Below, piece by piece: positions 1-64,000 of a DNA stretch of 64,000 bases. The translations under genes and the position numbers were made by a program. The number at the start of each line of letters is the position of its first letter. Within the stretch, counting starts at the first letter, position 1. The stretch is from Psammoneis japonica (lineage: Eukaryota). The notes under the pieces are model-generated. The model did not search any database. It was given only the letters and a program-made list of their open reading frames with translations, and was not told where the DNA came from. Where the stretch lies: assembly GCA_008632985.1 (NCBI GenBank), contig QPGO01000254.1, positions 1 to 64,000 on the forward strand. Direction: 5' to 3'.

Positions 1-1440
1 AACCTGTGGGCTGCTCGCCACTGACACACCCGGCAAAGCTCTGCCAGCACAAGCTGCAGGCAGGGCAAGAGCAGCAACCACTTGGAGTTGATGGCACAGG
101 GACAAGCAACTGGTGCTGAATTGGTCAGCACTGCAGAGCAGACAGGGTGTGGCAGCAGCTGGCATCAGGGGGCTGGAGAGGCACTGGAGTGACTGCAGCG
201 GCACTGGAGAGCAGTCAGCGTTTGGCCAGTTTTGGCACTGTGCCAGACAACACTGGAAGCAACAGAGGATCTTGCATCTCTGGCAAAAGTGCAGTCAGGA
301 ATGCAAGCATGAAATGAGAAGTTTGCAAAGCACCAGGTTTTTGCACCTCCAGGTTGCAGCCCCAGCAAGGAGTGCAAGCACAAGAAGTTTGCAGAGCATC
401 AGGCAGGGGAGCAACCATGCAAAAATTTGCACCCCCCTGGCCCCCCCAAGAGAAAGTTTACAGGCCTCCACAGGAGGAACACAAGAGCACAAGAAATTTG
501 CAGAGTGTGGTTGGCATTGGAGCAGTTGGTGTTTGGCCAGCCAGCAGTGCTGGAGCATGCAGCAGCGGAAGTGACAGAGGGGAACCTTGCCTCTCTCTCC
601 TTGCAGAACTGCAACCAGGAACTGTCCTGCAAAAACTTGTGTCGCTCCAGGGACCCCACATGAAAAGTTTGCAACCCCCCTCCAAGCAGTGCAAGATGCC
701 AGCAAGAGAAGTTTGCAGAGCATCAGGGGCTGCGCAGAGCCAAACTTTTGAACCTCTCTGGACCCCCTGTGGGGACCCTGCAAACAACAATGCTTTTCAC
801 AGCTGAGTGTTGCATGTGGGATTGAATGATTGAACAAATGTGACACCCACACATTTCATGAAGAAATGTGTTTGGAGCCAAGCACAGCACAGGTGTTCTT
901 GTTTTTTGCTGTTTTTTTTTTTGCACTCTTGTGCTCTGCACAGTGCATTTCTTCCAGGGGGAACCCACAATGCCCCCCATGCCTTTGCTCTAAAATCTGC
1001 AGCATGTCATTTGTTGACAGTGAGAGCTGGCAGTCTCAACAATGGCGACACTTGCTCATCTTCTTGTGCAGAGTGACTTGGCGCAAGAACAACTTGCAAA
1101 GAGAGAGCACGCCAAGCTCGCTCAGCATGGGGCTCTGCTGCACTTCACAGCAAGCAAATGAGGTCTCAGAGACCAAATGCAACCTGACTCAATTTTCAAT
1201 TCAATTGCTTTTGAATGTGACCATTGAGACCACTGCTTGGATGGTGTGACATCAGCCATTTTGAATTTCTTGCTTTTGCCACATGAAAATGGCGCGCCAG
1301 CATGTGCCTCCCACGACCTTTTGTGTGACTCCATGAGAGGAAGAAGTTCTTGTCCAAGCATCCATGCTGGGACTTGTTCTTTTTGCCAACACCAAGGACA
1401 GCTCTTTAAAAAAAAAAGCCTCTTGTCAATCGTCATGAGC
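1..1440. repeat. Degenerate repeat/transposon relic depleted of TpA and CpG (partial, runs off window start)
   Basis: Almost no TA or CG dinucleotides until about 1440, strong TG/CA excess, recurrent AGAAGTTTGCA/AAATTTGCA motifs between about 310 and 760; no recognisable protein. Confidence 0.6.
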
Positions 1441-1872
1441 TCCACGAAACGCCTTTGTGGAGGCCCAAAATCGCCGCGGAAAGAATCATCAAAGTGTGAG
1501 CGTTCTTTTCGCCATCATCATTTTTCAGAATGTCGTTCAACGAGTCATTTCGCTATAAATGCCCACAAGTCATTATCCAACAGGTCATCTCACGTAGAAT
1601 CGCTACGTAGAAACACTTATGGCATGACCGTTCAGCGCGTTCTTAGCACGAGCAAAATCACCCAGCAAAAATTTCCAAAACTCGAGGCGTTCTCTCTCAA
1701 CCTGTTGGTGCTGTTGCTGTTTTCAAGTGTGTATGCAAACAGCACCGGTTTAGTGTTTGGTAGGACTACCATCTTGGTCTACAACAGTCATTTTGTGTTG
1801 TTATAACACGTGAGAAAGGAGATAGTGTTCATAAACACACGGGCGTGTCGTCGATTGAAACACAACAAAAAC

Positions 1873-4800
1873 ATGGACTTACCTCCGGGCGCATCAGCAT
1901 CGTTACCAGGGTCTTCCTCGTCTTCGAGAGCGTCTCACCGAAAAGGCGGCATGGATAATTCGGCTGTTCCAGAGGGATCTCCACTTCCACCCGATTTGAT
2001 ACAGAGTGCTGTACAGGCGAAACCGTCCACGTTTGATGCCAAGGAGCAAGAAAAACGTCCATCCTCGACGAAAAGTCGCAAAAAGACGAGTAGTCGCCGT
2101 TCGAGTCGACGCAGAAGCAAAACGAAAAAGACTCGACTCTCAGCCTCAAGTGAGGATCTGTTGGACGATGATGACGATGATGATGGAAGTGTCTTTTCCA
2201 TTAGTTCCCTCGGAAGCAGCATGAGTTCCTCCACCAATCGCACATCTCATTCAGCCGAAATGATGACCATGATGCGAGCTCCGTATCCGAAAAGGGAACG
2301 AAACAACGACTTTTTGAATGACATGGATGACTTGGCCATGGAGGCGGGGGGCAATGACAAGAGCATGTCGGAAATGACCTTGCTTCGTGGTAATTTGGCA
2401 CGCATCAAGAGCAGTCATCTCGAATCGGTCCCGCTCGAAGAATCCCTCGTTCCACCCTCGGGGATTGATGAAAACGGTGGTGGCGGCATCACCAACACGA
2501 AAACGTGAGGAAAGTACTAATGCGTCATCCCAACACAGCCGTGCAAGCATTAGTCGCCGCAGCAGTGGTGCGGGTAGTACGACTCGTCGTTCGGCCATTT
2601 CTCACGGCAAGTTACCTCCACAAGAACTCAACATGGATGTAGCCAACGAGTACATGTTTTCCGAACGCACTCCCAAGTCGTACAGTATGGCCATGAATGA
2701 CTGGGTCATGAGACAAATGGGTGATAATGCCGCCGAACACAACAATGGCAGCAAACCGAAAACACGATCGGCATCCTCCAACACAAGCAGCGGTAGCAGT
2801 CCTCGTCTTGGTGATGGATGGGACTCGGATAAAGAAGATGATCGTTCGAGGCATGTCCGGGATATCTTTGCTCGCATGGAAGAAACAGGCATTACTCCAC
2901 CCACGACCAATCATGGCGGAGTCTATCACAATCACAAGAATTCCTCTGGTGGTGGTGGTGGTGTTTGAATTCGATCCGATCGAGATTGACGGATTCTGTT
3001 TGGAAAACAAATAATAACGATTCGTCTGCAGAAGAACGTGTCGCCATGACGACCAACATTGCACCGGCGGCATCATCGTCAGCCAATGATGATACTAATA
3101 ATCACGCCTTGGCGGTGGTTTGTGAAAATGATTTTCCACCCGGAGAAGATGTTTGTGCACCACCACGTCGCAACATTGTGAGTCGATTACTCTTTGGAGG
3201 AAGCAAGAGTTCGGCCGCCACCATGCCTATCTCCGTGACAATGTGGAACAACAAAGCACCGACCGGACAACGGCATCGACGGGTGCTGATGGAGATTATT
3301 CAAATCACAATCGCCCAGCAGGTGTCTTTCGTAACTTTGGAGAGCATTCCATTTTTTCTCGTGGCGCCCGTTGTGATTGGTGGTTCAATCAACGACGATT
3401 GGCTATTCTCTTGTTGGGTTCCATTCTTGTCACCATTTTGGCCTTGACGACTGTTTTGATTGTACAATACAACAAGGACTCGTCATCCGAATCGGCTTGG
3501 GAATCTCGGTACGGTCCTCGTTCGGAACCGACGCGTCCCAACCCATCGACTCCACCCGAGTTTGTCGACGGAGTGGATGATCCAAATCAAGTCACGACGC
3601 CGTGGAAGTTGGAGAATCTCAAGCAACTTTTGGGTCAAGTGACGCCACTCTACGAATTGAATGATCCCAATACACCCCAAGGACAAGCCATGGCATGGTT
3701 GGATCGAGACGTGCTGCAAGACAAGGAAAGTTACTTGTCGGAACACCGAGTCATGCAACGTTATGTGTTGGCGACGCTGTACTATTCCACGACGGGAGAC
3801 AACAAGGATTGGTTTGTCAAGGAGAATTGGCTTTCGTCACAACACGAGTGTACGTGGTTTGGTATCATGTGCGGTGACGATGGCAGTGACCCGACGCGTG
3901 ATGGCACTACGTTGACACACGAAGTCACGTATATCAATTGAGATCCAACGATCTTCATGGACCGATCCCAAAAGAAATCGCCAAGCTCCGCAATCTCACG
4001 CAGCTTCACTTGAATGACAATTTTCTGAGTGGAAACATCCCAACAACGCTTTCCGAGCTGTCGCATCTCCACACTCTCTTTATGGATTACAACTATCTAG
4101 ACGGAGAAATACCTGCGGAACTAAACGATTTGACGAGCCTCGTCAATGTGGACCTGGGCAACAACTCGTTGGAGGGGTCCATTCCCAATTTGGAAAAACT
4201 AACCAACCTGGTGTATTTGCGTCTGAACAATAACAATTTGTCGGGTGAGTTTCCCGAGAGTCTTGATCGACTCTTGAATGTGGAAGTTCTCACCATGGGG
4301 AACAATGGCATTCGAGGTACGCTGCCGGTGGCTTTGGAAGAACACCAGAAATTACGAATTCTTCACTTGCACGAAAACAGATTGGAGGGTGCCATTCCAG
4401 AGTGCAAATCCCCCGTTCTGGAAGAGATTCACTTGGATAACAACGAATTCACTGGCTCGATTCCATACATTGTGGAAGCCAAGAGAACGCCGACCCTGCG
4501 AGAATTGCGCCTGGAGCGCAACAAGCTGAGTGGTAGCATACCGTTGGTCCTGTCGGAAATGTACAAGCTCGAGAAACTTTGGCTTGATGACAACAATGTG
4601 AGTTTGTACGAATAGTGAGTGGCATGCCTGTTGATACTCTTGCCCCATATTTCTAACACCTTTTGTGCTGCCTTTTGATAACAGCTGACTGGTAAAATAC
4701 CACATGAACTCGGGCGGCTAGAAAGTCTCAAGTCTCTCAGACTTCTTCAGAATGATCTATCCGGAACGGTACCAGGCTCGATTTGTTCTCTGCGTTCGTT

Positions 4801-4882
4801 TAGTCTCTCCACTTTTCAAGCAACGTGCGATGGATCAAATCCGTCGCTCTCGTGCTCCTGCTGCACTCGGTGTACGTGGTAG
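1873..4882 (+). CDS. Single-pass membrane leucine-rich repeat protein (diatom LRR receptor-like); four apparent frameshifts, intron 4598-4684
   Basis: Low-complexity N-terminus, TM segment (LAILLLGSILVTILALTTVLIV), PQGQAMAWL/QRYVLATLYYST/HECTWFGIMC cap, plant-type LxxLxLxxNxLxGxIP repeats, C-terminal CSCCTRC; ORFs join through frameshifts near 2500, 2965, 3230 and 3938. Confidence 0.85.
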
Positions 4883-5051
4883 GCGTCCACAAACGCATAG
4901 GTGCGTTTGACCCTGTCATCTTAGTGAAAGTGGAACCGTCAGAAACGAATACCATAGAATGTACATGGGATTCTAGTAGTACAAAGTACCTTTGCATTTC
5001 GTTGTTCACTACTCCATCTCGTATGTGCATGTGTTTGCGCTACTAGTTAGA

Positions 5052-8000
5052 CTAAACAAGCTTTCGAGCTGAACCGGGAACACCGTATCCAGTTGGAGGA
5101 TTAAGGCCGCCTATCAGCCCAATCACTCCTGACCCTCTTCGAGACCATCCTAAACTACTACCAGGCCCACTGCTGCTCGTTCGACTTTGCTGGAGCATTA
5201 TTTCATCCAATTCAGTGATTCGAGCGGCAAAACCATCGACGTACCCCTCCAGAATCTTCCTGTCGTCGCTTTCAAGTTTGGGTTCCATCAAGAGCGCTTC
5301 TGCCAACAAACCAGCAGATCGATAGCAAGTCCGAGCAGCTTCGTTCTGACCTAGCAATTGCTTTACAGCTCCATCACGACCGCAGGCCAAGGCGTGATTG
5401 TAAATCAGCTCCTCCACACTCACTGTGGGCGGTGGCGGCGCCGGAACTGTGACAGTTCGGTCAGCAACCGGTTGGGATGTGGGGACCTTACCAACCTCGA
5501 CATTTGCTGCGTCGGCACGTTCTAACACTCCGGTGAATTGACCCGAGAGCCAAGTTGACGTGACCTCGCATCGTTTACGAATGCCATCTAGACAATTTCG
5601 TTGATCCGTTGTCAGTGGAGCGCTGCTGAGGGTGTCAAGATCGAGCCTCACCCTCTGTGCGGCACTAACGCTACCCTTCAACATGGATAAGCCTTCAATA
5701 GCACGACAACGCCTCTCTGAAATGGGACTGGATCACCTTGGGACTGGGTTTCACCGGTACAGACGACTTGCTCGATGCTCTGCTCCTGTCGCCCTGGGGC
5801 AAGCTGGAAACACTTACTCTAACTGGGATTTCTGATGCCTTTGGAGGATCCTGAGGAGCGATTGCAAAGGGCATTTCCTCGTCGTCCTCCTCTTCCTGCT
5901 TTGCTTCCGTCATGGTTCGATCAGACGATATCGATCCCCGACGAGATGGGGCAGCCTTTTCTGTTTCGGTGGAGCAAGACCCATCCTCTTCACAGTCTGT
6001 CACGGCGGCGCTACTGTGCTCGTCACTTGCCTCTTCTACTCCTTCCATTGGAGTGGAGGACAAAATGGACGACCCCTCTTCGTTCATCATTACCATTCGC
6101 ATCGCCATGTAGGCACGTGTGTCGCCCAAATGTGCCACGCTCACGGCCCGCCTTCCCACATCTTCGGCTGTTGTTAGGGTTTTGCTGATCTTTCCCAACT
6201 GCGAATCTATTCGAGTGGGACTACTGCTCACACTTTCATTCATGAGACGGGCAGGGGCGCCCAGCATCTCGACAAGAGCGCCGCCAGTACCTGGACTCGT
6301 GCTCAGCATGCCCTTGGGCACGTGAGGGCTGCTCTGTTTCTCGTTCACGACAAGATACGAGTCTCCTCGAGACTGCGCGTTCGAGTAGTATCTCGAGGAG
6401 GTGGGCGTTGTTGTCGTTGTCCGAACAACTGAAGTGGATGGCGACTGCGAAGCACTCTTCTCAACCATGACAAAGCCGCTGTCGTCACTCGAATTTTGAG
6501 ATCTTCCGCCGGGTGGAGTACCTGAATTGCCCGAATGTGGAGGCGATTCTGCCTTTTGATAGAGGACCGGTGGCAATTGCGGTCGACCGGAAATTCTACT
6601 TTCCAAGCTCGGAAATGGAGGTGATTTGTTCGAAATGACGTGTGTGCCGCTGATCAATCCATCACTTGGGGGACTCGGCTCCAAAGGAGCAAAGCCATGA
6701 TATGGCGACGGCTTCATCATTGCCAGAGGAGCACTCGTTTGAACTTGCGCAACTTGCTGCTGCTGCTGCTGCTGGAATTGATTCGGTTCCAGTGGTAAGC
6801 TTGGAGCGGGCGCAACAGGTGGAGCTGGAGTCGGACCCAGAGGAGGAGACACAAAGTTTGTCGGTGCTGCCGCAGCAGGAGGAGGATTCGCAGTAGTTTG
6901 CACCGTCATCATGCTGGCTGCTGTTCCATGATTTGCAGAAGACGGATCACCTTCTGGTATTGTACCTAGATCCATTTTCGGTTGCGGGAAGCTTCCTTGT
7001 TGTTCTTGTAATTTCTCCCCAACACCAACACTTCCCTCACCCTCGCAGCCCAACGCCACAAAGGCATTCGCCGCTTCGAAAAACTCCTTGAATCCAGCGC
7101 GACTCAGAGGATTACGATTCAGAAGCAATCGTAACATGGTGACACACTCCTTGCTCACTCGTACATCAGGTGGAAGACGCACAGCCTTGCGTTGAATGTT
7201 GCGTAACAAGTCAATGTGGTTCTCACCATGAAAGGGTGGGCGACCGGAAATCATTTCAAACAGAACCGTCCCGACGCTCCACAAGTCAGCCTTGGCGTCG
7301 TATCTAACGATGCAAAGCAACGCGAAGTTGTGAGAGAAATTTAAAAGACATAAAAAACATCATGTAATTCATCCCGAGCGAACATACCTGTGATGCTGCA
7401 GAATTTCGGGCGCCATATACAGCGGCGAACCGCAAAGAGTTTCAGCCAGAGAAGCCGTCTGTAAATGTCTAGCAAATCCAAAATCAGCAATTTTCAAAGC
7501 AAACTTGGAAGAAGGAAAGTTAGCTTGACGCCTTGCATCTTCATGAGCCTCCAGTTTGGCAGGGTCGTGCAGCTCATCCAGAGGCAGTGGGCCGGAAAGC
7601 AACAAATTCTGAGGTTTGATATCTCGGTGAATCAGCTCCTGGCCCCAGAGGAATTGTAGACCAGACGCCAAATCTCGTACAAGTCGCCTCGTGAGTCGTT
7701 CCGTCAATCGACCCGTTTTGCGGGTGCGTATAAGCCGTTGCACGTCGCCTCCGCCGCAGTATTCTAAAATTAAATAAAAGTGCCGTTCTGTTTTTTGTAC
7801 ATCGTGCAGACAAACAATATTGGGATGTCGATAAGTCCGCAGAATGGAGATTTCCATTTCTAAATTCTCCATAACTTTCTTTGTCAGTTTTTCGCTTGAT
7901 CTCGTAATGGCTTTTATGGCCACCGTGTCTTCGTCGGTTGGCGATGGTAGAGCTTCGACCTTGACACCTTTATATACAGTTGCAAACGAGCCTGATCCGA

Positions 8001-8097
8001 GACGTTGTTGCAGCGCGTAGCCAGCCACCATTTTCACCCGATTCCCACCATTGTTATCGGGTGTTATATGAGTCGACATGGTCTGATTGGAGTTCAT
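5052..8097 (-). CDS. ATG1: Serine/threonine kinase ATG1/ULK; intron 7304-7387, apparent indels near 5690
   Basis: GSGSFATVYKG, VAIK, HRDIKPQNLLL, KIADFGFARHL, ETLCGSPLYMAPE, YDAKADLWSVG; C-terminal EELIYNHAL resembles the ATG1 MIT-like region. Confidence 0.9.
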
Positions 8098-9451
8098 GGT
8101 GAACCCTTGGTAGCATGAGAATGTTGATGAGAAAAGAAAATAATCACCGTGTCGTCGTTCTGTTCTGGGCTGATGTGGAGGCGAAATTGTTCTGTTTTGG
8201 TCTGCAAGAATAAAAAAGCGCGACATCGAAAGCCATAAGTAAGCATGACGATTTTCAGAAAGTGAATAAATAAAATATATATTGAACGGAAACAAATGAC
8301 GTCAAGTAGCGAATCACATCGAGTGACGTAATCGTTCAAAAAAGGCGGCAAAACCAGACGAAATTCCGGCAAATCACGCAAAAACTCCAATCCAAAAAAA
8401 TCAAAACTGCAAGCTGAACAAGATCGCAGAAGCGATGACGTATCGCATTTAACAAGTTTTGGGTTGTCAACCAATAATTATCAATACATGTTTGCATGTA
8501 ATAAAGACAAAGAGTCCCCTTCGATATGTCCAAATTTTCAAAAACAAGACTAAAATCACGAAAATCCGTCCAAGTCGTGTCAAGTTTTGAGAAAAATCGC
8601 CACGTAGGAGGCGTGAACGTCATGATGACGACAGCAGGTGTCGCATCCAGGATATGAACGGTATACAAATACATATACCACATAATGTCACTGGGTGTCA
8701 CGATTTGATTGGGTGCGCGCCGGTTTTGTCGCGTTGAAGATTTTCACGAAAAAATCGCCGCGTGTTGAACGATCCAGGATCGTGTCGTGAATGAATGAGG
8801 CAACGATCCAATCGGCAACAAAGCGAATAGATTAAATGAAGCAACAGGAAGTAATGTGTATGATGTGTAGTTTTTCATGGAGCTGAAAGAAATCGTCGCA
8901 GCAAAAGCGGTGCTTCGAGAACACGGAACAAACACGTCTCATGATTCGTGAATCTGGCGAGACTGGACGAAATTGTACGCACCTTTGGCAATCGCGCTTT
9001 GTACAACAATCCACAAACAGATTTTATGAATGGCAGGAGATTCGATCGACCATGTGCGCGTCTCGATGTATTTGTTCTTTTTGTTCGGCAGAGCAGCAAA
9101 GAGTGTGTTGCAACCCAAACCGAGAAAATTTGAGAATGGCACGTTTGAGCCTGCTTCTCACGCGCGCTGGTGACTGGAGGCGAGTACGTATGGGCTTATC
9201 CGGGTTTCTTTTGTGGTATGTATGTCGTAACATTCTACTTACTGTAGACTAACGTTGGATCTGGTACGTTTGAGGCGGCATATTTCTGAAAGGTGAAAGG
9301 CCGCTTCCCGCGACATGCGCATGAGGCGATCTTTCCAAAAAAGCCATGACATCTTCAAGCAATCTCGCATCACTTTTTTGTACGTAGAGCATGACAAGGT
9401 GTGTTTTCACACGCGTACTGACTTCTCCAACTCCCCGGCAGCCAATAAACA

Positions 9452-11283
9452 ATGTCCTTCAAAGCATTGGGTTTGTCCTTGGTCCTCCTTTCCGCCGTTT
9501 CGGCGTCCTCGCCTGAAGAAGAATCGTCCAGATTCGGTGGATTCAGTCTGATAGATCCCCCGCCCTCTGTTCCCGAAACGACTCAACCTTTGCACGATCT
9601 TCACAATGAGGCCACTCGCATGCTTTATGGTACGTATGATTCGTATTTGTCTTTAATTTTCATAGCTTCGGTTGTCTAACTTTTTCTGGCAAACAGCATC
9701 CCAACTGGTTTACATGTTTGGCAGACTGGTCAATGCTACCTACACGGACTACGATATGGCGAAAGAAGCGCTGAAAGAGTCTTTGATGCAAGCAACATCA
9801 GAAAACTCGAAGGAAATGGAGGCAGTGATGAAAATGGTACTGCCAGGGTCGGACGTGAACGATGCTATCTTGGTAGGGTTGCGGAAACTAAAGGAAATTT
9901 CTAAAGAACCGATAGTCGAGGAGGTGACAGGAATCCTTGAAGCAATCCTTCCGAGCGACGAAGAAAACAACCTGAACCCGGCGAATGTGATCATTGACAA
10001 GCTATCAACTGATATCTTAGGGGAGGTTTTTGAAAAACTGAGAGAGGAAGGAAAACAGCCTCCAATTTCGTTTCGTGATGTGGTCTTTTGGCTTTCGATG
10101 TTTGGAGAGTTCTTGACGAAGAAAGGACTGGCTGACGAATTTGAAATGAAGCTCATTGAGGACATCAAGGGAAGGGAAGAATTGAAGAGCATTTGGATTG
10201 AAATGTTTGAGAGCTGGTACCAGCGGACAGAATGCGTTGCCGGGATTGTTCGCGACGAGTAAGTGCCGTCGTGGCTGCGCTCAAAGTCCCTTCTTTCGTT
10301 GTGTCTCATGATGGACTGGAAACTCACCGACAATTGATTCGCTTTTAGTAATCGTCAAAGTTACATTGTTACGTTTCGGGGCTCTGTCGGAAAAAGTAAG
10401 TCTTAGAGATCATCGAATAATCTGCACGTTCACTCAGTTTCATCCCTCATGTTCAAGTGCGTAAAGTATTCCCATCACCTGCCGACTTAGGTAGGGATTG
10501 GGTCCGAAACCGTCAAGTGGGTCTAGCAGATATGGAAATCCCTCCGGTGTTAAATCATGTCAAAAACAAAACGACTGTTCAAGTCCATCAAGGCTTTCAT
10601 GGTGAGTGCTACTACTGAGAAGGATGGGATATTATCTGTGAATCGTGACACTCACGATACCGCGGTTCTCTTGCGAAGAATACTTGTTCAACAATACGGA
10701 CAAGTTGGGACGAGCTCAGATGTACAATAAGCTGAAGGACAAACTTGATAGTCTTTTGAAAGAAAAGAAAAACTACAATTTGTACGTTGCCGGCCACTCC
10801 CTTGGAGGCGCGTTGGCGACCTTGGCTTCTTTCAAGCTGTCGGGTACCAACGATGCATGGATCCCCAAGCCGGTGCGCTGCATCACATTCGGCTCACCAA
10901 GGGTGAGGACCCAGGAATTCCGCTACGCCTTCTCTGTCCTTGAGAAGAACAACTTGATTCGGTACCTTCGCGTTTCAAATCAAGAGGACGTCGTCCCAGC
11001 AATCCCACCGGTTTCGTGGGGAAAATTCCCTTTGAAACGGTATACTCAGGTAGGTATCAACTTGATTCTATACAAGATGTCAAAAGATCCACCCGTCTTT
11101 GTCTATGCCAAAGATGAAAATGGTCGTAGTCGGGCGTTCAGCAACAACATACTGAGAAAATCTCTCCGGGACATGACAACCTATCACGGTCTGAATCTCA
11201 CGAAAGCTCGGTTGGATCGTGATGTTGCATTGCTGAATAATCGGACCATCGACGAACTTTACCAAGATAACACCATTGTTTAA
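9452..11283 (+). CDS. Secreted class 3 lipase, multi-exon
   Basis: Signal peptide MSFKALGLSLVLLSAVSA; VTFRGS, VHQGF, VAGHSLGGALA nucleophile elbow, TFGSPRV, DVVPAIPP; several GT-AG introns, exact exon edges not all resolved. Confidence 0.85.
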
Positions 11284-11437
11284 TTCCATTCGTCATTGCA
11301 AATTCGCTATTGTAATACAGGAGAGCTCGCGAGGTGAGTCGCGTTTTGCGCAAAGCACGATTTAATCTCTGATGTTCCCGACTGTTCGTAATCCCACACA
11401 AAATTACAATGCAATGGAAACTACCTTTTGTTTGGAC

Positions 11438-12236
11438 CATGACATCGACTAATCCAGCCAAGTCAGCAATGAAGGGTGCTTCAGAAGTTCCCAGCGCCGT
11501 ACCTGTCGCACCTCAACCTGCTGCTGTCGAATTTAAGGGAATTGAGGTTGTCGAAGTTGCCAACAAGGAAACCGGACAATCCCAAGTGGCTTTTCAGATT
11601 CATCCAATTGAATGTTTTAAGTTCTTGACAAGATGGATGAAAGAGTATAATGTAATGCACACACTCAAAGAGTGGGCTGCATCGGTTGAATGGGAAGCGC
11701 AAGTCTGGACACCTCTCAAGCATTGGTCGAAAGAGCAAGACTGGAACAAGATGAAGAAAGAAGTCAAGGAAGGCTTGGAGGAGGTGGACTGGAAGCAAGT
11801 GAGAAAGGATGTCAAAGATGACCTGGAGAAGGTGGATTGGAAAGAGGTTCAACGAGATGTCAAGGATAGCTTGAAAGAAGTGGATTGGAAGGAGGTGCGC
11901 CAGCAAGTTCACGAGGGGATGGACCAGGTCGACTGGAAGCAAGTCAAGCAGGAAGCTAAAGAGGTTGCTGATATTGTGGGAGTTCAAGACGGCGTTTCGG
12001 GACTATTGCCAGGAAGTCTCATAGACGAACAGGGAAGTATAAAATGGGATCAAGTCACAAAGAGCGTCAAGGAGCTGTGTCCGGAAGGCCTAGCTTCGAG
12101 CGAACTGGTAGCGGGCGACTTGAATGAAGCATTGCAGCATGCTCGAGACTTGTGTCCAGAAGAATTAGAATGTGAGCAAGCTTGGAAATCTATAAAGCAG
12201 AAGCTTTGGAATGCCAAAAACGAGAAAGAAGAATGA
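11438..12236 (+). CDS. Hypothetical protein with five 16-aa (V)DWKxVxxxVxxxL repeats
   Basis: Intact ORF with a 48-nt repeat period (GTGGACTGGAAG at 11784, GTGGATTGGAAA at 11832). Confidence 0.7.
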
Positions 12237-12463
12237 TCGCCCGCGTAGAAAACCCCGGCAACGGTGGGTGGCATGTTAGATATGTGTACTGTCCTTGAAA
12301 GAAACTTCTTTGATTTTCATATAAAATTCAATCATGTATTACGTGCAGTAGTTATTCTTTTTTTTTCTTTCGTTGCCTTGCTCTCAAAGCCCGTCAATGA
12401 TCGATAACAACTTTGTTTCTATTCCCTGAGCTACCTGAAGCTCTTGCCTGGATTGAGAGCGAC

Positions 12464-13570
12464 TCAAGCTGTAATCATTGCGGTATTGGTGTCTTCTTCC
12501 TCGACTTTATCTTCATCTTCAAGCTCTTCTCGAAGATCGCCGAGAATCATGACAAGCATGCTAGTAATCTCCTGGCTCAAATTGTACTTGAGCCGAAGGT
12601 AATCGATACGTTCCGCAACAAGGGCCTCTTCAATCTCATAGATAAAGAGCTGCTTGTTTAGCTGTTTTTCAGCGGCATTGATAATGTGCCACGCTCCGTT
12701 GATGTTGAATGGAACCGAGTACATGAGAAAGGTCCATCCCTCCATGGTGAGCGCGTTGACATTTGCACCGTGCTGAAGAAGCAAGTCTAAAAAGGGAATA
12801 TTGACCCCGGCGCGGCTCGAGCACGCCTTGTGGAGTGGCGTGGCACGGTCCATGTTTTCACCCATGCGGGCATTCACGTCGGCACCATGCTCCAAGAGGA
12901 TGCGACCCAGCGTCACGTGACGCTCTCGTAATTCAGGGCCATCCTTTTCGTCGTGAGGTGCCATGTCACTTAACCAGTGGAGACAGGTGCCTCCGTCAGG
13001 ACCCGGATCTGAAAGGGCGGAAGGATCAGCGCCATTTCGTAGCAAGAGCGTGAGTGGAAAGGTTGGTTCACGCATGCGTTCCGACGTCCACCTCTTGTCC
13101 GTGGGAGCATTCACGGCAATGGCAACGGCACCAAAGACGGCTTGACTAAGCTCGTTGCGCACTACATCGGGAGATTGAGTGCCGTTCCACCACTTGCGTT
13201 TCGTTTCGCGAATGAGCTTGTTTTGCGTCTCGACATCATGGCCCTCGAGCCATCCGGCAAAGAGATCTTGGAGGTAGGGCTTCTTGCTGGACCATTCCAA
13301 CGCCTTGTCGACGACATTATTGAAGGTTTCAAGGTGATCTTCAATCGTGTGGACCTTTGGGGTTTCCTCTGGTGTGTCTTCCTTTTCCGTCGGTTCACTA
13401 TTCACGTGATCCTTGACAATACTCACTTCCATGGGAGGATAGGAATCCTCTTCATGCGGTTCTTCGTACTGCGAACACCAATCACTCGAGACTTTACTAC
13501 TCTCCGTGTCTGATTCGTCGTCGTCCTTTAGACACCAATCAAGCAAGGAATCGTCGTGTGTCCTGGCCAT
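12464..13570 (-). CDS. Ankyrin repeat protein
   Basis: LLLRNGADP, GGTCLHW, LLEHGADVNA, TPLHKAC, LLLQHGANVNA; intact 368-aa ORF. Confidence 0.85.
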   Translation of the reverse strand: MARTHDDSLLDWCLKDDDESDTESSKVSSDWCSQYEEPHEEDSYPPMEVSIVKDHVNSEPTEKEDTPEETPKVHTIEDHLETFNNVVDKALEWSSKKPYLQDLFAGWLEGHDVETQNKLIRETKRKWWNGTQSPDVVRNELSQAVFGAVAIAVNAPTDKRWTSERMREPTFPLTLLLRNGADPSALSDPGPDGGTCLHWLSDMAPHDEKDGPELRERHVTLGRILLEHGADVNARMGENMDRATPLHKACSSRAGVNIPFLDLLLQHGANVNALTMEGWTFLMYSVPFNINGAWHIINAAEKQLNKQLFIYEIEEALVAERIDYLRLKYNLSQEITSMLVMILGDLREELEDEDKVEEEDTNTAMITA

Positions 13571-13602
13571 GATTCAGAAGACGATCTTGTTGTCAAAGAA
13601 AT

Positions 13603-13760
13603 GAGTCTTTACCAAAAGTAAAAGGCATGAGGCGTCTGAAACTTGCCAAAAAAGTGGGATGAGAACATCTCAACGCTTTTCAGAGTCTTTACCAAAAGTT
13701 AAAGGCACGAGGCGTCTGAAACTTGCCAAAAAAGTGGGATGAGAACATCTCAACGCTTTT
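13603..13760. repeat. Tandem duplication, 80-bp period, 2 copies
   Basis: GAGTCTTTACCAAAAGT...CTCAACGCTTTT at 13603 and 13683 with 2 mismatches. Confidence 0.95.
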
Positions 13761-14005
13761 TACGATACATTTTTCTCACAAGGAGTCGTGCGAAGAATTT
13801 GAAATTTTGTGAGGCTCAACGCATTTATCAATGTCTTAGGAGATTTAGATAATTTATGTTATTGGTGGCGCTTCGCGCGAACGCGCGACTCACTGCTTAT
13901 CTGAGGTCGGATTTTGGATTTCGTTTTTGCTGCAAAAATAAAGGCAGGAAAAGACAGCAATCAAGACAGCATTCAGCAACAGCGAGTTATTTCTAAAGCG
14001 TTCTC

Positions 14006-15439
14006 ATGTCGACTCCATCTATCTATGTGTCGAGATTGCGCCGAGCGTTCCTCTTGAGAGCTCATCCAGATAGATTTCGTTCTCATTCAGCTCCCATTCG
14101 ACAACAGCAACACGAACTTCTGCAGCATGTTTCCGATCGCATGGGAAAACCTGATTTTCTATCCTACACGCTGGGCGAAGGCGAGCCCTGCATGCCACCA
14201 CGGCACTATCCCTCTCTATCCTATCTATTGGAACACAAGGATGGATCGCTTCATGAGCATTCCTTGAATCTGAATCAGAACGTCATGGCCGTGTTGCAAT
14301 CCATGGCAAACGCCCTTTCGAAAACAGGTTTTGTGCTCTTGCCAGCACCGCCCAAAGTAAAGCCAAGAAAAGATGGTTTTCCTTCTCCAGAAAACAAAAA
14401 TTCCGACATACATTGGGCTTCGCATGATCCAAACAACAATACTACAATTGATCACCAATACGATTTGCATTCCAATCAGGGACGAGATTTGCAATCCTTT
14501 TTGCATAGTCTCAACAAGCAGGAGATTAAGCAACGACAACAGTCTCGTATGGACGTCATGGCGGCCGCCATGGTGGTTCGTCAACGCTATAAATTCTTGG
14601 CCGTGGACGGGACCAAGCTGGGATGGTCCAGCGAGTCGTTGGCGAAATTGTTGAAGAGTTTAATGGATATGCATCAAGAGTTTCAAGACAAGTTTTTGGT
14701 AAAGAGCTTTTATCCACTTCGACTCGTGTTTTCCTCCAAGGAAGATGAACGTCTTGACGTGTACGGGGGTATTCTCTATCTAAATCCCGCATGTACGCCT
14801 TTGCAATGGTTGGATGCCTTTCAAAGTGTGACACCACACGCTTTAGAAAGCAATAAAGAAATTCAAGCTCAACTACAAGACGCTGTTTCTCGAGTGGCGC
14901 ACAGCCTCAATGTGAACTTTTGCAAGGGACACTCGTGTTCGTCACGCGACTACTTTGATTTATTAATGAATCTCAAGACACAAATAGACATCAATGAACA
15001 AGAAGATGAAACGACGACTACTGCGATTGCATTGGAACCGGTCGTCGCCATGGTGGAATCGCCACAAGCTTGTCGGCGTGCCATTTTAACAAAGGAGGGA
15101 CATGTACGGGTGGGTGCCAGCATGACAAGTCAAGCCATTTTAGTGGCACTGTCTCGATTGGCGCCAAGAGCACGACACGATTTGGTCGAACGACGTCGTC
15201 AGAATGAAACCGCAAAATATATTGAGAACCAAGTGCAACAAGAGTTTGGTTTACAACGTGTCCATCGAAGCAAAATGGTGCAACTCGAACAATTTGTAGA
15301 GTCTCTACGGAGATTTCGAATGCACAAGAGCGAGTGGCGTCTACTCTTGGTTGGCAACTCTCTCGGAATTGTGGGGAGTGGTCAGTTTTGTCACTTGGGA
15401 GACGATGGCTCCTTGATGATTCCTCACGATTGGAAATAG
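14006..15439 (+). CDS. TCAIM-like protein (DUF4460/DUF4461)
   Basis: N-terminal LRRAFLLRAHPDRF (J-like HPD motif), C-terminal DDGSLMIPHDWK; intact 477-aa ORF. Confidence 0.7.
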   Translation: MSTPSIYVSRLRRAFLLRAHPDRFRSHSAPIRQQQHELLQHVSDRMGKPDFLSYTLGEGEPCMPPRHYPSLSYLLEHKDGSLHEHSLNLNQNVMAVLQSMANALSKTGFVLLPAPPKVKPRKDGFPSPENKNSDIHWASHDPNNNTTIDHQYDLHSNQGRDLQSFLHSLNKQEIKQRQQSRMDVMAAAMVVRQRYKFLAVDGTKLGWSSESLAKLLKSLMDMHQEFQDKFLVKSFYPLRLVFSSKEDERLDVYGGILYLNPACTPLQWLDAFQSVTPHALESNKEIQAQLQDAVSRVAHSLNVNFCKGHSCSSRDYFDLLMNLKTQIDINEQEDETTTTAIALEPVVAMVESPQACRRAILTKEGHVRVGASMTSQAILVALSRLAPRARHDLVERRRQNETAKYIENQVQQEFGLQRVHRSKMVQLEQFVESLRRFRMHKSEWRLLLVGNSLGIVGSGQFCHLGDDGSLMIPHDWK

Positions 15440-15474
15440 AGACAATGTTGTAGTAACTCTCGCATATACGAGGC

Positions 15475-17800
15475 TCAGGAAAATCTTGAGCGCATGCAAG
15501 GAAGAGTGGCGGCGGCAACTCTCTTACCTTTGAACTCGCTCGGTATCGTGGTGATTCCTTACGATTGGAAACACAGGTTTCTTAACTGTTAACTATTACT
15601 TTTTTGGAGGTGTGTATGCAAAACATACCTTCAGTATGTGTAGTACTGTCAAATGTTATGACTCTGAGATCGACTCTTGTATCGTGGGCTCAAGTGTAGC
15701 GGCAATACTCGGATCTTCTCGTTCAATCAAGCTTTCATTCAAATCTTCCTGTTCCGAATCCTCCTCCGAAGACTTTACCAAACAACAAATGGAATTGCGC
15801 AACTCGTTCAAATCTGCAATCATGTTCTTCAAGAGAGTTTTTGTCGAATGTCTATCCATCCTTGTTAGAGTCCATCCACTTCGTCTGGACATTTGAGGAA
15901 ACAAGTCTGGCTTCTCTCGGTAAAGCCTCACCAAAAGCAAAGCAAACTGAAAGCAGCACACGGCTACAAGGACAAGGAGCACGAGATAGATCATCATGAG
16001 CAAGTCATTGTTGTTGGACCGGCCAAGACTGAGTCCTCTTAGACAAATATCGCCAAAGCAGTACATGCTAATGCCAACACCCAACCTTATCAAAAAGCCA
16101 ACAAGGTACGTTGCTGCACAGAAACCCACCATGACGCGACTTGCTTGCTCCAGTTCCTCCAAGAGTCGCCGTACATGTGGTGAATATCCATCCTCATCTT
16201 GTGCCGTGCTATCGTTTAAGATGACAATCGAGTCGTCGCCGTGTCCCATTCGGCAGTGCATCATGATGGAGGGTGGTTCGCGTTTTGAGTTTAGAGCAGC
16301 ATGTTGGTCGTGCGAGGGAGTGACGTTGTTTTCTTCCATAGCTTCAAGAAACGAAGGCTGGTTCTCGTGGCTTGTGGCATTGTTGAAGGCCCTTACTTCC
16401 TCCTGGCTTATAAGGACTATCGCCGCTGCTGTCGCCATGTTGATGATGATGTGTTTCTGCTATCCTCTTCACGTTTTGGGAGTCGCGGATTAGATTTGTG
16501 TTGATGTTCGCGCCACAATTTGTGTCAAGATTTCTCTGCACGTCTCCCGTCATCGCGCCAAGCAGAAAAACTGGCACACACACACACACCACGATAAATG
16601 ATGTGCAAGAAGATAGCCAGACCCACCACCACAACATGCTACTTCCGTGGTGCACATTGATGTGGATAGTAACAGCTAGATACACGGTGCAATGTGGGAG
16701 GGAAAAAAAGATGCTCAAATTGATCCTTTTGGGCTGGTTCTTCTGCGCGTGTCTCTGCAATTTTTCAGGAAGATCTCGAACACGCACAAGGAAGAGTGGC
16801 GGCGACGCTCATTCGGTATCGTGATGATTCCTCACGATTGGAAATGTGGGTTTCTTGACTGTTCTCTATTACAAATCTTTGGATGTGTATGTAAAAAATC
16901 CCTTCAGTATGTGCAGTACTGTGAAATGTCATGCCTCTGAGATTGACTCCAGCACTGTTGGATCATGTGTAGCGCCATTACTCGGATCTTCTCGTTTAAA
17001 TCAAACTTTCATTCAAATCTTCGTGTTCCGAATGCTCCTCCGAAGACTTTACTGAACAACATATGGAATTGCGCAAATCGTTCAAATCTGAAATCATATT
17101 CCTCAAGAGAGTATTTGTCGAATGTCGATCCATCCTTATTGGAGTCCATCCAACTCGTTTGGATAACTGCGGAAACAAGTCTGACTGCTCTCGATATAGC
17201 CTCACCAAAAGCAAAGCACTGAAAGCAGTATACGGCTGCAAGGACAAGGAGCAAGCGATAGATTGTCATGAGCACGTCACTGTTGTTGGACCCGCCAAGA
17301 TTGGGCCCTCTCAGGCTACAACTATCGGAGTAGCAGTACATGCTAACGCCACTTCGCAACGTGATCATGATGCCAACAAGGTACGTTGCCGCACACCAAC
17401 CAACCATGACGCGACTTGCTTGTTCCAGTTCCTCCAAGAGTCGCCGTACTTGTGGCGAATATCCATCCCCGTCTTGTGCCGTGCTGTCGTTCAAAATGAC
17501 AATCGAGTCATCGTGTCCCATTCGGCAATGCATCATGATGTAGGGTGTTTCGCGTTTTGATCGTGGAGTAGAAAATTCAGCATGTGGGTCGTGCGAGATC
17601 GTGTCGTTGTTTTCTTCCATGTTCTCAAGAAGCGAAGGCTGGTTCTCGTGGCTTGTGGTATCGTTGCAGGCCCTCTCTTCCTCCACCTGGTTTGTAGGGA
17701 TTGTCGCCGCTGCTATCGCCACGTTGATCTCTGTTTCTCTATCCTTGAACTTCACGTTTTTTATGGAATCGGGGATTTTGCTGATGTTCGCGCCACAAGT
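15475..17800. repeat. Local segmental duplication (about 15475-16520 versus about 16766-17800)
   Basis: Long colinear similarity, e.g. CAAGGAAGAGTGGCGGCG, GATTCCTYACGATTGGAAA, shared peptides YSPxVRRLLEELEQASRVMVG and TSHENQPS. Confidence 0.9.
15656..16438 (-). CDS. Hypothetical 2-TM protein, paralogous to the C-terminal part of the neighbouring MORC-like gene
   Basis: Open 260-aa frame with two hydrophobic segments; may be a partial duplicate rather than an expressed gene. Confidence 0.5.
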   Translation of the reverse strand: MATAAAIVLISQEEVRAFNNATSHENQPSFLEAMEENNVTPSHDQHAALNSKREPPSIMMHCRMGHGDDSIVILNDSTAQDEDGYSPHVRRLLEELEQASRVMVGFCAATYLVGFLIRLGVGISMYCFGDICLRGLSLGRSNNNDLLMMIYLVLLVLVAVCCFQFALLLVRLYREKPDLFPQMSRRSGWTLTRMDRHSTKTLLKNMIADLNELRNSICCLVKSSEEDSEQEDLNESLIEREDPSIAATLEPTIQESISES

Positions 17801-19903
17801 TTTGTCAACATTGTTTTCCTCCATTTCTGAATTACATTGCTTCTTCCTCTCTCGATCCCTCTCTACTTTTTTGCTAAGCGACGCAATTCGACAAAGCGAT
17901 ACCGCATTGTCTGCACACGGAATCGTCGGCTCTGCATGCGTTCCAGAAGCACGGTTGTCAGGGGACACGGCAACGGTGTCCGACCGATCGCTCTGTGAAT
18001 TTTCCATTAGAACATGCCGCGGTCTCGATGCAGGAGGCAGTGTCGCCCTTGCTGGAGACAGAGTGGAGTCGTCACTTGTGGATTTGAGTCTTTTACTGGG
18101 CGTCCGAAGTTTGCGTGGTGGATCCAGATTTACCAGAGAATCTGCGCCTAGAGTAACTGTACAAAAAGTAGATACGACGATGGTGGTGAGCGACGAAGAA
18201 AGCAAAATAGTTCAGAACTCGCGAAGCAAACACACCTTTGCACGGTCCACTCGATTTTCTAATGCTCTTGTCGGAATATCGTTTGAAGCTAAGCGAATCG
18301 TAGCATGTGAATGTTCCGCACATGAAAGACTTCACATTGTCCTTGTGGCGAAGACGTTGAACAGCCTGTAACTGTTGTTGCACGCCTTTCGCGAGTTCGC
18401 CCTTGGAGCCGCCAAATTTCTCGAGGTGCCGATTGTAGTAAAGAGAAGCATAGGCACCAAGCCAGGCGAAGAGATTCTTTTCAAATACCACCCCTGTAGG
18501 ATGCTGTGCAAACGCAAGTCCCTGCTTTGTAGGGTGCAGCGGCAATGTTGACATGTAATCGTCTAGAATAACGGTGAGCCCTTGGCCAAAGGTCGTCCCA
18601 AAATTGTTTAGGCCCAACGCGTTGCGAGCATCGGGTTCCACCGTAATGAGACGACCAGAATGCCTGCTGTGAACATAAAGAGACAACGAGGACGAAGACT
18701 CTCCGTCAAGTCTTGCTGGATCGAACCCACAATACACGCACAGGCTAATCGATTCTGTAGGGTTTTCCCAATCCTCTGCCGTGCTCCACTCATTCTGAGG
18801 GTCTACTTTGCACCGAAAGCTGGTGATTTCGACCAATCTTCTTTCCCAATGCTGGAACCTGATCTTTTGGTGATTGACAGTAAAGTCAAACTCAGCCGGA
18901 ATGTGAAGGTACTGGCGTGGCAACTCATCGGTCAACTTGTGCATCAAGTGCTGTGCTCGAAGGCCGTAATCAGTGTCTCCTTCATTGTCACTGCTTTTGC
19001 TACTGACTAGGGATTCTGATCCGTGGCGTAGCTGATGGAGCACCACAAGAAACACGTGGTCATCACCACGCCACTGATGGCTTGTCATGGCGTTGCAATG
19101 TGAAAGGAGCCGCATAATACCTGTCTCGAAATCTCCATCGCCATAGCAGGACACACACTTGGCAATGGCCTACGGTAAATCATTAAAAACAAATGCGAAA
19201 CAAGTTCAGGAGTCAGTGTGTTCATGACTCAGAGCAGTTATTGTTCCTGAGGAGCCGCACTTACAGGGTTCGTCTTGACTTGACGAGAAAGATCTTCACG
19301 GTTCGGACGAAAGGTAATAGATGGGAGAACAATACCATCAACTCGCTGAACTTCCGCAGTAATCACACCCAAGCCCCAAGTGTCTCTGTTTCGAGTCATT
19401 ATAAAGCTGAGATCGGTCAAAGTAGCGCATGCTTGTTTCATGCCGACGCCGTTTTCGCCGATCGCTTGAGAGCCTTTGCTACTTTTGAATACCTCAAGGA
19501 CCTCTTTGATTGGAGGGATTCTGTTGTGACAGTTACTGATGATTGAAATCCCGGTGGAGACTCCCTCGGCATCCTTATCACCCATAACATGGATTCTTCC
19601 TCGGCCTTTGAAGTTAAAGGCATCTTCATCAATCACCAGCGATGCATCAATTGCGTTGTCAAACAAATCCAACAGGGCCAAAAGAGGTGATTTAAAGTTT
19701 CGCTTCCATGCCTTCCAAATTCCTTGTCCGTTAACTCGCGATACGTATTGGCTGGTCCCCCGGCCACCAGCGGCACGTTCTTGCTGCATACCGCTGGCAG
19801 CAGAGACGGATGACGTACTCGTTCGGATACTCGTTTCATGAACGACTTTTTCTCGTTCTTCTTTCACCGCCACTTGGGACTTAGGGCTGCTGTTGTCCGC
19901 CAT
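17009..19903 (-). CDS. MORC-like GHKL ATPase; predicted introns 19170-19264 and 18157-18235; 3' end frameshifted near 17230
   Basis: LLDLFDNAIDA (GHKL motif I), IGENGVGMKQAC (motif III), S5-like region (LYVHSRHSGRLI, GLTVILDD, LHPTKQGL); both GT-AG introns join the three ORFs in frame. Confidence 0.75.
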
Positions 19904-20299
19904 TTTGGAATGGCGCGTTGAATACCGTCGAACTTTGGTAGTCTGCTTCCTGCTTCAATCACCACTTCTTGTTCCACAGAAGAACAATAACAGCGATGAA
20001 ATAGATAACGCAGACCGCACTCCGCACTCGGTGGTCGCGCGCGCCCTGTTGCACTGTTCGAATGGAATCAATCTGCGGCGCCAGCACCTCATTTGTGTGA
20101 GATGATGTTGGCCAACTTGGGAAGGTGGCATCAATGGCATCTTGATGAAACAGGTTGATGTTTGATCATCACAGGCTGGTTCTCGTGGCTTGTGGTGTTG
20201 TTGAGGATGGATCCACGGCAGCAAGGGCGAACACTTTTGGGCCGCGAATCATCATTTCCCTGCATTTCTCGCCGCATTGTTTGAGCATGCCTCGGAGCA

Positions 20300-21450
20300 A
20301 CACCCAAAAACACTGAGCTCACACACAACAACATCATGATGTGCTGCAAGAGAACACACTTCTCTGACCAGACCCAGTGCTGCTGCCTGCCACTTCTGCA
20401 ATGCACTGTTCTTGTGAACACGGCTGCCAGCAGCTCTGGAAACATGGCAGAAGGCGCAGGCTGTGATGACAACTGGAAACTGCTGACCAGCAACAGCAGC
20501 GAGTTGGGGGGGGGGGGGGGGGGGCATCAACTGAAGTCAGAGCCGACAAGAAGTCCTGCACTCCCCAGTGATCTTCTTGCAACTGTGTCAATGACACTGT
20601 TGGTGATTGCAACATCTTGGAGCTCAGGCAATTTGCTGCATGTGTGTTGGGTGGGGGGGGCTCTTCTTCCAGAATCCTTGACTTTGGATGTTTTGCTTGC
20701 AAGACCTCCAGAGCTGCATCATCAGTCTTCTTGTCAATGTCATCCAGCTGTGGAGCTCCACCTTGTTTCCTCTCAGCAATGCACCCAACTGGACCTCTCA
20801 GGTTTCCTTGTGGCAGCATTCCATCAAATGTCTCAGCATGCTGCTCAGGCATTTTGTCCTTCTGAGTGGACTGGAGATCACTTGCAAGTTGCATTTTGGA
20901 AGACATTCAACAAGCATTTTGTGTTCACCCACATCTCCCAATCATCCATGTGTCTGGTGCTGAGTGGGGTTCTGATGTCCTTCTTTGCTCCTTTTGCATT
21001 GCAACCCACCCACTGTGTGAGACAACAATCTGGAACACCACGACAAACCTGACTGAGTTCCGCTTCCATGTCTCAATCCCATGAAGCTGCTCTGCCAATT
21101 GCCCAAGCTCAATGAATCATTTCCCTTGGGAGCCGTTCAGAGTGTTGTGTCATTGTGTTGGGTGGGGTGCTGGCTGGTGCCAACAATGCTCTTGCCAGCA
21201 AGTTTGGCCATCCAATGTTTCACCACCCAGATGCCAGATGAGTGCCAGCATTCAGCTTGCTTGCATGTCTTGCCACATGCCTCATAAATGAGCCACTCAG
21301 CACCTGAATTGAAGTTGTTGGGTGTTGCATCAGGATCAACCTGTGACAGGATGGTGACTCCCTCTGAGCATCCTTTGTCCTCCATTTGCTCTCTCTCCCC
21401 AGAGAGGCAGTGCTGTCCTCCTCACCAGCTGGCTCCACTCTCATGATCAT
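20300..21450 (-). mobile_element. Degenerate non-LTR (CRE-like) retrotransposon fragment
   Basis: QGNLRGPV..IAERKQGG..LEVLQAKHP and WSEKCVLL resemble the region at the start of CRE-like RT; TpA/CpG depleted; 20300-20600 is homologous to 28570-28920. Confidence 0.55.
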
Positions 21451-21999
21451 CACCCATCACTCTTGAACATTGGGTGCAGTGTTCTCTTTTTTGGCTTCAG
21501 GACTGGCCTCTTTTTCTCTTTTGTTGGAAAGAAAGGACAAAGGCATTGTGGACAACAGTCATTGGGTCTTCTGTCTTTGCATCCGCTTGAGTTGAGCAGG
21601 TTCCCAACCCAATCTGACTGTCATTTTTGACCCTGGATGTGTTTTCTGCTTCAACGCTCAAATCATCATCCACTCCTTTTTTCCCATTTCCTTTTGTCTG
21701 GCTGCAAACATGGAAAATTGCTGCCTTCTCATTCTCAGGTCAAAGAAAGAAGAAAGTGCAGGGAAGGTGTTGTTCACGTGTGGAGAGAATCTCTCTTTGC
21801 CCTGCCAGGATTTTGTGCAGGTTCTGCATGATTCTTGAGGCAAATGGAGAGAGACTCCAAAGAACCAGAGGCAAAGAGCCACGAGACTCTCCACTCTTCA
21901 TTGCAGAAAAAACAGCGAGAGGAGTTTTTGAAAAGAGTTTTTTGAAATGGCATCACTGCTTTTCAAAAACTGTGTGTTTTGTTTGCGCTGTTTGTTTGT

Positions 22000-24900
22000 G
22001 TTGAGACAGCAATGGGCCGGGAGCTTTAAGACCATGAAATGTTTTGCTCTCTCAAACTTCCAAACACTTGGCTCTTTAGAGTCTTACATTCACAGGAACA
22101 ACAAGCATCTGAAGTTTGGCACAATTTCTGTCATGTCACTTGCAAGCTGTGGACCCCAGAAAAACAAGAGATGTCGCCACAAGGACTGTTTTGCTTGACT
22201 CAAGAAGATGCAAAACGCACTTTGTGCTTGCACAAGAGTGCTCAGCATGGTTTTGATTTTGTGCCAACAGAAATGATGAGTCATGACTCAATGCAAAAAC
22301 CAGTGCTCTGTTTCATGTGTTGTGTTTGTTGAATTGAGTCAATTGTCAGCTCATGCATGCAACTCAACTCATTGCTCACAGTCATGTCTTTCTTGTGCTT
22401 GCTGCTTTCAATGACATCGTGCAACACCTGGCAGTTTCCACACCATTTTGCAACAATCAAATGTGGCATGGTTTGTGTGGGAGGTGCAAGTGTCATTCAG
22501 TGATGGAGCACAGCACACTGTGTGCCTTGCCAATGTGGTGTGCATTTTGCTCACAAGGCATTTCTTGCTGTGCTCTGTCTCCTTGGCAGCAGGTTGAGAC
22601 AGCCCCGCTGCATTGCACTCATGGGCAGGATTCTGGGATTGTGGCAGGGAGGCAATGAAAGACTGGGCTGTTGTGTTTTCCATTTTGCATTGTGCTGCAA
22701 GTGCATGTTGTGATGTTGAACTGTGCCAAAAGAGCATCTTGCTTGCTCCCCTTTTTTTGCTGTGCTTGGCATCGTGGTGGCCACTTGCTTGAGATGGCCT
22801 TGATGACAGGCAGTGTTGTGGGATTGCAGCTTGCAAAGTTTGGGGCACAAACAAGGTCAGACCAAAGTGCTTGCTTTTGTGTGTTGTTTTGCAAGTGTGC
22901 ATTTCACATGATGACACATGAAAGGTCGCCAAAATGTGCATTTTGTTCATTCAACTTTTTTTGATGTGCTTGGTCTGTCAGAAGCCAGCTGTCATTCGTG
23001 AACCACCAAATCCCTGGGAGGCAAACAGATGCTGAAGTCTCAGTGACAATGAGGTCATCAAGATCAATTTTGCCTTTGCACAAGCTCTGCAAGATGTGAT
23101 GATGACCCAAGCACCCCCAGTCTTCCAAGGCCGAATCTTCAGAGAATGAAAATGTCGCTGTTGGCTTTTGAATGTCATTGCAGCAAGTGTGCAGTGTCCC
23201 ATTTTCCAATGCTTTTAAATGTGCTGCTGCTGCTTTAACACAGGAATGAACAGCACAATCATTGGGCCCTTGCCCAGCATGCAGAGGAATGACACACTCG
23301 ACACCCAGCTTTTCTGGACTCAGTGGCACAGCAACCAGCTTTTGCCAGAGCCATTGCAAGATGGCATTTGGCTGGAGGCTGGCTGTCTGCATGCACCAGA
23401 AGCTGTCCAGCTGTGGCAGCTTCTCCTTTGAAAGAGCAATCAACAAATGAGTTCAGCCAGTGGCTGGCCATGTTTTGATCCCAAGAAGATGTCAGCAAGA
23501 GTGCCTTCTGCTGTCACCCATCATGTTCCAGGCTTGCCATCAAGTTCTTTTGCCCATCCATTGACATTGGCCCAGTTGAACCACTGCAGTCTCTTGTGAA
23601 ATTTTGCATTGACAACTCAAATGCCAAGTTGTGAAAATTGCTTGTCAGAGCAAGTTAAAGTGTCCTTGAACAACATTGTCATCAAGGAGTGCACCAGCAC
23701 AAAACAAGTCCCACACATTCAGCATGTTGACAGAGACCCCATGCGGCAGCCTTGGCAAATCAATTTTGCCAATTGTGCAAGTTCAGTTGGTTTCATCTGC
23801 CAGCACTTGTGTCGCCCCATTGTCCAGTGCAATCCTGAAACAAATGTCTCTGTCAGCAAGAAGCCTGTTGTTGACATGGACTCTGAATGATGCCAGCACA
23901 CTTGGCTTTCATTGTCAACTTTGCATGTTTGAACACTTGTCTCTTGCTTTGTCCTTTTCCCATTCCAACTTGACCATTGACATGGTTTTGGGAAACATGT
24001 CTGTGCCATTTGATGGCTCTTTGTGTGCAATCATGAGCCACTCAAAGTTTGTTTCTTTTGGTTTTTCTTTTGGGCTGCCCAACCATTGCTTTTGAACCAG
24101 ATGGTCTGCTTTGGTTTTGCAGGGAATCAGCAGGTGTCACAGCCAGCCCAAGTCTCTTTGCCAAGAACTTCAAAGATGGTGTCAGCACTTCATCTTTCAT
24201 CTGGCTCATCCAAGCTTTCAACAAATCATGGATCTTGGGTGGACTTTCCAACACCAACCCAATCAGCTCAATTTGGCTTCATGTCTCCTGAAAAAGATTC
24301 TTGTGACTGGGAAGCATGACAACATTGAACAACTTTTGAATGACATTCATTCTACAGCTCATCAAGAGTGTGCAAATGAGGATGGCCAAGGTTGGGCTTG
24401 CCATGGCACAGCACACCAGTGCTGACATTGCAATGAAAAGTTCAAAGTGCCAACAGATGGTGGGCTGTTTCAACACTTGTCGCTTGACCAGCCAGAAGTG
24501 CCCAAAGTTTCTGGTGGAAATTTTCCAATTGGTTGGTTCTGCTGCCATGCCACCACAGTCAGAAGCCATCTGAGTTGGAACCTTCTCTTGACAAAACTGA
24601 AACACCCAGCACAGGTTCAAACCAACCTTTCTTGGCCTTTGCTGCTGTGCTGACAAACCATGCATCAAGTTCTGGGGTGCGGCATTGTTTGAAAGCATTG
24701 CTCTCACGAATCAATTTATGTGCAAGACAAAGATTGGAAGCGTGCATGTCATTGACTGGACATGGCATCCTCACCTGTGCTCAAATGCATTCTCTGTTGT
24801 GGTGCTTGCACTCTTCCATTTCTTCATGAGAGAAACCTTTTGATTTCAACACTTCTCACGTCTCACAGTGGGAGGCAGTCATCATTGCAAACAAAGGTTG

Positions 24901-27900
24901 GCTCTTGGGCAAATTCACACAAGTGTGGAACAATGGGACAATCACGACACACCGGCAGCACGTCCATCATGTGAAATGTGTCATTTTTGGCACGGCTTCT
25001 AAGCTCATTCTTGGTGCTTTCATCCAGTTTTGATGCATCTAAAAGCATGTCTGGAGTTTCATTTGGTGTTGCCATTGCCATCGTGTTGGCAATTGTTTTG
25101 GCTTGGTTTGACTCTGCACTCATGTCAGATGCTGTTGTGTCAGCATCATGGACTTTGGTTGGGTTGGTGATGGCATTGGATGCTGCAATTTTGTTGTTTT
25201 GTGCCAAAGCAGCAGTTTTGTTGTTTTGAGCCAAAGACTCTGTGCAACCCACTGAATCCTTTTCATTGTTTTGCACTGAGGAGACAGAGTTTCCCTTGGA
25301 GTCAAGATCATTTTCAGTGAAGAGAACAGACAATGCTGAGTTGGGTTCTTCTGGAGGTGGCACTTGAAGGTGGTTTGTCTGGAGCAGGACAGTGTCAGAG
25401 TGGCCTCTTCTGCAAACTTCTCCAATTGTGTTTCCCTTTGCATGGTTTGGCTCCTCGTCTGCTTCGTCATCTGAGAATCTGAGTGGCAGCTTCTGTGAAT
25501 CTAACAACACTTCATCAATTTGGACCAGAGCTTTTCCTTGGCCCACTGGCTCACTGCCATGTTTTGTGGAAACTCCCATGCCTCTGCAGTTGCCAATTCC
25601 AACCACAGCACCTCTTGCAATGACTTGTCCTCCACCAATTGTGTCTGCCATGCTGCCAACGTTCACAACATCAAGCTCAGCCACTGCCAATTCCAACCAC
25701 AGCACCTCTTGCAATGACTTGTTCTCCACCAATTGTGTCTGCCATGCTGCCAACCTTCACAACATCAAGCTCAGCAGGTGGCTGAATCAAGCCCTGGAGT
25801 TCTTGGGAAGAGACCACTTTCAGCAACTGCACTGTGAGAAGCTTGTGGACAATGGTGCCAGCTGCCACACATGCAAAAATCTCTCAGCTGGGTTGGCAGG
25901 AAGATGACTCTCTCTCACAACCAGCCCTTTGTCCCTTCTCTTTGTAAAGCAATCATGTCACATTTTCAAAATTCACTCTGCAAGAGCCTTTGCACAAGTG
26001 GAGCCGCAGTTGTCATGTGTCTTTGCAGTCACTGCTGTCTCCAAACGGTCTTTGACATTGATGCCATGACCCTTCAAAAGTCTGTTCAGGTTGCCACTGA
26101 TTTGTCTGCCACATGGAACAAGCCGCCCATCTTCCAACATGCACTTCAACCAAATGGGAAAGACCCTCATGGCATGAACATCAACAACTGCTGTGGGCAA
26201 CCCCTCAAAATGCACCTGCAGCCAATGCTCCCTCGTCAACAGCATGCCCCCTGCTGCTCCACTCTGCGTTGAGCCCATGGCACTTTCCATGATGGCTGGC
26301 ATTGAGATTGACCATTGCCTCATGATTCTCTTCAAAAACCTGATTGACATTGGCCACATCCTGAAAACAATGAAAATGCTGATGAGGCAATGAAAGAGCT
26401 GGGTTGGATTTTGGGACATGTGGGCTGACACCTTCCAACAGCTCTGCACAAGACACAGAAACAATGCAGGCACACACTGAGCAACTGAGAAAATCATTTG
26501 GAGCTTTGCATTTGTTCAACAACCATTCACACCTGAGAAAACACAATTGAACATGGCACTGTTGGCACCTGCATTGTCGGTGTCAAGTTGACTGAGCTTT
26601 GGGGCACATTGTGCCTTCCTTGCCACCTGAATGTGCTTCAAAAAGGGCTCCATTTCATCTTGTCCTTTGTCACCACCTGGCTCCCATCCTTCAGATGCAC
26701 CTGTGTCTTGCTTCAGTGCTTGAACATCACATCCATTGCAATCTGCGAGTCCTGGTTAAACTCAAAAAACCCTGCATGTGCTGCTCAAACACATTGTTCA
26801 CAAATGCAATGAAGCTTTTTGCAACTCTTGCAGCTGATGAACAGATTCCATTGTGCTTGCCAGGCTCTGAAAAGGCAGAGTGTGGCACTGTGTCCTGTCC
26901 ATGGCATCCAATGGTTTCAACCGGATCCCAGAGCTGAGGAGACTCTCACAGCAGCTCAGCTGCTGCTGTCAAGAGCAATCAAAAGATCTTGTCTTGTTCA
27001 CCATGGATGAGATCATTGTCTTCTGGGGAACATGGAGCTGACACCAAACCTGGAATGGAGTGATGGTTGCTTGGATTCTCCAAAGATGCTTTCAGGTGAG
27101 GTGGCATTGCCCGCTGCAAAGCCTCTTCATGCATGTTTGTCATTTCTCATCCACTGGTGGCTCTTGCTCTCCCCAATGGTGACTTTGTTTTGCAGCATCA
27201 AAGATTGGACACAAAGCTCCCATTTTCTTTTTTTTTGTTCAGGAAGTGCTTGGACCTCCCATCACAACCGGCATGATGTTCCTTCTTGTTGCTCTTGCTG
27301 TTCTTTGGACAACCTCTGGCAGCCATTGTTGCTCTTGTTTTTGTTGTTTTTTGATGTTGCCATTGCTCCAGCGGTGTGTCAAGCAAGAGACTCATGGCCC
27401 CATCTCTCTTTGCCCCCTCTGAGTGCGTTCTGCAAAAGCCGGGGGTGCATTGTGGTCAAAAACTGTTTTTGTTGAAAATGATGTGACTGTCCCTCACTCA
27501 GGTCTTTCTCTGCATGCCCAAGAGGAACCAGGGTGTCTCTGTGCACAACTCCCATGCTTCCTTCTCTCTTTCAAAAACTCAGCCCTCAGGTGAATGACAC
27601 CTGCCAAGTGCAGAGCATGCTGGCCAAATGTTTGTGTGCAATTTCTGTGGCACCACAGACTTCAGTGCAAATTCAACTGGGACTCCCTCAGCTTGGCCGA
27701 GCCAAATCGTCCATGTTTTCATCAAAAAGCCAAGCATCACAACAAAAGAAGAATCAAACCATCACAAGCACTGCACCTGGCTGCAGGGGAACACAGTTTG
27801 GGGGGTGAAAGTGCAATTTTGAATCTCATGTCATCAAACAAATGCATTTTTGCACCAAATCGGAAAATGCAACAAGTCGGTTTTTAGACAATGACATCTG
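22000..27900 (-). mobile_element. Highly decayed DNA transposon relic (transposase-like, 3'-5' exonuclease-like and Ulp1-like remnants)
   Basis: DTFHMMDVLP and RTNQLENFHQKL transposase-like motifs (about 24500-24990), LKCMLEDGRLVPCGRQISGNLNRL exonuclease-like (about 26080-26160), QGPNDCAVH Ulp1-like (about 23250); many stops. Confidence 0.4.
25591..25775. repeat. Tandem duplication, 94-bp period, 2 copies
   Basis: TGCCAATTCCAACCACAGCACCTCTTGCAATG...CAAGCTCAGC at 25591 and 25685. Confidence 0.95.
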
Positions 27901-28569
27901 TGGACACGTGGGTCGAAATTACACTTTGAGTGTCAAACCACATCATCTCTTGATGATCTTTTGACAATGCATGATTTCCTGAGTCTTGCAAAGGGGTGTC
28001 ATCATCATGCATTGCCTGCAAGTCATGTTTGGTTTTGAGTCCTGGGAATGGAAATTTTGCCACCAGTTTTGGTCACAGATGAGTGCAGGGATTTTGCCTT
28101 TTTTCTGCACAACCTCTTGCACTCTGGCATCCAATTTGCATGGTCCTGCGTGAATCCTCTGCAGAAGGATCCAACTTTTGGTGCACTCTGCGCCACCTGA
28201 CAATGACAGTCAAGATGATCCTCCTGCCAACATTTGTCATGGTCCTCTTTTGCTCTGCTCTACATGCAGGGGAGCAGGAGCATGGACATCTCCAGAACAT
28301 GGGCAATCCCCTTCCCTTCTCCAAGATTTCCAAACGGCCTGGTGACGCACTAACTGGTCGTTGTGCAGCTTTGACAACATCCAGCACAAAAGCTTTCAAA
28401 AAGAGCTTGGCAATGAAAAGCAGCAAGAGCCAATCAAGCAAGAGTGCAAAAAAGTCAAAAGGAAGCAAAGCAGGGAAAACCCAGAGAAGAGCTGCCAGCT
28501 AGAGGGCCCTCTCACGTTTCAACATTTTTTCCTCCATTTCTGAACAAAACACACTGCAAGTTGTCTGCA

Positions 28570-28970
28570 CGTCTCCTGCTTCCAAGAACTCTCACACAAC
28601 AACCAACACAATCATGATGCGCAAGAGAACACACTTCTCTAGCCAGACCCACCCGCTGTGTGCTGCTTTCATGACACACTCTGTTGTGGACACCACTGGC
28701 TGGCGACATGGCAGAATGTGGGAGAAAAAAGAAGGTGCCCAAATTGGTGCTTTTTTGGGCTGGTCCATCAAGGCCAGCTTGCAGCCTCAAGCCAGCAAAC
28801 TGCAACTGTCCCATGTGGCCAGACCATTGCAAACCAGTCAGCAATTGCAGTGTGACAATTGGGAGCTGGCAAGCAACAGCAATGAGTCAGAGGGTTGGCA
28901 TCAGCTGAAACAAAAAGAGAGATTGTGCTGGAGTCTGACAGCTCAAAACAGGAGCAGGATTTTCAGGCTG
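28570..28970 (-). mobile_element. Second degenerate CRE-like fragment
   Basis: GCAAGAGAACACACTTCTCT..CCAGACCC shared with 20346-20376 and colinear flanks. Confidence 0.5.
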
Positions 28971-29432
28971 TGTTGACAACTCAAAGGATGGCATCATCAA
29001 CTTGAAAGCAATCCAGCATGTGGAAAAGAAGTGCAACAGGCAAACGGCAAGCTGCGGCAGAAGCCTTGCCACCACTGCAACAAAGCAAGACACAGAGAGA
29101 TGCCCAGCAGCAGCATTTTTTCTTGTTGTGCACCCCTGCTCGAGAGCAAAGTTGCTGAAAGCGCTGACTGTTGAGGTTGAAGGGGAGGGTTGGGGGGAGG
29201 AAAAGCAAAAGTCAACAACACCATCACGCAATGTCATTCCAGGAAGTCTTCGTTGCAACGATCAATCACTGAAACAAACGCCGGTCTGCCTGTTGTACGC
29301 GCACGACGCGCCACCCACCACACAAAAAAGTAACAGCCACATCAATCAACAATGCATTGCAACCTACACGTAATATCAACAATAACAGAAGCTTTTGAAT
29401 CGTAGTTGAGTGGGAGAAGAAGAATCATAATA

Positions 29433-29879
29433 ATGTCCAAGAAACTTGTCAAGAAGCTTTTACAGGAAACAATTGAAGCGGACAGTTTTCGTAATGAATC
29501 ATTGTCTCAATCAAGAAAAGCAAAGAAAAAGCGAAAACGCGCTGACGCCGAGAACGATGCAATCGTACCACTGGATCCAGTTCAAGTTCAAGTCGAAAGG
29601 ATGCTAGAGTTGGACCGAGCCATATCCTCACGTGATTTAACGCGGCAGCGAGTGGTTACAAGCAACAAGTCGTCGTCAACAAGTAAAAAACGAAAAAGCA
29701 ATATTCGAGGAATTGGAAACAGTCGAGCAAGCTGCAGCACCAACAGTGGTTCGACAAGACGAAACCGCGAGCCCACCTTTGATAAAAAGAAGTACCAACA
29801 AGAAAAGAAACAAAAATCACTCCGAGATATTGCGTTGCGATTGAAAAAGGAAAAGTCCTTGTTGCAGAACAAGAAGTAG
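29433..29879 (+). CDS. Small basic Lys/Arg-rich hypothetical protein
   Basis: Intact ORF in normal-composition DNA with NLS-like KAKKKRKR. Confidence 0.65.
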   Translation: MSKKLVKKLLQETIEADSFRNESLSQSRKAKKKRKRADAENDAIVPLDPVQVQVERMLELDRAISSRDLTRQRVVTSNKSSSTSKKRKSNIRGIGNSRASCSTNSGSTRRNREPTFDKKKYQQEKKQKSLRDIALRLKKEKSLLQNKK

Positions 29880-31180
29880 AGAGTGTGGTTTGAGCTATTT
29901 GTATTGTCTCGGCGTGTTGCTTCCTGGGAATCCAATCAGAGTGCTGCTTGTGAATATAGTCAATTTGCGTGGGCTTTCTTTTGCGTTTGTGAAGTTTCCT
30001 GTATTATTGATAAGGGACGCACGTGGCTCGTTGCACTCAGCAACAGGTCACGTTCCATCTGGAGTAGTCACGTTTGTGCGTCTCAGTTTGAGTAGAGTAC
30101 GTTACCGTTATAAGCAAGAGTGTATGCAGGGATGCCTTTTTTGTGCTGGAAACCATTTCTAACGTGTACTTGAAAGTGATATAGGATCACAACAGCAATA
30201 CAGTTGCTTCTAACTTACAAGCCGTCGCACTCCTTGCAAAGGGGTGTATAATTCGGGGTGTACTTTTGGAATAGGTTCGCCGATCAAGAACGCGCTTGGC
30301 CTGTCATGTTGCATCGGGCCATTTTTGGGTCGATCGAACAGCTCTTTGTAGTTTCGACGGAAAATTGTGCCGGTGACACCCCCTGTGGTTAGCCCCGTCC
30401 ATCTTAAAGATTGTTACCCGTCAAAGGAAGCCGCCCGCGACTTTTGTAACGGCGTGGCCCTTCAGGGCAAAGCATTGGGCCTTCGCTTCGAAATTGATAT
30501 CGGCAAATTCGCAATGCCGAACAATGAGCGTATGTCCCCATCATGGCCGTCGTGGGTGAAAAGGAAATGCAACGTCAATAACCGTGGCCGCCCGAAGTTG
30601 CAAACTCGGTGATTTTTAGGCTCCTTTGCCATTGATGACCTTTTGGAGGAACTCGCTCGGAAGAAATGACACTCCTCGGTAACGAAGAACAATGCCCGAA
30701 ACACAGTAAAATAGCGAAAAAATGTAGCCCCGTGTGCGCATCGTGTCAATGTTTCTGGTTAAAAAGAGAGTGGAGAAGAAATGTATGAACAAAACACAGC
30801 ATCAAATGATCCATCTTGCCGAGATGGGAGGGAACCCTCCGTGTTGTTTTCAGGATCGACAAGCATCTTTCAACGCATCCTTTGTGACAATCACAAGTAA
30901 GTTGCAATTTGCAGAGGATCTCCACCAAAATAGGAGCACTACCGAAATGAAAGGAGTACAAAGCGCTCGATATCTGCATTATGATAGATAGTTTGTTCAA
31001 AGAATAACCGTAACCCATTAACGCTCTAAAGCTCAACAATGCTACTGCTGTGGATCTAAATCTCTCACACCGTTTGACGTGTGTGCCTGTATGTGAGGGA
31101 ATAGAAGCCTTAGTCAATGAAAGTCCCGAAAAAGACTTTCACGAAACTGCATGCATACATTCAAAGACTTTTCAAAAGAC

Positions 31181-31996
31181 TCAATTTTTGCCATAGAGCA
31201 ACCTCTTAAATTTCCAAAAAAAGTAAAAGAGACAAATACGTAGAACGTGGACCGCGGGGGAAAAGTCAAGACGGTATAAGACAAATTCAGCCGCGTATTT
31301 CTCGGAGGGATCGTACTTCATGGACAGTCCCAACCGTTCTAAGCCGTACCGTTGCTCGTATACACGGGCCAGTTTTGGCGACGCCGTCCCAATGCCAAGC
31401 GTGGCTCCACTTTGTTTTGCAAAGTAAGCCATGGCGAAACCCATGTTGAGAGAAATCAGCATGGATCCACGAACATGAGGGAGCTCAGCGATGCGATTCA
31501 TCTCGCAGACAGCGGGTGGCTGGCGATGATGGGCTGCGGCGGGGGAGGCGGTGATTGCATTGCTGGCAGAAAATGCGCCGCCCCAAGTCGAGATGTGGTC
31601 TTGGACACGTTCCCACAAGACCTCTTGGGCTGAATCGTCCAGGTAGTGCATGAATTCGAGTTGGGGACCTGCCACGACACGGGCCACGGCCACGAGTTGG
31701 CCTTTCTGAAAGACGCCAAACCAGTCGGCGTCAATGGTGTCTTCGCACATCTGGGAATCTTTGTCCATGTGTAATCCAGAAGGATTTGATGGATTAGGAT
31801 CCCACCCATATTCGACGTGATAGACCTGGTACAGCAGTTTCTTCGCGGCTTCAATCTCCCCTGGTGTGCCCAATTGCTTGGTCTGGACACCTGTCAACGC
31901 CTGCAAGAAAGGCGACCAGGGTGGAGACGTGGTGGTGGCCTCAGCAGTGCTGCCATCTGCAGGGGCTGTGTTGTTCTTGTCATTGTTGGTCTTCAT
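31181..31996 (-). CDS. GNAT-fold acyltransferase, acyl-homoserine-lactone synthase/FeeM-like
   Basis: EIEAAKKLLYQVY..EYGW, ED..DADWFGVF..GQLVAVARVV, VCEMNRIA, RVYEQRYGL follow the motif order of the LuxI/FeeM-like GNAT group; intronless. Confidence 0.55.
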   Translation of the reverse strand: MKTNNDKNNTAPADGSTAEATTTSPPWSPFLQALTGVQTKQLGTPGEIEAAKKLLYQVYHVEYGWDPNPSNPSGLHMDKDSQMCEDTIDADWFGVFQKGQLVAVARVVAGPQLEFMHYLDDSAQEVLWERVQDHISTWGGAFSASNAITASPAAAHHRQPPAVCEMNRIAELPHVRGSMLISLNMGFAMAYFAKQSGATLGIGTASPKLARVYEQRYGLERLGLSMKYDPSEKYAAEFVLYRLDFSPAVHVLRICLFYFFWKFKRLLYGKN

Positions 31997-32369
31997 AATA
32001 GTTCTTCTTGAAGACAAAAACCACACCGGTTCGTTCTTTCTCTTTACAGAGTTTCTACGCGACTTGTTGGTGTGTTTTCTTTACACTTCTTTACAGAGAG
32101 GTATTTGATTTCTCAGACCGGTTTTGCGATGACTTTGAGTGCCCAAAACACTTGCTTACAGTTGAATGGTCTTGATAAGTTGTCCACGAATGCTTTCAAA
32201 AAAAAAATTATGTGGGAAAAGCCACAATTGAATTGACTGCAGCCACAGTTCGGGTTTTCGGTGAAAGTGGGATACGCAGTCAGTCGTACGAGTAAGGGGC
32301 AGTTGTCGCGAGCATTCGGTCGCGTGCTGCGCGCGTGAGATCCGAATTGATTCTGGCGCCGTAATCAGC

Positions 32370-33890
32370 ATGTTGCTGGATTTTTGTTGTCTTCTCGGTG
32401 TGGTGTCGATGGTCTCTGTCAGCAACAGGTTGGCACACTTTCCGCAAGGGTAGTCTGGCCCAAGCAGGGTCATCTAATGCTTGTGCAGGGAGAGACCAGC
32501 ACCATCCTCCCATTGAGGACGTCTGGAGCTGATCTGGGGCGAAGGGATGCGTGATCCCCTGAGGCAATGGTGAGTTGCTCGTACCAAAGTGATGCTCATT
32601 CTCGTGTTAACATAGCTGCATACCTCTGAATGTGGCTTTTGCCATTTCTCAGCCACTTTGGCAGAGATTCTGCGCAACGCTGCTTTGGCTTCCTTGCCAA
32701 GCGGTCCATCGCATGAAACGAAGGAAGGGAGCAAAGTGGCGACGTTGTTCAAGGCAGGGCTTGAGGCACTTGTGCTTTTTCTCTTGTTTGTGTTGTTCCA
32801 GAACTTGCTCTGGTGTTTTGGACAGGTGTGATTTCGCGTCCGTGTCCGGGGTGCGAACATTCATGACAGTGTCTGTCCTTTTGTCCCAAAATCCTTTAGA
32901 CAAAAGATCTCCACGGTCGCCATCCTTGGACATGCTGGAGCATGTGTTGCCTTGCGAGTTGTTGGAGGTGCCTGGGCTTCCTGAGGCATGACCAATGGGT
33001 TTAATGAGGGGTTTGTTGCGTGCACAGGAAGGCTTGAAGGCTGCTCCGATTGGGTCGCCAAGGTCATCACGCACATTGTCGTGTCTTGAGATGACTGGAC
33101 CGCCCTTCTTGCACTGCAGGGCATGGTTGACAGAGAGTTTGCAGCCGCATCCATTGCAGCACTCAAGAAGGTTGGGGGGAGTGCTGCTGCATTGCAGGTG
33201 GAGCACGTCAAGGAATTCTGGACAAGAGAGTTCCGTGCCGTTCAGTGTCGATGGGTGCACTGACAGCCATGCACCGGCACTTGTGCCACGCTTGACAGCT
33301 CTGGCCTTGAGGTCAGATGGAGTCCGGAGGATTGTCTTGAGTTTCTCCTCGTGCATCTTGGCTTTCCCATTGGCCACTTCTTCTTTCACTTTGTGCATCG
33401 TGTCCTTGTTGACTGCTGGAGAGAAATCCGAGTGGCCGCAAAGTGAGTCTGTCACGTGAGAGCACTTGCTTCACAGTTTTGGGATGCAGACTCCATTGGA
33501 CAAGGGATTGACAGTCCTGCAAATTTGATTGGGAGGGCAGACAGGGCCAGCCTTGGATCATTGTCAGCCAAGGTCTTGCCAATTGACGCTGGAAGAAATT
33601 GGCGATGGATCGCGTGTTCCACTTCCGTGGAGGATTCTCCACAATCCTTTGCTGCACGTTGGACGCATTGCCGCTGGTGCTGTGGGGAAGACCAGCGCAG
33701 GCAGTCTGTGGGTGGTGAGTTGCAACAGCCATGACTTGGCTTTCTCCGCTGGCCATCGGTCATGTGCTTCCATCTCTCCGACGAAGCCTCCAAGGTGGCG
33801 GCCACCTGAGCAGACAGTGAAGCCAAGGTCTCCAAAGTGCTCCCTGGCATGCTCCAGGCTGCGTTCTGGGACTGCTGGGACACTTTTCTA
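32370..33890 (-). mobile_element. 5'-truncated CRE-like non-LTR retrotransposon (RT C-terminus, zinc knuckle, restriction-like endonuclease)
   Basis: RHLGGFVG, LPIKFAGLSIP, GAWLSVHPS, C..C..HALQCKKGG..RHD, RGDLL.KGFW..DT, EQRRHFAPF, HCLRGSR; frameshifted, with Tyr to His/Cys changes. Confidence 0.85.
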
Positions 33891-33899
33891 TGCAAGCAC

Positions 33900-35600
33900 C
33901 CACCAGCAGCCCCTGCGTGTGTTTCTACGCGTGCTCTCGTACAGATGTTGCTCTTTTTAGATGGCGTTTTGCTGGGTCCCTTGTCAACCTTTTGGCCCCT
34001 TCTGCCATTGGTGCACCCTTTTATCTCCATGATGTGCAACAATTTTCAGTGGAAAATGACTGGCGTCAACACCTTGTGGTTCGCATGCTTGTTGTCTTAT
34101 TTGGCAATTTTTTGCGGATTTGGTGCAATTTCTACACAGAATCCAATGCAAATTCCACACGCTTCAGAAACACACACCGACAGTCATTGCATCTCCGACA
34201 TGATCAACTTCCTTCAATGCCCAAAAGCCCCCAACAATTTCTTTTACTCCAACTGGCTGCCCAAGTTCTTCACCTCATGTGGTGAAAGTGCTGTCCCTGT
34301 TGTGGCGCCTGTGAGTGTTCACATGGAGAAACCATCGGCATCCTCTCAAATGACTCCCATTGGCTGCAGCACATTGTGCAGTGTTCACAGAGCACCAGGG
34401 TGAACTTGTGGTGGGCAAAGCTCTTCATTTGTGGATGATGCCATTTGCACAGGGTGCGCAAAGCAAGCACAATGCATTTTGCACAATCCAACCTTTAACA
34501 GCAACATGTGCCAACTCACAAATTGTTCTTGGCCATCTTTCAACTGCTTGACATCTGCCTCCAAATTTTGCACATGAGGGAGACACACCTGTGGTCACAC
34601 AAGACAATTGCAAATTTTGGTGTTCAGCACAGAGCCCAGCTGGGGTCATTGTGGCCTGCAAAGGAACAGTGCCAGGGCTGACTTGGCTGACATCAAGATG
34701 GCAGAACCCCCAAAGCAAAAGTGCCAAGAAGCAACATGTGAGTTCATGAACATCACTCACTTGTCAGCCACAAACATTTCTCAAGAAGCCAACAACACAT
34801 GTGTGACCTGAAAGCACTCCAGCACAGACATGGCCGGTGCCAAAAAGGCACAAATGATGATGCTCTTCCCCAATGGGCCTCAACATGTTTGACAGTGTGC
34901 TCTCAGCCCAGCAGCAACAATGTGCCTGTGTGACTGCACAGAGTCAAGAAGATGACTTTGCAAGAAGCTCACTCTGGCGGCATTGGTGTGGGAGTCTGCT
35001 TGGTCAGAAGGTGCTCTCCTGAGCTTGTGCACAGGAGTTTTTGAAACTCCTGCCTCTCAAACCATGTGATGGCACACCACACAAAGTCATGTGTGTGTCA
35101 TGGGTGTGCCAAAAGCAACCCAACAAACAAAATTGGCTGGAGAAGATGTGAAAACAACAGGGCGATGATGTCCATGGAAACACTGCATTGGCAAATGCAA
35201 CAACATTGGTTTGTTGCAGCACAAACTTTGCTGGAGAGGTTTGCTTGATGCTCAATGTTTGGCTTGCTGCTGGTGTCTTTCTCCATCGTGGCTGAATGCA
35301 TGTTTGCTTCTTGCTCAAATCTCTGCACACTTTTCTGCACTCATCCTCCTCCTTAACCACAACATGGCTTGCTGGTGCGTTGGAGTCTTGGTGTGGGTTC
35401 TGTGTGTCAAACCACTGGATGATTCAAAGTTGTTTTCTGCTGCTGCTTTGCGGCACTTTTTCTGCATGTGACGAGAAGCCAATCTGCTGGTGTGGCAACG
35501 ATGTGCTGGCAGGGCGGAGATTTGACTTCAACAATGTCCCACACACTGGAGGCTCCTAAAAACAAAATTCACTGAGCATGATGGTTTTTTGCCTCAGTTG
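33900..35600. repeat. Degenerate repeat relic depleted of TpA and CpG
   Basis: Composition only; no confident protein motif. Confidence 0.45.
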
Positions 35601-35744
35601 AGAGGTCATTTGTGTGGAGGTGCTGCTTCATTGCGCCAGTCAGCAAAGTGTTGAACCACTGAGTGGTTCGACATTTTCCCGAGTGGGGTCACGAGCCAAT
35701 GATGTCATGCATGCAAGAGTGAGGAGTCGCGCGTACCAAAGAAA

Positions 35745-35879
35745 TGAGCAAATGCAGTCATGCTGTCGCTGTGTGTTTGCACAGAACAACCTCACAATTT
35801 CCAGAACCTGTTGTTTGCCGCACCAACACTTTCTATCATATCTTGTCAAATTCCTAGAGACTACAGCGTAAATTACTCA
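35745..35879 (+). repeat. 5' LTR (135 bp, about 40 bp shorter internally than the 3' LTR)
   Basis: TGAGCAAATGCAGTCATGCTG...CGTAAATTACTCA, matches 55172-55346. Confidence 0.92.
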
Positions 35880-35880
35880 C

Positions 35881-35892
35881 TTTATCAGAGCC
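35881..35892 (+). promoter_or_regulatory. Primer-binding-site-like motif TTTATCAGAGCC
   Basis: Immediately after the 5' LTR; resembles the canonical tRNA-iMet PBS TGGTATCAGAGC. Confidence 0.65.
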
Positions 35893-36335
35893 AATGACTT
35901 CTCTCTTTGTTCTGTAGCCTGGAACGGGCAATGGTTTAGCGGCCATTCTATCGATTTTTGCGGCAAGCGCCATGGTCCATGGACGCTCGCGTAATCGAAA
36001 TTATTCACTATAAATATAATCTAGTTATGAATACGAACATACTTCGCTCGTTGGACCTGAGCGATGCGCAACGGAAATTAATCGTTGGAAACGATTTAAT
36101 GTACGCGTAATACTAATATATACTAGGATATATAGAGTATGGAATTATTTAAAGAAATTGACATTCCGTTAATTTACCGGTTTCAATGTCGTTGGTTGAG
36201 CCGACTTTTGCCGTTGGCGATCGCGCACCGGGTGCACGATGGAAACACACCACGACCTCACTTTTCTCGTGAAAATCGAAACGAAACACGCACACACGCA
36301 CATCATACCTCTGACGAGGTTATTTCGATTACACA

Positions 36336-37835
36336 ATGGCTGCCGCTGTCGCTTTTAATGCAACCCTCACCCGGATTGGGTTCAACGATGCCACCAGGGC
36401 TTGCATTGTGGCGCAAGGGATCACCGATGCTAATTCCTGCCACCAAATCCCGCTGTCCGAGGTCGGAGACATGGTCAAGGGATTCATCAAGGACACTGTT
36501 GATGACCCAGCTACACAGTTCCCACACCTCTTGATCAGGAAGTTCAAGGCATTTTGGGCTTTTCTGGATCACCAAACGACACCTGGACAGCCGAGACAGG
36601 CCCAGGCTTTCAACGACCCTGCCACCACTCGCTGTGCGGAACGTCTGAGTGAATTGTCGAACATCCAGAAGGACGAATTGGACGACGACTCTCCAAGCAC
36701 TACACCTCTGAGTCAGATGCACGATTTCTACAATTGGGGCGAGTTGTTTAGAACCGAGCTTCAGCACCACCGCAACGCAGTTGCGGGCGTCCCATTTTTG
36801 CACATCATTCGCGAGACTTCAGATGTCACCGACGAGGTGCGCAGTGCCACTTGCTCGAACGTCAACGAGGACCTTACAGCCACTGCAATCCATCAGGGGA
36901 ATTCACACAATGCTGACAACAAATGGGTTTGTTGTCTCTTGAAAAAGCTGACCATTGATGGGCCAGGGTGGGCCTTCATCAAACCATCCAACCGCGCAAG
37001 GAATGGGCGCGAGGCTCATCTTGCTCTGAAGAGGCAAGCGGAAGGCTCCGCTGCAACTGCTGCTTGCAAGAATTGCGCACATGCTCAGATTGCCACCGCA
37101 AAATGTGCTCACCAGAAGGCTCACAATGACCTCCTCGACCTGGGAGAGCCGGCGGCAGAGACCAAGAGGGTCTCGGACTTCCTGAAGGGAATCACGGACC
37201 CAAGGTTGGAGACCGGGAAGAGCGTCGTGGACGGCGACGAGGCCAAACTCTCCAGCTTTGAGTTGTGTCAACAGCACATGAAGACACTGGTCAAGAACTC
37301 GAAGAATTGGGCGGCTGAACACCGCCAGATCGCGGCACTAGAATGGGACAATTCCAGGAACAGGAGCCAAGGCCGGGGAAAAGGCAAGGCCAAAGACAAG
37401 CCTCGGATTAGGGCAGGCCACTGTCCCAAGGAAAAATGGGATGACCTTGACCAAGAGGAGAAGGCCAAAGTCAACAAGCTTTGTCAAAAGAAGAAGCGCG
37501 AGAAGAAGCGCCGAGCTGCTGCTCTGAAAACGGAGGAGACCAAAGAACCTTCAAGGAAACTTTCTAAGGTGACGGTCACTGATCCCAAGGACGTTGAAGA
37601 GGATGGAACCCCAAAGGAAAAAGGGGGCGCCGATGCTGAGAATCAGTTCGGGCCGGAGCGCACAAGCCTGCGGCTGCAACTGCTGCTGAAGCCGATAAAA
37701 AGCAATGAAAGATTGCACCGACGAGCAAGGACAGCGACCTTGCAGAAGTTAAAATGGAGTCTCAAACCGATTCTTGTGTCACTGCTTCTGTCGGCACCAA
37801 CAGAAATGCATCTGTGCCTTTCGCCAAATCCTTAA
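36336..37835 (+). pseudogene. gag: Copia gag, hypermutated
   Basis: GVPFLHIIRE, GWAFIK..RNGREAHLALKRQAEG, KRVSDFLKGITDP; one Tyr in 499 aa. Confidence 0.8.
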
Positions 37836-37839
37836 GGCG

Positions 37840-38720
37840 CATTGCTTCGGTCGATGCTGATGCAGGCGACAACTCCTTTTTCAACAAGCTGCTAGACACG
37901 CACGCCGATACTTGCGTTGCAGGATCTAGCTGTGACGCGTTCCAGACGTAGGTGGGAATCCGTGTGACATTGGGCCCGTAGACTTCTACGTGCGAGCTCC
38001 GTAGTAAAATTATACGGGAATAAAAATGTCAATGATCGCCAACAGAAAATGAGGCAATTTTGTGAACGCACAAACTCGCCCATGATTGAAGTAGATCATT
38101 TTTTACTTAGCCAGTTACATTCTTCAGACATTGAAGAATGTAACTGGCGCATTATTGTTTCTATAAACTCGTTATATAAAACGTCTGGGGCTTCGCAAAA
38201 CAGCGAGTCTGGACAATTTTTTTTTTATGTCTCACGTAGAAATCTACGTGCGAAACATACGACGGATGATAAAAATTATTTGTGTCACACGTCAGCACTA
38301 CGAGCTCCCACCTAGAGGGCTGGAACGCGTCCTATGTTCCCTTTTCAGATCCCTCCCATGCTGTCACGGTACGTCCGTATTCAAGCAAATACGACCCCAC
38401 AAGGAACATCCCGATGCAGATGGTTGCCACTGTCTGGGTTGACCCGAGTTCTGGCCAGCCACATCTCCTCATCTTGAGTGAAGCTTTGCACTTTGGGGAC
38501 AGAATGAAACACTCGCTGACATGTCCCAATCAGCTCCGTGCTGACGGCTTGACGGTGAATGATGCACCAAAACAGTTTGACAGCTCCAGCACTCATTCAA
38601 TCACCTTCCCAGACTCCAAGGTCCGGATCCCATCACGACTTAATGGGGTTGTTTCTGCTTTCGAAACAAGCAAACCTGCAGAAGATGATCTTGAAAACTT
38701 GCCTGGAGGCTTGAACTTAC
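37840..38720 (+). pseudogene. Copia aspartic protease region, split by a MITE
   Basis: LDTHADTCVAG before the insertion; EALHFGDRMKHSLTCPNQLR after it. Confidence 0.85.
37934..38331. mobile_element. 398-bp MITE-like insertion
   Basis: Perfect 12-bp TIR GACGCGTTCCAG extended by TAGGTGGGA; flanks CTGT (37930-37933) and CTAT (38332-38335) as a 4-bp TSD with one mismatch; removal restores the protease frame. Confidence 0.85.
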
Positions 38721-38968
38721 CTCGCCCCTTGAGTGGGAGCCAAGCTCCAACAAGTTCGCGCAAAAGGAAAACTCAATCGAGACCACACCTCAAAAGGTGG
38801 CAGTGCTTGGTCATTCCCCAGGGCAGAGCCCAACAAGGGAATGCAGGGACAACAATGTGGTGCGTTGCATCGCATCCATCAGATCCCACAATCAAGCTTT
38901 CAACAGCGACACCGCAGCAACCGGGGGTGATGACCTTGAACTCCACAAGGCTCTTGTTTCTGAGGTGA

Positions 38969-40105
38969 GTGCATCGCACCTTGATGCAAAAGGAGATGGA
39001 TTGCGAGGAGAGACTGCGCGTCTGCGCACTCTCCACAACTGAGAGCAGGGGTGCTCTCACCCCTGAGATTCTGTCCAGAAGATGGGGCACTGGTCTCACT
39101 GCCTCCAAGAATGCTCCAAAGGTTGCTGCCCAAGCCTGTGTGCCTTTGGAAAGGAAGGTGCGGAAGAAGGCGCCCTGGCTCAAGTTCCCGAGCATCAAGG
39201 ACAGGTTCCACACGGACCAAATGTTCTCAACTGTGAAATCCATTCATGGGGACGTGGGTGGTTCCACATTTGCAAATGGTTGTGGGCACGACTGCTTTCA
39301 TCCATGGAAATCAAAGGGAGAACACCCCAATGCAACTGTGTCGTTTGTGCACGACGTGGGCATTCCGACGGAAATCATGTCAGACGGGGCTCCCGAGCTC
39401 ACTGATGGACGCACAAAGGAAATTTGCAAGGAGTGCCGAATCAAACAAGGGGTTGCTGTCCCTTGCAGTCCATGGCAGAACTTGGCCGAAGCCTCTGTTC
39501 GTGAGCCAAAGAAGAAAGTGCGGATTGTGACAAGGCATGCGAACGCACCAAAACGCTGCTGGTCCTGCTGCGCCAAGTGGGCCGTGGCCATCAGGAGGCT
39601 CACAGCCTCTGAGCATCCGGAAATGGATGGGAAAGTCCCCAAAGAGGACATTTTGGGTTCAACGCCAGATGTCTCAGCTCATGCCCTCTTTGACTGGCAC
39701 CAGCCGGTGTGCTTTATGATGCCTCAGGCAAAGTTTCCCTTTGAAAGGAAGTGCATCGGGCGCTGGTTGGGTGTTGCAGAAAACTGCACAGACGACATGG
39801 CATTTGCAGTCCTGCCTGAATCAGGTGCACCTGTCATTCGGAAGGATGTGTTGGCTCTGCCTGAGGATGACCTGAAGACCGACGCGATTCAGCAAGAGAT
39901 TGAGCAACTCGATGCCAGTCTGGAACTTAGGCCAGGGGATGGTGAGGAAGGGAATGACAAGTTCCCACAACCACCCAAGGACCTATTTGGTGAGGAAGAC
40001 GCCAATGCAGAGCCGTTTGAAGAAGATGCAACTCATCCAGAAGCAGATGAGTTCACGCCAGAGGCAATGGATGAGCACCCAATGGCAGAACTCAGACTCC
40101 CATGA
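38969..40105 (+). pseudogene. Copia integrase, hypermutated
   Basis: FHTDQMFS, VGIPTEIMSDGAPE, PCSPWQNLAE, GRWLGVAE; no Tyr in 378 aa. Confidence 0.9.
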
Positions 40106-40588
40106 GGTGGTGAGCTGCAACACGTGAAAGCCATTGCTGGGAAGCATGATGCGGACAAGAATCCGACAGGGAAGCGGCACGAAAAGCCTGTCCTTGATTT
40201 GCAGCTTTACAAGGTAGAGTTCCCGGATGGATCTGCCAATGCATTCACGGCTAATTTGATTGCCAAGAACATCTGCTCCCAGGTTGATGGAGAAGGGCAA
40301 TCTCACCAAATCATCAAAGAGATCGCAGGTCACTGAAGTGATGCACGCGCAGTGCACAGGGATGACGGTTTCTTTGTCACAAAGAGCGGCACGCGCAGAC
40401 CCCGCTGAACAACGATCGGTTGGGACCTGCAATTTGAGTGGAAAGATGGAAGCTCTAGTTGGCTCCCTTTGACGGAAGCCAAGGAGTCCTTCCCTGTCCA
40501 AGTCGCAGAATGCGCTGTCACGAACAAGACAGCCAGCAAGCCAGCATTTAACTGGTGGGTTTGAGACACACTGCGTCATCGAGCCAGG

Positions 40589-41588
40589 ATGGTCATGAAG
40601 GTTAAGACCAGGTGCTGGAAACGCACTCACAAATTTGGTGTCGAATTGCCGAAATCCGCAGAGCAAGCCTTGACACTGGACGAACAGTCTGGGCTCGACC
40701 TGTGGGGAAAGGCAATTGAGAAGGAAATGCGCAATGTAATGCCAGCCTTCGAATTTGTCGATGATGACCAGATGCCGGTCGGATGCAAGGAAATCAAATG
40801 CCACATGGTGTTTGACATCAAGTCAGACTTGACTGGAAAGGCGCGACACGTGGCCGGAGGCCACATGACCAACCCACCAAAGGAATCAACTCACTCTAGT
40901 GTGGTTTCATGCAATGGCGTGAGGATGGCTCTTACGATGGCAGCTCTGAATGACTTGGAAGTCATGTGTGCCGACATTCAGAATGCTCATCTGAATGCAC
41001 CAACAAAGGAGCACTGTCACACGATTGCTGGCCTGGAATTTGGCAAGCAGAATGTCGGTCGACCCGTTAAAATTGTCAGGGCTCTGCATGGACTAAAGAG
41101 TTCTGGCTCTGCTTTTAGGGAACATGTGGCAGCGGTGCCAAGGCCAGCAGGTTTCACTTCTAGCAAGGGCAACCCCGACGCATGGATGCGCAAGAATGCT
41201 AAGCCGGATGGCTTCAAGCGCTGGGAATGTGTGCTTGCACATGTAGACAACTTGCCAGTTGTCTCGCACGAGCCCCAGAAGTTCATGGATTACATGGCTT
41301 TGAGATGTGTGCTAAAAGAGGGAAGCGTCAAGGAACCGGAAGAGCACCTTGGTGCCAAGGTGAAGAAGTTCCAACCATCTGACTCGGACGGCAAGACGCG
41401 TTGGGCCCTTTCATCTGATTTGCATGTCAAGCGGGCCATTGCTGACGTTGAGTTTGAACTCAGCCGTGCAGGCCGGGGACTCAAGAAAAGAGTCACCATG
41501 CCATTGAGCTTGGGGTGCCGCCCTGAGCTTGATGCCATGCCTGAGCTGGACGCCCGGAGGGCGACTTGCTTCCAGGGACTCATTGGTG
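40589..41588 (+). pseudogene. Copia reverse transcriptase (5' part), hypermutated
   Basis: CHMVFDIK, KARHVAGGH, ADIQNAHLNAP, RALHGLKSSG, HVDN in place of YVDD, EHLGA. Confidence 0.92.
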
Positions 41589-42033
41589 CATCAGAGCGCG
41601 AAATGTGGTGATCCTGACCACCCTTCTCATGGGTAATTTTTAACACTGTCACAGGTGTAAACACAACACTTTCACATTGAGTGAGTTGTGTAGAACGTGA
41701 TTTTTTGTTGCATGTCACAGCACAACATTTTTCACCATGGGACCCCTCCTTTGCCCATGGGACCCCTCCCCCAACTGTCAGAATTCCGTCACTTTTTACC
41801 TTTTGAAAGCGATGTTCAAAACGTTTTGTTCAACAACAAATTAATGCCAATCATTGCGTTTTGTTGGTTTAAAGAACCTTCCATTGCATGCACTGGTTGT
41901 CAAATGAAAGGTTAGATCATAAAACAATGATCCCCGGGGCACTTTGTCAAACCTCACAACTGTCGACATTGAAACCCACCACATTGCTTGTCCTCTTTCC
42001 ATTGTCACACTAACAAAAGCCTCCGCTGCCTTT

Positions 42034-43281
42034 TCATGCCGCAGCTCGCTCAGCATCTGCATCTACATTCGCATCGCTTTCCGCATCACTGTCCTCCTCC
42101 CCTTCCTCGCTGTCCTTGTCTCCTCTGTTCTCGTCCATCACCTCTTCCTCCTTCTCCTCGTCATCACTTGAAAGCTCCATCGTTGCCTGTGTTCTTGCCT
42201 CCTCCACCTGCTTTTTCTTTCTTTTCGATCCCTTGCCTCTTTCATCACTCTTCCTTTTCTTGCCTTTGCTGTGCCATGTGTTGAACTGCATGCCCTCCTC
42301 ACTCAACCTGTCTTTCTTTACTGCCGCAAGCAGTTCGTTGAATCGCTTGATCCCTGCATCCTTCCACTGGTCTCGTTGCCTTGACGGGTCCGTGCAGTTG
42401 GGTGTTGGTTCCGACTCTTCCTCATCTTCTTCATCCGAACCTCCCCCTGCTGCAACAGTCTTGTCATGACGTGCCTTGTGCTCCCAACTCTTCCAGCAGT
42501 TTTCCAATGTCAACAGCGCCAGAGCCTCATTGCTTGCTGCAGCCAGACCGGTTGCCTTTGTCTCACCCGACTCTACCTTCCTTCTCCATGTGGTGGTGCT
42601 CTTTGTGAATTTCAGGATGTTTTCGTAGAACCAAGCACATGCTTCCTTGTTCTTGCGCTTGTCCTCCACAATCGTTGTCACTGTTTCCTCCCCCCAAGTC
42701 GCCAGGAACGGCTCTTCCTCTTCCGTGCAATCGTTCTTCTTCCTCTTCTTGCTCTTCTTCCCACCTCTGCCCTTTGCTGCCGGCTTCTTCTGACTGCGCA
42801 TCTCCTCTGCTTCATTCTCTGTCAACACGACTTCAGCAAATGAAGGTGCAGCCGTGTCAAGTGCAGCTGCACTCAACATGCCGTGCACCACAAAACACTC
42901 ACCAGCCGCTGCATTGTTCTTGATCGCCTGAGTGACTGTGCTCCTTTTCGCGTTAATTGCGCGCATGACGCACTTCTTTGCCCAGTCTTCCCATGTTCCC
43001 GCCCAGTCTCGCTTGCTGTAATTTCCTCCGGCCATCTTTTTCCTGATGAGCCGCGACACTTTGCCACTGCTTGCCATGTCCGCCTTGACAAGGAATTTTG
43101 CCTTTGGGAAAAGTTCCTTCCGCGCCACCTCTTCAACCTCTCTCTTTATAGACTGGTGATCCCCAGTGGCTCCCACCCGCACCAACGCTGCGGCTGGCCT
43201 TGGGCTTGTTGGTTGATCTCCAGCCACCCCCGCAGTTTCTTTCTTCCTCTTCCGCACCATTGCCTGTGCCACTGTTGCCAA
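42034..43281 (-). CDS. Transposon-borne hypothetical protein (acidic tail, EALALLTLENCW, GIKRFNEL)
   Basis: 415-aa open frame inside the element, likely mutated. Confidence 0.5.
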   Translation of the reverse strand: MATVAQAMVRKRKKETAGVAGDQPTSPRPAAALVRVGATGDHQSIKREVEEVARKELFPKAKFLVKADMASSGKVSRLIRKKMAGGNYSKRDWAGTWEDWAKKCVMRAINAKRSTVTQAIKNNAAAGECFVVHGMLSAAALDTAAPSFAEVVLTENEAEEMRSQKKPAAKGRGGKKSKKRKKNDCTEEEEPFLATWGEETVTTIVEDKRKNKEACAWFYENILKFTKSTTTWRRKVESGETKATGLAAASNEALALLTLENCWKSWEHKARHDKTVAAGGGSDEEDEEESEPTPNCTDPSRQRDQWKDAGIKRFNELLAAVKKDRLSEEGMQFNTWHSKGKKRKSDERGKGSKRKKKQVEEARTQATMELSSDDEEKEEEVMDENRGDKDSEEGEEDSDAESDANVDADAERAAA

Positions 43282-43711
43282 TTGTGGTTGTCTCCATGCC
43301 TTGTGTCCCCAGTTGTTTTTGTCGTTGGGAAATTTTCAAACCTCTCTTTAATGCCAACAATCTTGTGGTTGCCACCAATGATTCCTTTTTCTCAAATGCA
43401 ACATGGTTGAGAATTGACCAAATCTTTTAATGTGCATGTAATTCGTCCATTTTGCCACTCCTCATTGTCTCATGAAAATTTTGAATCATTGCAAATTCCA
43501 GTTCAAACCTCTCTTTTGCTGCAATTTTGAAATCCACTTTCACAGTGTAAATTGCTTTCAAAAGCATTTTCTTCAAAACATCATTGTAAAATGTGCACCT
43601 GTGAAAGTTGTTTTTGCTGCAATGAACACACCCCTCACCTGCTTTAATGTTGTTCCGGTTCGCTGTTGGGGCCTGAGCACATCCATCCTTTTTGGTGCCA
43701 AATCGTTTTTT

Positions 43712-44920
43712 CTAGTCCAACTCATCATCACCCTCTAACTTGGTGACTCTCGACCTGATGCATCGCCCGATGTCGGAACAGTCAGTCATGTGGGTGAAAG
43801 CCCTCGTCTCCGCTCCGACCATTCTCACGAATTCATTAACTTCAACACGATGACGTCTCTCCACCCAACGCCTTTCCTTTCTCCTGCTTTGAAATTTCTC
43901 CCGCTCACCATCCTCCTTCCGGATGATGTCCAGCATCCATTCATTGACTGTCCCTGGAGATGACCTGAAGAACTCCATTTGCTCACAGAACCAAAGTCTT
44001 TCATGGTTGTCTTGCACGATGTCACGCTGGAACCACTTTGCCAGTTTTAATGCATCGCAAACAATTCCCTTCTTGTCCATTGCAAGTCCGCATGTGCCTC
44101 CCCTTGCCGATGTTTCTCCCAATGGTCCGCAAGTGCCTGTCTCGTCCATGCCACAGGTCGGCATGCTGACGCTTGAATTCCATCTCAATCTCGAAACGTC
44201 TCCCCTGTCAATGACTGGTTTTGTGTCATCACACGCACCCGCTGCAAATTCATCCCACAGCTCTTTCTCTCCTTCATTGTGCAGAGCACTGCAGACACAG
44301 CACATCCTTCCTTGCCTGTCTTGGTGAGTCGCGACGCAGTCCCAATGCTCCTGGTGATGGTGAGCATTGGTCCCACGGTTGATGATGCCATTCAACCAGC
44401 TCAGGTTGTCATGAATTGAGATCATGCCTGTGCTGGCGTGCATGCACTCAATTGCTTCTGTGCTCCAATCACCCACATGTTCGTACACCCAAACCATGTG
44501 GTTGTGCCTCTGCTTCCACAGTTCCTGCCACCTCCCTTCGATGTCGTCCTCATTCATCATGCGACACAGGTCCATCGCATCACAGCACAGGTGCGGGTTA
44601 ACCGCATGTGTGCCGCTCTCAAACTCGATCAAAGCCACACCCGTGTCATCAGAATGCACCATCCCACCTTGTGGTGAACTTTGCATCAAACGATCCAATT
44701 CATCAAAAGCCGCCTTGTGCTCCGATTCCATGATTTGTCGCCTTCCATCTGCCGTCATGATTGTCAAACTTTCAAATCTCCTCCAGCAGTCGTTTGGCCA
44801 ATGAGCCGCCAAGCGGTCATTTTGTACAACAGCACTCATTGTTTTGATTGCAATGTTTGTGTCTGTTGCTGCAGCAGGTGTGGGTGCACCCCTCCCAGAC
44901 TTCTTGCTGTGAAGCATCAC
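43712..44920 (-). CDS. Transposon-borne hypothetical protein
   Basis: 402-aa open frame inside the element, Cys/His enriched. Confidence 0.4.
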   Translation of the reverse strand: MMLHSKKSGRGAPTPAAATDTNIAIKTMSAVVQNDRLAAHWPNDCWRRFESLTIMTADGRRQIMESEHKAAFDELDRLMQSSPQGGMVHSDDTGVALIEFESGTHAVNPHLCCDAMDLCRMMNEDDIEGRWQELWKQRHNHMVWVYEHVGDWSTEAIECMHASTGMISIHDNLSWLNGIINRGTNAHHHQEHWDCVATHQDRQGRMCCVCSALHNEGEKELWDEFAAGACDDTKPVIDRGDVSRLRWNSSVSMPTCGMDETGTCGPLGETSARGGTCGLAMDKKGIVCDALKLAKWFQRDIVQDNHERLWFCEQMEFFRSSPGTVNEWMLDIIRKEDGEREKFQSRRKERRWVERRHRVEVNEFVRMVGAETRAFTHMTDCSDIGRCIRSRVTKLEGDDELD

Positions 44921-45204
44921 GGCTTGTCACGTCACAACTTGTTTTCTCCTGTCCGTAGAAAAACAACCTTTGCAATCAGTCACTCATGCTCAAAGTTGTC
45001 AATGATCGCAACGCATTTGATTCATTCTCACCTGTCAATGTTTTCATTGATGGGAAGAACACAATGCACCCATGTTTTTGTGCCAATTCGTGTCGTGTTT
45101 TCCTTCCTTGCCGCCCAAACTGTTTCACTTTTCATGAACTGAACCGGTGCTGCCATTCGAACACACATGTGTTTGGGCAGCCCACAAACCTGCTGAAATG
45201 ACAA

Positions 45205-48200
45205 ATGGAAGGAAATGGTGGTTGGCAGGGTGGGGATGGTGTGGTGGCATGTCCCCGTTGCAAACGATCCTTCAAACGGATGCTCACCCATTTCCATCAT
45301 GACCCGCTGTGTTTTTCATTTGCTCAAGAGATGTCCAACTTGTCACGTCGCAATGCAGTCACAAACTGCCCAATGCCAGAGTTGTCAGCAAGGGTTGCGG
45401 CTAAAACTTCCAATGTCAGCAACAAATTCTCTCGCAGACGTGGGTTGGTTGATCTCGACATTTCCTCCTCATCAGATGACTCGTCACAGCCACGGCTGAG
45501 GCGGTCCAGACGAGGTGCATCCGCAGCGAACATTGGGCTTGGGTCCACTGACAACGAAAATGACAGAAGCGATGAACCATGGTCACCACCGTTTGATGAT
45601 GACATTTCCACTCGCGGGTTGCAATCCCATCACGAGGAAATTCATTGCATGTCCCTGGACTTGTCTTCTGAAGCAAGCTTGTCACCAGATGACTTGTTTG
45701 ATGCGTTGCCAGATGTCACAATGGAGGGCTCCGAAGTTGCAAATCCTGACAAATCAAACATCTCAGACGAAGATGATTTGCAGAGTGAAGATGGCCGATT
45801 GGGCAAGGTGCACCGCAGCCCAGCTGAAGACGCATTTGCGCACGTGCCATCTCTTGGCAACCTCAACGGTGCTTGTGCAGAGCTGTGCAAGCTCTTAGAC
45901 GACTGCAGAGCACCGCTTCACCTGTGCGACAAGATCGCCGAGTTCATTGAAAGACACTGTGGCAGCACCTTCCATCTTGGAACGCAAATCCCTCGCCGGA
46001 CCAAACCAATGGAGAACCTGCGCAAATCTTTTGCAGGTCCGGAATGCAAGATGATTCCAGTCAACCTAGAAAGCATCAATGGGGAACGCGGTGAGACAAC
46101 AGCAAGAGTTCCGCGATGGAATTTCAAAGATGTGTGGGAATCGTTCATGCTGGATGCTTGCACATGGGCCAACCCCAGCAATCTCGCCAACACTGCCCAT
46201 CCACACGGAATGTTTGTCTCAAAGGGAAAGCACGACAAGTGTGTTTTGGCAGGACAGTGGTGCAGAAGTGCACGCGCAGCCAGGGTCTCGGATCCTCTTA
46301 AAGAGTTCCTCAGATGTTTGACAATTTAAGTTGACAAGACTGGGAAGACAGCCTCCATGTCATCTTCCTGCGGAGAACCCGTCACAGTTACGTTGGCTCA
46401 TGTTGCCTGCAACCAATGGCATGACAGAGCGAAGTGGCGTGTCCTTGGTTACATTCCCGACCTGGAAAAAATGTCCTCCTCCGCCGCCAAACAGCAATCT
46501 AACGCTCGAAAGTCGGAGAAGGGCCAAAGCATCCGGGATTGTCACAAGGTGTTGGCAACAATGCTCCAGCCTCTGCTGGACACAATGGAAAACGGTGGCT
46601 TTCGCTGCTGTGTTCGACGCGGTGATGAGATGCGTTTCCTTCATGTCATTCCAACAATGATCCTAATCAACGGAGATGCGAAGAGTGGTGACTGCCTTGT
46701 GGGTGGGTGTGGTGCCAAGAACTGTCACCAACGTTGTTCCAGGTTTTGCATGACCGGATACAATGAGCTTGACGACCCTTGGAAGGAGTGCGAACTCGTC
46801 AGGGCTGGTGACATTTTGTCAGTCCAGAACCACGCAAATGATCTCAGTCTTGACAAGCAAGAAAGGAGCCACTGGCTGCAGCAGCTTCATTGCATGAAGC
46901 AGCACAATGTGCCCACCAACAGCTTGCTCAATGCAGATTTCGGAGAACAGCCGTTCGGAGCAACCCTTTCCACGGCAAGTGACATGATGCACCTGTTTGA
47001 AAATGGAACTTTAAAAAGGGAGGTTGGTGTGTTTGTCAACAGCATGACAAACTCAGTGAGAAGCGAGGTCGACAGATTGGTGGAAAAAATGTTTGGCAAT
47101 CACCGATCCACATGCAATTCTTTCTTGTGAACCAATTTCAAGGGCGGGGCCACATCACTCACCTGCCTCAACTCACATCATTGGGCGGGGATGGCCTTTG
47201 TTTTTCATTTGTTGCTGCTGACAAAGGAAGGCAGAGATGTCTGCGAATCTTGTTTTCTCCAGGAAGACCAAGACAATCCTCCATTGCGGTCAGGGCATGG
47301 GACACCCAGGTTCCGAATCAATCGCTGTCACATGCCGGAAGAGCACGACAATGGCAACGATCATCATTCCAACAACAGAACAGATGATCCATGCGAAACG
47401 GATGCCGACAATTGTGTGGAACACCAACCGGACGAGTCCGAGGATGAAGGCAACAGCCACAATCAACGGAAAAGGAAAAAAAAGAGAAAGCCCCTCAGTT
47501 GCAGTGTCAGGCAATGCGTCCAGTTGCTGGAAGACCTGCTTGCCTTCCATGCTTGGTGTCGACTTGGCGACCCACCGACCGACACAACTGACCTGACCAA
47601 AATCACAAAGAAAACTTGGTTGCTGGTGTCTCGCATTGTACATTGCTCCCCTGGACACGAAGGGGCTGGGTGGAAGCTGCAAAAACTTCACGAGCTTCTT
47701 CACCTTCCAATCTTTCTACATCATTTCCGTCATGCAATGAACTTTGACGCTGGTCTTGGAGAATCTTTGCTTGGGGATTTTTTCAAATTGCCATCTGCCA
47801 CGGCACAACAACGCAGCTTTGACATCTTCCTGGGTCAGGTTGCGTCACGCATGCAAGACCAAATGACAGTGCACCGTGCGTTGTCGGCCAACCCATGGAT
47901 CACATCGAGAGTTGGAGGAAAGGACGTGACACGTGGCAATGACAGTCACACACTGGGTGGTGGTGCCTTTTCCATCACCCACAGTGCGACAAACCATGCA
48001 GTGAGCTTTCTCTGGCACGGAAAGCAAAAACAATGTCAGGTTCACCCGGTCCTGCTCCATTTCTTTCAAAAGAAGTGGAGGGATTGCGTTGGAGCAGGAG
48101 GTGGTCTCACCGTCAACCTTGTTTGCAAAACCGAATTCTGCCACAAGAACGGGAAAGACACTTGCCGCACACACCCAGACTGCAACAGCGAAGGACCGGT

Positions 48201-48603
48201 TCACGACTGGGCGAATGTCAACTTTGGCACAACTGGGGGGGAATTGTGCTTCCCGTCAAGACTTCACTGTTTCTTCCAAAGGGAAAGTGACGGTGACTTG
48301 TGTGCGGTCGTTCACCCTTGCACGCACCAGCCTGACAAGCGTGCCATGGTTGAACGAATGCAACACACCGACCTGGTTAGTTGCTGGCAATTGGACCAAG
48401 TGAAGAACAACAACTTGTCCACTGCTGAACAAACAGTGCACTCACCCAAGCTTTTCTTGGTGCCCATCGACGCTGTTGGCGACAAATTGTTGGTGCATGA
48501 GGAGCAACCCGGCATTGCTGAGACACACGACAGGACAAAGCATGTTTGGGCAGTTCAAGACCGTAGAAATGCATGGGGAGAGCTGTCTCACAAAAGCAGG
48601 TGA
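45205..48603 (+). pseudogene. Plavaka-like transposase, broken by a stop (46327) and a frameshift (about 47130)
   Basis: N-terminal CPRC..H zinc finger, VDKTG..EPV, WRVLGYIPDL, INGDAKSGD, SDMMHLFENG, WKLQKLHELLHL, NFDAGLGE, HPD...GPVHDWANV. Confidence 0.75.
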
Positions 48604-48720
48604 AAAGCATGTGAGCATCCGACAACAGCAGCAGAAAACTTAATCGGGACGACAAGGACATCAACAGAGACAACGTTCACTCACCCACTTTAACAATCTA
48701 CTCAGAAATCCGACTGGGAA

Positions 48721-51700
48721 CTAGCACAGCAAAAAACTGCTGGGCCATTTCCTCATCTCATCCCTCCAATCGGGCATTCTCCTCTTGAAGGACAGGAACG
48801 GGAACAGTTCCTTCGGGTTGTAATTTCCACAGTCTCGTAGGAACTCCAGGACTGCCTCAGCTTCTTCATGTGGCAGCGTTTCCCGAATTTCCTGTTCCGT
48901 GACTCCCAAATGTGATGCTTCCTGGTCAGATGGTTTTCCTGGCCAATCCACACGGCACTCCTCCACAATCTCCTGGGAAGCCTGGCAGAGCGTCACTTGG
49001 GCACATGCCATGTCCTGTGTCATGCCCTGCACCAGTGCGCATTCCTCGATGTCATCCAAATTGCACGCGGTTTGGGCCAGTGACCAAATGGTGCACGGGA
49101 TTATGACGTGGCACCTCTGGAGCTTTGGATGAAACAATGTTTCCATCACATCCCTCAGGTTTTTGCCAAAGAAGCGATTTCCGAGTGTCGACTGCAGCCA
49201 CTCCCCTTTTTGCATCCAGCAGTGGTCCATGCAAATCTGAGTGAAGCCACTTTTGTTACAATCAATCACTGTTCCAAACCGCGTCTTGACCCTTTGGGCA
49301 AAATTTTTGGCGGACATGTTGCAATTCAAGTGACAAGCGGGGCTGCCATCCTGCAGGGACACAGTGCATGCATGAACATTTGAGTTCGTGTGGAGATCCT
49401 GAACGACTTGACACCTTGCCTCATCTCTTCTTTGCTGAGTGGATTGGACAGCCTCCACCCCACGGTCCGAACATGTCTCATCCAATGTCAGGTTTCCGGC
49501 CATGATGGGCCTCGTCATGCAAAGCCACAGGACATTTGCACCTCCATCTTGTCTGGGGATGACATGACAATGTGAAACAAAAGCACAGGAGGAGTCATGT
49601 TGCGGATTAAGATTTGTGAAAAACATGACACCAAACAATTGTAGGAGTTCTTCGGCTGTTGACAGACTTGCGCAAAAATGGCATTCACACATTTGTCCAT
49701 GTCAAAATCTTGCACTTGTGAAAGGACCGGTGGCTCGGGTCGATCGTACGTGGTTGCGTTACTTGCATCATCTTCATCGGATTCTTGATCCTTCGACTGA
49801 AGGACAACAGAATCTACCATGACAATTGGAACGCGGCAGTCATTTTCAGGACACGAGCAGTCCTCCGACAACACAGACTCCTCCAAAGACAATGAGCTCA
49901 GTTCATTGTCTGCGGTGAGTCGAGACTCCTCCGAATCCAATGAGCTTGGTTCATTCTCCACGTCAAGTTGACAATCCTCCAAAGACAATGAGCTTAGCTC
50001 ATTGTTTGCGGCGAGTCTAGACTCCTCCGATGACAATGAGCTAAGTTCATTGTCCACGGGCAGTCCATCAACAATGGAGAAAACACTGGCACCGTCTGAT
50101 TGCCCGGCTGATTCACACACAAATGTGTGCGATTCAGCATTGTCTTGTGATTGGCAAAGGTTGGGGTCGTCGTCAACACACTCCAAAATTTCATGCTCGG
50201 TTGACCCATGTGGCTTACAGAGACGCTGGCCAGAAGGAGAGAAGGTAAACAGGTCTTGTCCTGAACAGGGTCCTTGGAAAACACAATCAAAAATGCAGGT
50301 GCAGCGATTGTCTGAATTCTCACAAAGTTTGTGCTCAGTTCCGTTCTAACCATGCTCTTCGGTTCCTGTTTTGGATGATGTCCTTTGGTGCATGAGCGGC
50401 CTTTCTTCCGGTTGGATGTGCCCCAGTTGTGCGGCAGCTCCCGAATTGAAGACAGGACAGACAATGTTGTTGAGTCTTGGATGGTCTTTCACTGCGACAC
50501 CTGCCAGCACCAGACATTGCAGCACCAACATGAGACGAATCTCACTGAAATCTGCTCCCCGGTCTGCCCAAGCATCACATGCTGCCTTGCACCATTGTTC
50601 CATTAAGTTGGGACAGAACTCGTTGGTGTCAACGTTGTCGTTCATCCAGAGAAGCACAGCATAGATTTCTTCCACCATTGCGTCAATTGGGTCATTCGCG
50701 GTTCCGACGTGACAAGGGTCTAGAAATACATCGCAAAATTTCTCATACGTCAAATTGGTGGGGCTGATCCCACCCACCTGTGGGTCACCGAATGGCACCC
50801 CAAATGTGTTCTGCAAGCAATCGGCAAAGTTGACAAACGGGTCAGCACCTTCGCAACAAAGGTTGGGAAGATGCTTGTCCCCCACGCAGTAAAATCGGTG
50901 ACATCCGGTGGGATGACCAGCATGGATCGCCAAACGAATGACTCGTTTTGGGTCGGGACCCGATCGGCACACAATGTTCTTGAAATGGCAGATCACTGTG
51001 ACTGGGGCAGATGAGTGGAAGTCCCTGACTGGGAAAGTCGGGAACTTGAGTCGATCCATGTGCACCTCAACATGTGAAGAGTCGCCACCTCCACCAATGA
51101 GAACATTGTCCCACGGCCTGTTGTCATCAAGGGAAAGATGCTTGAATGCAATGCTGGAAAGCGACACATCGGGGTGGGTGGGACCATCGTGCTGTAAGTC
51201 CAAGTCTTTTAAATGCAAAATCAAGCTGAGCTCGATTGTGGTGCATGCGAGCAAGCACAGGCTTCATGTCACACTGGTCATCGCAGCATTCACCAACGGT
51301 CCTTCTGCTGTTGGCAACAACCTTGAAGGACCAGATGTCGCCAAAGGCATCCATGATGAAGAAGCAACCTGCAGCTGTCTTCCTGCATCAATGCCAGATG
51401 CAGTTTTTATTGTCATGGTGACCATCACAGTCTTGACCCCGGGAAATGCACAATCCCTGCATGGCAACGTCCTCACGTTTGAAGAAGAGACAGCCCATTT
51501 CGTTGCCCAACTTTTGCGAGCATTCCTCGCACCGAAGTGACCAGTTAAATGGTGGTGGATTGCTCAGTTTTTCAGCTCTACCTCATTTTTGCAAAGCTGA
51601 GTCGAGTCAAGGATGTCGGCTGCCATCGCCTTGATTTTGGAGGTCTCGTTGGCGTCAAAGTTGTCATCGGGCTCAAAGACATCAAGTCCGCAAGCAGCCT

Positions 51701-53662
51701 TTGGTTTGGCCAGTTTGGCAGAACCAGGTGTCTTGGGGTGATGCGCTCTCCCAGCACAGCCGAACTTTGTCCTGCGTGCTTTGCCGTTTTGAACTGCAAC
51801 CGGTCCGTCACATGTCAAATCGGACTCTCCCTTCAACAAAATAAATAGAAGAAGGGCAGGAATGCACACACGAAGGCACCCAAAGTGCCCTTTGTACAGA
51901 GAGTTAGCCTGACGGGCGACGGAGAGTTCCTCGGAGAAGTGATCAAGGTTGGGAGGGTGCTCGGTTCGAACACGAGATGTGGTGGCAGAATCACATGATG
52001 GCACATTGTTTGAGAATGTGTGCCAGTTTTCCCGCAAGTTGTCCGCCAGGCAAAAGTCAGCGGCAGAATGATGAAGCACCCGATCAGTGTCGGTGGCTTT
52101 GTCAATGATGTGCAGGTGTGACAAATGAGAAGAAACTTCCTTGGTGGTGGCGGGTCGACACTTGGGCGGGTCAAAGCGATCGCGGAGTGTGGACAGGTCC
52201 AGCCACGACATGTTGTCAGGGTCGCTGGGAGGAGACGTGATCGCGGGAGGATTAGCTGAAACAGAAGGAGGAGAGGAATGAGGTTTGGATGAAGGACCTT
52301 TGGAGGTAGAAGTGGGTTTTGGGTTTTCCACAATTTCTGAGAGTGACGGAAGGTCGGCGGTGAGAGTCCGGTGCGCCTCCCTGGACGACGGAACATCACC
52401 AGAAAGCGATGGAGGGGCTTGTTTCTTGCGAGATGCAGGCTTGGCCTTCTTGTTGGGAACGGTCAAGGAAGGCTCTGGTGGGTCGTGAACAATCATGGGG
52501 TGTGAGAAGAGACATTGAGACGACAGATGCTGGCAGAAAGGTAGAAGGCGGGAGGTGGGGGGGGGTTCTCACCATCGTACAAACAGGTGCCATCCTTGCG
52601 GGTCCTCCCAATTTTTGTGTTTGGTTTTAGAGTTGTAGATTTGTTTGTTGTCGTCTTCCAAGCAGTCGGCCCTCTGATCACGCAGTCTGCAATGGAGCAT
52701 TGTGAGCTGCTTGCTGCACCCAGGTCGGATGCCAATTTGCTCCTTGGGACAACGCTTCCCAAATTCGTGATTCAACATGGAGTTGATTTTTTCTTCACAA
52801 GCCTCACGGCGTGCAAGGGAATCGCCTTGCATTGTCACTGTGTTCTTCATGTCACCAGTTGAGTCGGCAAGGAACCCCTTGATCTCACCCGCCTGGGCAC
52901 CAGGATCATTGGTGTTGCACGCAACCAGAAAGCTGTTGACAAAGAGGCGCCATTCCTTTTGGGTTTTGATGTGACGGAAAATCTTCAAGAACCAACAGTC
53001 ATGATGATGTCAGTGACAAAACAGGCACTGTGGAGGTCTTGGGCTCGATCGTTGATCAAACTTTGGAGACTTTTGCACCGTAAAAATCGGGTGCAAGGCT
53101 TGCCGGATAAAGGATCATTTGGGTCATCTCTGGCAATGATCGTGTGAACAAATTCTGCCATTGCCTGGATGTTGCGGTGAAGAAGCATGCGGTTCTGCTG
53201 TTCTTTTTCTGTCTCTCCAGATGTTTTGGAGAAATGCAGAGCCTCCTTGAGATTTTTACATTGCAGGACATGTTCACCTTTCGCACGGCGGGATTTCTTG
53301 ATGGACCAACCACGAGTCATGATGCAGGACCAAATGTCGGGATAGCCAAGGGTTTTCCTTACAATGTCATTGGTGCGGGTGACTTTGGCAACACAAGGAA
53401 CATGGCGTAACTTTGGCTTGTGACAAAGGAAGGGAAGAGCGAGGAATTCTGGAGAGGGGGTCCAATTCGTCGACTCCAAAAACTTCTTTTTCGAGGCACG
53501 CGTTGCAATCATGCTTTTGAGCTTGGGTTGGAACAATTCGAATCCGAAACCGTTGGTGAAACATTCCATTTCATTGAAATTACAGTCCTTGGTAATTTGG
53601 AAAGAAGGGTCAGGGTTGACCTCATCGTCAGACGGGGTAAAGTCGTTAGACGCCATGGCCAA
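48721..53662 (-). pseudogene. Large transposon cargo gene(s), fragmented
   Basis: Chain of same-strand ORFs (52985-53662, 52569-52988, 51564-52496, 50346-51254, 49515-50186, 48721-49692), some in frame across single stops. Confidence 0.5.
49875..50054. repeat. Tandem repeat, 48-bp period, about 4 copies (NELSSLS.EES)
   Basis: AATGAGCT at 49891, 49939, 49987 and 50035. Confidence 0.9.
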
Positions 53663-54211
53663 TAGTCAGTTGCCGATTCACGTAGAATGCACAGGATTCA
53701 CAACAGCACACCCTCTCGTCAAATGCATTTTGGGGAGAGGGTGTGCTGTTGTGAAATGGGTGGAGAACTGTGCATGTAGAAAAGGTGCCAAAATGCAGGC
53801 AGGGACCTGTTGACTGGACAACTGGAGCAAGCAGGTGGAAATGATGAGCTGGTGTTCCTGGGTGATTGCGTGGCCGACTGGGGCGAGGGAGAAATGCCAT
53901 TGTCTGTGGTGATGCAAGGCTGCGGTGAAGCTGTTGAAAAGCACCATCAAAGTCAACGTTTCCACAAATGTGCGACAAATTAATCAAAACAAAAAGCATT
54001 GTTCAACAACAAAGGGCTCATTGAAATTCTTTGGTGACTTAAAAGCAAAACAAAACGGTGACAATCACCAACATAAAACGGCAATGACAAACGCAAATTG
54101 ACTGTCAAAATAAAAATGAACTGTCACTAACAACAGTGCACTTTTGTTTAATTAAATGTGCCAAAATTTCCAAAGGAAAGTGAACAACACTGCATTGCGG
54201 CCTCTGATGTG

Positions 54212-54950
54212 TTTTGCATTGGATGGTGGAACTGGGGCACATTGACATTGTGGTGCCGGTCTCTCTTCTATCTTCTTGCTTGGCAGCGCCAAGGGTTGGG
54301 CACCTGGATGAGGTGTTCCATGTCTTTGCCCATTTGAAGGCACACGCCAGGTCAGCAATGGTGTTCGACGACACGGAACCGACCTTCGATCAATCACGTT
54401 TTCAGGAATGTGACTGGTCGGAATGCCATCCTGGGGCAGCCGAAGCCATCCCTCATGATGTCCCTGAGACTGGGGGGAACAGTGTGTCACCACCACATGC
54501 TTCGTCGATGCGGATGATGCTGGTTGTCAAGTAACGCGTCGATCCCATGCAGGGATCATTGCATTTATGCAGCGGGCCCCAATTTTGTGGCACTCAAAGA
54601 GGCAGAACACCGTGGAATCCTCAACTTTTGGGTCGGAATTTGTTGCGATGAAGATTGCTGTGGAGCAGATCGAGGCTTTTTGATGTAAGCTTCGTATGAT
54701 GGGGATCCCCATTGCTGGCCCCACTAACGTCTTCTGTGACACCGAGGCCGTGTTCAAGAACTCGACGCGGCCCAAGTCGACACTCAAAAAGAAACACAAT
54801 GCCATTGCATGTCACCGGACACGTGAGGCTCAAGCTGCAGGCATTGTGCACATTGCTTGGGAGGATGGCGAAACTAATCTTGCCGATGTTCTCACCAAGT
54901 TGATGCCCGGACCGAGGCTCCGGGAGTTGATTCGTCACATTCTGTGGTGA
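54212..54950 (+). pseudogene. Copia RT C-terminus and RNase H
   Basis: WMVELGHIDI, SKRQNTVESSTFGSEFVAM, VFCDTEAV, KKKHNAIACH, NLADVLTK. Confidence 0.92.
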
Positions 54951-55163
54951 GAACGTGTTTTTTAGTGGCGGGTAAAACACCCGAGCCCAACATAGTTGCG
55001 GCATCACTGATTGGTTCGTTTTCCAGACGAACCGGGATTTTCCGTTTCCAAAATGGAGACGGTTTTGCCCATCCCGAGATGTGGTTTTTTGAATTAGCCT
55101 GGAAAGGGCCGGCAACGCGGACGCACAGGGTCGAATTGATCCCACCGAAGCTAGCATCTGTTC

Positions 55164-55171
55164 GAGGGGAC
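55164..55171 (+). promoter_or_regulatory. Polypurine tract GAGGGGAC
   Basis: Directly precedes the 3' LTR. Confidence 0.75.
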
Positions 55172-55346
55172 TGAGTAAATGCAGTCATGCTGTTGCTGAA
55201 CATGTTATTTGGCAAAGACCATCACTGTCACTAATATAGAGGGTGGCATAGAATGACCTCACAATTTCTAGAATCTGTTGTTTGCCGCACCAACACTTTC
55301 TATCGTATCTTGTCAAATTCCCAGAGACTGCGGCGTAAATTACTCA
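55172..55346 (+). repeat. 3' LTR (175 bp)
   Basis: TGAGTAA...TTACTCA terminal inverted repeat; matches 35745-35879. Confidence 0.92.
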
Positions 55347-55669
55347 GAAACCGAGTCGTGCATTGACTGTTTCAGATTTGATTTCCAGCCGCCATGTCAC
55401 AATTCAAAACTGAAACATTGAATTGCCGTTTCTTCATCGACCCTTCGTGTCGCAAAGGGTGCCAATTGAACGGCTTGTCGAGTTGGTGACCTGGACAAAC
55501 TCACAGAGGCGGAAGCGAAATCTCATTGAACGGTCAATAATAACGCGCCAAAAGAACACATTTCTTTCGGAGACGCCCCACCCCAGACATTGCAAAACTT
55601 TGTTACTGGATACTACGGGACGCTCTTTCGAAAAATTCAGCACTTCGTCATCTCACCTAACTTAGAAAC

Positions 55670-56429
55670 ATGGGCAACAATGCATCTTCCTTGGTGCCCA
55701 CAGCCAACAAACACGACTCAGCATACTTCTTGCACCAACAAGAAACCAATGAGACTGTGGATTCCATGTCACTACTTAGCAGCTACGTAGCTAGGTATGA
55801 AGCATATGTCGACAATGTGGCCTCAGCATTAACGGGAACTACTCTAGGGCCCTAGCTACTCTTTCGAAGGGAGCTTGAAAACGAGGACGGAAGAAGGTCG
55901 CACGCATTTCAAAAAAGTCTTGCTAGTGTCCGGTCGATTGAGCACTCGCGGAATGAACAAGATTTTGAATGAAATGTGCAAAAAAGGAATGCTGTTGAAC
56001 AATCTTTCAATCGAAATGAATCTGCAAGTGACCATTCCCGATGCCGCTATCGGCTTATTGCGGGCTGAGCAGTACGAAGTCGCCTCGCCTACTCTTGCTT
56101 GTACTGCGTCAGAACGTCGTTTTCGGCAGAAAGCTATTAGTTTCGGTAGGACACTCAAAGTCGCCTTGGCATACACAGATCTGGAGACTGATAGTCTGGT
56201 CTTTTCTGCACCAAAGACTGAGATTTCATCGATTATTCACAATGACAGCATCTCATAGTCTCCGGAGGAATGTTGCATTTGCCTGGAACCGCTCTTTCCA
56301 GGACAGAGGAACGTTCACCTACGGTGTGGTCACAGGATTTATTTTGAGTGCTACACAAGAACACTTGAATCATCGTCATCGGATCGACGATGCCCCCTTT
56401 GCCGACAACCCATGACTCGCATGCCCTAG
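55670..56429 (+). pseudogene. RING-finger protein with MGN N-terminus; frameshift near 55850, in-frame TAG at 56256
   Basis: After the TAG the same frame reads CCICLEPL..LRCGHRIYFEC..RCPLCR. Confidence 0.65.
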
Positions 56430-56825
56430 GGATCGATGTGCTGGTGTATTAGCGATAAGGTATCATAGTGAGATTTTCATACCCGAAAGAGTAGAATTTG
56501 CCTCAGCATCGCTTTGTCGGTATTTCCCTCTTCACAAGCACGCGTCAGCCGTTCAATCCGATTCTAATTCCAACGGAGTAATGAGTGACGAGACGCTGGC
56601 AAGGCTTTATTCAGGCCTTGGTTACGTTTCTCCAAATATTCCGCATCTTCCTTCTTTGAAGCCTTTCAGTGTATTTTCTCTTACTGTTGCCGTTCTTACC
56701 TAGATTGTATGGCTATCTCGGAGAAAGACACATGAACGATCCCTTCACCAAAAGGAGATACTATATTGCATGCATATTAGTTCTTTACCAGCGTAAAGCA
56801 TGCAGGAGCAGCACTATCCATAACA

Positions 56826-59590
56826 TTATCCTTCAGCTTCAACGACTGTCAGTTTTGACAGCTTGACCAATCCCTCAATCGATGAGCGGCAGTACTTCCA
56901 ATCAAGGACTCGACGTTGCTGGAAAATTCCTTGTAATCCAGATAGAGTTGAAGCTTTACCTTTTCGCCGTCACTCATACCTCCCGAAGAAACACCCCGTC
57001 TAGCTCGGCGATTCCGGAGGGCAACTTCGGTTCGTTCCACCGTTGCCAGCAGTTCCTCAACCGCTACACTGTAGCGAAGAGCAACTGTGGAAATGACTGC
57101 AACTTTCCAGTTGCTCCCCACGTGGGGCGGTGTGCGATTGTCAAACTCTGTAACAAACTCGGAGAGCGGTCTCAGAACCATGGAGACAAACGGTGAAGCT
57201 TTGGTTGGCGGAGGACGATTGGTCATGCGGTAGGTAGCACCGACACCCTTGACAGCGGCCAATGGACCACAGCATTTGGAGGTTAAAATGTCTACAATGA
57301 CAGTGTTCCAGCACTTGCCAACAAGTTTACTAATAGGCTCGGCTGCTTCCGTCAACACTTGGGAAACGAGTTGGCGAATCTCGTCCTTGTTTGCGGAATC
57401 CTCAGAGATTGCCTCGCACACAATATCAACATAGTCATGTGCGAGACTCGTCCCCAAAACAGTCAAGTCCCACGCTACCACGGCTACATCGCGAGGGTTC
57501 TCTGCCCAATAATAAGGCTCGCGAACGACGGTTGTGGTGGAAGAGGAATCCCCATTCATGACTCCATTGGCGGCCTCACCATCTTGTTCGGTTTGTTCTG
57601 GTTCTTGCCCAAACTGGATCTTCTTGTCGAGTCCATCTTGACAAAAGACAATCATACGCCCGACCAACTGGACCGCACCGCGTAAGAATCGATGAGACAA
57701 TGGCCGGATAATCACGTCGGGTTTCCATAGACACAAGAGAATATCGTAGAGCTCCATAAAGACTGGCAATTCCAATCCCATGGTGTCACGCATACGTTCG
57801 GCATCACTTGGAGAACCCGTAAACACCATGGACGTTTCCCAGCCTTGACCTACTTGCACACTATCCATGGCTGTGTTGAGTCGTTTGCACGTCTCGCCAA
57901 AGCGTAGCTGTAGTAAATGGGCAAGTTCCACTTTTTCGAAAAGTCACTGGTAATGGCATGACGATAAATGCGTTGCTGTGCTTTCTGAATCATGTCTGGA
58001 GTTAAGTTTGGTTGAAAATACAAATCTTGCAAACAAGTGACTTGTTTATTCTCTTGCGGATCCTCCTCCTTGGTATCTTGGAGCAGTCGTGTTGCTAGTT
58101 TCGAGAGGAAGGAATCCAATGCGGAATAGTTTGCCTACAAGAATCATGTCAGAATGCAATTGTTAGCCCATGGATGTCAAATAATCCATCCGTCACATTC
58201 TCGATTTATTAACACACACACACACACAAACACACACACCTGCAAGACACTGGCAATACCCGGTGAAAAGATTGCCATTTTAATTCCTTGATCCGCCATG
58301 AGAGTCGTGGCAATGGGGACCCAAACACCCTCGGTAACCAAATCGACACCACTCAGCGCCATGGCCTCGGACAGTTGCAAAATCGAACCATAACTGGTTG
58401 TAATGGTATTGGCCACCTCATCCAACAAGGCAGGCAAACCGGCGCATTCTCCCCTTCCACCTCCTTGGTCCAGGGTTCCCATGGAAACCTTGGAACGAAT
58501 GCAGGGCCTGAGCGAATGGACAGTATAATTGTCAGAGGACAAAATGGCTGAGCATACAACAATAGGTTCAAATTGAAATAACTTACATGATTGCCACCCT
58601 TGCAAAGACGCTCTCGACATCCTTGCCCCGTCCCAACACGGCAAGACCTCTCATGCAGTGCCCAAACATCAAGAGATCCTATACCGTACAAACAGAGCGC
58701 ACGTCAGATTGAAGTTTCCATAAATCTTACACACACACACATCTCCGGTACACTCGATACTCACCTCTCTGCTAGAACACTCCTTGTTGTTAGTTTGTAC
58801 ACTTTGCAACAATTTCTCCAATCGAATCGTAAGACAAGAAATCACATTGGTTTCCAAGGTACGAATCCGTGGTGCGAGTTTCAAAATGAATTGAGCTTGT
58901 TCGGTGCTTTCCGTAGTAGTAGTCGAATTATTGTTTTGAGAAGTCATGGACGAGATCCGTTCGGTACTCGTTTTGACTTGATCAATCAAACAGACAGCTG
59001 TCAAGGCAGCTCGTTCCAAGCCCAAGGCTAAATCCAAATCTTCTGTATTAGTAAGAATCGATACGGTACGTTCGTTAGCATCAGTACGTGATCCATATTA
59101 CAGTAGTATGATGAGTTGCAAAAGAAACGCTCTCTACGCTACTGCTTCTCAACTTACCGTATTCTTCCTTTTCTACTTCATTCTCGTTTTTACGTTTTCT
59201 TTCATTCTCCACTTGCAATTCTGCCGCCACCAAATCTTGATACAAATCGGCACATTCTTGGGCTTGCGAAATGCGGCTCTGTTGGAATTGTACTTGTGTA
59301 CCCTGAATGCTCACGAGGGATTCAATTTCCTTTTTGAGTGTGGATTCCATTTCTTCCGCTGCCACCACCATGGGTTGTAATTCGGTTTGAAGGAGATGCA
59401 AATCGGGTGGCAAACTCGAGAGGGAGGTGCCAATGTGCAACAAGTCTTGACCCGAACGAGACGATGCGAGCTTTTGTGTGAGTTGCGTAGAGACCGTGTT
59501 GGACGACTCTTTGAGCTGTTTGAGCTTGTTCTCTAAAGCAAGAGTCGACATGTTGCCACTGACTGTTGTGCTATTCTTGATGGATGTCAT
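56826..59590 (-). CDS. COG2: Conserved oligomeric Golgi complex subunit 2, multi-exon, apparent indels near 57910 and 56885
   Basis: IFSPG, WNLPIYY(Q)LRF, YRMTNRPPPTKASPFV..VLRPL, SDGEKVKLQLYLD. Confidence 0.8.
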
Positions 59591-60176
59591 TGTAATATAG
59601 TTAGGATTGATACAACATATCTCACACAACAGGATCTCTCTCTCGTTGTGTTGCGGTGCGGTGTTTTCAAAGTCATTTTGTGTCTGTCTTGTCAAATTGT
59701 CAGTCTACAGTACCTGGGTGTGTTACTACGCGAGGTTGCGCGTGTTGTGATCGCTGACTATAGGTACGAAGATAATCAATGGTAGTGTTTATATATGTTA
59801 TATATTTATTAAGACATTTGAATAGAAAGCATTTGAGAGACTTTTCGATTGAAATGCTTACCTACATCATTTATTAAACATATGACAAAATAAAACATAT
59901 AGCATGAATAAATACAAATGTTATCACTCCCAACAGATTTTCGTAATGACGGTACTGCCAGGCGTGGCGTAGAATTATACGCAGATTCAATACCGATTCG
60001 ATATTGAGCAAAATGGACATTGCATACCATTCCACGCAATACAAAATTTACGTTGCTTTCACGTAGAAAACGCGAATTGAACGAGACAGTGAAAAATTCA
60101 TGCGGCAGTCTCTCCCATTTCACTCTCCACGCTGGGTGCTGACTGAGGGAGTAACCATAATACAACAACAACAACC

Positions 60177-62911
60177 ATGGCGGAGCAATCATCCAATCAC
60201 GATGCTCTGCTTCATCACGAAGAACAACAAGATACTGCTTCATCATCCTCATCAAAACTCATGACAGCCTTCAAGGTGTTGGCCTCATCGGCACTTTTGC
60301 TGAGCGCCGCACGGACTTGGACGAATGCTGCTGAGGAACCCCGTCGTCGTTTGGCGGCTTCGTTTGAACCCGTTGGTGATAAGATGCCTTCGTACATGTC
60401 CAAGCTTCAAAAAGACCTAAAGGAACGCAAAAAGCTCATGGAGGAAACACCTAAGGAGGAGATCAAGTATTGGTTTGAGTATGCGGGCCCACTACAGGTG
60501 CGTTGAGCGTTATACAGCGGTTATTGAAAAATTGTATCTACAGTTTTGAAGAATTGATTGGGGAGGTCATTGGTCATTTCACGGGGGAAAGGAGGATCAC
60601 CCAAAAGCAAATTGCATAGTTCATCTGAAGACCAAAGTCACCCTTTGCTTGAAGAATACGTTCCATCAGAATCGCTATCTGATCCCCCCTCGTTGCTAGT
60701 AGTGTTGGCTCGTTTTGATTTTGTGAACATTCCAAGACTCACACTCGCGCTTTTCTGCTCACTCTCTGCAGGTGCGTTTTATCGAGAGGACTTTTTTGGG
60801 GAAAGGAGGATCACTGAAGGCAAATGCATGGCTTATCTGAAGATCAAAGTCACACCTTTTTGCTTGAAGAATATGTCTTCTATCAGTATCTGATCCCTCT
60901 TGTTGCTACTGTTGCCAGTGTTGGATTATCTGTTGTGAACTTTTGCAAGACTTACATAATCGCGCTCTTTTTCTCGTTCAATTCTTTGTAGAAATACTTT
61001 TATCGTTATTCCAAGTCTCGCGAAAAGGCGGATTACTTTGAAGGCCGCGATGATTCCGGCGTAACCTCTGCTCGTTTTGTAGAAGAGGCTGGTGGCGGTG
61101 AGGAACACGTGGAATTCTTTATGGACACTAGCGTACCCAAGGATGAGATTTCGACTCATGCGCGCTTGTTGGAGAATTGTTTGGCCATGGGCAGTCCGGC
61201 CCGACCCAACACGGGATCCGGCACGTTGTGGAATGATTGGTTTGGAAAGAAACAGGCCCCCGACGGCAGTGCCGATCGTTGCCGTGTCTTGTTTTCGCTC
61301 AACACGGTGGGTGCCGGCCGCGGTACCACCATGCTGTGGGAAACACAAACGCCCTCCACCAATGGACCCAAGCCGTGGATGTCGGAACAGGAAACGGCGT
61401 CGACTCATTTGGAACGCAATTTGCAAGAGATTGATGCCATGTGTGCTACCGGACAGATTGCCGCGCGTGTGCAAGTTTTGGTGTGTGAACCGATTCCTGC
61501 CAAGTGGACGGAATGGATGGACTCGATGCTTCCCAATTGCGGAGGCAAGGCGAACGGTGTTGCCAATACCATGGGTGCCGACATGAAGGTGGAGGAGCGA
61601 CCCAGTCCGGTGCAAGTTGTCGTTGTGGCGAGTGCTTCCACTGCGGATACCTGTCATGATCTCAAGAGTGGGTTCATGGAGAAGCGCATGCAAGACATGG
61701 TGTTGGCTCCACCCATGCTGGGAGGAGAAAAGGGTGTCAAGAATGCCGACCCGGCGGTCAAGACGACTCATCCCGATTTGGTGAGCAGCGACGACCATGA
61801 TTTGTACGTGGCCTTCAAGTGGTCGTCCCTGGTGACGACCCGTGCCGTCCACTCGTTTCTTCAAGCGAGTGCCGATTTGGCTGCCGCTGCGGCTTCGCCC
61901 AATAACCAAAAGGCTGCTGGCGCTGAAAAGAATGCCGATGGTGTTACGGTGGCTGTTTCAAATGCTCCCGGAAGTCCCTTTTTGATTCCGTCGTTTGTGC
62001 GCGTGTCGTATGTGAGTGAGGAAAACACCAAGGTTGCCAAGTGGCGTATGCACGGTGACTTTTTCCATCCTGCGGCCTGGGAAGTGTGCAAGGATTCGTA
62101 CGACATGACTTGGATTCCTGATTCTCTTTCTGGAGCGGGGGGTGTCAATGGTATCTGCTACCCTCACGATGGTGAATCCGTGGTTGCTCGCAAGCTTGCC
62201 AGTGGAGAAGAATGCGGTCAATGGTGGGTCTACATGGCGGAGGAACAAGTTCCTACCTCGCCCGAGGTTTACGCCAGTCAAGTTACTCCACCTGTCGTTC
62301 AGGGCGGATCCAACTTTATCTGGATGGCTACCGAGAGACAGCGCCGTGAAATTGTCAAGAACATGATTTGCCGTCACGAAAATGGCGACAAGAGTGACAA
62401 GTGCGGCGAGAACCCACAGGCTGTCATGCCACTTGGTGATTTGGAGAGTTTCCTCATTAACTACACTCCCAACACGGGTCTTGGAAAGCAACACGTCAAG
62501 GACCGCCGACCTGGATACTCGCGTGCCGCCGAACGCGAGCTGGACCGCGAAAAGGTGCGCGAGCGCAAGCAACTCAAGGGTCAAGAAGACATTGAAAAGG
62601 CGCTCTTTGATTACACCATTTACCCCGCGGCTCTCTTCCACAAGGATGCCACGCTCAAGGCGGCTCGAGCACGGGATGCTGTCTTGACCAAGTCTGTCGA
62701 CAAGGACGCTGTGGGACCTCAGACGGTCAAGTCGAGTTATTATGATGTTACCATTACCAAGCCTCGCGAGGCCACTCTTGGTTGGTGTCAAATGATTGCC
62801 CGTCGGGGTCTGTGCACATTGTACGGAGACTACTTTAGAACGTCCAACGATGCCCGCTGTATGGAAGCCTGTGGTATGAAGAAGAACTGGACCAAATTTA
62901 ATAAGAAGTAA
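60177..62911 (+). CDS. Hypothetical type II membrane protein; exon 1 60177-60497, exon 2 60992-62911
   Basis: N-terminal hydrophobic anchor followed by RRRL; GT-AG splice joins YAGPLQ to KYFYRY in frame with the 600-aa ORF; strong codon bias. Confidence 0.8.
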
Positions 62912-63186
62912 GCCGGAGGTCCAGGATGTTGATTTAGAGCCATCGGGGACGAATGCCTGACAATGTGTTTTGCGCATTAAGAGATATAACCAGATTTAGT
63001 TGTTACAGAATGCTTCTCTAAATATGGTAGCGTTGGCAATGTGATCACTGACTGTGCAAAGTCGCTCGTCGCTGCTGCAATCAGTCTACTTTCCTGTAAC
63101 GCAAGAATAAGCGGTATTAATAGTACGACGAGGGAGGTATGAGGCGTACTCTAGAAGGCCAAAGCTAAACTCAATAACCAACAGCG

Positions 63187-64000
63187 TCACGACTTTCCTG
63201 TTGAAACACATTCAAACGATCGAAACAAGCCAGCCGAGTAGGCTTCCTCTTGCACAATGCTCAGCCCGGGTGTCTCTTCAATCATATGCGTTACATCCTG
63301 ATTGTACACACAGCCCTTTCCACCAGCCGCTGCGGCAGTCTCGGCTGTCAAATCTTGGTACCAACCCAAGACCTTGTTGGAGGACTTTGTGTTTTCCAGC
63401 AAAAGCACTCGTCCTGTTTCAAGGTGGATAGAGTAGGTGATGCGATGAATTGAACATACAGAGTTGCTCCACGGCAGCATAGCAACATATCATTTCGCTT
63501 ACCGTTTTCGGGTTTGACGACTAGACTCATTTGCTGTAATGCAGCCTTGGCTCCTTGCGTCCCCATGACACAGAGCGAAAAGGTATCAACCACGGTATCA
63601 AACGAGGCTTGACCAAACAAGTCGACAAGGTCACGGGTTGCGTCCGCCTGGAGCACTTGAATGTCAACACGTTGCAAATTGTTCAATGTCTTGATTCGTT
63701 CCTTGGCTTGCTCTAGCATTCCTTGTGAAATATCCACCAAAGTCAAGGATTCAATATTGTTGTTGTTGTAATAGTCTAGATTTAATCCCGTCCCGACACC
63801 AATTTCCAAGACGCGACCCGTAGCTTTGGAAAACAAGCTTGCTCGTGCCTCGTTGATCCCCAAGGCAGACGCGGCGGTGCCGCCATCCAATTCATTGTAC
63901 GTATTGGCATAGGAATCGTACGCATCCGAAGCTTGCTCTGGCGACAATGCAATGGCAGACTTTATATTTGAGTGGCAACGCTCGCACATGCCAATCCAGT
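63187..64000 (-). CDS. Class I SAM-dependent methyltransferase (5' end may lie outside the window; intron about 63424-63502)
   Basis: VLEIGVGTGLN, LVDISQGML, FDTVVDTFSLC, VKPENG-RVLLLE. Confidence 0.85.

Follow-up and report, generated by a model that had tools for sequence, protein, structure and literature searches.

The 64,000-nucleotide stretch of DNA analysed here (the window) contains a long block that is almost free of TA dinucleotides. The question raised by this locus is why the few survivors share a sequence context, and what kind of process removed the others. A preliminary description had claimed, by eye, that the surviving TA were mostly YTAR (Y, pyrimidine; R, purine) and rarely RTAY, and had deduced from this a mutator preferring 5'-TA[C/T].

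TA classes are unequally depleted in a multi-copy element

The block corresponds to a multi-copy element (20007..29295, no strand assigned) with a TA observed/expected ratio (o/e) of 0.03 and CA/TG of approximately 1.9. Between positions 20055 and 29288, 20 TA were found in 9234 bases, compared with approximately 631 predicted from base composition (o/e 0.03). The edges were sharp, the last upstream TA being at 20006 and dense TA resuming at 29296, and one stretch of 1279 bases contained no TA. CG was also scarce (o/e ~0.15; 0.03-0.30), and the outer ~250 bases at both ends had retained CG and lost TA.

The survivors comprised 13 YTAR (five TTAA, six CTAA/TTAG and two CTAG), seven half-sites (YTAY/RTAR) and no RTAY, which agrees with what had been seen by eye, and all five example sites of the preliminary description (22027, 22077, 23656, 25000 and 28500) were present. 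These 20 TA were normalised with two stand-ins for the ancestor of the block: host gene DNA within the window (1031 TA in 29,403 bases; YTAR 15.7%, half-sites 53.2% and RTAY 31.0%) and 80 unmutated copia relatives belonging to another family (16,677 TA; 18.0%, 48.8% and 33.1%, respectively). At gene-DNA density, 50.9 YTAR, 172 half-sites and 100 RTAY were expected, against 13 (survival 0.26), 7 (0.04) and 0 observed; depletion was thus ~4-fold, ~25-fold and more than 33-fold, respectively (p ~1e-6). The YTAR excess was significant with both the gene and the copia baseline (binomial p 9e-7 and 5e-6), as was the RTAY deficit (6e-4 and 3e-4). Likelihood-ratio tests against equal depletion gave p values of 4e-7 (block), 2e-21 (a copia element together with its nested insert) and 6e-29 (all element DNA). 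The same bias was present in 165 TA of nine other TA-poor blocks (69 YTAR, 80 half-sites and 16 RTAY; p 1e-15 and 6e-11). Thus, the normalised NTAN count that had been suggested as a check shows unequal depletion of the classes, the objection that all classes might be depleted equally fails, and the YTAR bias among surviving TA is confirmed.

Direction of change in a copia retrotransposon

The copia element carries a diatom CoDi-like polyprotein relic on the forward strand (38327..41590; tblastn and Pfam RVT_2), which covers residues 12-1126 of the nearest homologue, and the C-terminal part of the same polyprotein (54199..54947, forward strand, residues 1122-1370, tblastn). One named match, from Fragilaria crotonensis (56% identity), and matches to MMETSP sequences are a lead towards a diatom host. 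Pieces of its 5' and 3' long terminal repeats (LTRs), both on the forward strand (35779..35879 and 55246..55346), were 91% identical. All nine differences between them were transitions, so that the pieces are 100% identical in purine/pyrimidine letters, and eight of the nine set a TA or CG step against a CA or TG step.

TA o/e in the relic was 0.09-0.20 at all codon phases. To read the direction of change, we used the 31 alignment columns in which at least 70% of the copia homologues, numbering 30 or more, had Tyr. These columns now hold 17 His (CAY), 10 Cys (TGY), one Arg (CGC), one Phe and two Tyr, that is, 28 of 31 turned into CAY, TGY or CGC, and the five nearest homologues all had Tyr in 26 of the 30 columns covered. 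Tyr content was 2.9-4.6% across the 120 homologues listed versus 0.46% in the copia frame of the window. Most other residues were kept in 71-98% of their columns; Ile and Thr, with codons that are hit at T|A codon boundaries, were kept less (50-53%). Among 149 changed conserved columns, 82 were explained by TA>TG (35), TA>CA (29), CG>TG (7) and CG>CA (16). More than 85% of TA had been lost, and other substitutions were modest. In addition, pyrimidine-purine steps were conserved in number between gene and element DNA (57-64 versus 58-61 per kb), as expected if only transitions occurred.

A 12.6-kb insertion (41591..54198, no strand assigned) nested in this copia was depleted of TA alike (8.5 versus 8.2 TA per kb). 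It includes a relic of a Plavaka-like (CACTA-type) DNA transposase with two in-frame stops (45250..48585, forward strand), whose four homologues were 35-38% identical (E down to 1.7e-87), one of the four carrying the Pfam Plavaka domain (PF18759). None of its 14 conserved Tyr was kept; they were replaced by five Cys, two His, one Arg, one Trp, three Phe, one stop and one Lys. The change is therefore TA to TG or CA, as the preliminary description had assumed, and the Tyr codons of both relics prove it; proof of direction covers copia, the Plavaka relic and one 127-base fragment described below, and does not extend to the bulk of 20055-29288.

These replacements bear on the idea that the elements had been selected to avoid UpA and CpG in their RNA. 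Such avoidance occurs in many RNA viruses and in cytoplasmic mRNAs, and joint suppression of the two steps with an excess of CpA and UpG is a classic RNA-virus pattern in those accounts of it that are openly accessible. However, conserved Tyr of reverse transcriptase, integrase and transposase have been replaced, the frames carry stops, and TA in functional copia relatives is normal (0.50-1.01 in 80 of 80 loci). As conserved residues were lost, this explanation is refuted, and we give it practically no weight.

Copies and identity of the block element

The block carries degenerate, LTR-like terminal direct repeats on the forward strand: the left one (20326..20504) is colinear with the right one (28604..28981), the best piece being 84% identical over 51 bases, and in purine/pyrimidine letters 20345-20454 and 28620-28728 agreed at 89%. 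Gene-rich DNA harbours a short piece of this terminal repeat that is unmutated (16614..16740, forward strand) and matches 28640-28766 with 70% nucleotide identity and 91% purine/pyrimidine identity (28 transitions and 8 transversions). It provides a built-in before/after comparison: among its six TA, one was shared with the block copy, two were TG, two CA and one GA, and both of its CG were CA or TG there.

Contigs of run X1 had a summed depth of 130-310 across 20.8-28.2 kb compared with ~30 for single-copy pieces, which indicates that the block is multi-copy, and they contained 83% of sampled 31-letter words from 20055-29288. Runs X2 and X3 had almost none of these words, and no RNA run was listed as containing them. 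The X1 copies differed from the window at 2085 variant places (1582 transition places and 494 transversions). The X1 joints inside the block, which have sides shorter than 30 letters, were left out. It should be noted that X1 is probably the source sample of the window assembly and hence does not independently support the sequence.

This reservation also applies to the question of whether modified TA and CG were simply misread as TG or CA in sequencing or assembly. Systematic miscalls at modified motifs occur with some long-read base-callers, and the two affected steps are palindromes, which is usual for modification sites. On the other hand, X1 contigs, although they may come from the source sample, matched parts of the block with zero differences at a word depth of ~20-35, X1 copies differed among themselves at these very sites, and in-frame stops together with scattered non-TA changes show real decay. 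An artefact is thus highly improbable.

The element itself is probably a retroelement. Colinear terminal repeats are present, although no gag, reverse transcriptase or integrase could be recognised in the block by Pfam, the copia profile or protein searches. A Pfam scan of 75 open frames gave no credible domain, an Atlas search with a 297-residue frame gave no usable match, and an HMMER scan of 1.8 billion representatives with a 255-residue frame gave zero matches. The copia profile found nothing in the six frames of the block, and the copia and Plavaka proteins had no tblastn match there. The preliminary description mentioned a nested DNA transposon. None was confirmed inside 20055-29288, given the 75 frames without a Pfam domain and the lack of convincing inverted repeats (a scan of the block yielded only arms of 22-28 bases at 70-77%); elsewhere, at 45250-48585, the window does contain a DNA transposon relic. 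Rfam gave zero matches over the entire window.

Confinement to elements and a separate loss of CG

Host genes had TA o/e of 0.40-0.55 at all three codon phases and CG of ~1. A 1-kb tandem duplication in gene DNA, with 81% identity, was untouched (92 transitions versus 78 transversions). Further depleted regions were a TA- and CG-depleted block running off the window (1..1406, no strand assigned; three TA in the 500-base windows of 1-1500, of which positions 1-1400 contain one YTAR and one half-site, with a further TA at 1407) and a repeat block at 32500..35550 (no strand assigned), which was most strongly TA-depleted at 34500-35500 and high-copy in X1. The mutated blocks were multi-copy in X1 and genes were spared; the 1-kb duplication and a very high-copy insert of ~390 bases were also spared. 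The latter is a MITE-like short insertion recognised from its sequence (37934..38320, no strand assigned), with inverted ends and loose ends in X1 (summed depth 64,000); it is TA-rich and unmutated, and TA o/e in 38001-38500 was 0.71.

A second TA-rich, unmutated island was observed at 36000-36200 inside the repeat region. With this island and the MITE-like insertion spared within the repeat region, targeting may depend on length, age, copy type or chromatin.

Could the pattern arise with no targeting at all, from a genome-wide bias of TA to CA/TG that dead transposons have followed to equilibrium, with genes keeping their TA by selection? Host genes are indeed already TA-poor (0.40-0.55), and gene CA is raised at codon positions 3-1 and TG at 2-3 (both 1.42), a mild bias in the same direction. 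However, silent codon positions of host genes still have TA of 0.49-0.55 rather than 0.03-0.15, TA in gene DNA is biased in the opposite way (RTAY 31%, YTAR 16%), and copia lost its TA while other substitutions stayed modest. Depletion stops within tens of bases at the edges, the terminal-repeat fragment in gene DNA kept its TA, and unmutated repeat pieces persist inside the repeat region. We consider such an untargeted bias very unlikely. The change from TA to CA or TG acted on both strands in a finely interleaved manner and was confined to elements with sharp edges, and its rate was far above that of other changes and of CpG decay.

The loss of CG appears to be a different matter. CG o/e was ~0.6 in copia and its insert, and CG>TG and CG>CA replacements were present. 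Flank factors spanned 0.59-0.88 for CG versus 0.12-0.86 for TA, and in copia RCGY showed no loss, whereas 94% of RTAY was lost. These values are what methyl-CpG decay would leave, separate from the loss of TA, slower and nearly flank-blind, and such decay would account for the CG part only. As in known methyl-CpG decay, CG became TG or CA in elements only, here beside TA loss (CG o/e 0.15-0.6), but methyl-CpG decay cannot remove TA.

Flank rule and strand of change

The preliminary description reasoned that YTAR is the only class that presents TA followed by a purine on both strands, which is correct. Its conclusion that the mutator prefers 5'-TA[C/T] stood in part: at the level of the site, TAY/RTA is favoured, whereas the implication that the mutated A lies on the TAY strand was not supported, half-sites having yielded CA and TG in similar numbers. 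A TA site is made vulnerable by R at -1 and by Y at +1: its loss is accelerated by a purine on the 5' side and/or a pyrimidine on the 3' side, the flanks multiply, and the order at +1 is T > C > G > A. One survival factor per flank fitted three independent partitions, with the same order under two baselines. Survival by the base 3' of TA followed A > G > C > T, with factors in the block of 0.62, 0.39, 0.09 and 0.04, so that TAT was lost in preference to TAC; 3' G was the second most protective flank (survival 0.39-0.59 versus 0.04-0.15 for 3' T). A comparison that needs no baseline came from the codon boundaries of copia, where T|A before Y had become T|G 16 times and survived once, and T|A before A had never become T|G and survived five times (Fisher p 2e-4 between the two sets). 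The requirement for T before the target A was absolute. ATAT and ATAC/GTAT are the first to be lost, and TTAA is the last. A +2 effect is possible (A 0.46 versus 0.27 in gene DNA) but tentative, the composition of the mutated DNA being a confounder.

All Tyr codons are TAY on the sense strand, and those preceded by Y should therefore become TGY under a same-strand rule. Y-preceded Tyr codons gave three TGY versus eight CAY in copia and three TGY versus one CAY in the Plavaka relic; pooled, 6 of 15 had become TG and nine CA (p 8e-4 against an 80:20 expectation). A strict same-strand model, in which A is followed by Y, thus fails on Tyr codons. Another model, A with R at -2, fails at codon-boundary sites with N1=Y (nine T|G versus at most 10 C|A). 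Mass balance in the sense-strand Y..Y context showed gains of 6.4 CA and 6.3 TG per kb. In the block, CA (1027) and TG (1045) were equal and randomly interleaved, and no strand-coordinated tracts were found there (runs z 0.79).

The product tests conflict with each other, in that codon-boundary sites fit a same-strand 3'-Y rule and Y-preceded Tyr codons do not. Selection during the active life of the elements could bias which amino-acid changes are visible. CA and TG arise from half-sites in about equal numbers, which suggests that flank recognition takes place on the duplex site; such a reading seems to reconcile both tests, as a post hoc fit to small numbers.

Nature of the mutating process

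It is quite probable that the YTAR bias is the footprint of an element-confined transition process in which T:A pairs of TpA steps are turned into C:G, so that TA becomes CA or TG. The loss of Tyr from the retrotransposon together with that from the DNA transposase relic (0 of 14 kept) implies a process acting on DNA, on both strands and in both element classes. The differences between the copia LTR pieces, the unmutated terminal-repeat fragment and the X1 copies differing mostly by transitions suggest that the process acted in place after insertion; it would work on the duplex, or on transiently opened DNA, of silenced elements rather than through RNA editing followed by reverse transcription.

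The latter route, in which an ADAR- or ADAT-like activity deaminates element transcripts and reverse transcription fixes the change in the genome, deserves consideration since A-to-G change at an A that follows U characterises A-to-I RNA editors, and since copia, and probably the block element, are retroelements. However, the relic of a cut-and-paste DNA transposase was equally affected. On the copia sense strand T-to-C (17 His) was no rarer than A-to-G (10 Cys), CA equalled TG in the block, and TAG, the ADAR hot spot, was among the better-surviving contexts. Furthermore, the two LTR pieces of a single copia insertion differ, and elements in which almost all Tyr had been replaced would have been unable to sustain repeated rounds of transposition. 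RNA editing is thus largely refuted and retains only a very slight probability.

The simplest chemistry for change in place may be that an enzyme deaminates adenine to inosine on one or the other strand of TA, although we hold this to be possible rather than probable. In its most specific form, and somewhat more tentatively still, the agent could be a defence enzyme, in what is probably a diatom, that mirrors repeat-induced point mutation (RIP): a DNA adenine deaminase, or an equivalent base modifier, that reads duplex TpA, RTAY best. Such an enzyme would convert T:A to C:G on either strand, in silenced transposons of any class, until TA is gone. No natural eukaryotic enzyme that deaminates adenine in DNA is known to us.

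Since T-to-C and A-to-G are indistinguishable in duplex DNA, all counts would fit equally well a modification of the TpA thymine in silenced elements, for example to 5-hydroxymethyluracil (5hmU) by a TET/JBP-type dioxygenase, which then mispairs with G. A mark on duplex DNA would suit the finding that the strand of change is not set by the flank. The DNA transposon found here is Plavaka-like, and that transposon group was reportedly first described alongside fungal TET/JBP gene expansions. Dinoflagellates, according to the available text of PMC11572971, make 5hmU with a TET/JBP homologue as a repeat-enriched silencing mark, and its inhibition reactivates transposons; this resembles the present case as an enzyme-made thymine change on the repeats of a marine alga that could be mutagenic at T. 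Unlike the present case, neither a mutational footprint nor a TpA flank rule is reported, and no T-to-C signature mentioned, in that same text. No TET/JBP domain was found in the window frames by Pfam, which is insensitive on relic frames. That 5hmU mispairs enough to erase 97% of sites is an assumption, and the host is no dinoflagellate, judging by its intron-poor genes of ordinary composition and its diatom-like copia. On balance, thymine modification appears unlikely, though far from negligible.

Comparison with known systems

Among the closest known parallels to a process acting on TpA in place is RIP of Neurospora and other ascomycetes, together with the TCG/CpG-directed RIP-like hypermutation of basidiomycetes, as presented in the accessible portions of the relevant papers (PMC2621366, PMC3318451, PMC5381629). 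Both RIP and the present process produce transitions only, in repeated or mobile DNA, with sharp limits and on both strands; in both, a dinucleotide target is tuned by flanks, and coding capacity is destroyed, with an intact purine/pyrimidine skeleton left behind. However, RIP turns C:G into T:A (CpA to TpA), thereby creating TA and reducing GC, whereas here T:A became C:G and TA was destroyed. The RIP signature of raised TpA and lowered CpA/TpG was absent from the block (TA o/e 0.03, CA/TG 1.9). The reaction is the reverse of that of RIP, and the TA loss cannot result from cytosine deamination. In addition, the host appears to be a diatom-type protist and not a fungus, and both the 81% identical 1-kb duplication and the very high-copy short element were left untouched.

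With A-to-I deaminases, including TadA and its engineered DNA-editing derivatives, to which the preliminary description had likened the signature, the process shares the net change of A to G, the need for T/U 5' of A, and TAC, the TadA-like context, as a good target. The ADAR hot spot is 5'-UAG, and TadA and ADAT2-3 target tRNA position 34 (U33-A34) within 5'-ACG, as far as these contexts are given in the available part of PMC10661471. Here, in contrast, TAT surpasses TAC (UAC(G) for TadA), TAG, the ADAR optimum, is a poor target, and the strand on which A changes is not determined by the flank. A Pfam scan of window frames found no domain of the cytidine-deaminase fold. Among the marks of ADAR-type hyper-editing, the 5' T was found, whereas strand limitation, restriction to retroelements and a 3' G preference were not. 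As a DNA transposon was affected on both strands, the substrate must be DNA, unlike that of A-to-I RNA deaminases. Enterobacterial very-short-patch repair, which is T:G-directed, drives TA to CA/TG in one tetranucleotide and leaves CTAG scarce. It differs in being bacterial, genome-wide and mild, and in depleting CTAG, which is among the survivors here.

A literature search, which covered neither subscription papers nor supplements, gave no description of a TA-to-CA/TG hypermutation of transposons, and the available text of the diatom copia paper PMC2806351 mentions neither hypermutation nor repeat-induced change nor dinucleotides. The process does not seem to have been described so far.

Implications

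Affected elements lose all Tyr codons and TAA/TAG stops and gain long false open frames; they become invisible to domain and nucleotide searches and can still be aligned in purine/pyrimidine letters. The flank rule (RTAY first, TTAA last; +1 T > C > G > A) provides a fingerprint for candidate enzymes, which may also be used for recognising the process in other genomes and for dating insertions. To our knowledge, all well-studied point-mutation defences against mobile DNA either deaminate cytosine (RIP, AID/APOBEC) or edit RNA (ADAR), and the removal of TpA from both retrotransposon and DNA transposon DNA needs a chemistry other than these two. A mirror image of RIP, if responsible, would represent A:T-to-G:C DNA hypermutation by a natural eukaryotic system for the first time, and also a natural A-to-G editor that reads double strands and has a defined motif; a natural duplex-reading DNA adenine deaminase would also be of interest for base editing.

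Loss of TA in the element and identity of the affected blocks

The multi-copy element at 20055-29288 retained 20 TA in 9234 bases, whereas about 631 were predicted from base composition. In 500-base windows, the observed/expected ratio was 0.00-0.08 for TA, 0.03-0.30 for CG and 1.4-2.1 for CA/TG, compared with approximately 0.5, 1.0 and 1.2, respectively, in the adjoining gene DNA. The edges of the block were sharp: TA occurred every 25-30 bases or so (35 per kb) in the DNA leading up to 20006, beyond which a single TA-less gap extended for 1279 bases, and became dense again from 29296. In the outer ~250 bases of each end (20055-20300 and 29045-29290), TA had been lost and much CG was kept; thus, the TA process reaches further towards the element's ends than does the CG process. 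As the preliminary description had noticed, most surviving TA were of the class YTAR (Y, pyrimidine; R, purine), and its five example sites were all present at their positions. This class comprised 13 of the 20 survivors (TTAA 5, CTAA/TTAG 6 and CTAG 2), the others being seven half-sites (YTAY/RTAR) and no RTAY.

The genes flanking this element were eukaryotic (protein kinase, ankyrin, DUF4461 and COG2). A diatom as host is no more than a lead, given by one named hit and by MMETSP hits. It was multi-copy in the contigs of X1, a public sequencing run probably made from the same sample as the assembly, which contained 83% of its sampled words. Because of its degenerate colinear terminal direct repeats (20326-20504 and 28604-28981), it is probably an LTR element. 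Pfam, homology and profile searches of its frames recognized no remaining protein domain, and an inverted-repeat scan did not confirm the DNA transposon that had been thought to be nested in 20055-29288. Its left end contained homopolymers of 19 G (20505-20523) and 9 G (20647-20655), and position 20523 was the end of one X1 contig. Elsewhere in the window, a copia relic of the diatom CoDi type (38327-41590 and 54199-54947) was split by a 12.6-kb insertion (41591-54198), which carried a Plavaka-like (CACTA-type) DNA transposase relic (45250-48585) with only four detectable homologs in 5.8 billion proteins. Two stretches of long minus-strand relic frames in this insertion (42037-44926 and 48724-53665) matched no family.

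Direction of the change

Residues of 60 full-length copia homologs were collected over each codon of the copia relic, and a column counted as conserved when 30 or more homologs covered it and 70% or more of these agreed. Among 660 conserved columns, 511 were unchanged, and 82 of the 149 changed ones could be explained by TA>TG (35), TA>CA (29), CG>TG (7) and CG>CA (16). The 31 conserved Tyr columns now read CAY (His) in 17 cases, TGY (Cys) in 10, CGC in 1, TTT in 1 and TAY in only 2, and Tyr was present in all five nearest homologs at 26 of the 30 Tyr columns covered. Tyr content was 2.9-4.6% in all 120 homologs listed and 0.46% in the copia frame of the window, in which His and Cys were raised. 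None of the 14 conserved Tyr of the Plavaka-like relic was kept (Cys 5, His 2, Arg 1, Trp 1, Phe 3, stop 1 and Lys 1). In addition, for each flank class, element DNA had as many pyrimidine-purine steps per kb as gene DNA, which is what transitions alone would produce.

An unmutated 127-base fragment of the element's terminal repeat, located in gene DNA (16614-16740), allowed a direct comparison. Its identity to the element's copy was 70% in nucleotides but rose to 91% once both were written as purines and pyrimidines; the differences comprised 28 transitions and 8 transversions. Its six TA corresponded to one shared TA (CTAG in the element), two TG, two CA and one GA, and both of its CG had become CA or TG.

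Dependence on flanking bases

Two baselines were used for the surviving sites: gene DNA of the same window (1031 TA; YTAR 15.7%, half-sites 53.2% and RTAY 31.0%) and 80 unmutated copia relatives of metagenomic origin (16,677 TA; 18.0%, 48.8% and 33.1%, respectively), in which TA observed/expected was 0.50-1.01. Against gene DNA and copia relatives, respectively, the element had an excess of YTAR (p 9e-7 and 5e-6) and a deficit of RTAY (p 6e-4 and 3e-4). Relative to the density in gene DNA, YTAR was lost about 4-fold and half-sites about 25-fold, whereas none of the approximately 100 expected RTAY remained. Since the survivors were skewed against both baselines, equal depletion of all NTAN classes does not hold. 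Nine further TA-poor blocks of the window, with 165 TA between them, showed the same bias (YTAR 69, half-sites 80 and RTAY 16; p 1e-15 and 6e-11). The observation is genuine, departs strongly from chance and was reproduced elsewhere in the window.

The milder TA-poor blocks showed a fine-grained gradient among tetranucleotides, with survival relative to gene DNA of 1.18 for TTAA, 0.47 for CTAG, 0.45 for CTAA/TTAG, 0.37 for GTAA/TTAC, 0.23 for CTAC/GTAG, 0.12 for both ATAG/CTAT and GTAC, 0.11 for ATAA/TTAT, 0.035 for ATAC/GTAT and 0 for ATAT. A model in which each flank contributes one survival factor, on both strands alike, and the factors are multiplied fitted the data and ranked the base 3' of TA as A > G > C > T in three independent partitions with both baselines. 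The factors for A, G, C and T were 0.62, 0.39, 0.09 and 0.04 in the element and 0.99, 0.59, 0.38 and 0.15 in copia plus its insertion (likelihood-ratio p 4e-7 and 2e-21, respectively; 6e-29 for all element DNA). CG survivors showed a weak flank effect (factors 0.59-0.88). At the second neighbor, the frequency of A at +2 (T at -2) was 0.46 among TA survivors in element DNA and 0.27 in gene DNA; TTTAAA-like sites may be best protected, an effect that is confounded by the changed composition of the mutated DNA.

A preference of the mutator for 5'-TA[C/T] had been proposed from the YTAR survivors. As a rule for the site, this was supported (T > C > G > A at +1, mirrored at -1), also by a baseline-free test of copia columns whose conserved residue begins with A. 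Where the TA across the codon boundary was followed by Y (Ile, Thr and Met), 16 were now TG and 1 was still TA; the corresponding numbers were 0 and 5 before A (Lys and Asn), and 4 and 2 before G (Ser and Arg) (Y versus A, Fisher's p 2e-4). The vulnerable TA were those that had Y at +1 or R at -1. As a strand-specific deaminase motif, the preference is unproven. Because a Tyr codon is always TAY on the sense strand, deamination of the A on the TAY strand should turn Y-preceded Tyr codons into TGY. This was not borne out: 3 TGY and 8 CAY were observed in copia, and 3 (one TGG) versus 1 in the Plavaka-like relic. The pooled 6 of 15 TG departed from an 80:20 expectation (p 8e-4) and was compatible with 50:50. 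Mass balance against the copia relatives gave gains of 6.4 CA and 6.3 TG per kb at sense-strand Y..Y sites. A strict model of A with R at -2 was contradicted (9 boundary TG at Y-flanked sites against at most 10 possible CA). Tentatively, the flank would be sensed on the duplex site, after which either A of the TA:TA pair could be changed; this reading fits all three results, post hoc and on small numbers. Selection during the last active period of the elements could also distort the amino-acid-based counts.

Targets and spared sequences

Both strands were affected equally and at fine grain, with 1027 CA and 1045 TG in the element (runs test z 0.79); on the sense strand of copia, His and Cys numbered 17 and 10. 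RNA editing fixed by reverse transcription could be ruled out as the main route, since a cut-and-paste DNA transposon was mutated like the retroelement. Two copia LTR pieces, identical at insertion, now differed at 9 of 101 positions, all by transitions and 8 of them between TA/CG and CA/TG steps; therefore, changes accrue after insertion. Copies in X1 differed from the window at 1582 transition and 494 transversion places.

Host genes were spared, with TA at 0.40-0.55 at every codon phase, silent included, and CG at about 1. It should be noted that host genes (for example, 5695-8301, 12464-15439 and 56849-57943) are themselves TA-poor at this observed/expected ratio, with elevated CA across codon positions 3-1 and elevated TG across positions 2-3 (1.42 in each case), and that their surviving TA are biased in the direction opposite to that in transposons (RTAY 31% and YTAR 16%). 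Also in gene DNA, a tandem duplication of 1 kb (15475-16532 and 16765-17812; 81% identity) was not hypermutated (92 transitions, 78 transversions and TA 0.5). Its copies flank the terminal-repeat fragment at 16614-16740, likewise not hypermutated, an arrangement that hints at an insertion or deletion long ago at this place. Inside the hypermutated repeat region, a MITE-like, very high-copy insert of ~390 bases with inverted ends (37934-38320), immediately 5' of the copia coding frame (38327), was TA-rich and unmutated; its summed X1 word depth was ~64,000, versus ~30 for single-copy DNA. Targeting is therefore not simply of any repeat or of anything in the domain, and must depend on how long or how old the element is or on its type. 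A very TA-rich, undepleted island (36000-36200; ~30 TA in 200 bases) adjoins the copia 5' LTR piece.

TA loss was always ahead of CG loss (observed/expected 0.15 versus 0.6 in the copia block and 0.03 versus 0.15 in the element), and in copia RCGY showed no loss, whereas 94% of RTAY was lost. Thus, the two losses are two processes.

Relationship to known systems and implications

The phenomenon is one in which TpA is converted to CpA/TpG in DNA, almost completely and within elements only. RIP and basidiomycete RIP-like hypermutation resemble it in using transitions, acting on mobile DNA, having sharp limits and targeting a dinucleotide; however, they run in the opposite direction, from C:G to T:A, and RIP creates TA whereas the process here removes it. 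Methyl-CpG decay accounts for the CG part only. ADAR editing disagrees with the strand data, with the mutated DNA transposon and with the 3' neighbor: its hot spot is UAG (PMC10661471), whereas TAG is relatively protected here. The resemblance to TadA/ADAT enzymes, which prefer U before and C after the A, may serve as a lead; TAC is readily lost here, but TAT more so. As a chemistry, modification of thymine would explain this footprint equally well; in dinoflagellates, 5hmU marks and silences repeats (PMC11572971). Searches of the open literature, together with a term search of the diatom copia paper PMC2806351, turned up no account of transposons hypermutated from TA to CA/TG. The conversion appears not to have been described before and to differ in mechanism from the hypermutation systems known.

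Once TA is gone, TGA is the only stop left, and long false open frames are therefore numerous in the mutated DNA (20055-29288 and 38500-54500), reaching 297 residues in the element and 490 in the insertion. Homology was missed by nucleotide and domain searches and recovered in purine/pyrimidine-letter alignment. Together, false frames and hidden homology make such DNA a practical annotation trap.

What the first reader, a model, noticed from the sequence alone, without database searches (positions are those of the whole stretch)
36336..54950. Repeat-targeted TpA to TpG/CpA (A-to-G) hypermutation: a RIP-like system with a different chemistry
Seen: transposon DNA is nearly free of TpA while flanking host genes look normal. 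Integrase has 0 Tyr in 378 aa, gag 1 in 499, RT 1 in 340, and I found none in the 374-aa and 470-aa transposase pieces. Against known copia motifs, Tyr becomes His or Cys: YVDD to HVDN, NAYLNA to NAHLNA, ALYGLK to ALHGLK, PYSPWQN to PCSPWQN, FDWY to FDWH, AIAYH to AIACH. Other TA-containing codons shift too (RELK to REPK, CTA to CCA). These are T>C or A>G at TA on either strand. The pattern also covers a non-LTR element and a DNA transposon, so it likely acts on genomic DNA rather than an RNA intermediate. Known: fungal RIP and 5mC decay are C>T and RIP creates TpA, the opposite direction. Inference: an adenine-directed mutator (deamination or error-prone repair) aimed at repeats. I know of no description of this in diatoms.
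Basis: partly seen in the sequence, partly recalled or inferred. Interest (0 to 1): 0.96.

Follow-up and report, generated by a model that had tools for sequence, protein, structure and literature searches.

The report
TpA-erasing mutation of diatom transposons
In this diatom-like genome, dead transposons have had almost every TA step rewritten to TG or CA on both DNA strands while neighbouring genes are untouched, the same odd mutation signature reported in 2026 for viral inserts of an unrelated alga.

Summary
Mobile-DNA blocks at 1-1000, 20007-29295, 32901-35600 and 38336-54950 have TpA observed/expected 0.03-0.17, against 0.51 in host DNA. The missing TA+CG is matched by extra TG+CA.

Comparison with relatives gives the direction. 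Of 24 TA steps conserved in 39 environmental relatives of the copia pol, the window keeps 1; 12 became CA and 9 TG. It keeps 408 of 490 other conserved steps, and each relative keeps 71-100% of its conserved TAs. Conserved Tyr columns are kept 1 of 21 (His 10, Cys 6). A Plavaka-like DNA transposase keeps 1 of 28 aligned Tyr.

Both strands and a DNA transposon are hit, so the process acts on genomic DNA, not on an RNA or cDNA intermediate.

The chemistry is no longer undescribed. A 2026 preprint shows de novo TpA>TpG/CpA hypermutation of viral inserts in Bigelowiella natans. I found no diatom report.

A repeat-sensing, RIP-like trigger is not shown, and a very high-copy MITE-like insert inside the copia is unmutated. 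The enzyme is unknown, and no whole genome was available. An element of the non-LTR class could not be verified.

Verdict: new member of a known kind.

The parts
1..1000 (.). TpA- and CpG-depleted block running off the window start (unclassified repeat)
   Evidence: TA 2 observed vs 28 host-like, CG o/e 0.10, TG 1.75, CA 1.84. No Pfam hit.
20007..29295 (.). 9.3-kb block almost free of TpA and CpG; unclassified mobile or repeat DNA
   Evidence: For 20201-29200: TA 20 vs 315 host-like (o/e 0.03), CG o/e 0.16, TG 1.76, CA 1.85. Edges are set by the last and first TA at 20006 and 29296. No Pfam hit in 40 ORFs. No copia or Plavaka remnant by tblastn.
32901..35600 (.). TpA-depleted, CpG-poor block, unclassified
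   Evidence: TA 12 vs 83 host-like (o/e 0.07), CG o/e 0.34. No Pfam hit.
35744..35879 (+). Putative 5' LTR of the copia element
   Evidence: Direct repeat of 55171-55346. It ends in CA and is followed by TATCAGAGC, which resembles the copia primer-binding site as I recall it (the motif is recalled, not tested).
35880..36335 (+). Leader between LTR and gag, NOT TpA-depleted (unexplained; may hold a young insert)
   Evidence: TA o/e 0.94, CG o/e 1.78. An 11-nt perfect inverted repeat lies at 35991-36001 and 36322-36332.
36336..37835 (+). copia gag-like ORF, 499 aa with 1 Tyr
   Evidence: TA o/e 0.17, Tyr 0.2%. No Pfam hit. Called gag from its position only.
37934..38331 (.). MITE-like insert inside the copia, very high copy, unmutated
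   Evidence: 12-nt perfect terminal inverted repeats plus a 38-nt subterminal inverted repeat. For 37934-38320: TA o/e 0.83, CG o/e 1.40. Summed contig depth is 63,836 and 15,738 in its two bins, against about 30 for single-copy contigs.
38336..41586 (+). copia pol (protease-integrase-RT) in one frame, broken by TGA stops and cut by a nested insertion at 41586
   Evidence: tblastn of P0147 gives 38336-41590 in one frame. RVT_2 scores 31.3 bits against a 31.6 cut-off. All 7 in-frame stops over the three pol pieces are TGA, 5 of them in this piece, and conserved Tyr columns are kept 1 of 21. TA o/e 0.14.
41587..54210 (.). 12,624-nt nested insertion into the copia RT, itself TpA-depleted
   Evidence: A contig of run X1 joins 41586 to 54211, skipping 12,624 nt. 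TA 107 vs 405 host-like, CG o/e 0.63.
45205..48603 (+). Plavaka-like DNA transposase ORF, 1132 codons with 2 internal stops and 2 Tyr
   Evidence: 38% identity over 86% of the query to P0297 (E 5.9e-195), which carries PF18759 Plavaka. Aligned Tyr of P0297 kept 1 of 28: Cys 6, His 5, Arg 4, Phe 3.
54211..54950 (+). 3' end of copia pol (end of RT and RNase H), with two frame changes
   Evidence: tblastn of P0147 gives 54187-54489 and 54486-54788. It reads KKKHNAIACH where P0156 has KKKHNAIAYH. TA o/e 0.17.
55171..55346 (+). Putative 3' LTR of the copia element
   Evidence: Aligned to 35744-35879 with a 40-nt indel. Most differences lie at YpR steps.

Best explanation
Old mobile DNA in this diatom-like nuclear genome has been through a context-specific transition process acting on genomic double-stranded DNA. 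The elements affected are a Ty1/copia retrotransposon, a Plavaka-like DNA transposon nested in it, and several unclassified blocks.

Nearly every TpA became TpG or CpA (A:T>G:C, either strand with equal chance). CpG also decayed to TpG/CpA, more slowly in some blocks. Host genes and intergenic DNA a few tens of bases away are untouched.

Shown:
- the direction of change;
- the dinucleotide specificity;
- the strand symmetry;
- the restriction to mobile DNA;
- that the element family is not natively TA-poor;
- that surviving TAs depend on the flanking bases (TTAA survives, ATAT never).

Inferred:
- This is the same kind of process as the TpA-only hypermutation of integrated viral DNA seen de novo in Bigelowiella natans.
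- It is enzyme-driven. My leading guess, at about 45%, is deamination of adenine preceded by T in DNA. I give about 15% to a thymine-directed modification.
- It is aimed by silencing state (methylated or heterochromatic foreign DNA) rather than by sequence repetition.
- The CpG loss is ordinary 5-methylcytosine deamination in the same silenced DNA.
For: Composition:
- TA o/e is 0.03-0.17 in the blocks and 0.51 in host DNA, with edges sharp to under 100 nt.
- Mass balance per kb: the TA+CG deficit is -79.0, -43.5 and -43.5 in the 20-29 kb block, pol and nested block. The TG+CA excess is +74.7, +35.0 and +40.2.

Polarised at the DNA level:
- Among dinucleotides that at least 70% of 39 metagenomic relatives share, the window keeps 1 of 24 TA (CA 12, TG 9, CG 1, TT 1). 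It keeps 408 of 490 of all others except CG (Fisher P 3e-16).
- Control: each of the 39 relatives taken as focal keeps 71-100% of conserved TA.
- In the RT alone, 0 of 14 conserved TA are kept (TG 6, CA 6) against 35 relatives.

Protein level:
- Conserved Tyr columns are kept 1 of 21 (His 10, Cys 6, Trp 2, Arg 1, Phe 1). Other conserved columns are kept 309 of 394 (P 4e-12).
- Of 105 replacements at conserved columns, 35 are single TA>TG/CA steps and 10 are CG>TG/CA.
- All 7 in-frame stops are TGA.

Not native to the family:
- 80 of 80 related loci have TA o/e 0.46-0.87, and 0 of 1799 windows of 600 nt fall below 0.15. In the window, 108 of 318 do.
- The 26 integrase homologues have 1.1-5.0% Tyr and the 25 full-length polyproteins printed have 2.8-4.8%.

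Not RNA or cDNA editing:
- The Plavaka-like DNA transposase keeps 1 of 28 aligned Tyr.
- TG and CA products are about equal, and a runs test shows no strand clustering (13 runs vs 15.7 expected, P 0.20, n 30).

After insertion:
- The two putative LTRs differ at 17 of 136 aligned columns.
- Leaving out 6 differences at the alignment edge or beside a 40-nt indel, 10 of the other 11 are at YpR steps: 5 TA vs CA/TG, 3 CG vs CA/TG, and one CA vs TG pair.

Context of the 166 surviving TAs:
- TTAA 35 (4-5 times baseline), ATAT 0 (11-15 expected), ATAC/GTAT 5 (0.2 times).
- The trend holds in all five sub-blocks and against two baselines (chi-square P 1e-29 and 7e-36).

Sequence support:
- Contigs of public run X1 match TA-free stretches exactly: 36645-37208 and 39179-39615, 0 differences, depth 29-34.

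Precedent:
- In B. natans mutation-accumulation lines, 230 of 231 new mutations in two viral inserts were A>G or T>C, all at TpA. TpA-poor CDS were enriched for RT and DDE domains (results and discussion sections read).
Against: - No de novo event is seen here. This is a fossil signature, so 'hypermutation' (a high rate) is inferred, not measured.
- Within the same copia, the leader 35880-36335 is not depleted (TA o/e 0.94) and the LTRs still share several TAs. Either the process is patchy, or those parts are younger, or much of the internal damage predates this insertion.
- Of the 40 best-supported differences between the window and other copies in run X1, only 2 involve TA. 16 involve CG (12 with the window at TG/CA where the others have CG, 4 the reverse), 8 are transversions and 14 are other transitions.
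- The other 2010 differences were not shown. I therefore cannot tell whether copies lost their TAs independently or inherited the loss.
- The LTR differences are not polarised, because there is no outgroup.
- Run X1 may be the data the assembly was built from and its library type is not on record, so it is not independent proof against a base-calling artefact.
- The enzyme, the base attacked (A or T) and the targeting signal are all untested.
- The unmutated high-copy MITE-like insert and the normal host tandem duplicate speak against a simple repeat trigger. They could also be explained by youth, short length or selection.
Confidence: 0.78

Rival explanations
1. RIP-like trigger. The same TpA mutator exists, but it is set off by sequence duplication sensed through homology, as in fungal repeat-induced point mutation.
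For: All identified targets are multi-copy. Summed contig depth is 1200-4400 over 41.5-54.2 kb, against about 30 for single-copy contigs. Damage is confined to the elements and has sharp edges.
Against: - A MITE-like insert at far higher depth (15,738-63,836) is unmutated.
- A 1-kb host tandem duplicate, 81% identical, has normal TA content and an ordinary spectrum: 78 of 168 differences are transversions.
- In B. natans the main target was reported as single-copy.
Confidence: 0.12
2. Sequencing or assembly artefact. Heavily modified bases in silenced DNA are systematically miscalled, modified A as G and 5mC as T, so the real DNA still has TA and CG.
For: - The pattern is limited to YpR steps in DNA expected to be modified.
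- Reverting it would restore near-intact proteins.
- The library type of run X1 is not on record, and X1 may be the assembly's own data.
Against: - Contigs of X1 built from exact 31-letter words at depth 29-34 reproduce TA-free stretches with 0 differences. That fits accurate reads.
- About 94% conversion on both strands is far beyond the miscall rates known to me (recalled, not tested).
- The element also carries frame changes and 20 transversion-type replacements.
- The same signature was obtained from Illumina data in B. natans.
Confidence: 0.05
3. No targeting. A genome-wide mutation bias against TpA, or an unrepaired lesion at TpA, acts everywhere. It shows only in old, unselected, untranscribed DNA.
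For: - Host DNA already has TA o/e of only 0.51.
- The mobile-DNA blocks are clearly dead, so they are free to drift.
Against: - Host intergenic and non-ORF stretches are not depleted, with 1-kb windows at 0.4-0.78.
- The window's pol is as close to the family consensus as its relatives are at non-TA steps (83% kept, against 69-95%), yet it has lost 96% of TA. The TA rate must therefore exceed the background rate by orders of magnitude.
- Edges are sharp to under 100 nt.
Confidence: 0.06
4. Editing before integration. An ADAR-like or APOBEC-like enzyme edits the retroelement's RNA or cDNA, and the edited copies then insert.
For: - The preprint's discussion states that ADARs favour U before the edited A.
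- The leader and LTRs are less damaged than gag and pol. This loosely recalls the editing gradients of retroviral cDNA (recalled, not tested).
Against: - A DNA transposase gene is hit equally, with Tyr kept 1 of 28.
- TG and CA products are equal (9-13 vs 12-17) and not strand-clustered, whereas one-strand editing predicts one product.
- The LTRs differ from each other at TA steps.
Confidence: 0.03
5. Native or selected composition. These element families evolved to avoid TA, for instance to escape a nuclease or an RNA sensor, or they came from a TA-poor donor.
For: Long ORFs remain open, because TAA and TAG cannot arise.
Against: - Relatives are not TA-poor, 80 of 80 loci.
- Catalytic and conserved Tyr are lost, with YVDD read as HVDN.
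- There are seven in-frame TGA stops and two frame changes.
Confidence: 0.02

Closest known systems
TpA-restricted hypermutation of integrated giant-virus and virophage DNA in Bigelowiella natans (Mettrop et al., bioRxiv 10.64898/2026.01.13.699255; outline, results and discussion read, supplements closed)
   Same: - Only A>G and T>C, only at TpA, giving TpG and CpA on either strand.
- Confined to foreign or mobile DNA with normal flanks.
- Leaves TpA-poor, CpA+TpG-rich clusters whose genes are enriched for RT and DDE domains.
- The enzyme is unknown; the authors propose an ADAT2-like candidate.
   Different: - The host is a diatom-like stramenopile, not a chlorarachniophyte.
- The targets identified here are a copia retrotransposon and a Plavaka-like DNA transposon.
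- Depletion is close to saturation (o/e 0.03-0.17, against Rho 0.45 for their giant-virus region).
- CpG is lost as well.
- A flank rule is seen here (TTAA spared, ATAT erased), which I could not compare with their tables.
- No de novo events or rates were measured here.
Fungal repeat-induced point mutation (RIP)
   Same: Both are DNA-level, transitions only and tied to a dinucleotide context. Both inactivate mobile elements, have sharp edges and leave a lasting compositional scar.
   Different: - The direction and chemistry are opposite. Here TpA is destroyed and GC content is unchanged (0.48-0.53).
- A homology trigger is not shown here.
5-methylcytosine deamination (CpG decay) in methylated transposons
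   Same: It explains the CpG>TpG/CpA part. Diatom DNA methylation is predominantly at CpG (PMC5124317, passages read).
   Different: It cannot remove TpA. In the 38-54 kb blocks TpA loss is much deeper than CpG loss (0.14 vs 0.6).
APOBEC3 and ADAR hypermutation of retroelements and viruses
   Same: Both are deaminase-type, context-dependent hypermutation used against mobile or foreign nucleic acid. ADAR favours U before the A.
   Different: Those enzymes act on single-stranded cDNA or double-stranded RNA and mark one strand. Here both strands and a DNA transposon are marked.
tRNA adenosine deaminases TadA/ADAT2-ADAT3 and their reported DNA activity
   Same: The natural target A34 follows U33 (recalled), which matches the T before the A. 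DNA editing by amphioxus and trypanosome ADAT2 is cited in the preprint.
   Different: No such gene could be looked for here. The inferred 3'-neighbour order T>C>G>A has no known counterpart that I could check.

Membership tests
B. natans-type TpA hypermutation of foreign DNA | Changes are almost only A>G / T>C | tested here: met
   21 of the 23 lost conserved TAs became TG or CA. In run X1, the places that differ between copies are 1613 transitions and 435 transversions.
B. natans-type TpA hypermutation of foreign DNA | Restricted to the TpA dinucleotide, both strands (TpG and CpA products) | tested here: met
   TA kept 1 of 24, against 408 of 490 for other steps. Products are CA 12 and TG 9. 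Control relatives keep 71-100%. CpG is also lost here, which the preprint does not report.
B. natans-type TpA hypermutation of foreign DNA | [quoted passage not shown] | tested here: met
   Blocks 0.03-0.17 against host 0.51, with edges at 20006 and 29296. Tested within this 64-kb window only.
B. natans-type TpA hypermutation of foreign DNA | Observed de novo, at a rate about 1000 times background, in some lines only | not testable with these tools
   No mutation-accumulation or pedigree data. Only a fossil signature and one LTR pair.
B. natans-type TpA hypermutation of foreign DNA | Same enzyme or homologous machinery | not testable with these tools
   The enzyme is unknown in B. natans, and no genome was held for this window.
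Fungal RIP | C>T (G>A) transitions, mostly at CpA, that raise TpA and AT content | tested here: not met
   TpA falls to 0.03-0.17, CpA/TpG rise to 1.4-1.85, and GC stays at 0.48-0.53.
Fungal RIP | Triggered by duplicated sequence above a length and identity threshold | tested here: inconclusive
   The high-copy 398-nt MITE-like insert and the 81%-identical host duplicate are unmutated. Both could fall below a threshold.
CpG decay by 5mC deamination | CpG>TpG/CpA in methylated DNA | tested here: met
   CG o/e is 0.10-0.63 in the blocks and 0.99 in host DNA. In 12 of the 40 listed differences the window has TG/CA where all other copies have CG. Methylation itself was not measured.
RNA or cDNA editing of retroelements (ADAR / APOBEC type) | One-strand signature, limited to elements with an RNA or cDNA stage | tested here: not met
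   The products are symmetric and a DNA transposase gene is equally hit.
Ty1/copia LTR retrotransposon (the main target) | gag, then protease-integrase-RT-RNase H in that order, RVT_2 domain, LTRs | tested here: met
   - Full-length polyprotein P0147 aligns over 38336-41590 and 54187-54788.
- RVT_2 scores 31.3 bits, just under its 31.6 cut-off; the intact relative P0147 scores 69.7.
- There is a direct repeat pair at 35744-35879 and 55171-55346.
Plavaka (CACTA-like) DNA transposon | Plavaka transposase domain PF18759 | tested here: inconclusive
   The window ORF itself has no Pfam hit. It is 38% identical over 86% of its length to P0297, which passes the Plavaka cut-off at 28.4 vs 26.3 bits. 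Terminal repeats were not sought.

The most novel reading that the evidence does not exclude
Diatoms carry an active, enzyme-driven genome defence that rewrites T-A steps in the DNA of silenced invaders. This would be a natural DNA adenine editor with the flank rule ATAT > GTAT/ATAC > ... > TTAA. It would be the same system as in the chlorarachniophyte Bigelowiella, and so ancient and widespread in the SAR supergroup or beyond, filling the role that RIP plays in fungi.
Probability: 0.35. Interest if true: 0.9.

Novelty: new member of a known kind. Interest (0 to 1): 0.7.

Why it matters
Until 2026 no cellular process was known that erases TpA from selected DNA. One preprint now shows it happening in a chlorarachniophyte.

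Finding the same scar, driven almost to saturation, in the transposons of a diatom-like stramenopile would mean three things:
- The system is not a curiosity of one alga.
- It acts on ordinary transposons as well as viral inserts.
- It shapes repeat landscapes in one of the ocean's main groups of primary producers.

There are practical consequences too:
- Such elements lose Tyr, TAA and TAG. They look like long open frames and escape domain searches: no family above its curated cut-off in any of 124 ORFs.
- Repeat and gene annotation of these genomes will therefore be misled.

The flank rule found here gives a fingerprint by which candidate enzymes can be tested. A natural enzyme that edits A in T-A context in DNA would interest the base-editing field.

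Tried and rejected
- Whole genome: not held. There was therefore no genome-wide scan, no alignment of family copies and no search for deaminases.
- Other copies in reads: one read-laying run gave totals by kind of change but listed only 40 of 2050 differing places. The context spectrum among copies could not be tabulated.
- No RNA holder was listed for the stretch. Runs X2 and X3 barely cover it.
- Pfam on 13 long ORFs and 124 ORFs of 90 aa or more: only RVT_2, just under its cut-off. The blocks at 1-1000, 20-29 kb, 33-35.6 kb and most of 41.6-54.2 kb stay unclassified. A read of the minus strand over 48724-53665 showed many stops.
- tblastn of 17 copia and Plavaka proteins found no further remnants elsewhere in the window.
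- Self-comparison found no second copy of any element in the window apart from the LTR pair.
It was later used on the stored homologues P0176 and P0001, whose nearest clusters are Bacillariophyta.
- Cluster look-up for the sources of the two Tyr-free public RT fragments P0176 and P0207: database switched off. Their organism is unknown.
- First alignment for the metagenome scan had no conserved stretch. A smaller one worked.
- Strand-run test on 30 polarised events: no clustering (P 0.20), at low power.
- Tetranucleotide gain analysis of the TG/CA products: noisy, and not used beyond noting no gain of TTGA.
- Earlier findings of this scan: nothing on this genome or on look-alike sequence. One phage note on TpA depletion is unrelated.
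- Literature: five full-text searches found the B. natans preprint and no diatom report.

Full report
**1. The observation**

Dinucleotide observed/expected ratios in 1-kb and 300-nt windows show four stretches almost free of TpA: 1-1000, about 20.0-29.3 kb, 32.9-35.6 kb and 38.3-54.9 kb.

Pooled host DNA has TA 0.51, CG 0.99, TG 1.20 and CA 1.19. TA counts, observed against the number expected at the host's own ratio (Poisson P from 2.9e-10 to 6e-106):

| Block | Observed | Expected |
|---|---|---|
| 20201-29200 | 20 | 315 |
| 32901-35600 | 12 | 83 |
| copia pol | 25 | 91 |
| 12.6-kb nested block | 107 | 405 |
| 1-1000 | 2 | 28 |

- TG and CA rise together, to 1.4-1.85.
- Around the 9.3-kb block the flanking TAs are at 20006 and 29296, so the edges are sharp to within about 100 nt.
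- Per kb, the deficit of TA+CG is -79.0, -43.5 and -43.5 for the 20-29 kb block, pol and nested block. The excess of TG+CA nearly equals it, at +74.7, +35.0 and +40.2.
- The trinucleotides TAA and TAG (counted on both strands, all frames) are rare in the blocks and TGA dominates: 459 TGA, 21 TAA and 12 TAG in the 9-kb block. This explains the many overlapping long ORFs.

**2. What the DNA is**

The host is diatom-like.
- Every organism-named hit among the best 120 for a host DUF4461 protein is a diatom, at 36-40% identity. The best hit, unnamed, is at 58%.
- The Atlas clusters nearest to that best hit are mostly Bacillariophyta.
- No whole genome was held.

The finding's region is a Ty1/copia element.
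- Its parts are a putative 5' LTR (35744-35879), a leader, a gag-like ORF (36336-37835) and pol in one frame (38336-41586).
- Pol is interrupted at 41586 by a 12,624-nt nested insertion and resumes at 54211-54950. A putative 3' LTR lies at 55171-55346.
- Support comes from a full-length polyprotein alignment, RVT_2 just under its cut-off, a contig of run X1 that joins 41586 to 54211, and the LTR alignment.

Inside the nested block, 45205-48600 is one frame of 1132 codons with two stops. It is 38% identical over 86% of its length to P0297, a 1154-aa protein carrying the Plavaka transposase domain. A DNA transposon is therefore affected too.

A non-LTR element could not be verified. In the blocks scanned (1-1300, 20000-29400, 32200-36300, 41500-54400), none of the 124 ORFs of 90 aa or more matched a Pfam family above its curated cut-off. 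tblastn with copia and Plavaka proteins found nothing elsewhere in the window.

A 398-nt MITE-like insert with 12-nt perfect terminal inverted repeats sits in the copia at 37934-38331.

**3. Direction and specificity**

I fetched relatives of the copia: 26 integrase fragments, 150 RT representatives including 32 full-length polyproteins, and 80 metagenomic DNA loci.
- The 26 integrase homologues have 1.1-5.0% Tyr and the 25 full-length polyproteins printed have 2.8-4.8%.
- All 80 loci have TA o/e of 0.46-0.87, median 0.67.
- None of 1799 windows of 600 nt in those loci falls below 0.15, against 108 of 318 in the window.

So the family is not natively TA-poor.

Protein level, against 24 of the 32 full-length homologues (P 4e-12):
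- Of 415 conserved columns the window keeps 310.
- Of the 21 conserved Tyr columns it keeps 1, the rest being His 10, Cys 6, Trp 2, Arg 1 and Phe 1.
- It keeps 309 of the 394 others.
- Of the 105 replacements, 35 are single TA>TG or TA>CA steps and 10 are CG>TG/CA. A further 12 are other transitions, 20 are transversions and 28 need several steps.
- Thr>Ala, Ile>Val and Met>Val replacements sit behind a codon ending in T. That is TpA across a codon boundary.
- All seven in-frame stops are TGA.

DNA level, by threading codons of 39 relatives with an ORF of at least 1000 aa onto the protein alignment (P 3e-16):
- At steps where at least 70% of relatives share a dinucleotide, TA is kept 1 of 24 (CA 12, TG 9, CG 1, TT 1).
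- All steps other than TA and CG are kept 408 of 490.
- In the RT alone, with 35 relatives, TA is kept 0 of 14 (TG 6, CA 6). Two loci with stops were dropped there.

Control: each of the 39 relatives, taken in turn as the focal sequence, keeps 71-100% of conserved TAs. At non-TA steps the window (83%) lies inside the relatives' range (69-95%).

The window's copy is thus an ordinary family member except that its TAs have gone. The Plavaka-like ORF behaves the same way: of 28 Tyr of P0297 aligned, 1 is kept (Cys 6, His 5, Arg 4, Phe 3), against 422 of 1052 other residues (P 2e-5).

**4. Where and when it acts**

Three results place it on genomic DNA rather than on an RNA or cDNA intermediate.
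- A DNA transposon is hit.
- TG and CA products are about equal, with no strand runs among 30 polarised events (13 runs against 15.7 expected, P 0.20, low power).
- The two putative LTRs, identical at insertion if they belong to one element, differ at 17 of 136 aligned columns. Six of these lie at the alignment edge or beside a 40-nt indel. Of the other 11, five are TA against CA/TG, three are CG against CA/TG, two form one CA against TG pair, and one is another transition.

As a contrast, a 1-kb host tandem duplicate (15475-16532 and 16765-17812) shows 168 differences. Of these 78 are transversions, 22 are TA-type and 13 are CG-type.

The LTR differences have no outgroup, so their direction is assumed, not shown.

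**5. A flank rule**

The 166 TAs that survive in the blocks are not a random sample.

| Tetranucleotide | Survivors | Relative to baseline |
|---|---|---|
| TTAA | 35 | 4.1 to 5.2 times its share in relatives or host |
| ATAT | 0 | 11-15 expected |
| ATAC/GTAT | 5 | 0.2 times |

- The ranking holds in all five sub-blocks and against both baselines (chi-square P 1e-29 and 7e-36).
- The ten strand-folded ratios fit a simple product of per-strand factors set by the base 3' of the A. The inferred mutability order is TAT > TAC > TAG > TAA (my arithmetic).
- Some survivors may be new TAs made by back-mutation, so this is a lead and not a measured preference.

**6. What does not fit**

- The copia leader 35880-36335 is not depleted (TA o/e 0.94, CG o/e 1.78) and the LTRs still share several TAs. 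An 11-nt inverted repeat pair at 35991 and 36322 hints at a young insert, but this is unproven.
- The MITE-like insert is unmutated (TA 0.83, CG 1.40). Its bins have summed contig depths of 63,836 and 15,738, against about 30 for single-copy contigs.
- Of the 40 differences from other copies that the read tool listed (of 2050), only 2 involve TA. In 12 the window has TG/CA where all the others have CG, and in 4 the reverse. Another 8 are transversions and 14 are other transitions.
- This suggests the other copies are TA-free as well. It cannot tell independent loss from inherited loss.
- The totals by kind of change are A>G 418, C>T 410, G>A 396 and T>C 389, with each transversion class at 36-65.

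**7. Artefact check**

Contigs of public run X1 reproduce the TA-free stretches 36645-37208 and 39179-39615 with 0 differences at depth 29-34. The run may be the assembly's own data and its library type is not on record. I therefore keep a 5% artefact rival and name the read check that would settle it.

**8. What is known**

A bioRxiv preprint of 2026 (10.64898/2026.01.13.699255; outline, results and discussion read; supplements closed) reports the following for Bigelowiella natans:
- In mutation-accumulation lines, 231 of 302 new single-nucleotide mutations fell in two integrated viral regions.
- 230 of those were A>G or T>C, and all of them were at TpA.
- The rate was about 1000 times background, and only some lines were affected.
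- TpA-poor CDS were enriched for RT and DDE domains.
- The authors propose an ADAT2-like adenine deaminase.
- Diatoms are not mentioned in the sections I read.

Five full-text searches found no diatom report. Diatom DNA methylation is mainly at CpG (PMC5124317, passages read), which fits the CpG decay seen here.

Two of the 150 public RT representatives (P0176 and P0207) are also nearly Tyr-free, with His, Cys or Arg at the NAYLNA, ALYGLK and YVDD positions. The nearest Atlas clusters of P0176 are Bacillariophyta. Their source could not be looked up.

**9. Verdict**

- The RIP-like repeat trigger and the adenine deaminase are not shown.
- The claim of a wholly undescribed chemistry is overtaken by the 2026 preprint.

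What is new is the host lineage, ordinary transposons as targets, near-saturation, co-occurring CpG decay and the flank rule. I file it as a new member of a known kind, with interest 0.7.

Noticed in passing
window 37934-38331: A 398-nt MITE-like element with 12-nt perfect terminal inverted repeats (GACGCGTTCCAG / CTGGAACGCGTC) and a 38-nt subterminal inverted repeat. Summed contig depth in run X1 is 15,738-63,836, against about 30 for single-copy parts. Its TA and CG content is normal although it sits inside a mutated copia.
   Followed up: partly
window 35880-36335: The copia leader between LTR and gag is TA- and CG-rich (o/e 0.94 and 1.78), unlike the rest of the element. An 11-nt perfect inverted repeat at 35991-36001 and 36322-36332 may mark a second young insert.
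   Followed up: partly
window 20007-29295: A 9.3-kb block with 20 TAs and 79 CpGs, no Pfam hit in 40 ORFs, and no likeness to the copia or Plavaka proteins held. Its identity is unknown. The TA-free zone starts about 200-300 nt outside the CpG-poor zone on the left edge.
   Followed up: partly
proteins P0176 and P0207 (public RT representatives): Two of 150 RT cluster representatives are nearly Tyr-free (0% and 0.37%), with His, Cys or Arg at conserved Tyr motifs. These are other hypermutated copia copies in public data, about 40% identical to the window's RT. Their source organism could not be looked up.
   Followed up: partly
window 15475-16532 and 16765-17812: A tandem duplicate of about 1.05 kb in host DNA, 81% identical, with normal TA content and an ordinary substitution spectrum.
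   Followed up: yes
window 49879-50058 and 25582-25769: Short tandem arrays inside the mutated blocks: 48-nt units repeated about four times, and a 94-nt unit repeated twice at 94% identity.
   Followed up: no
window 5695-8295 (- strand): A host protein kinase gene appears split into two ORFs by a gap of about 48 nt, probably a short intron.
   Followed up: no
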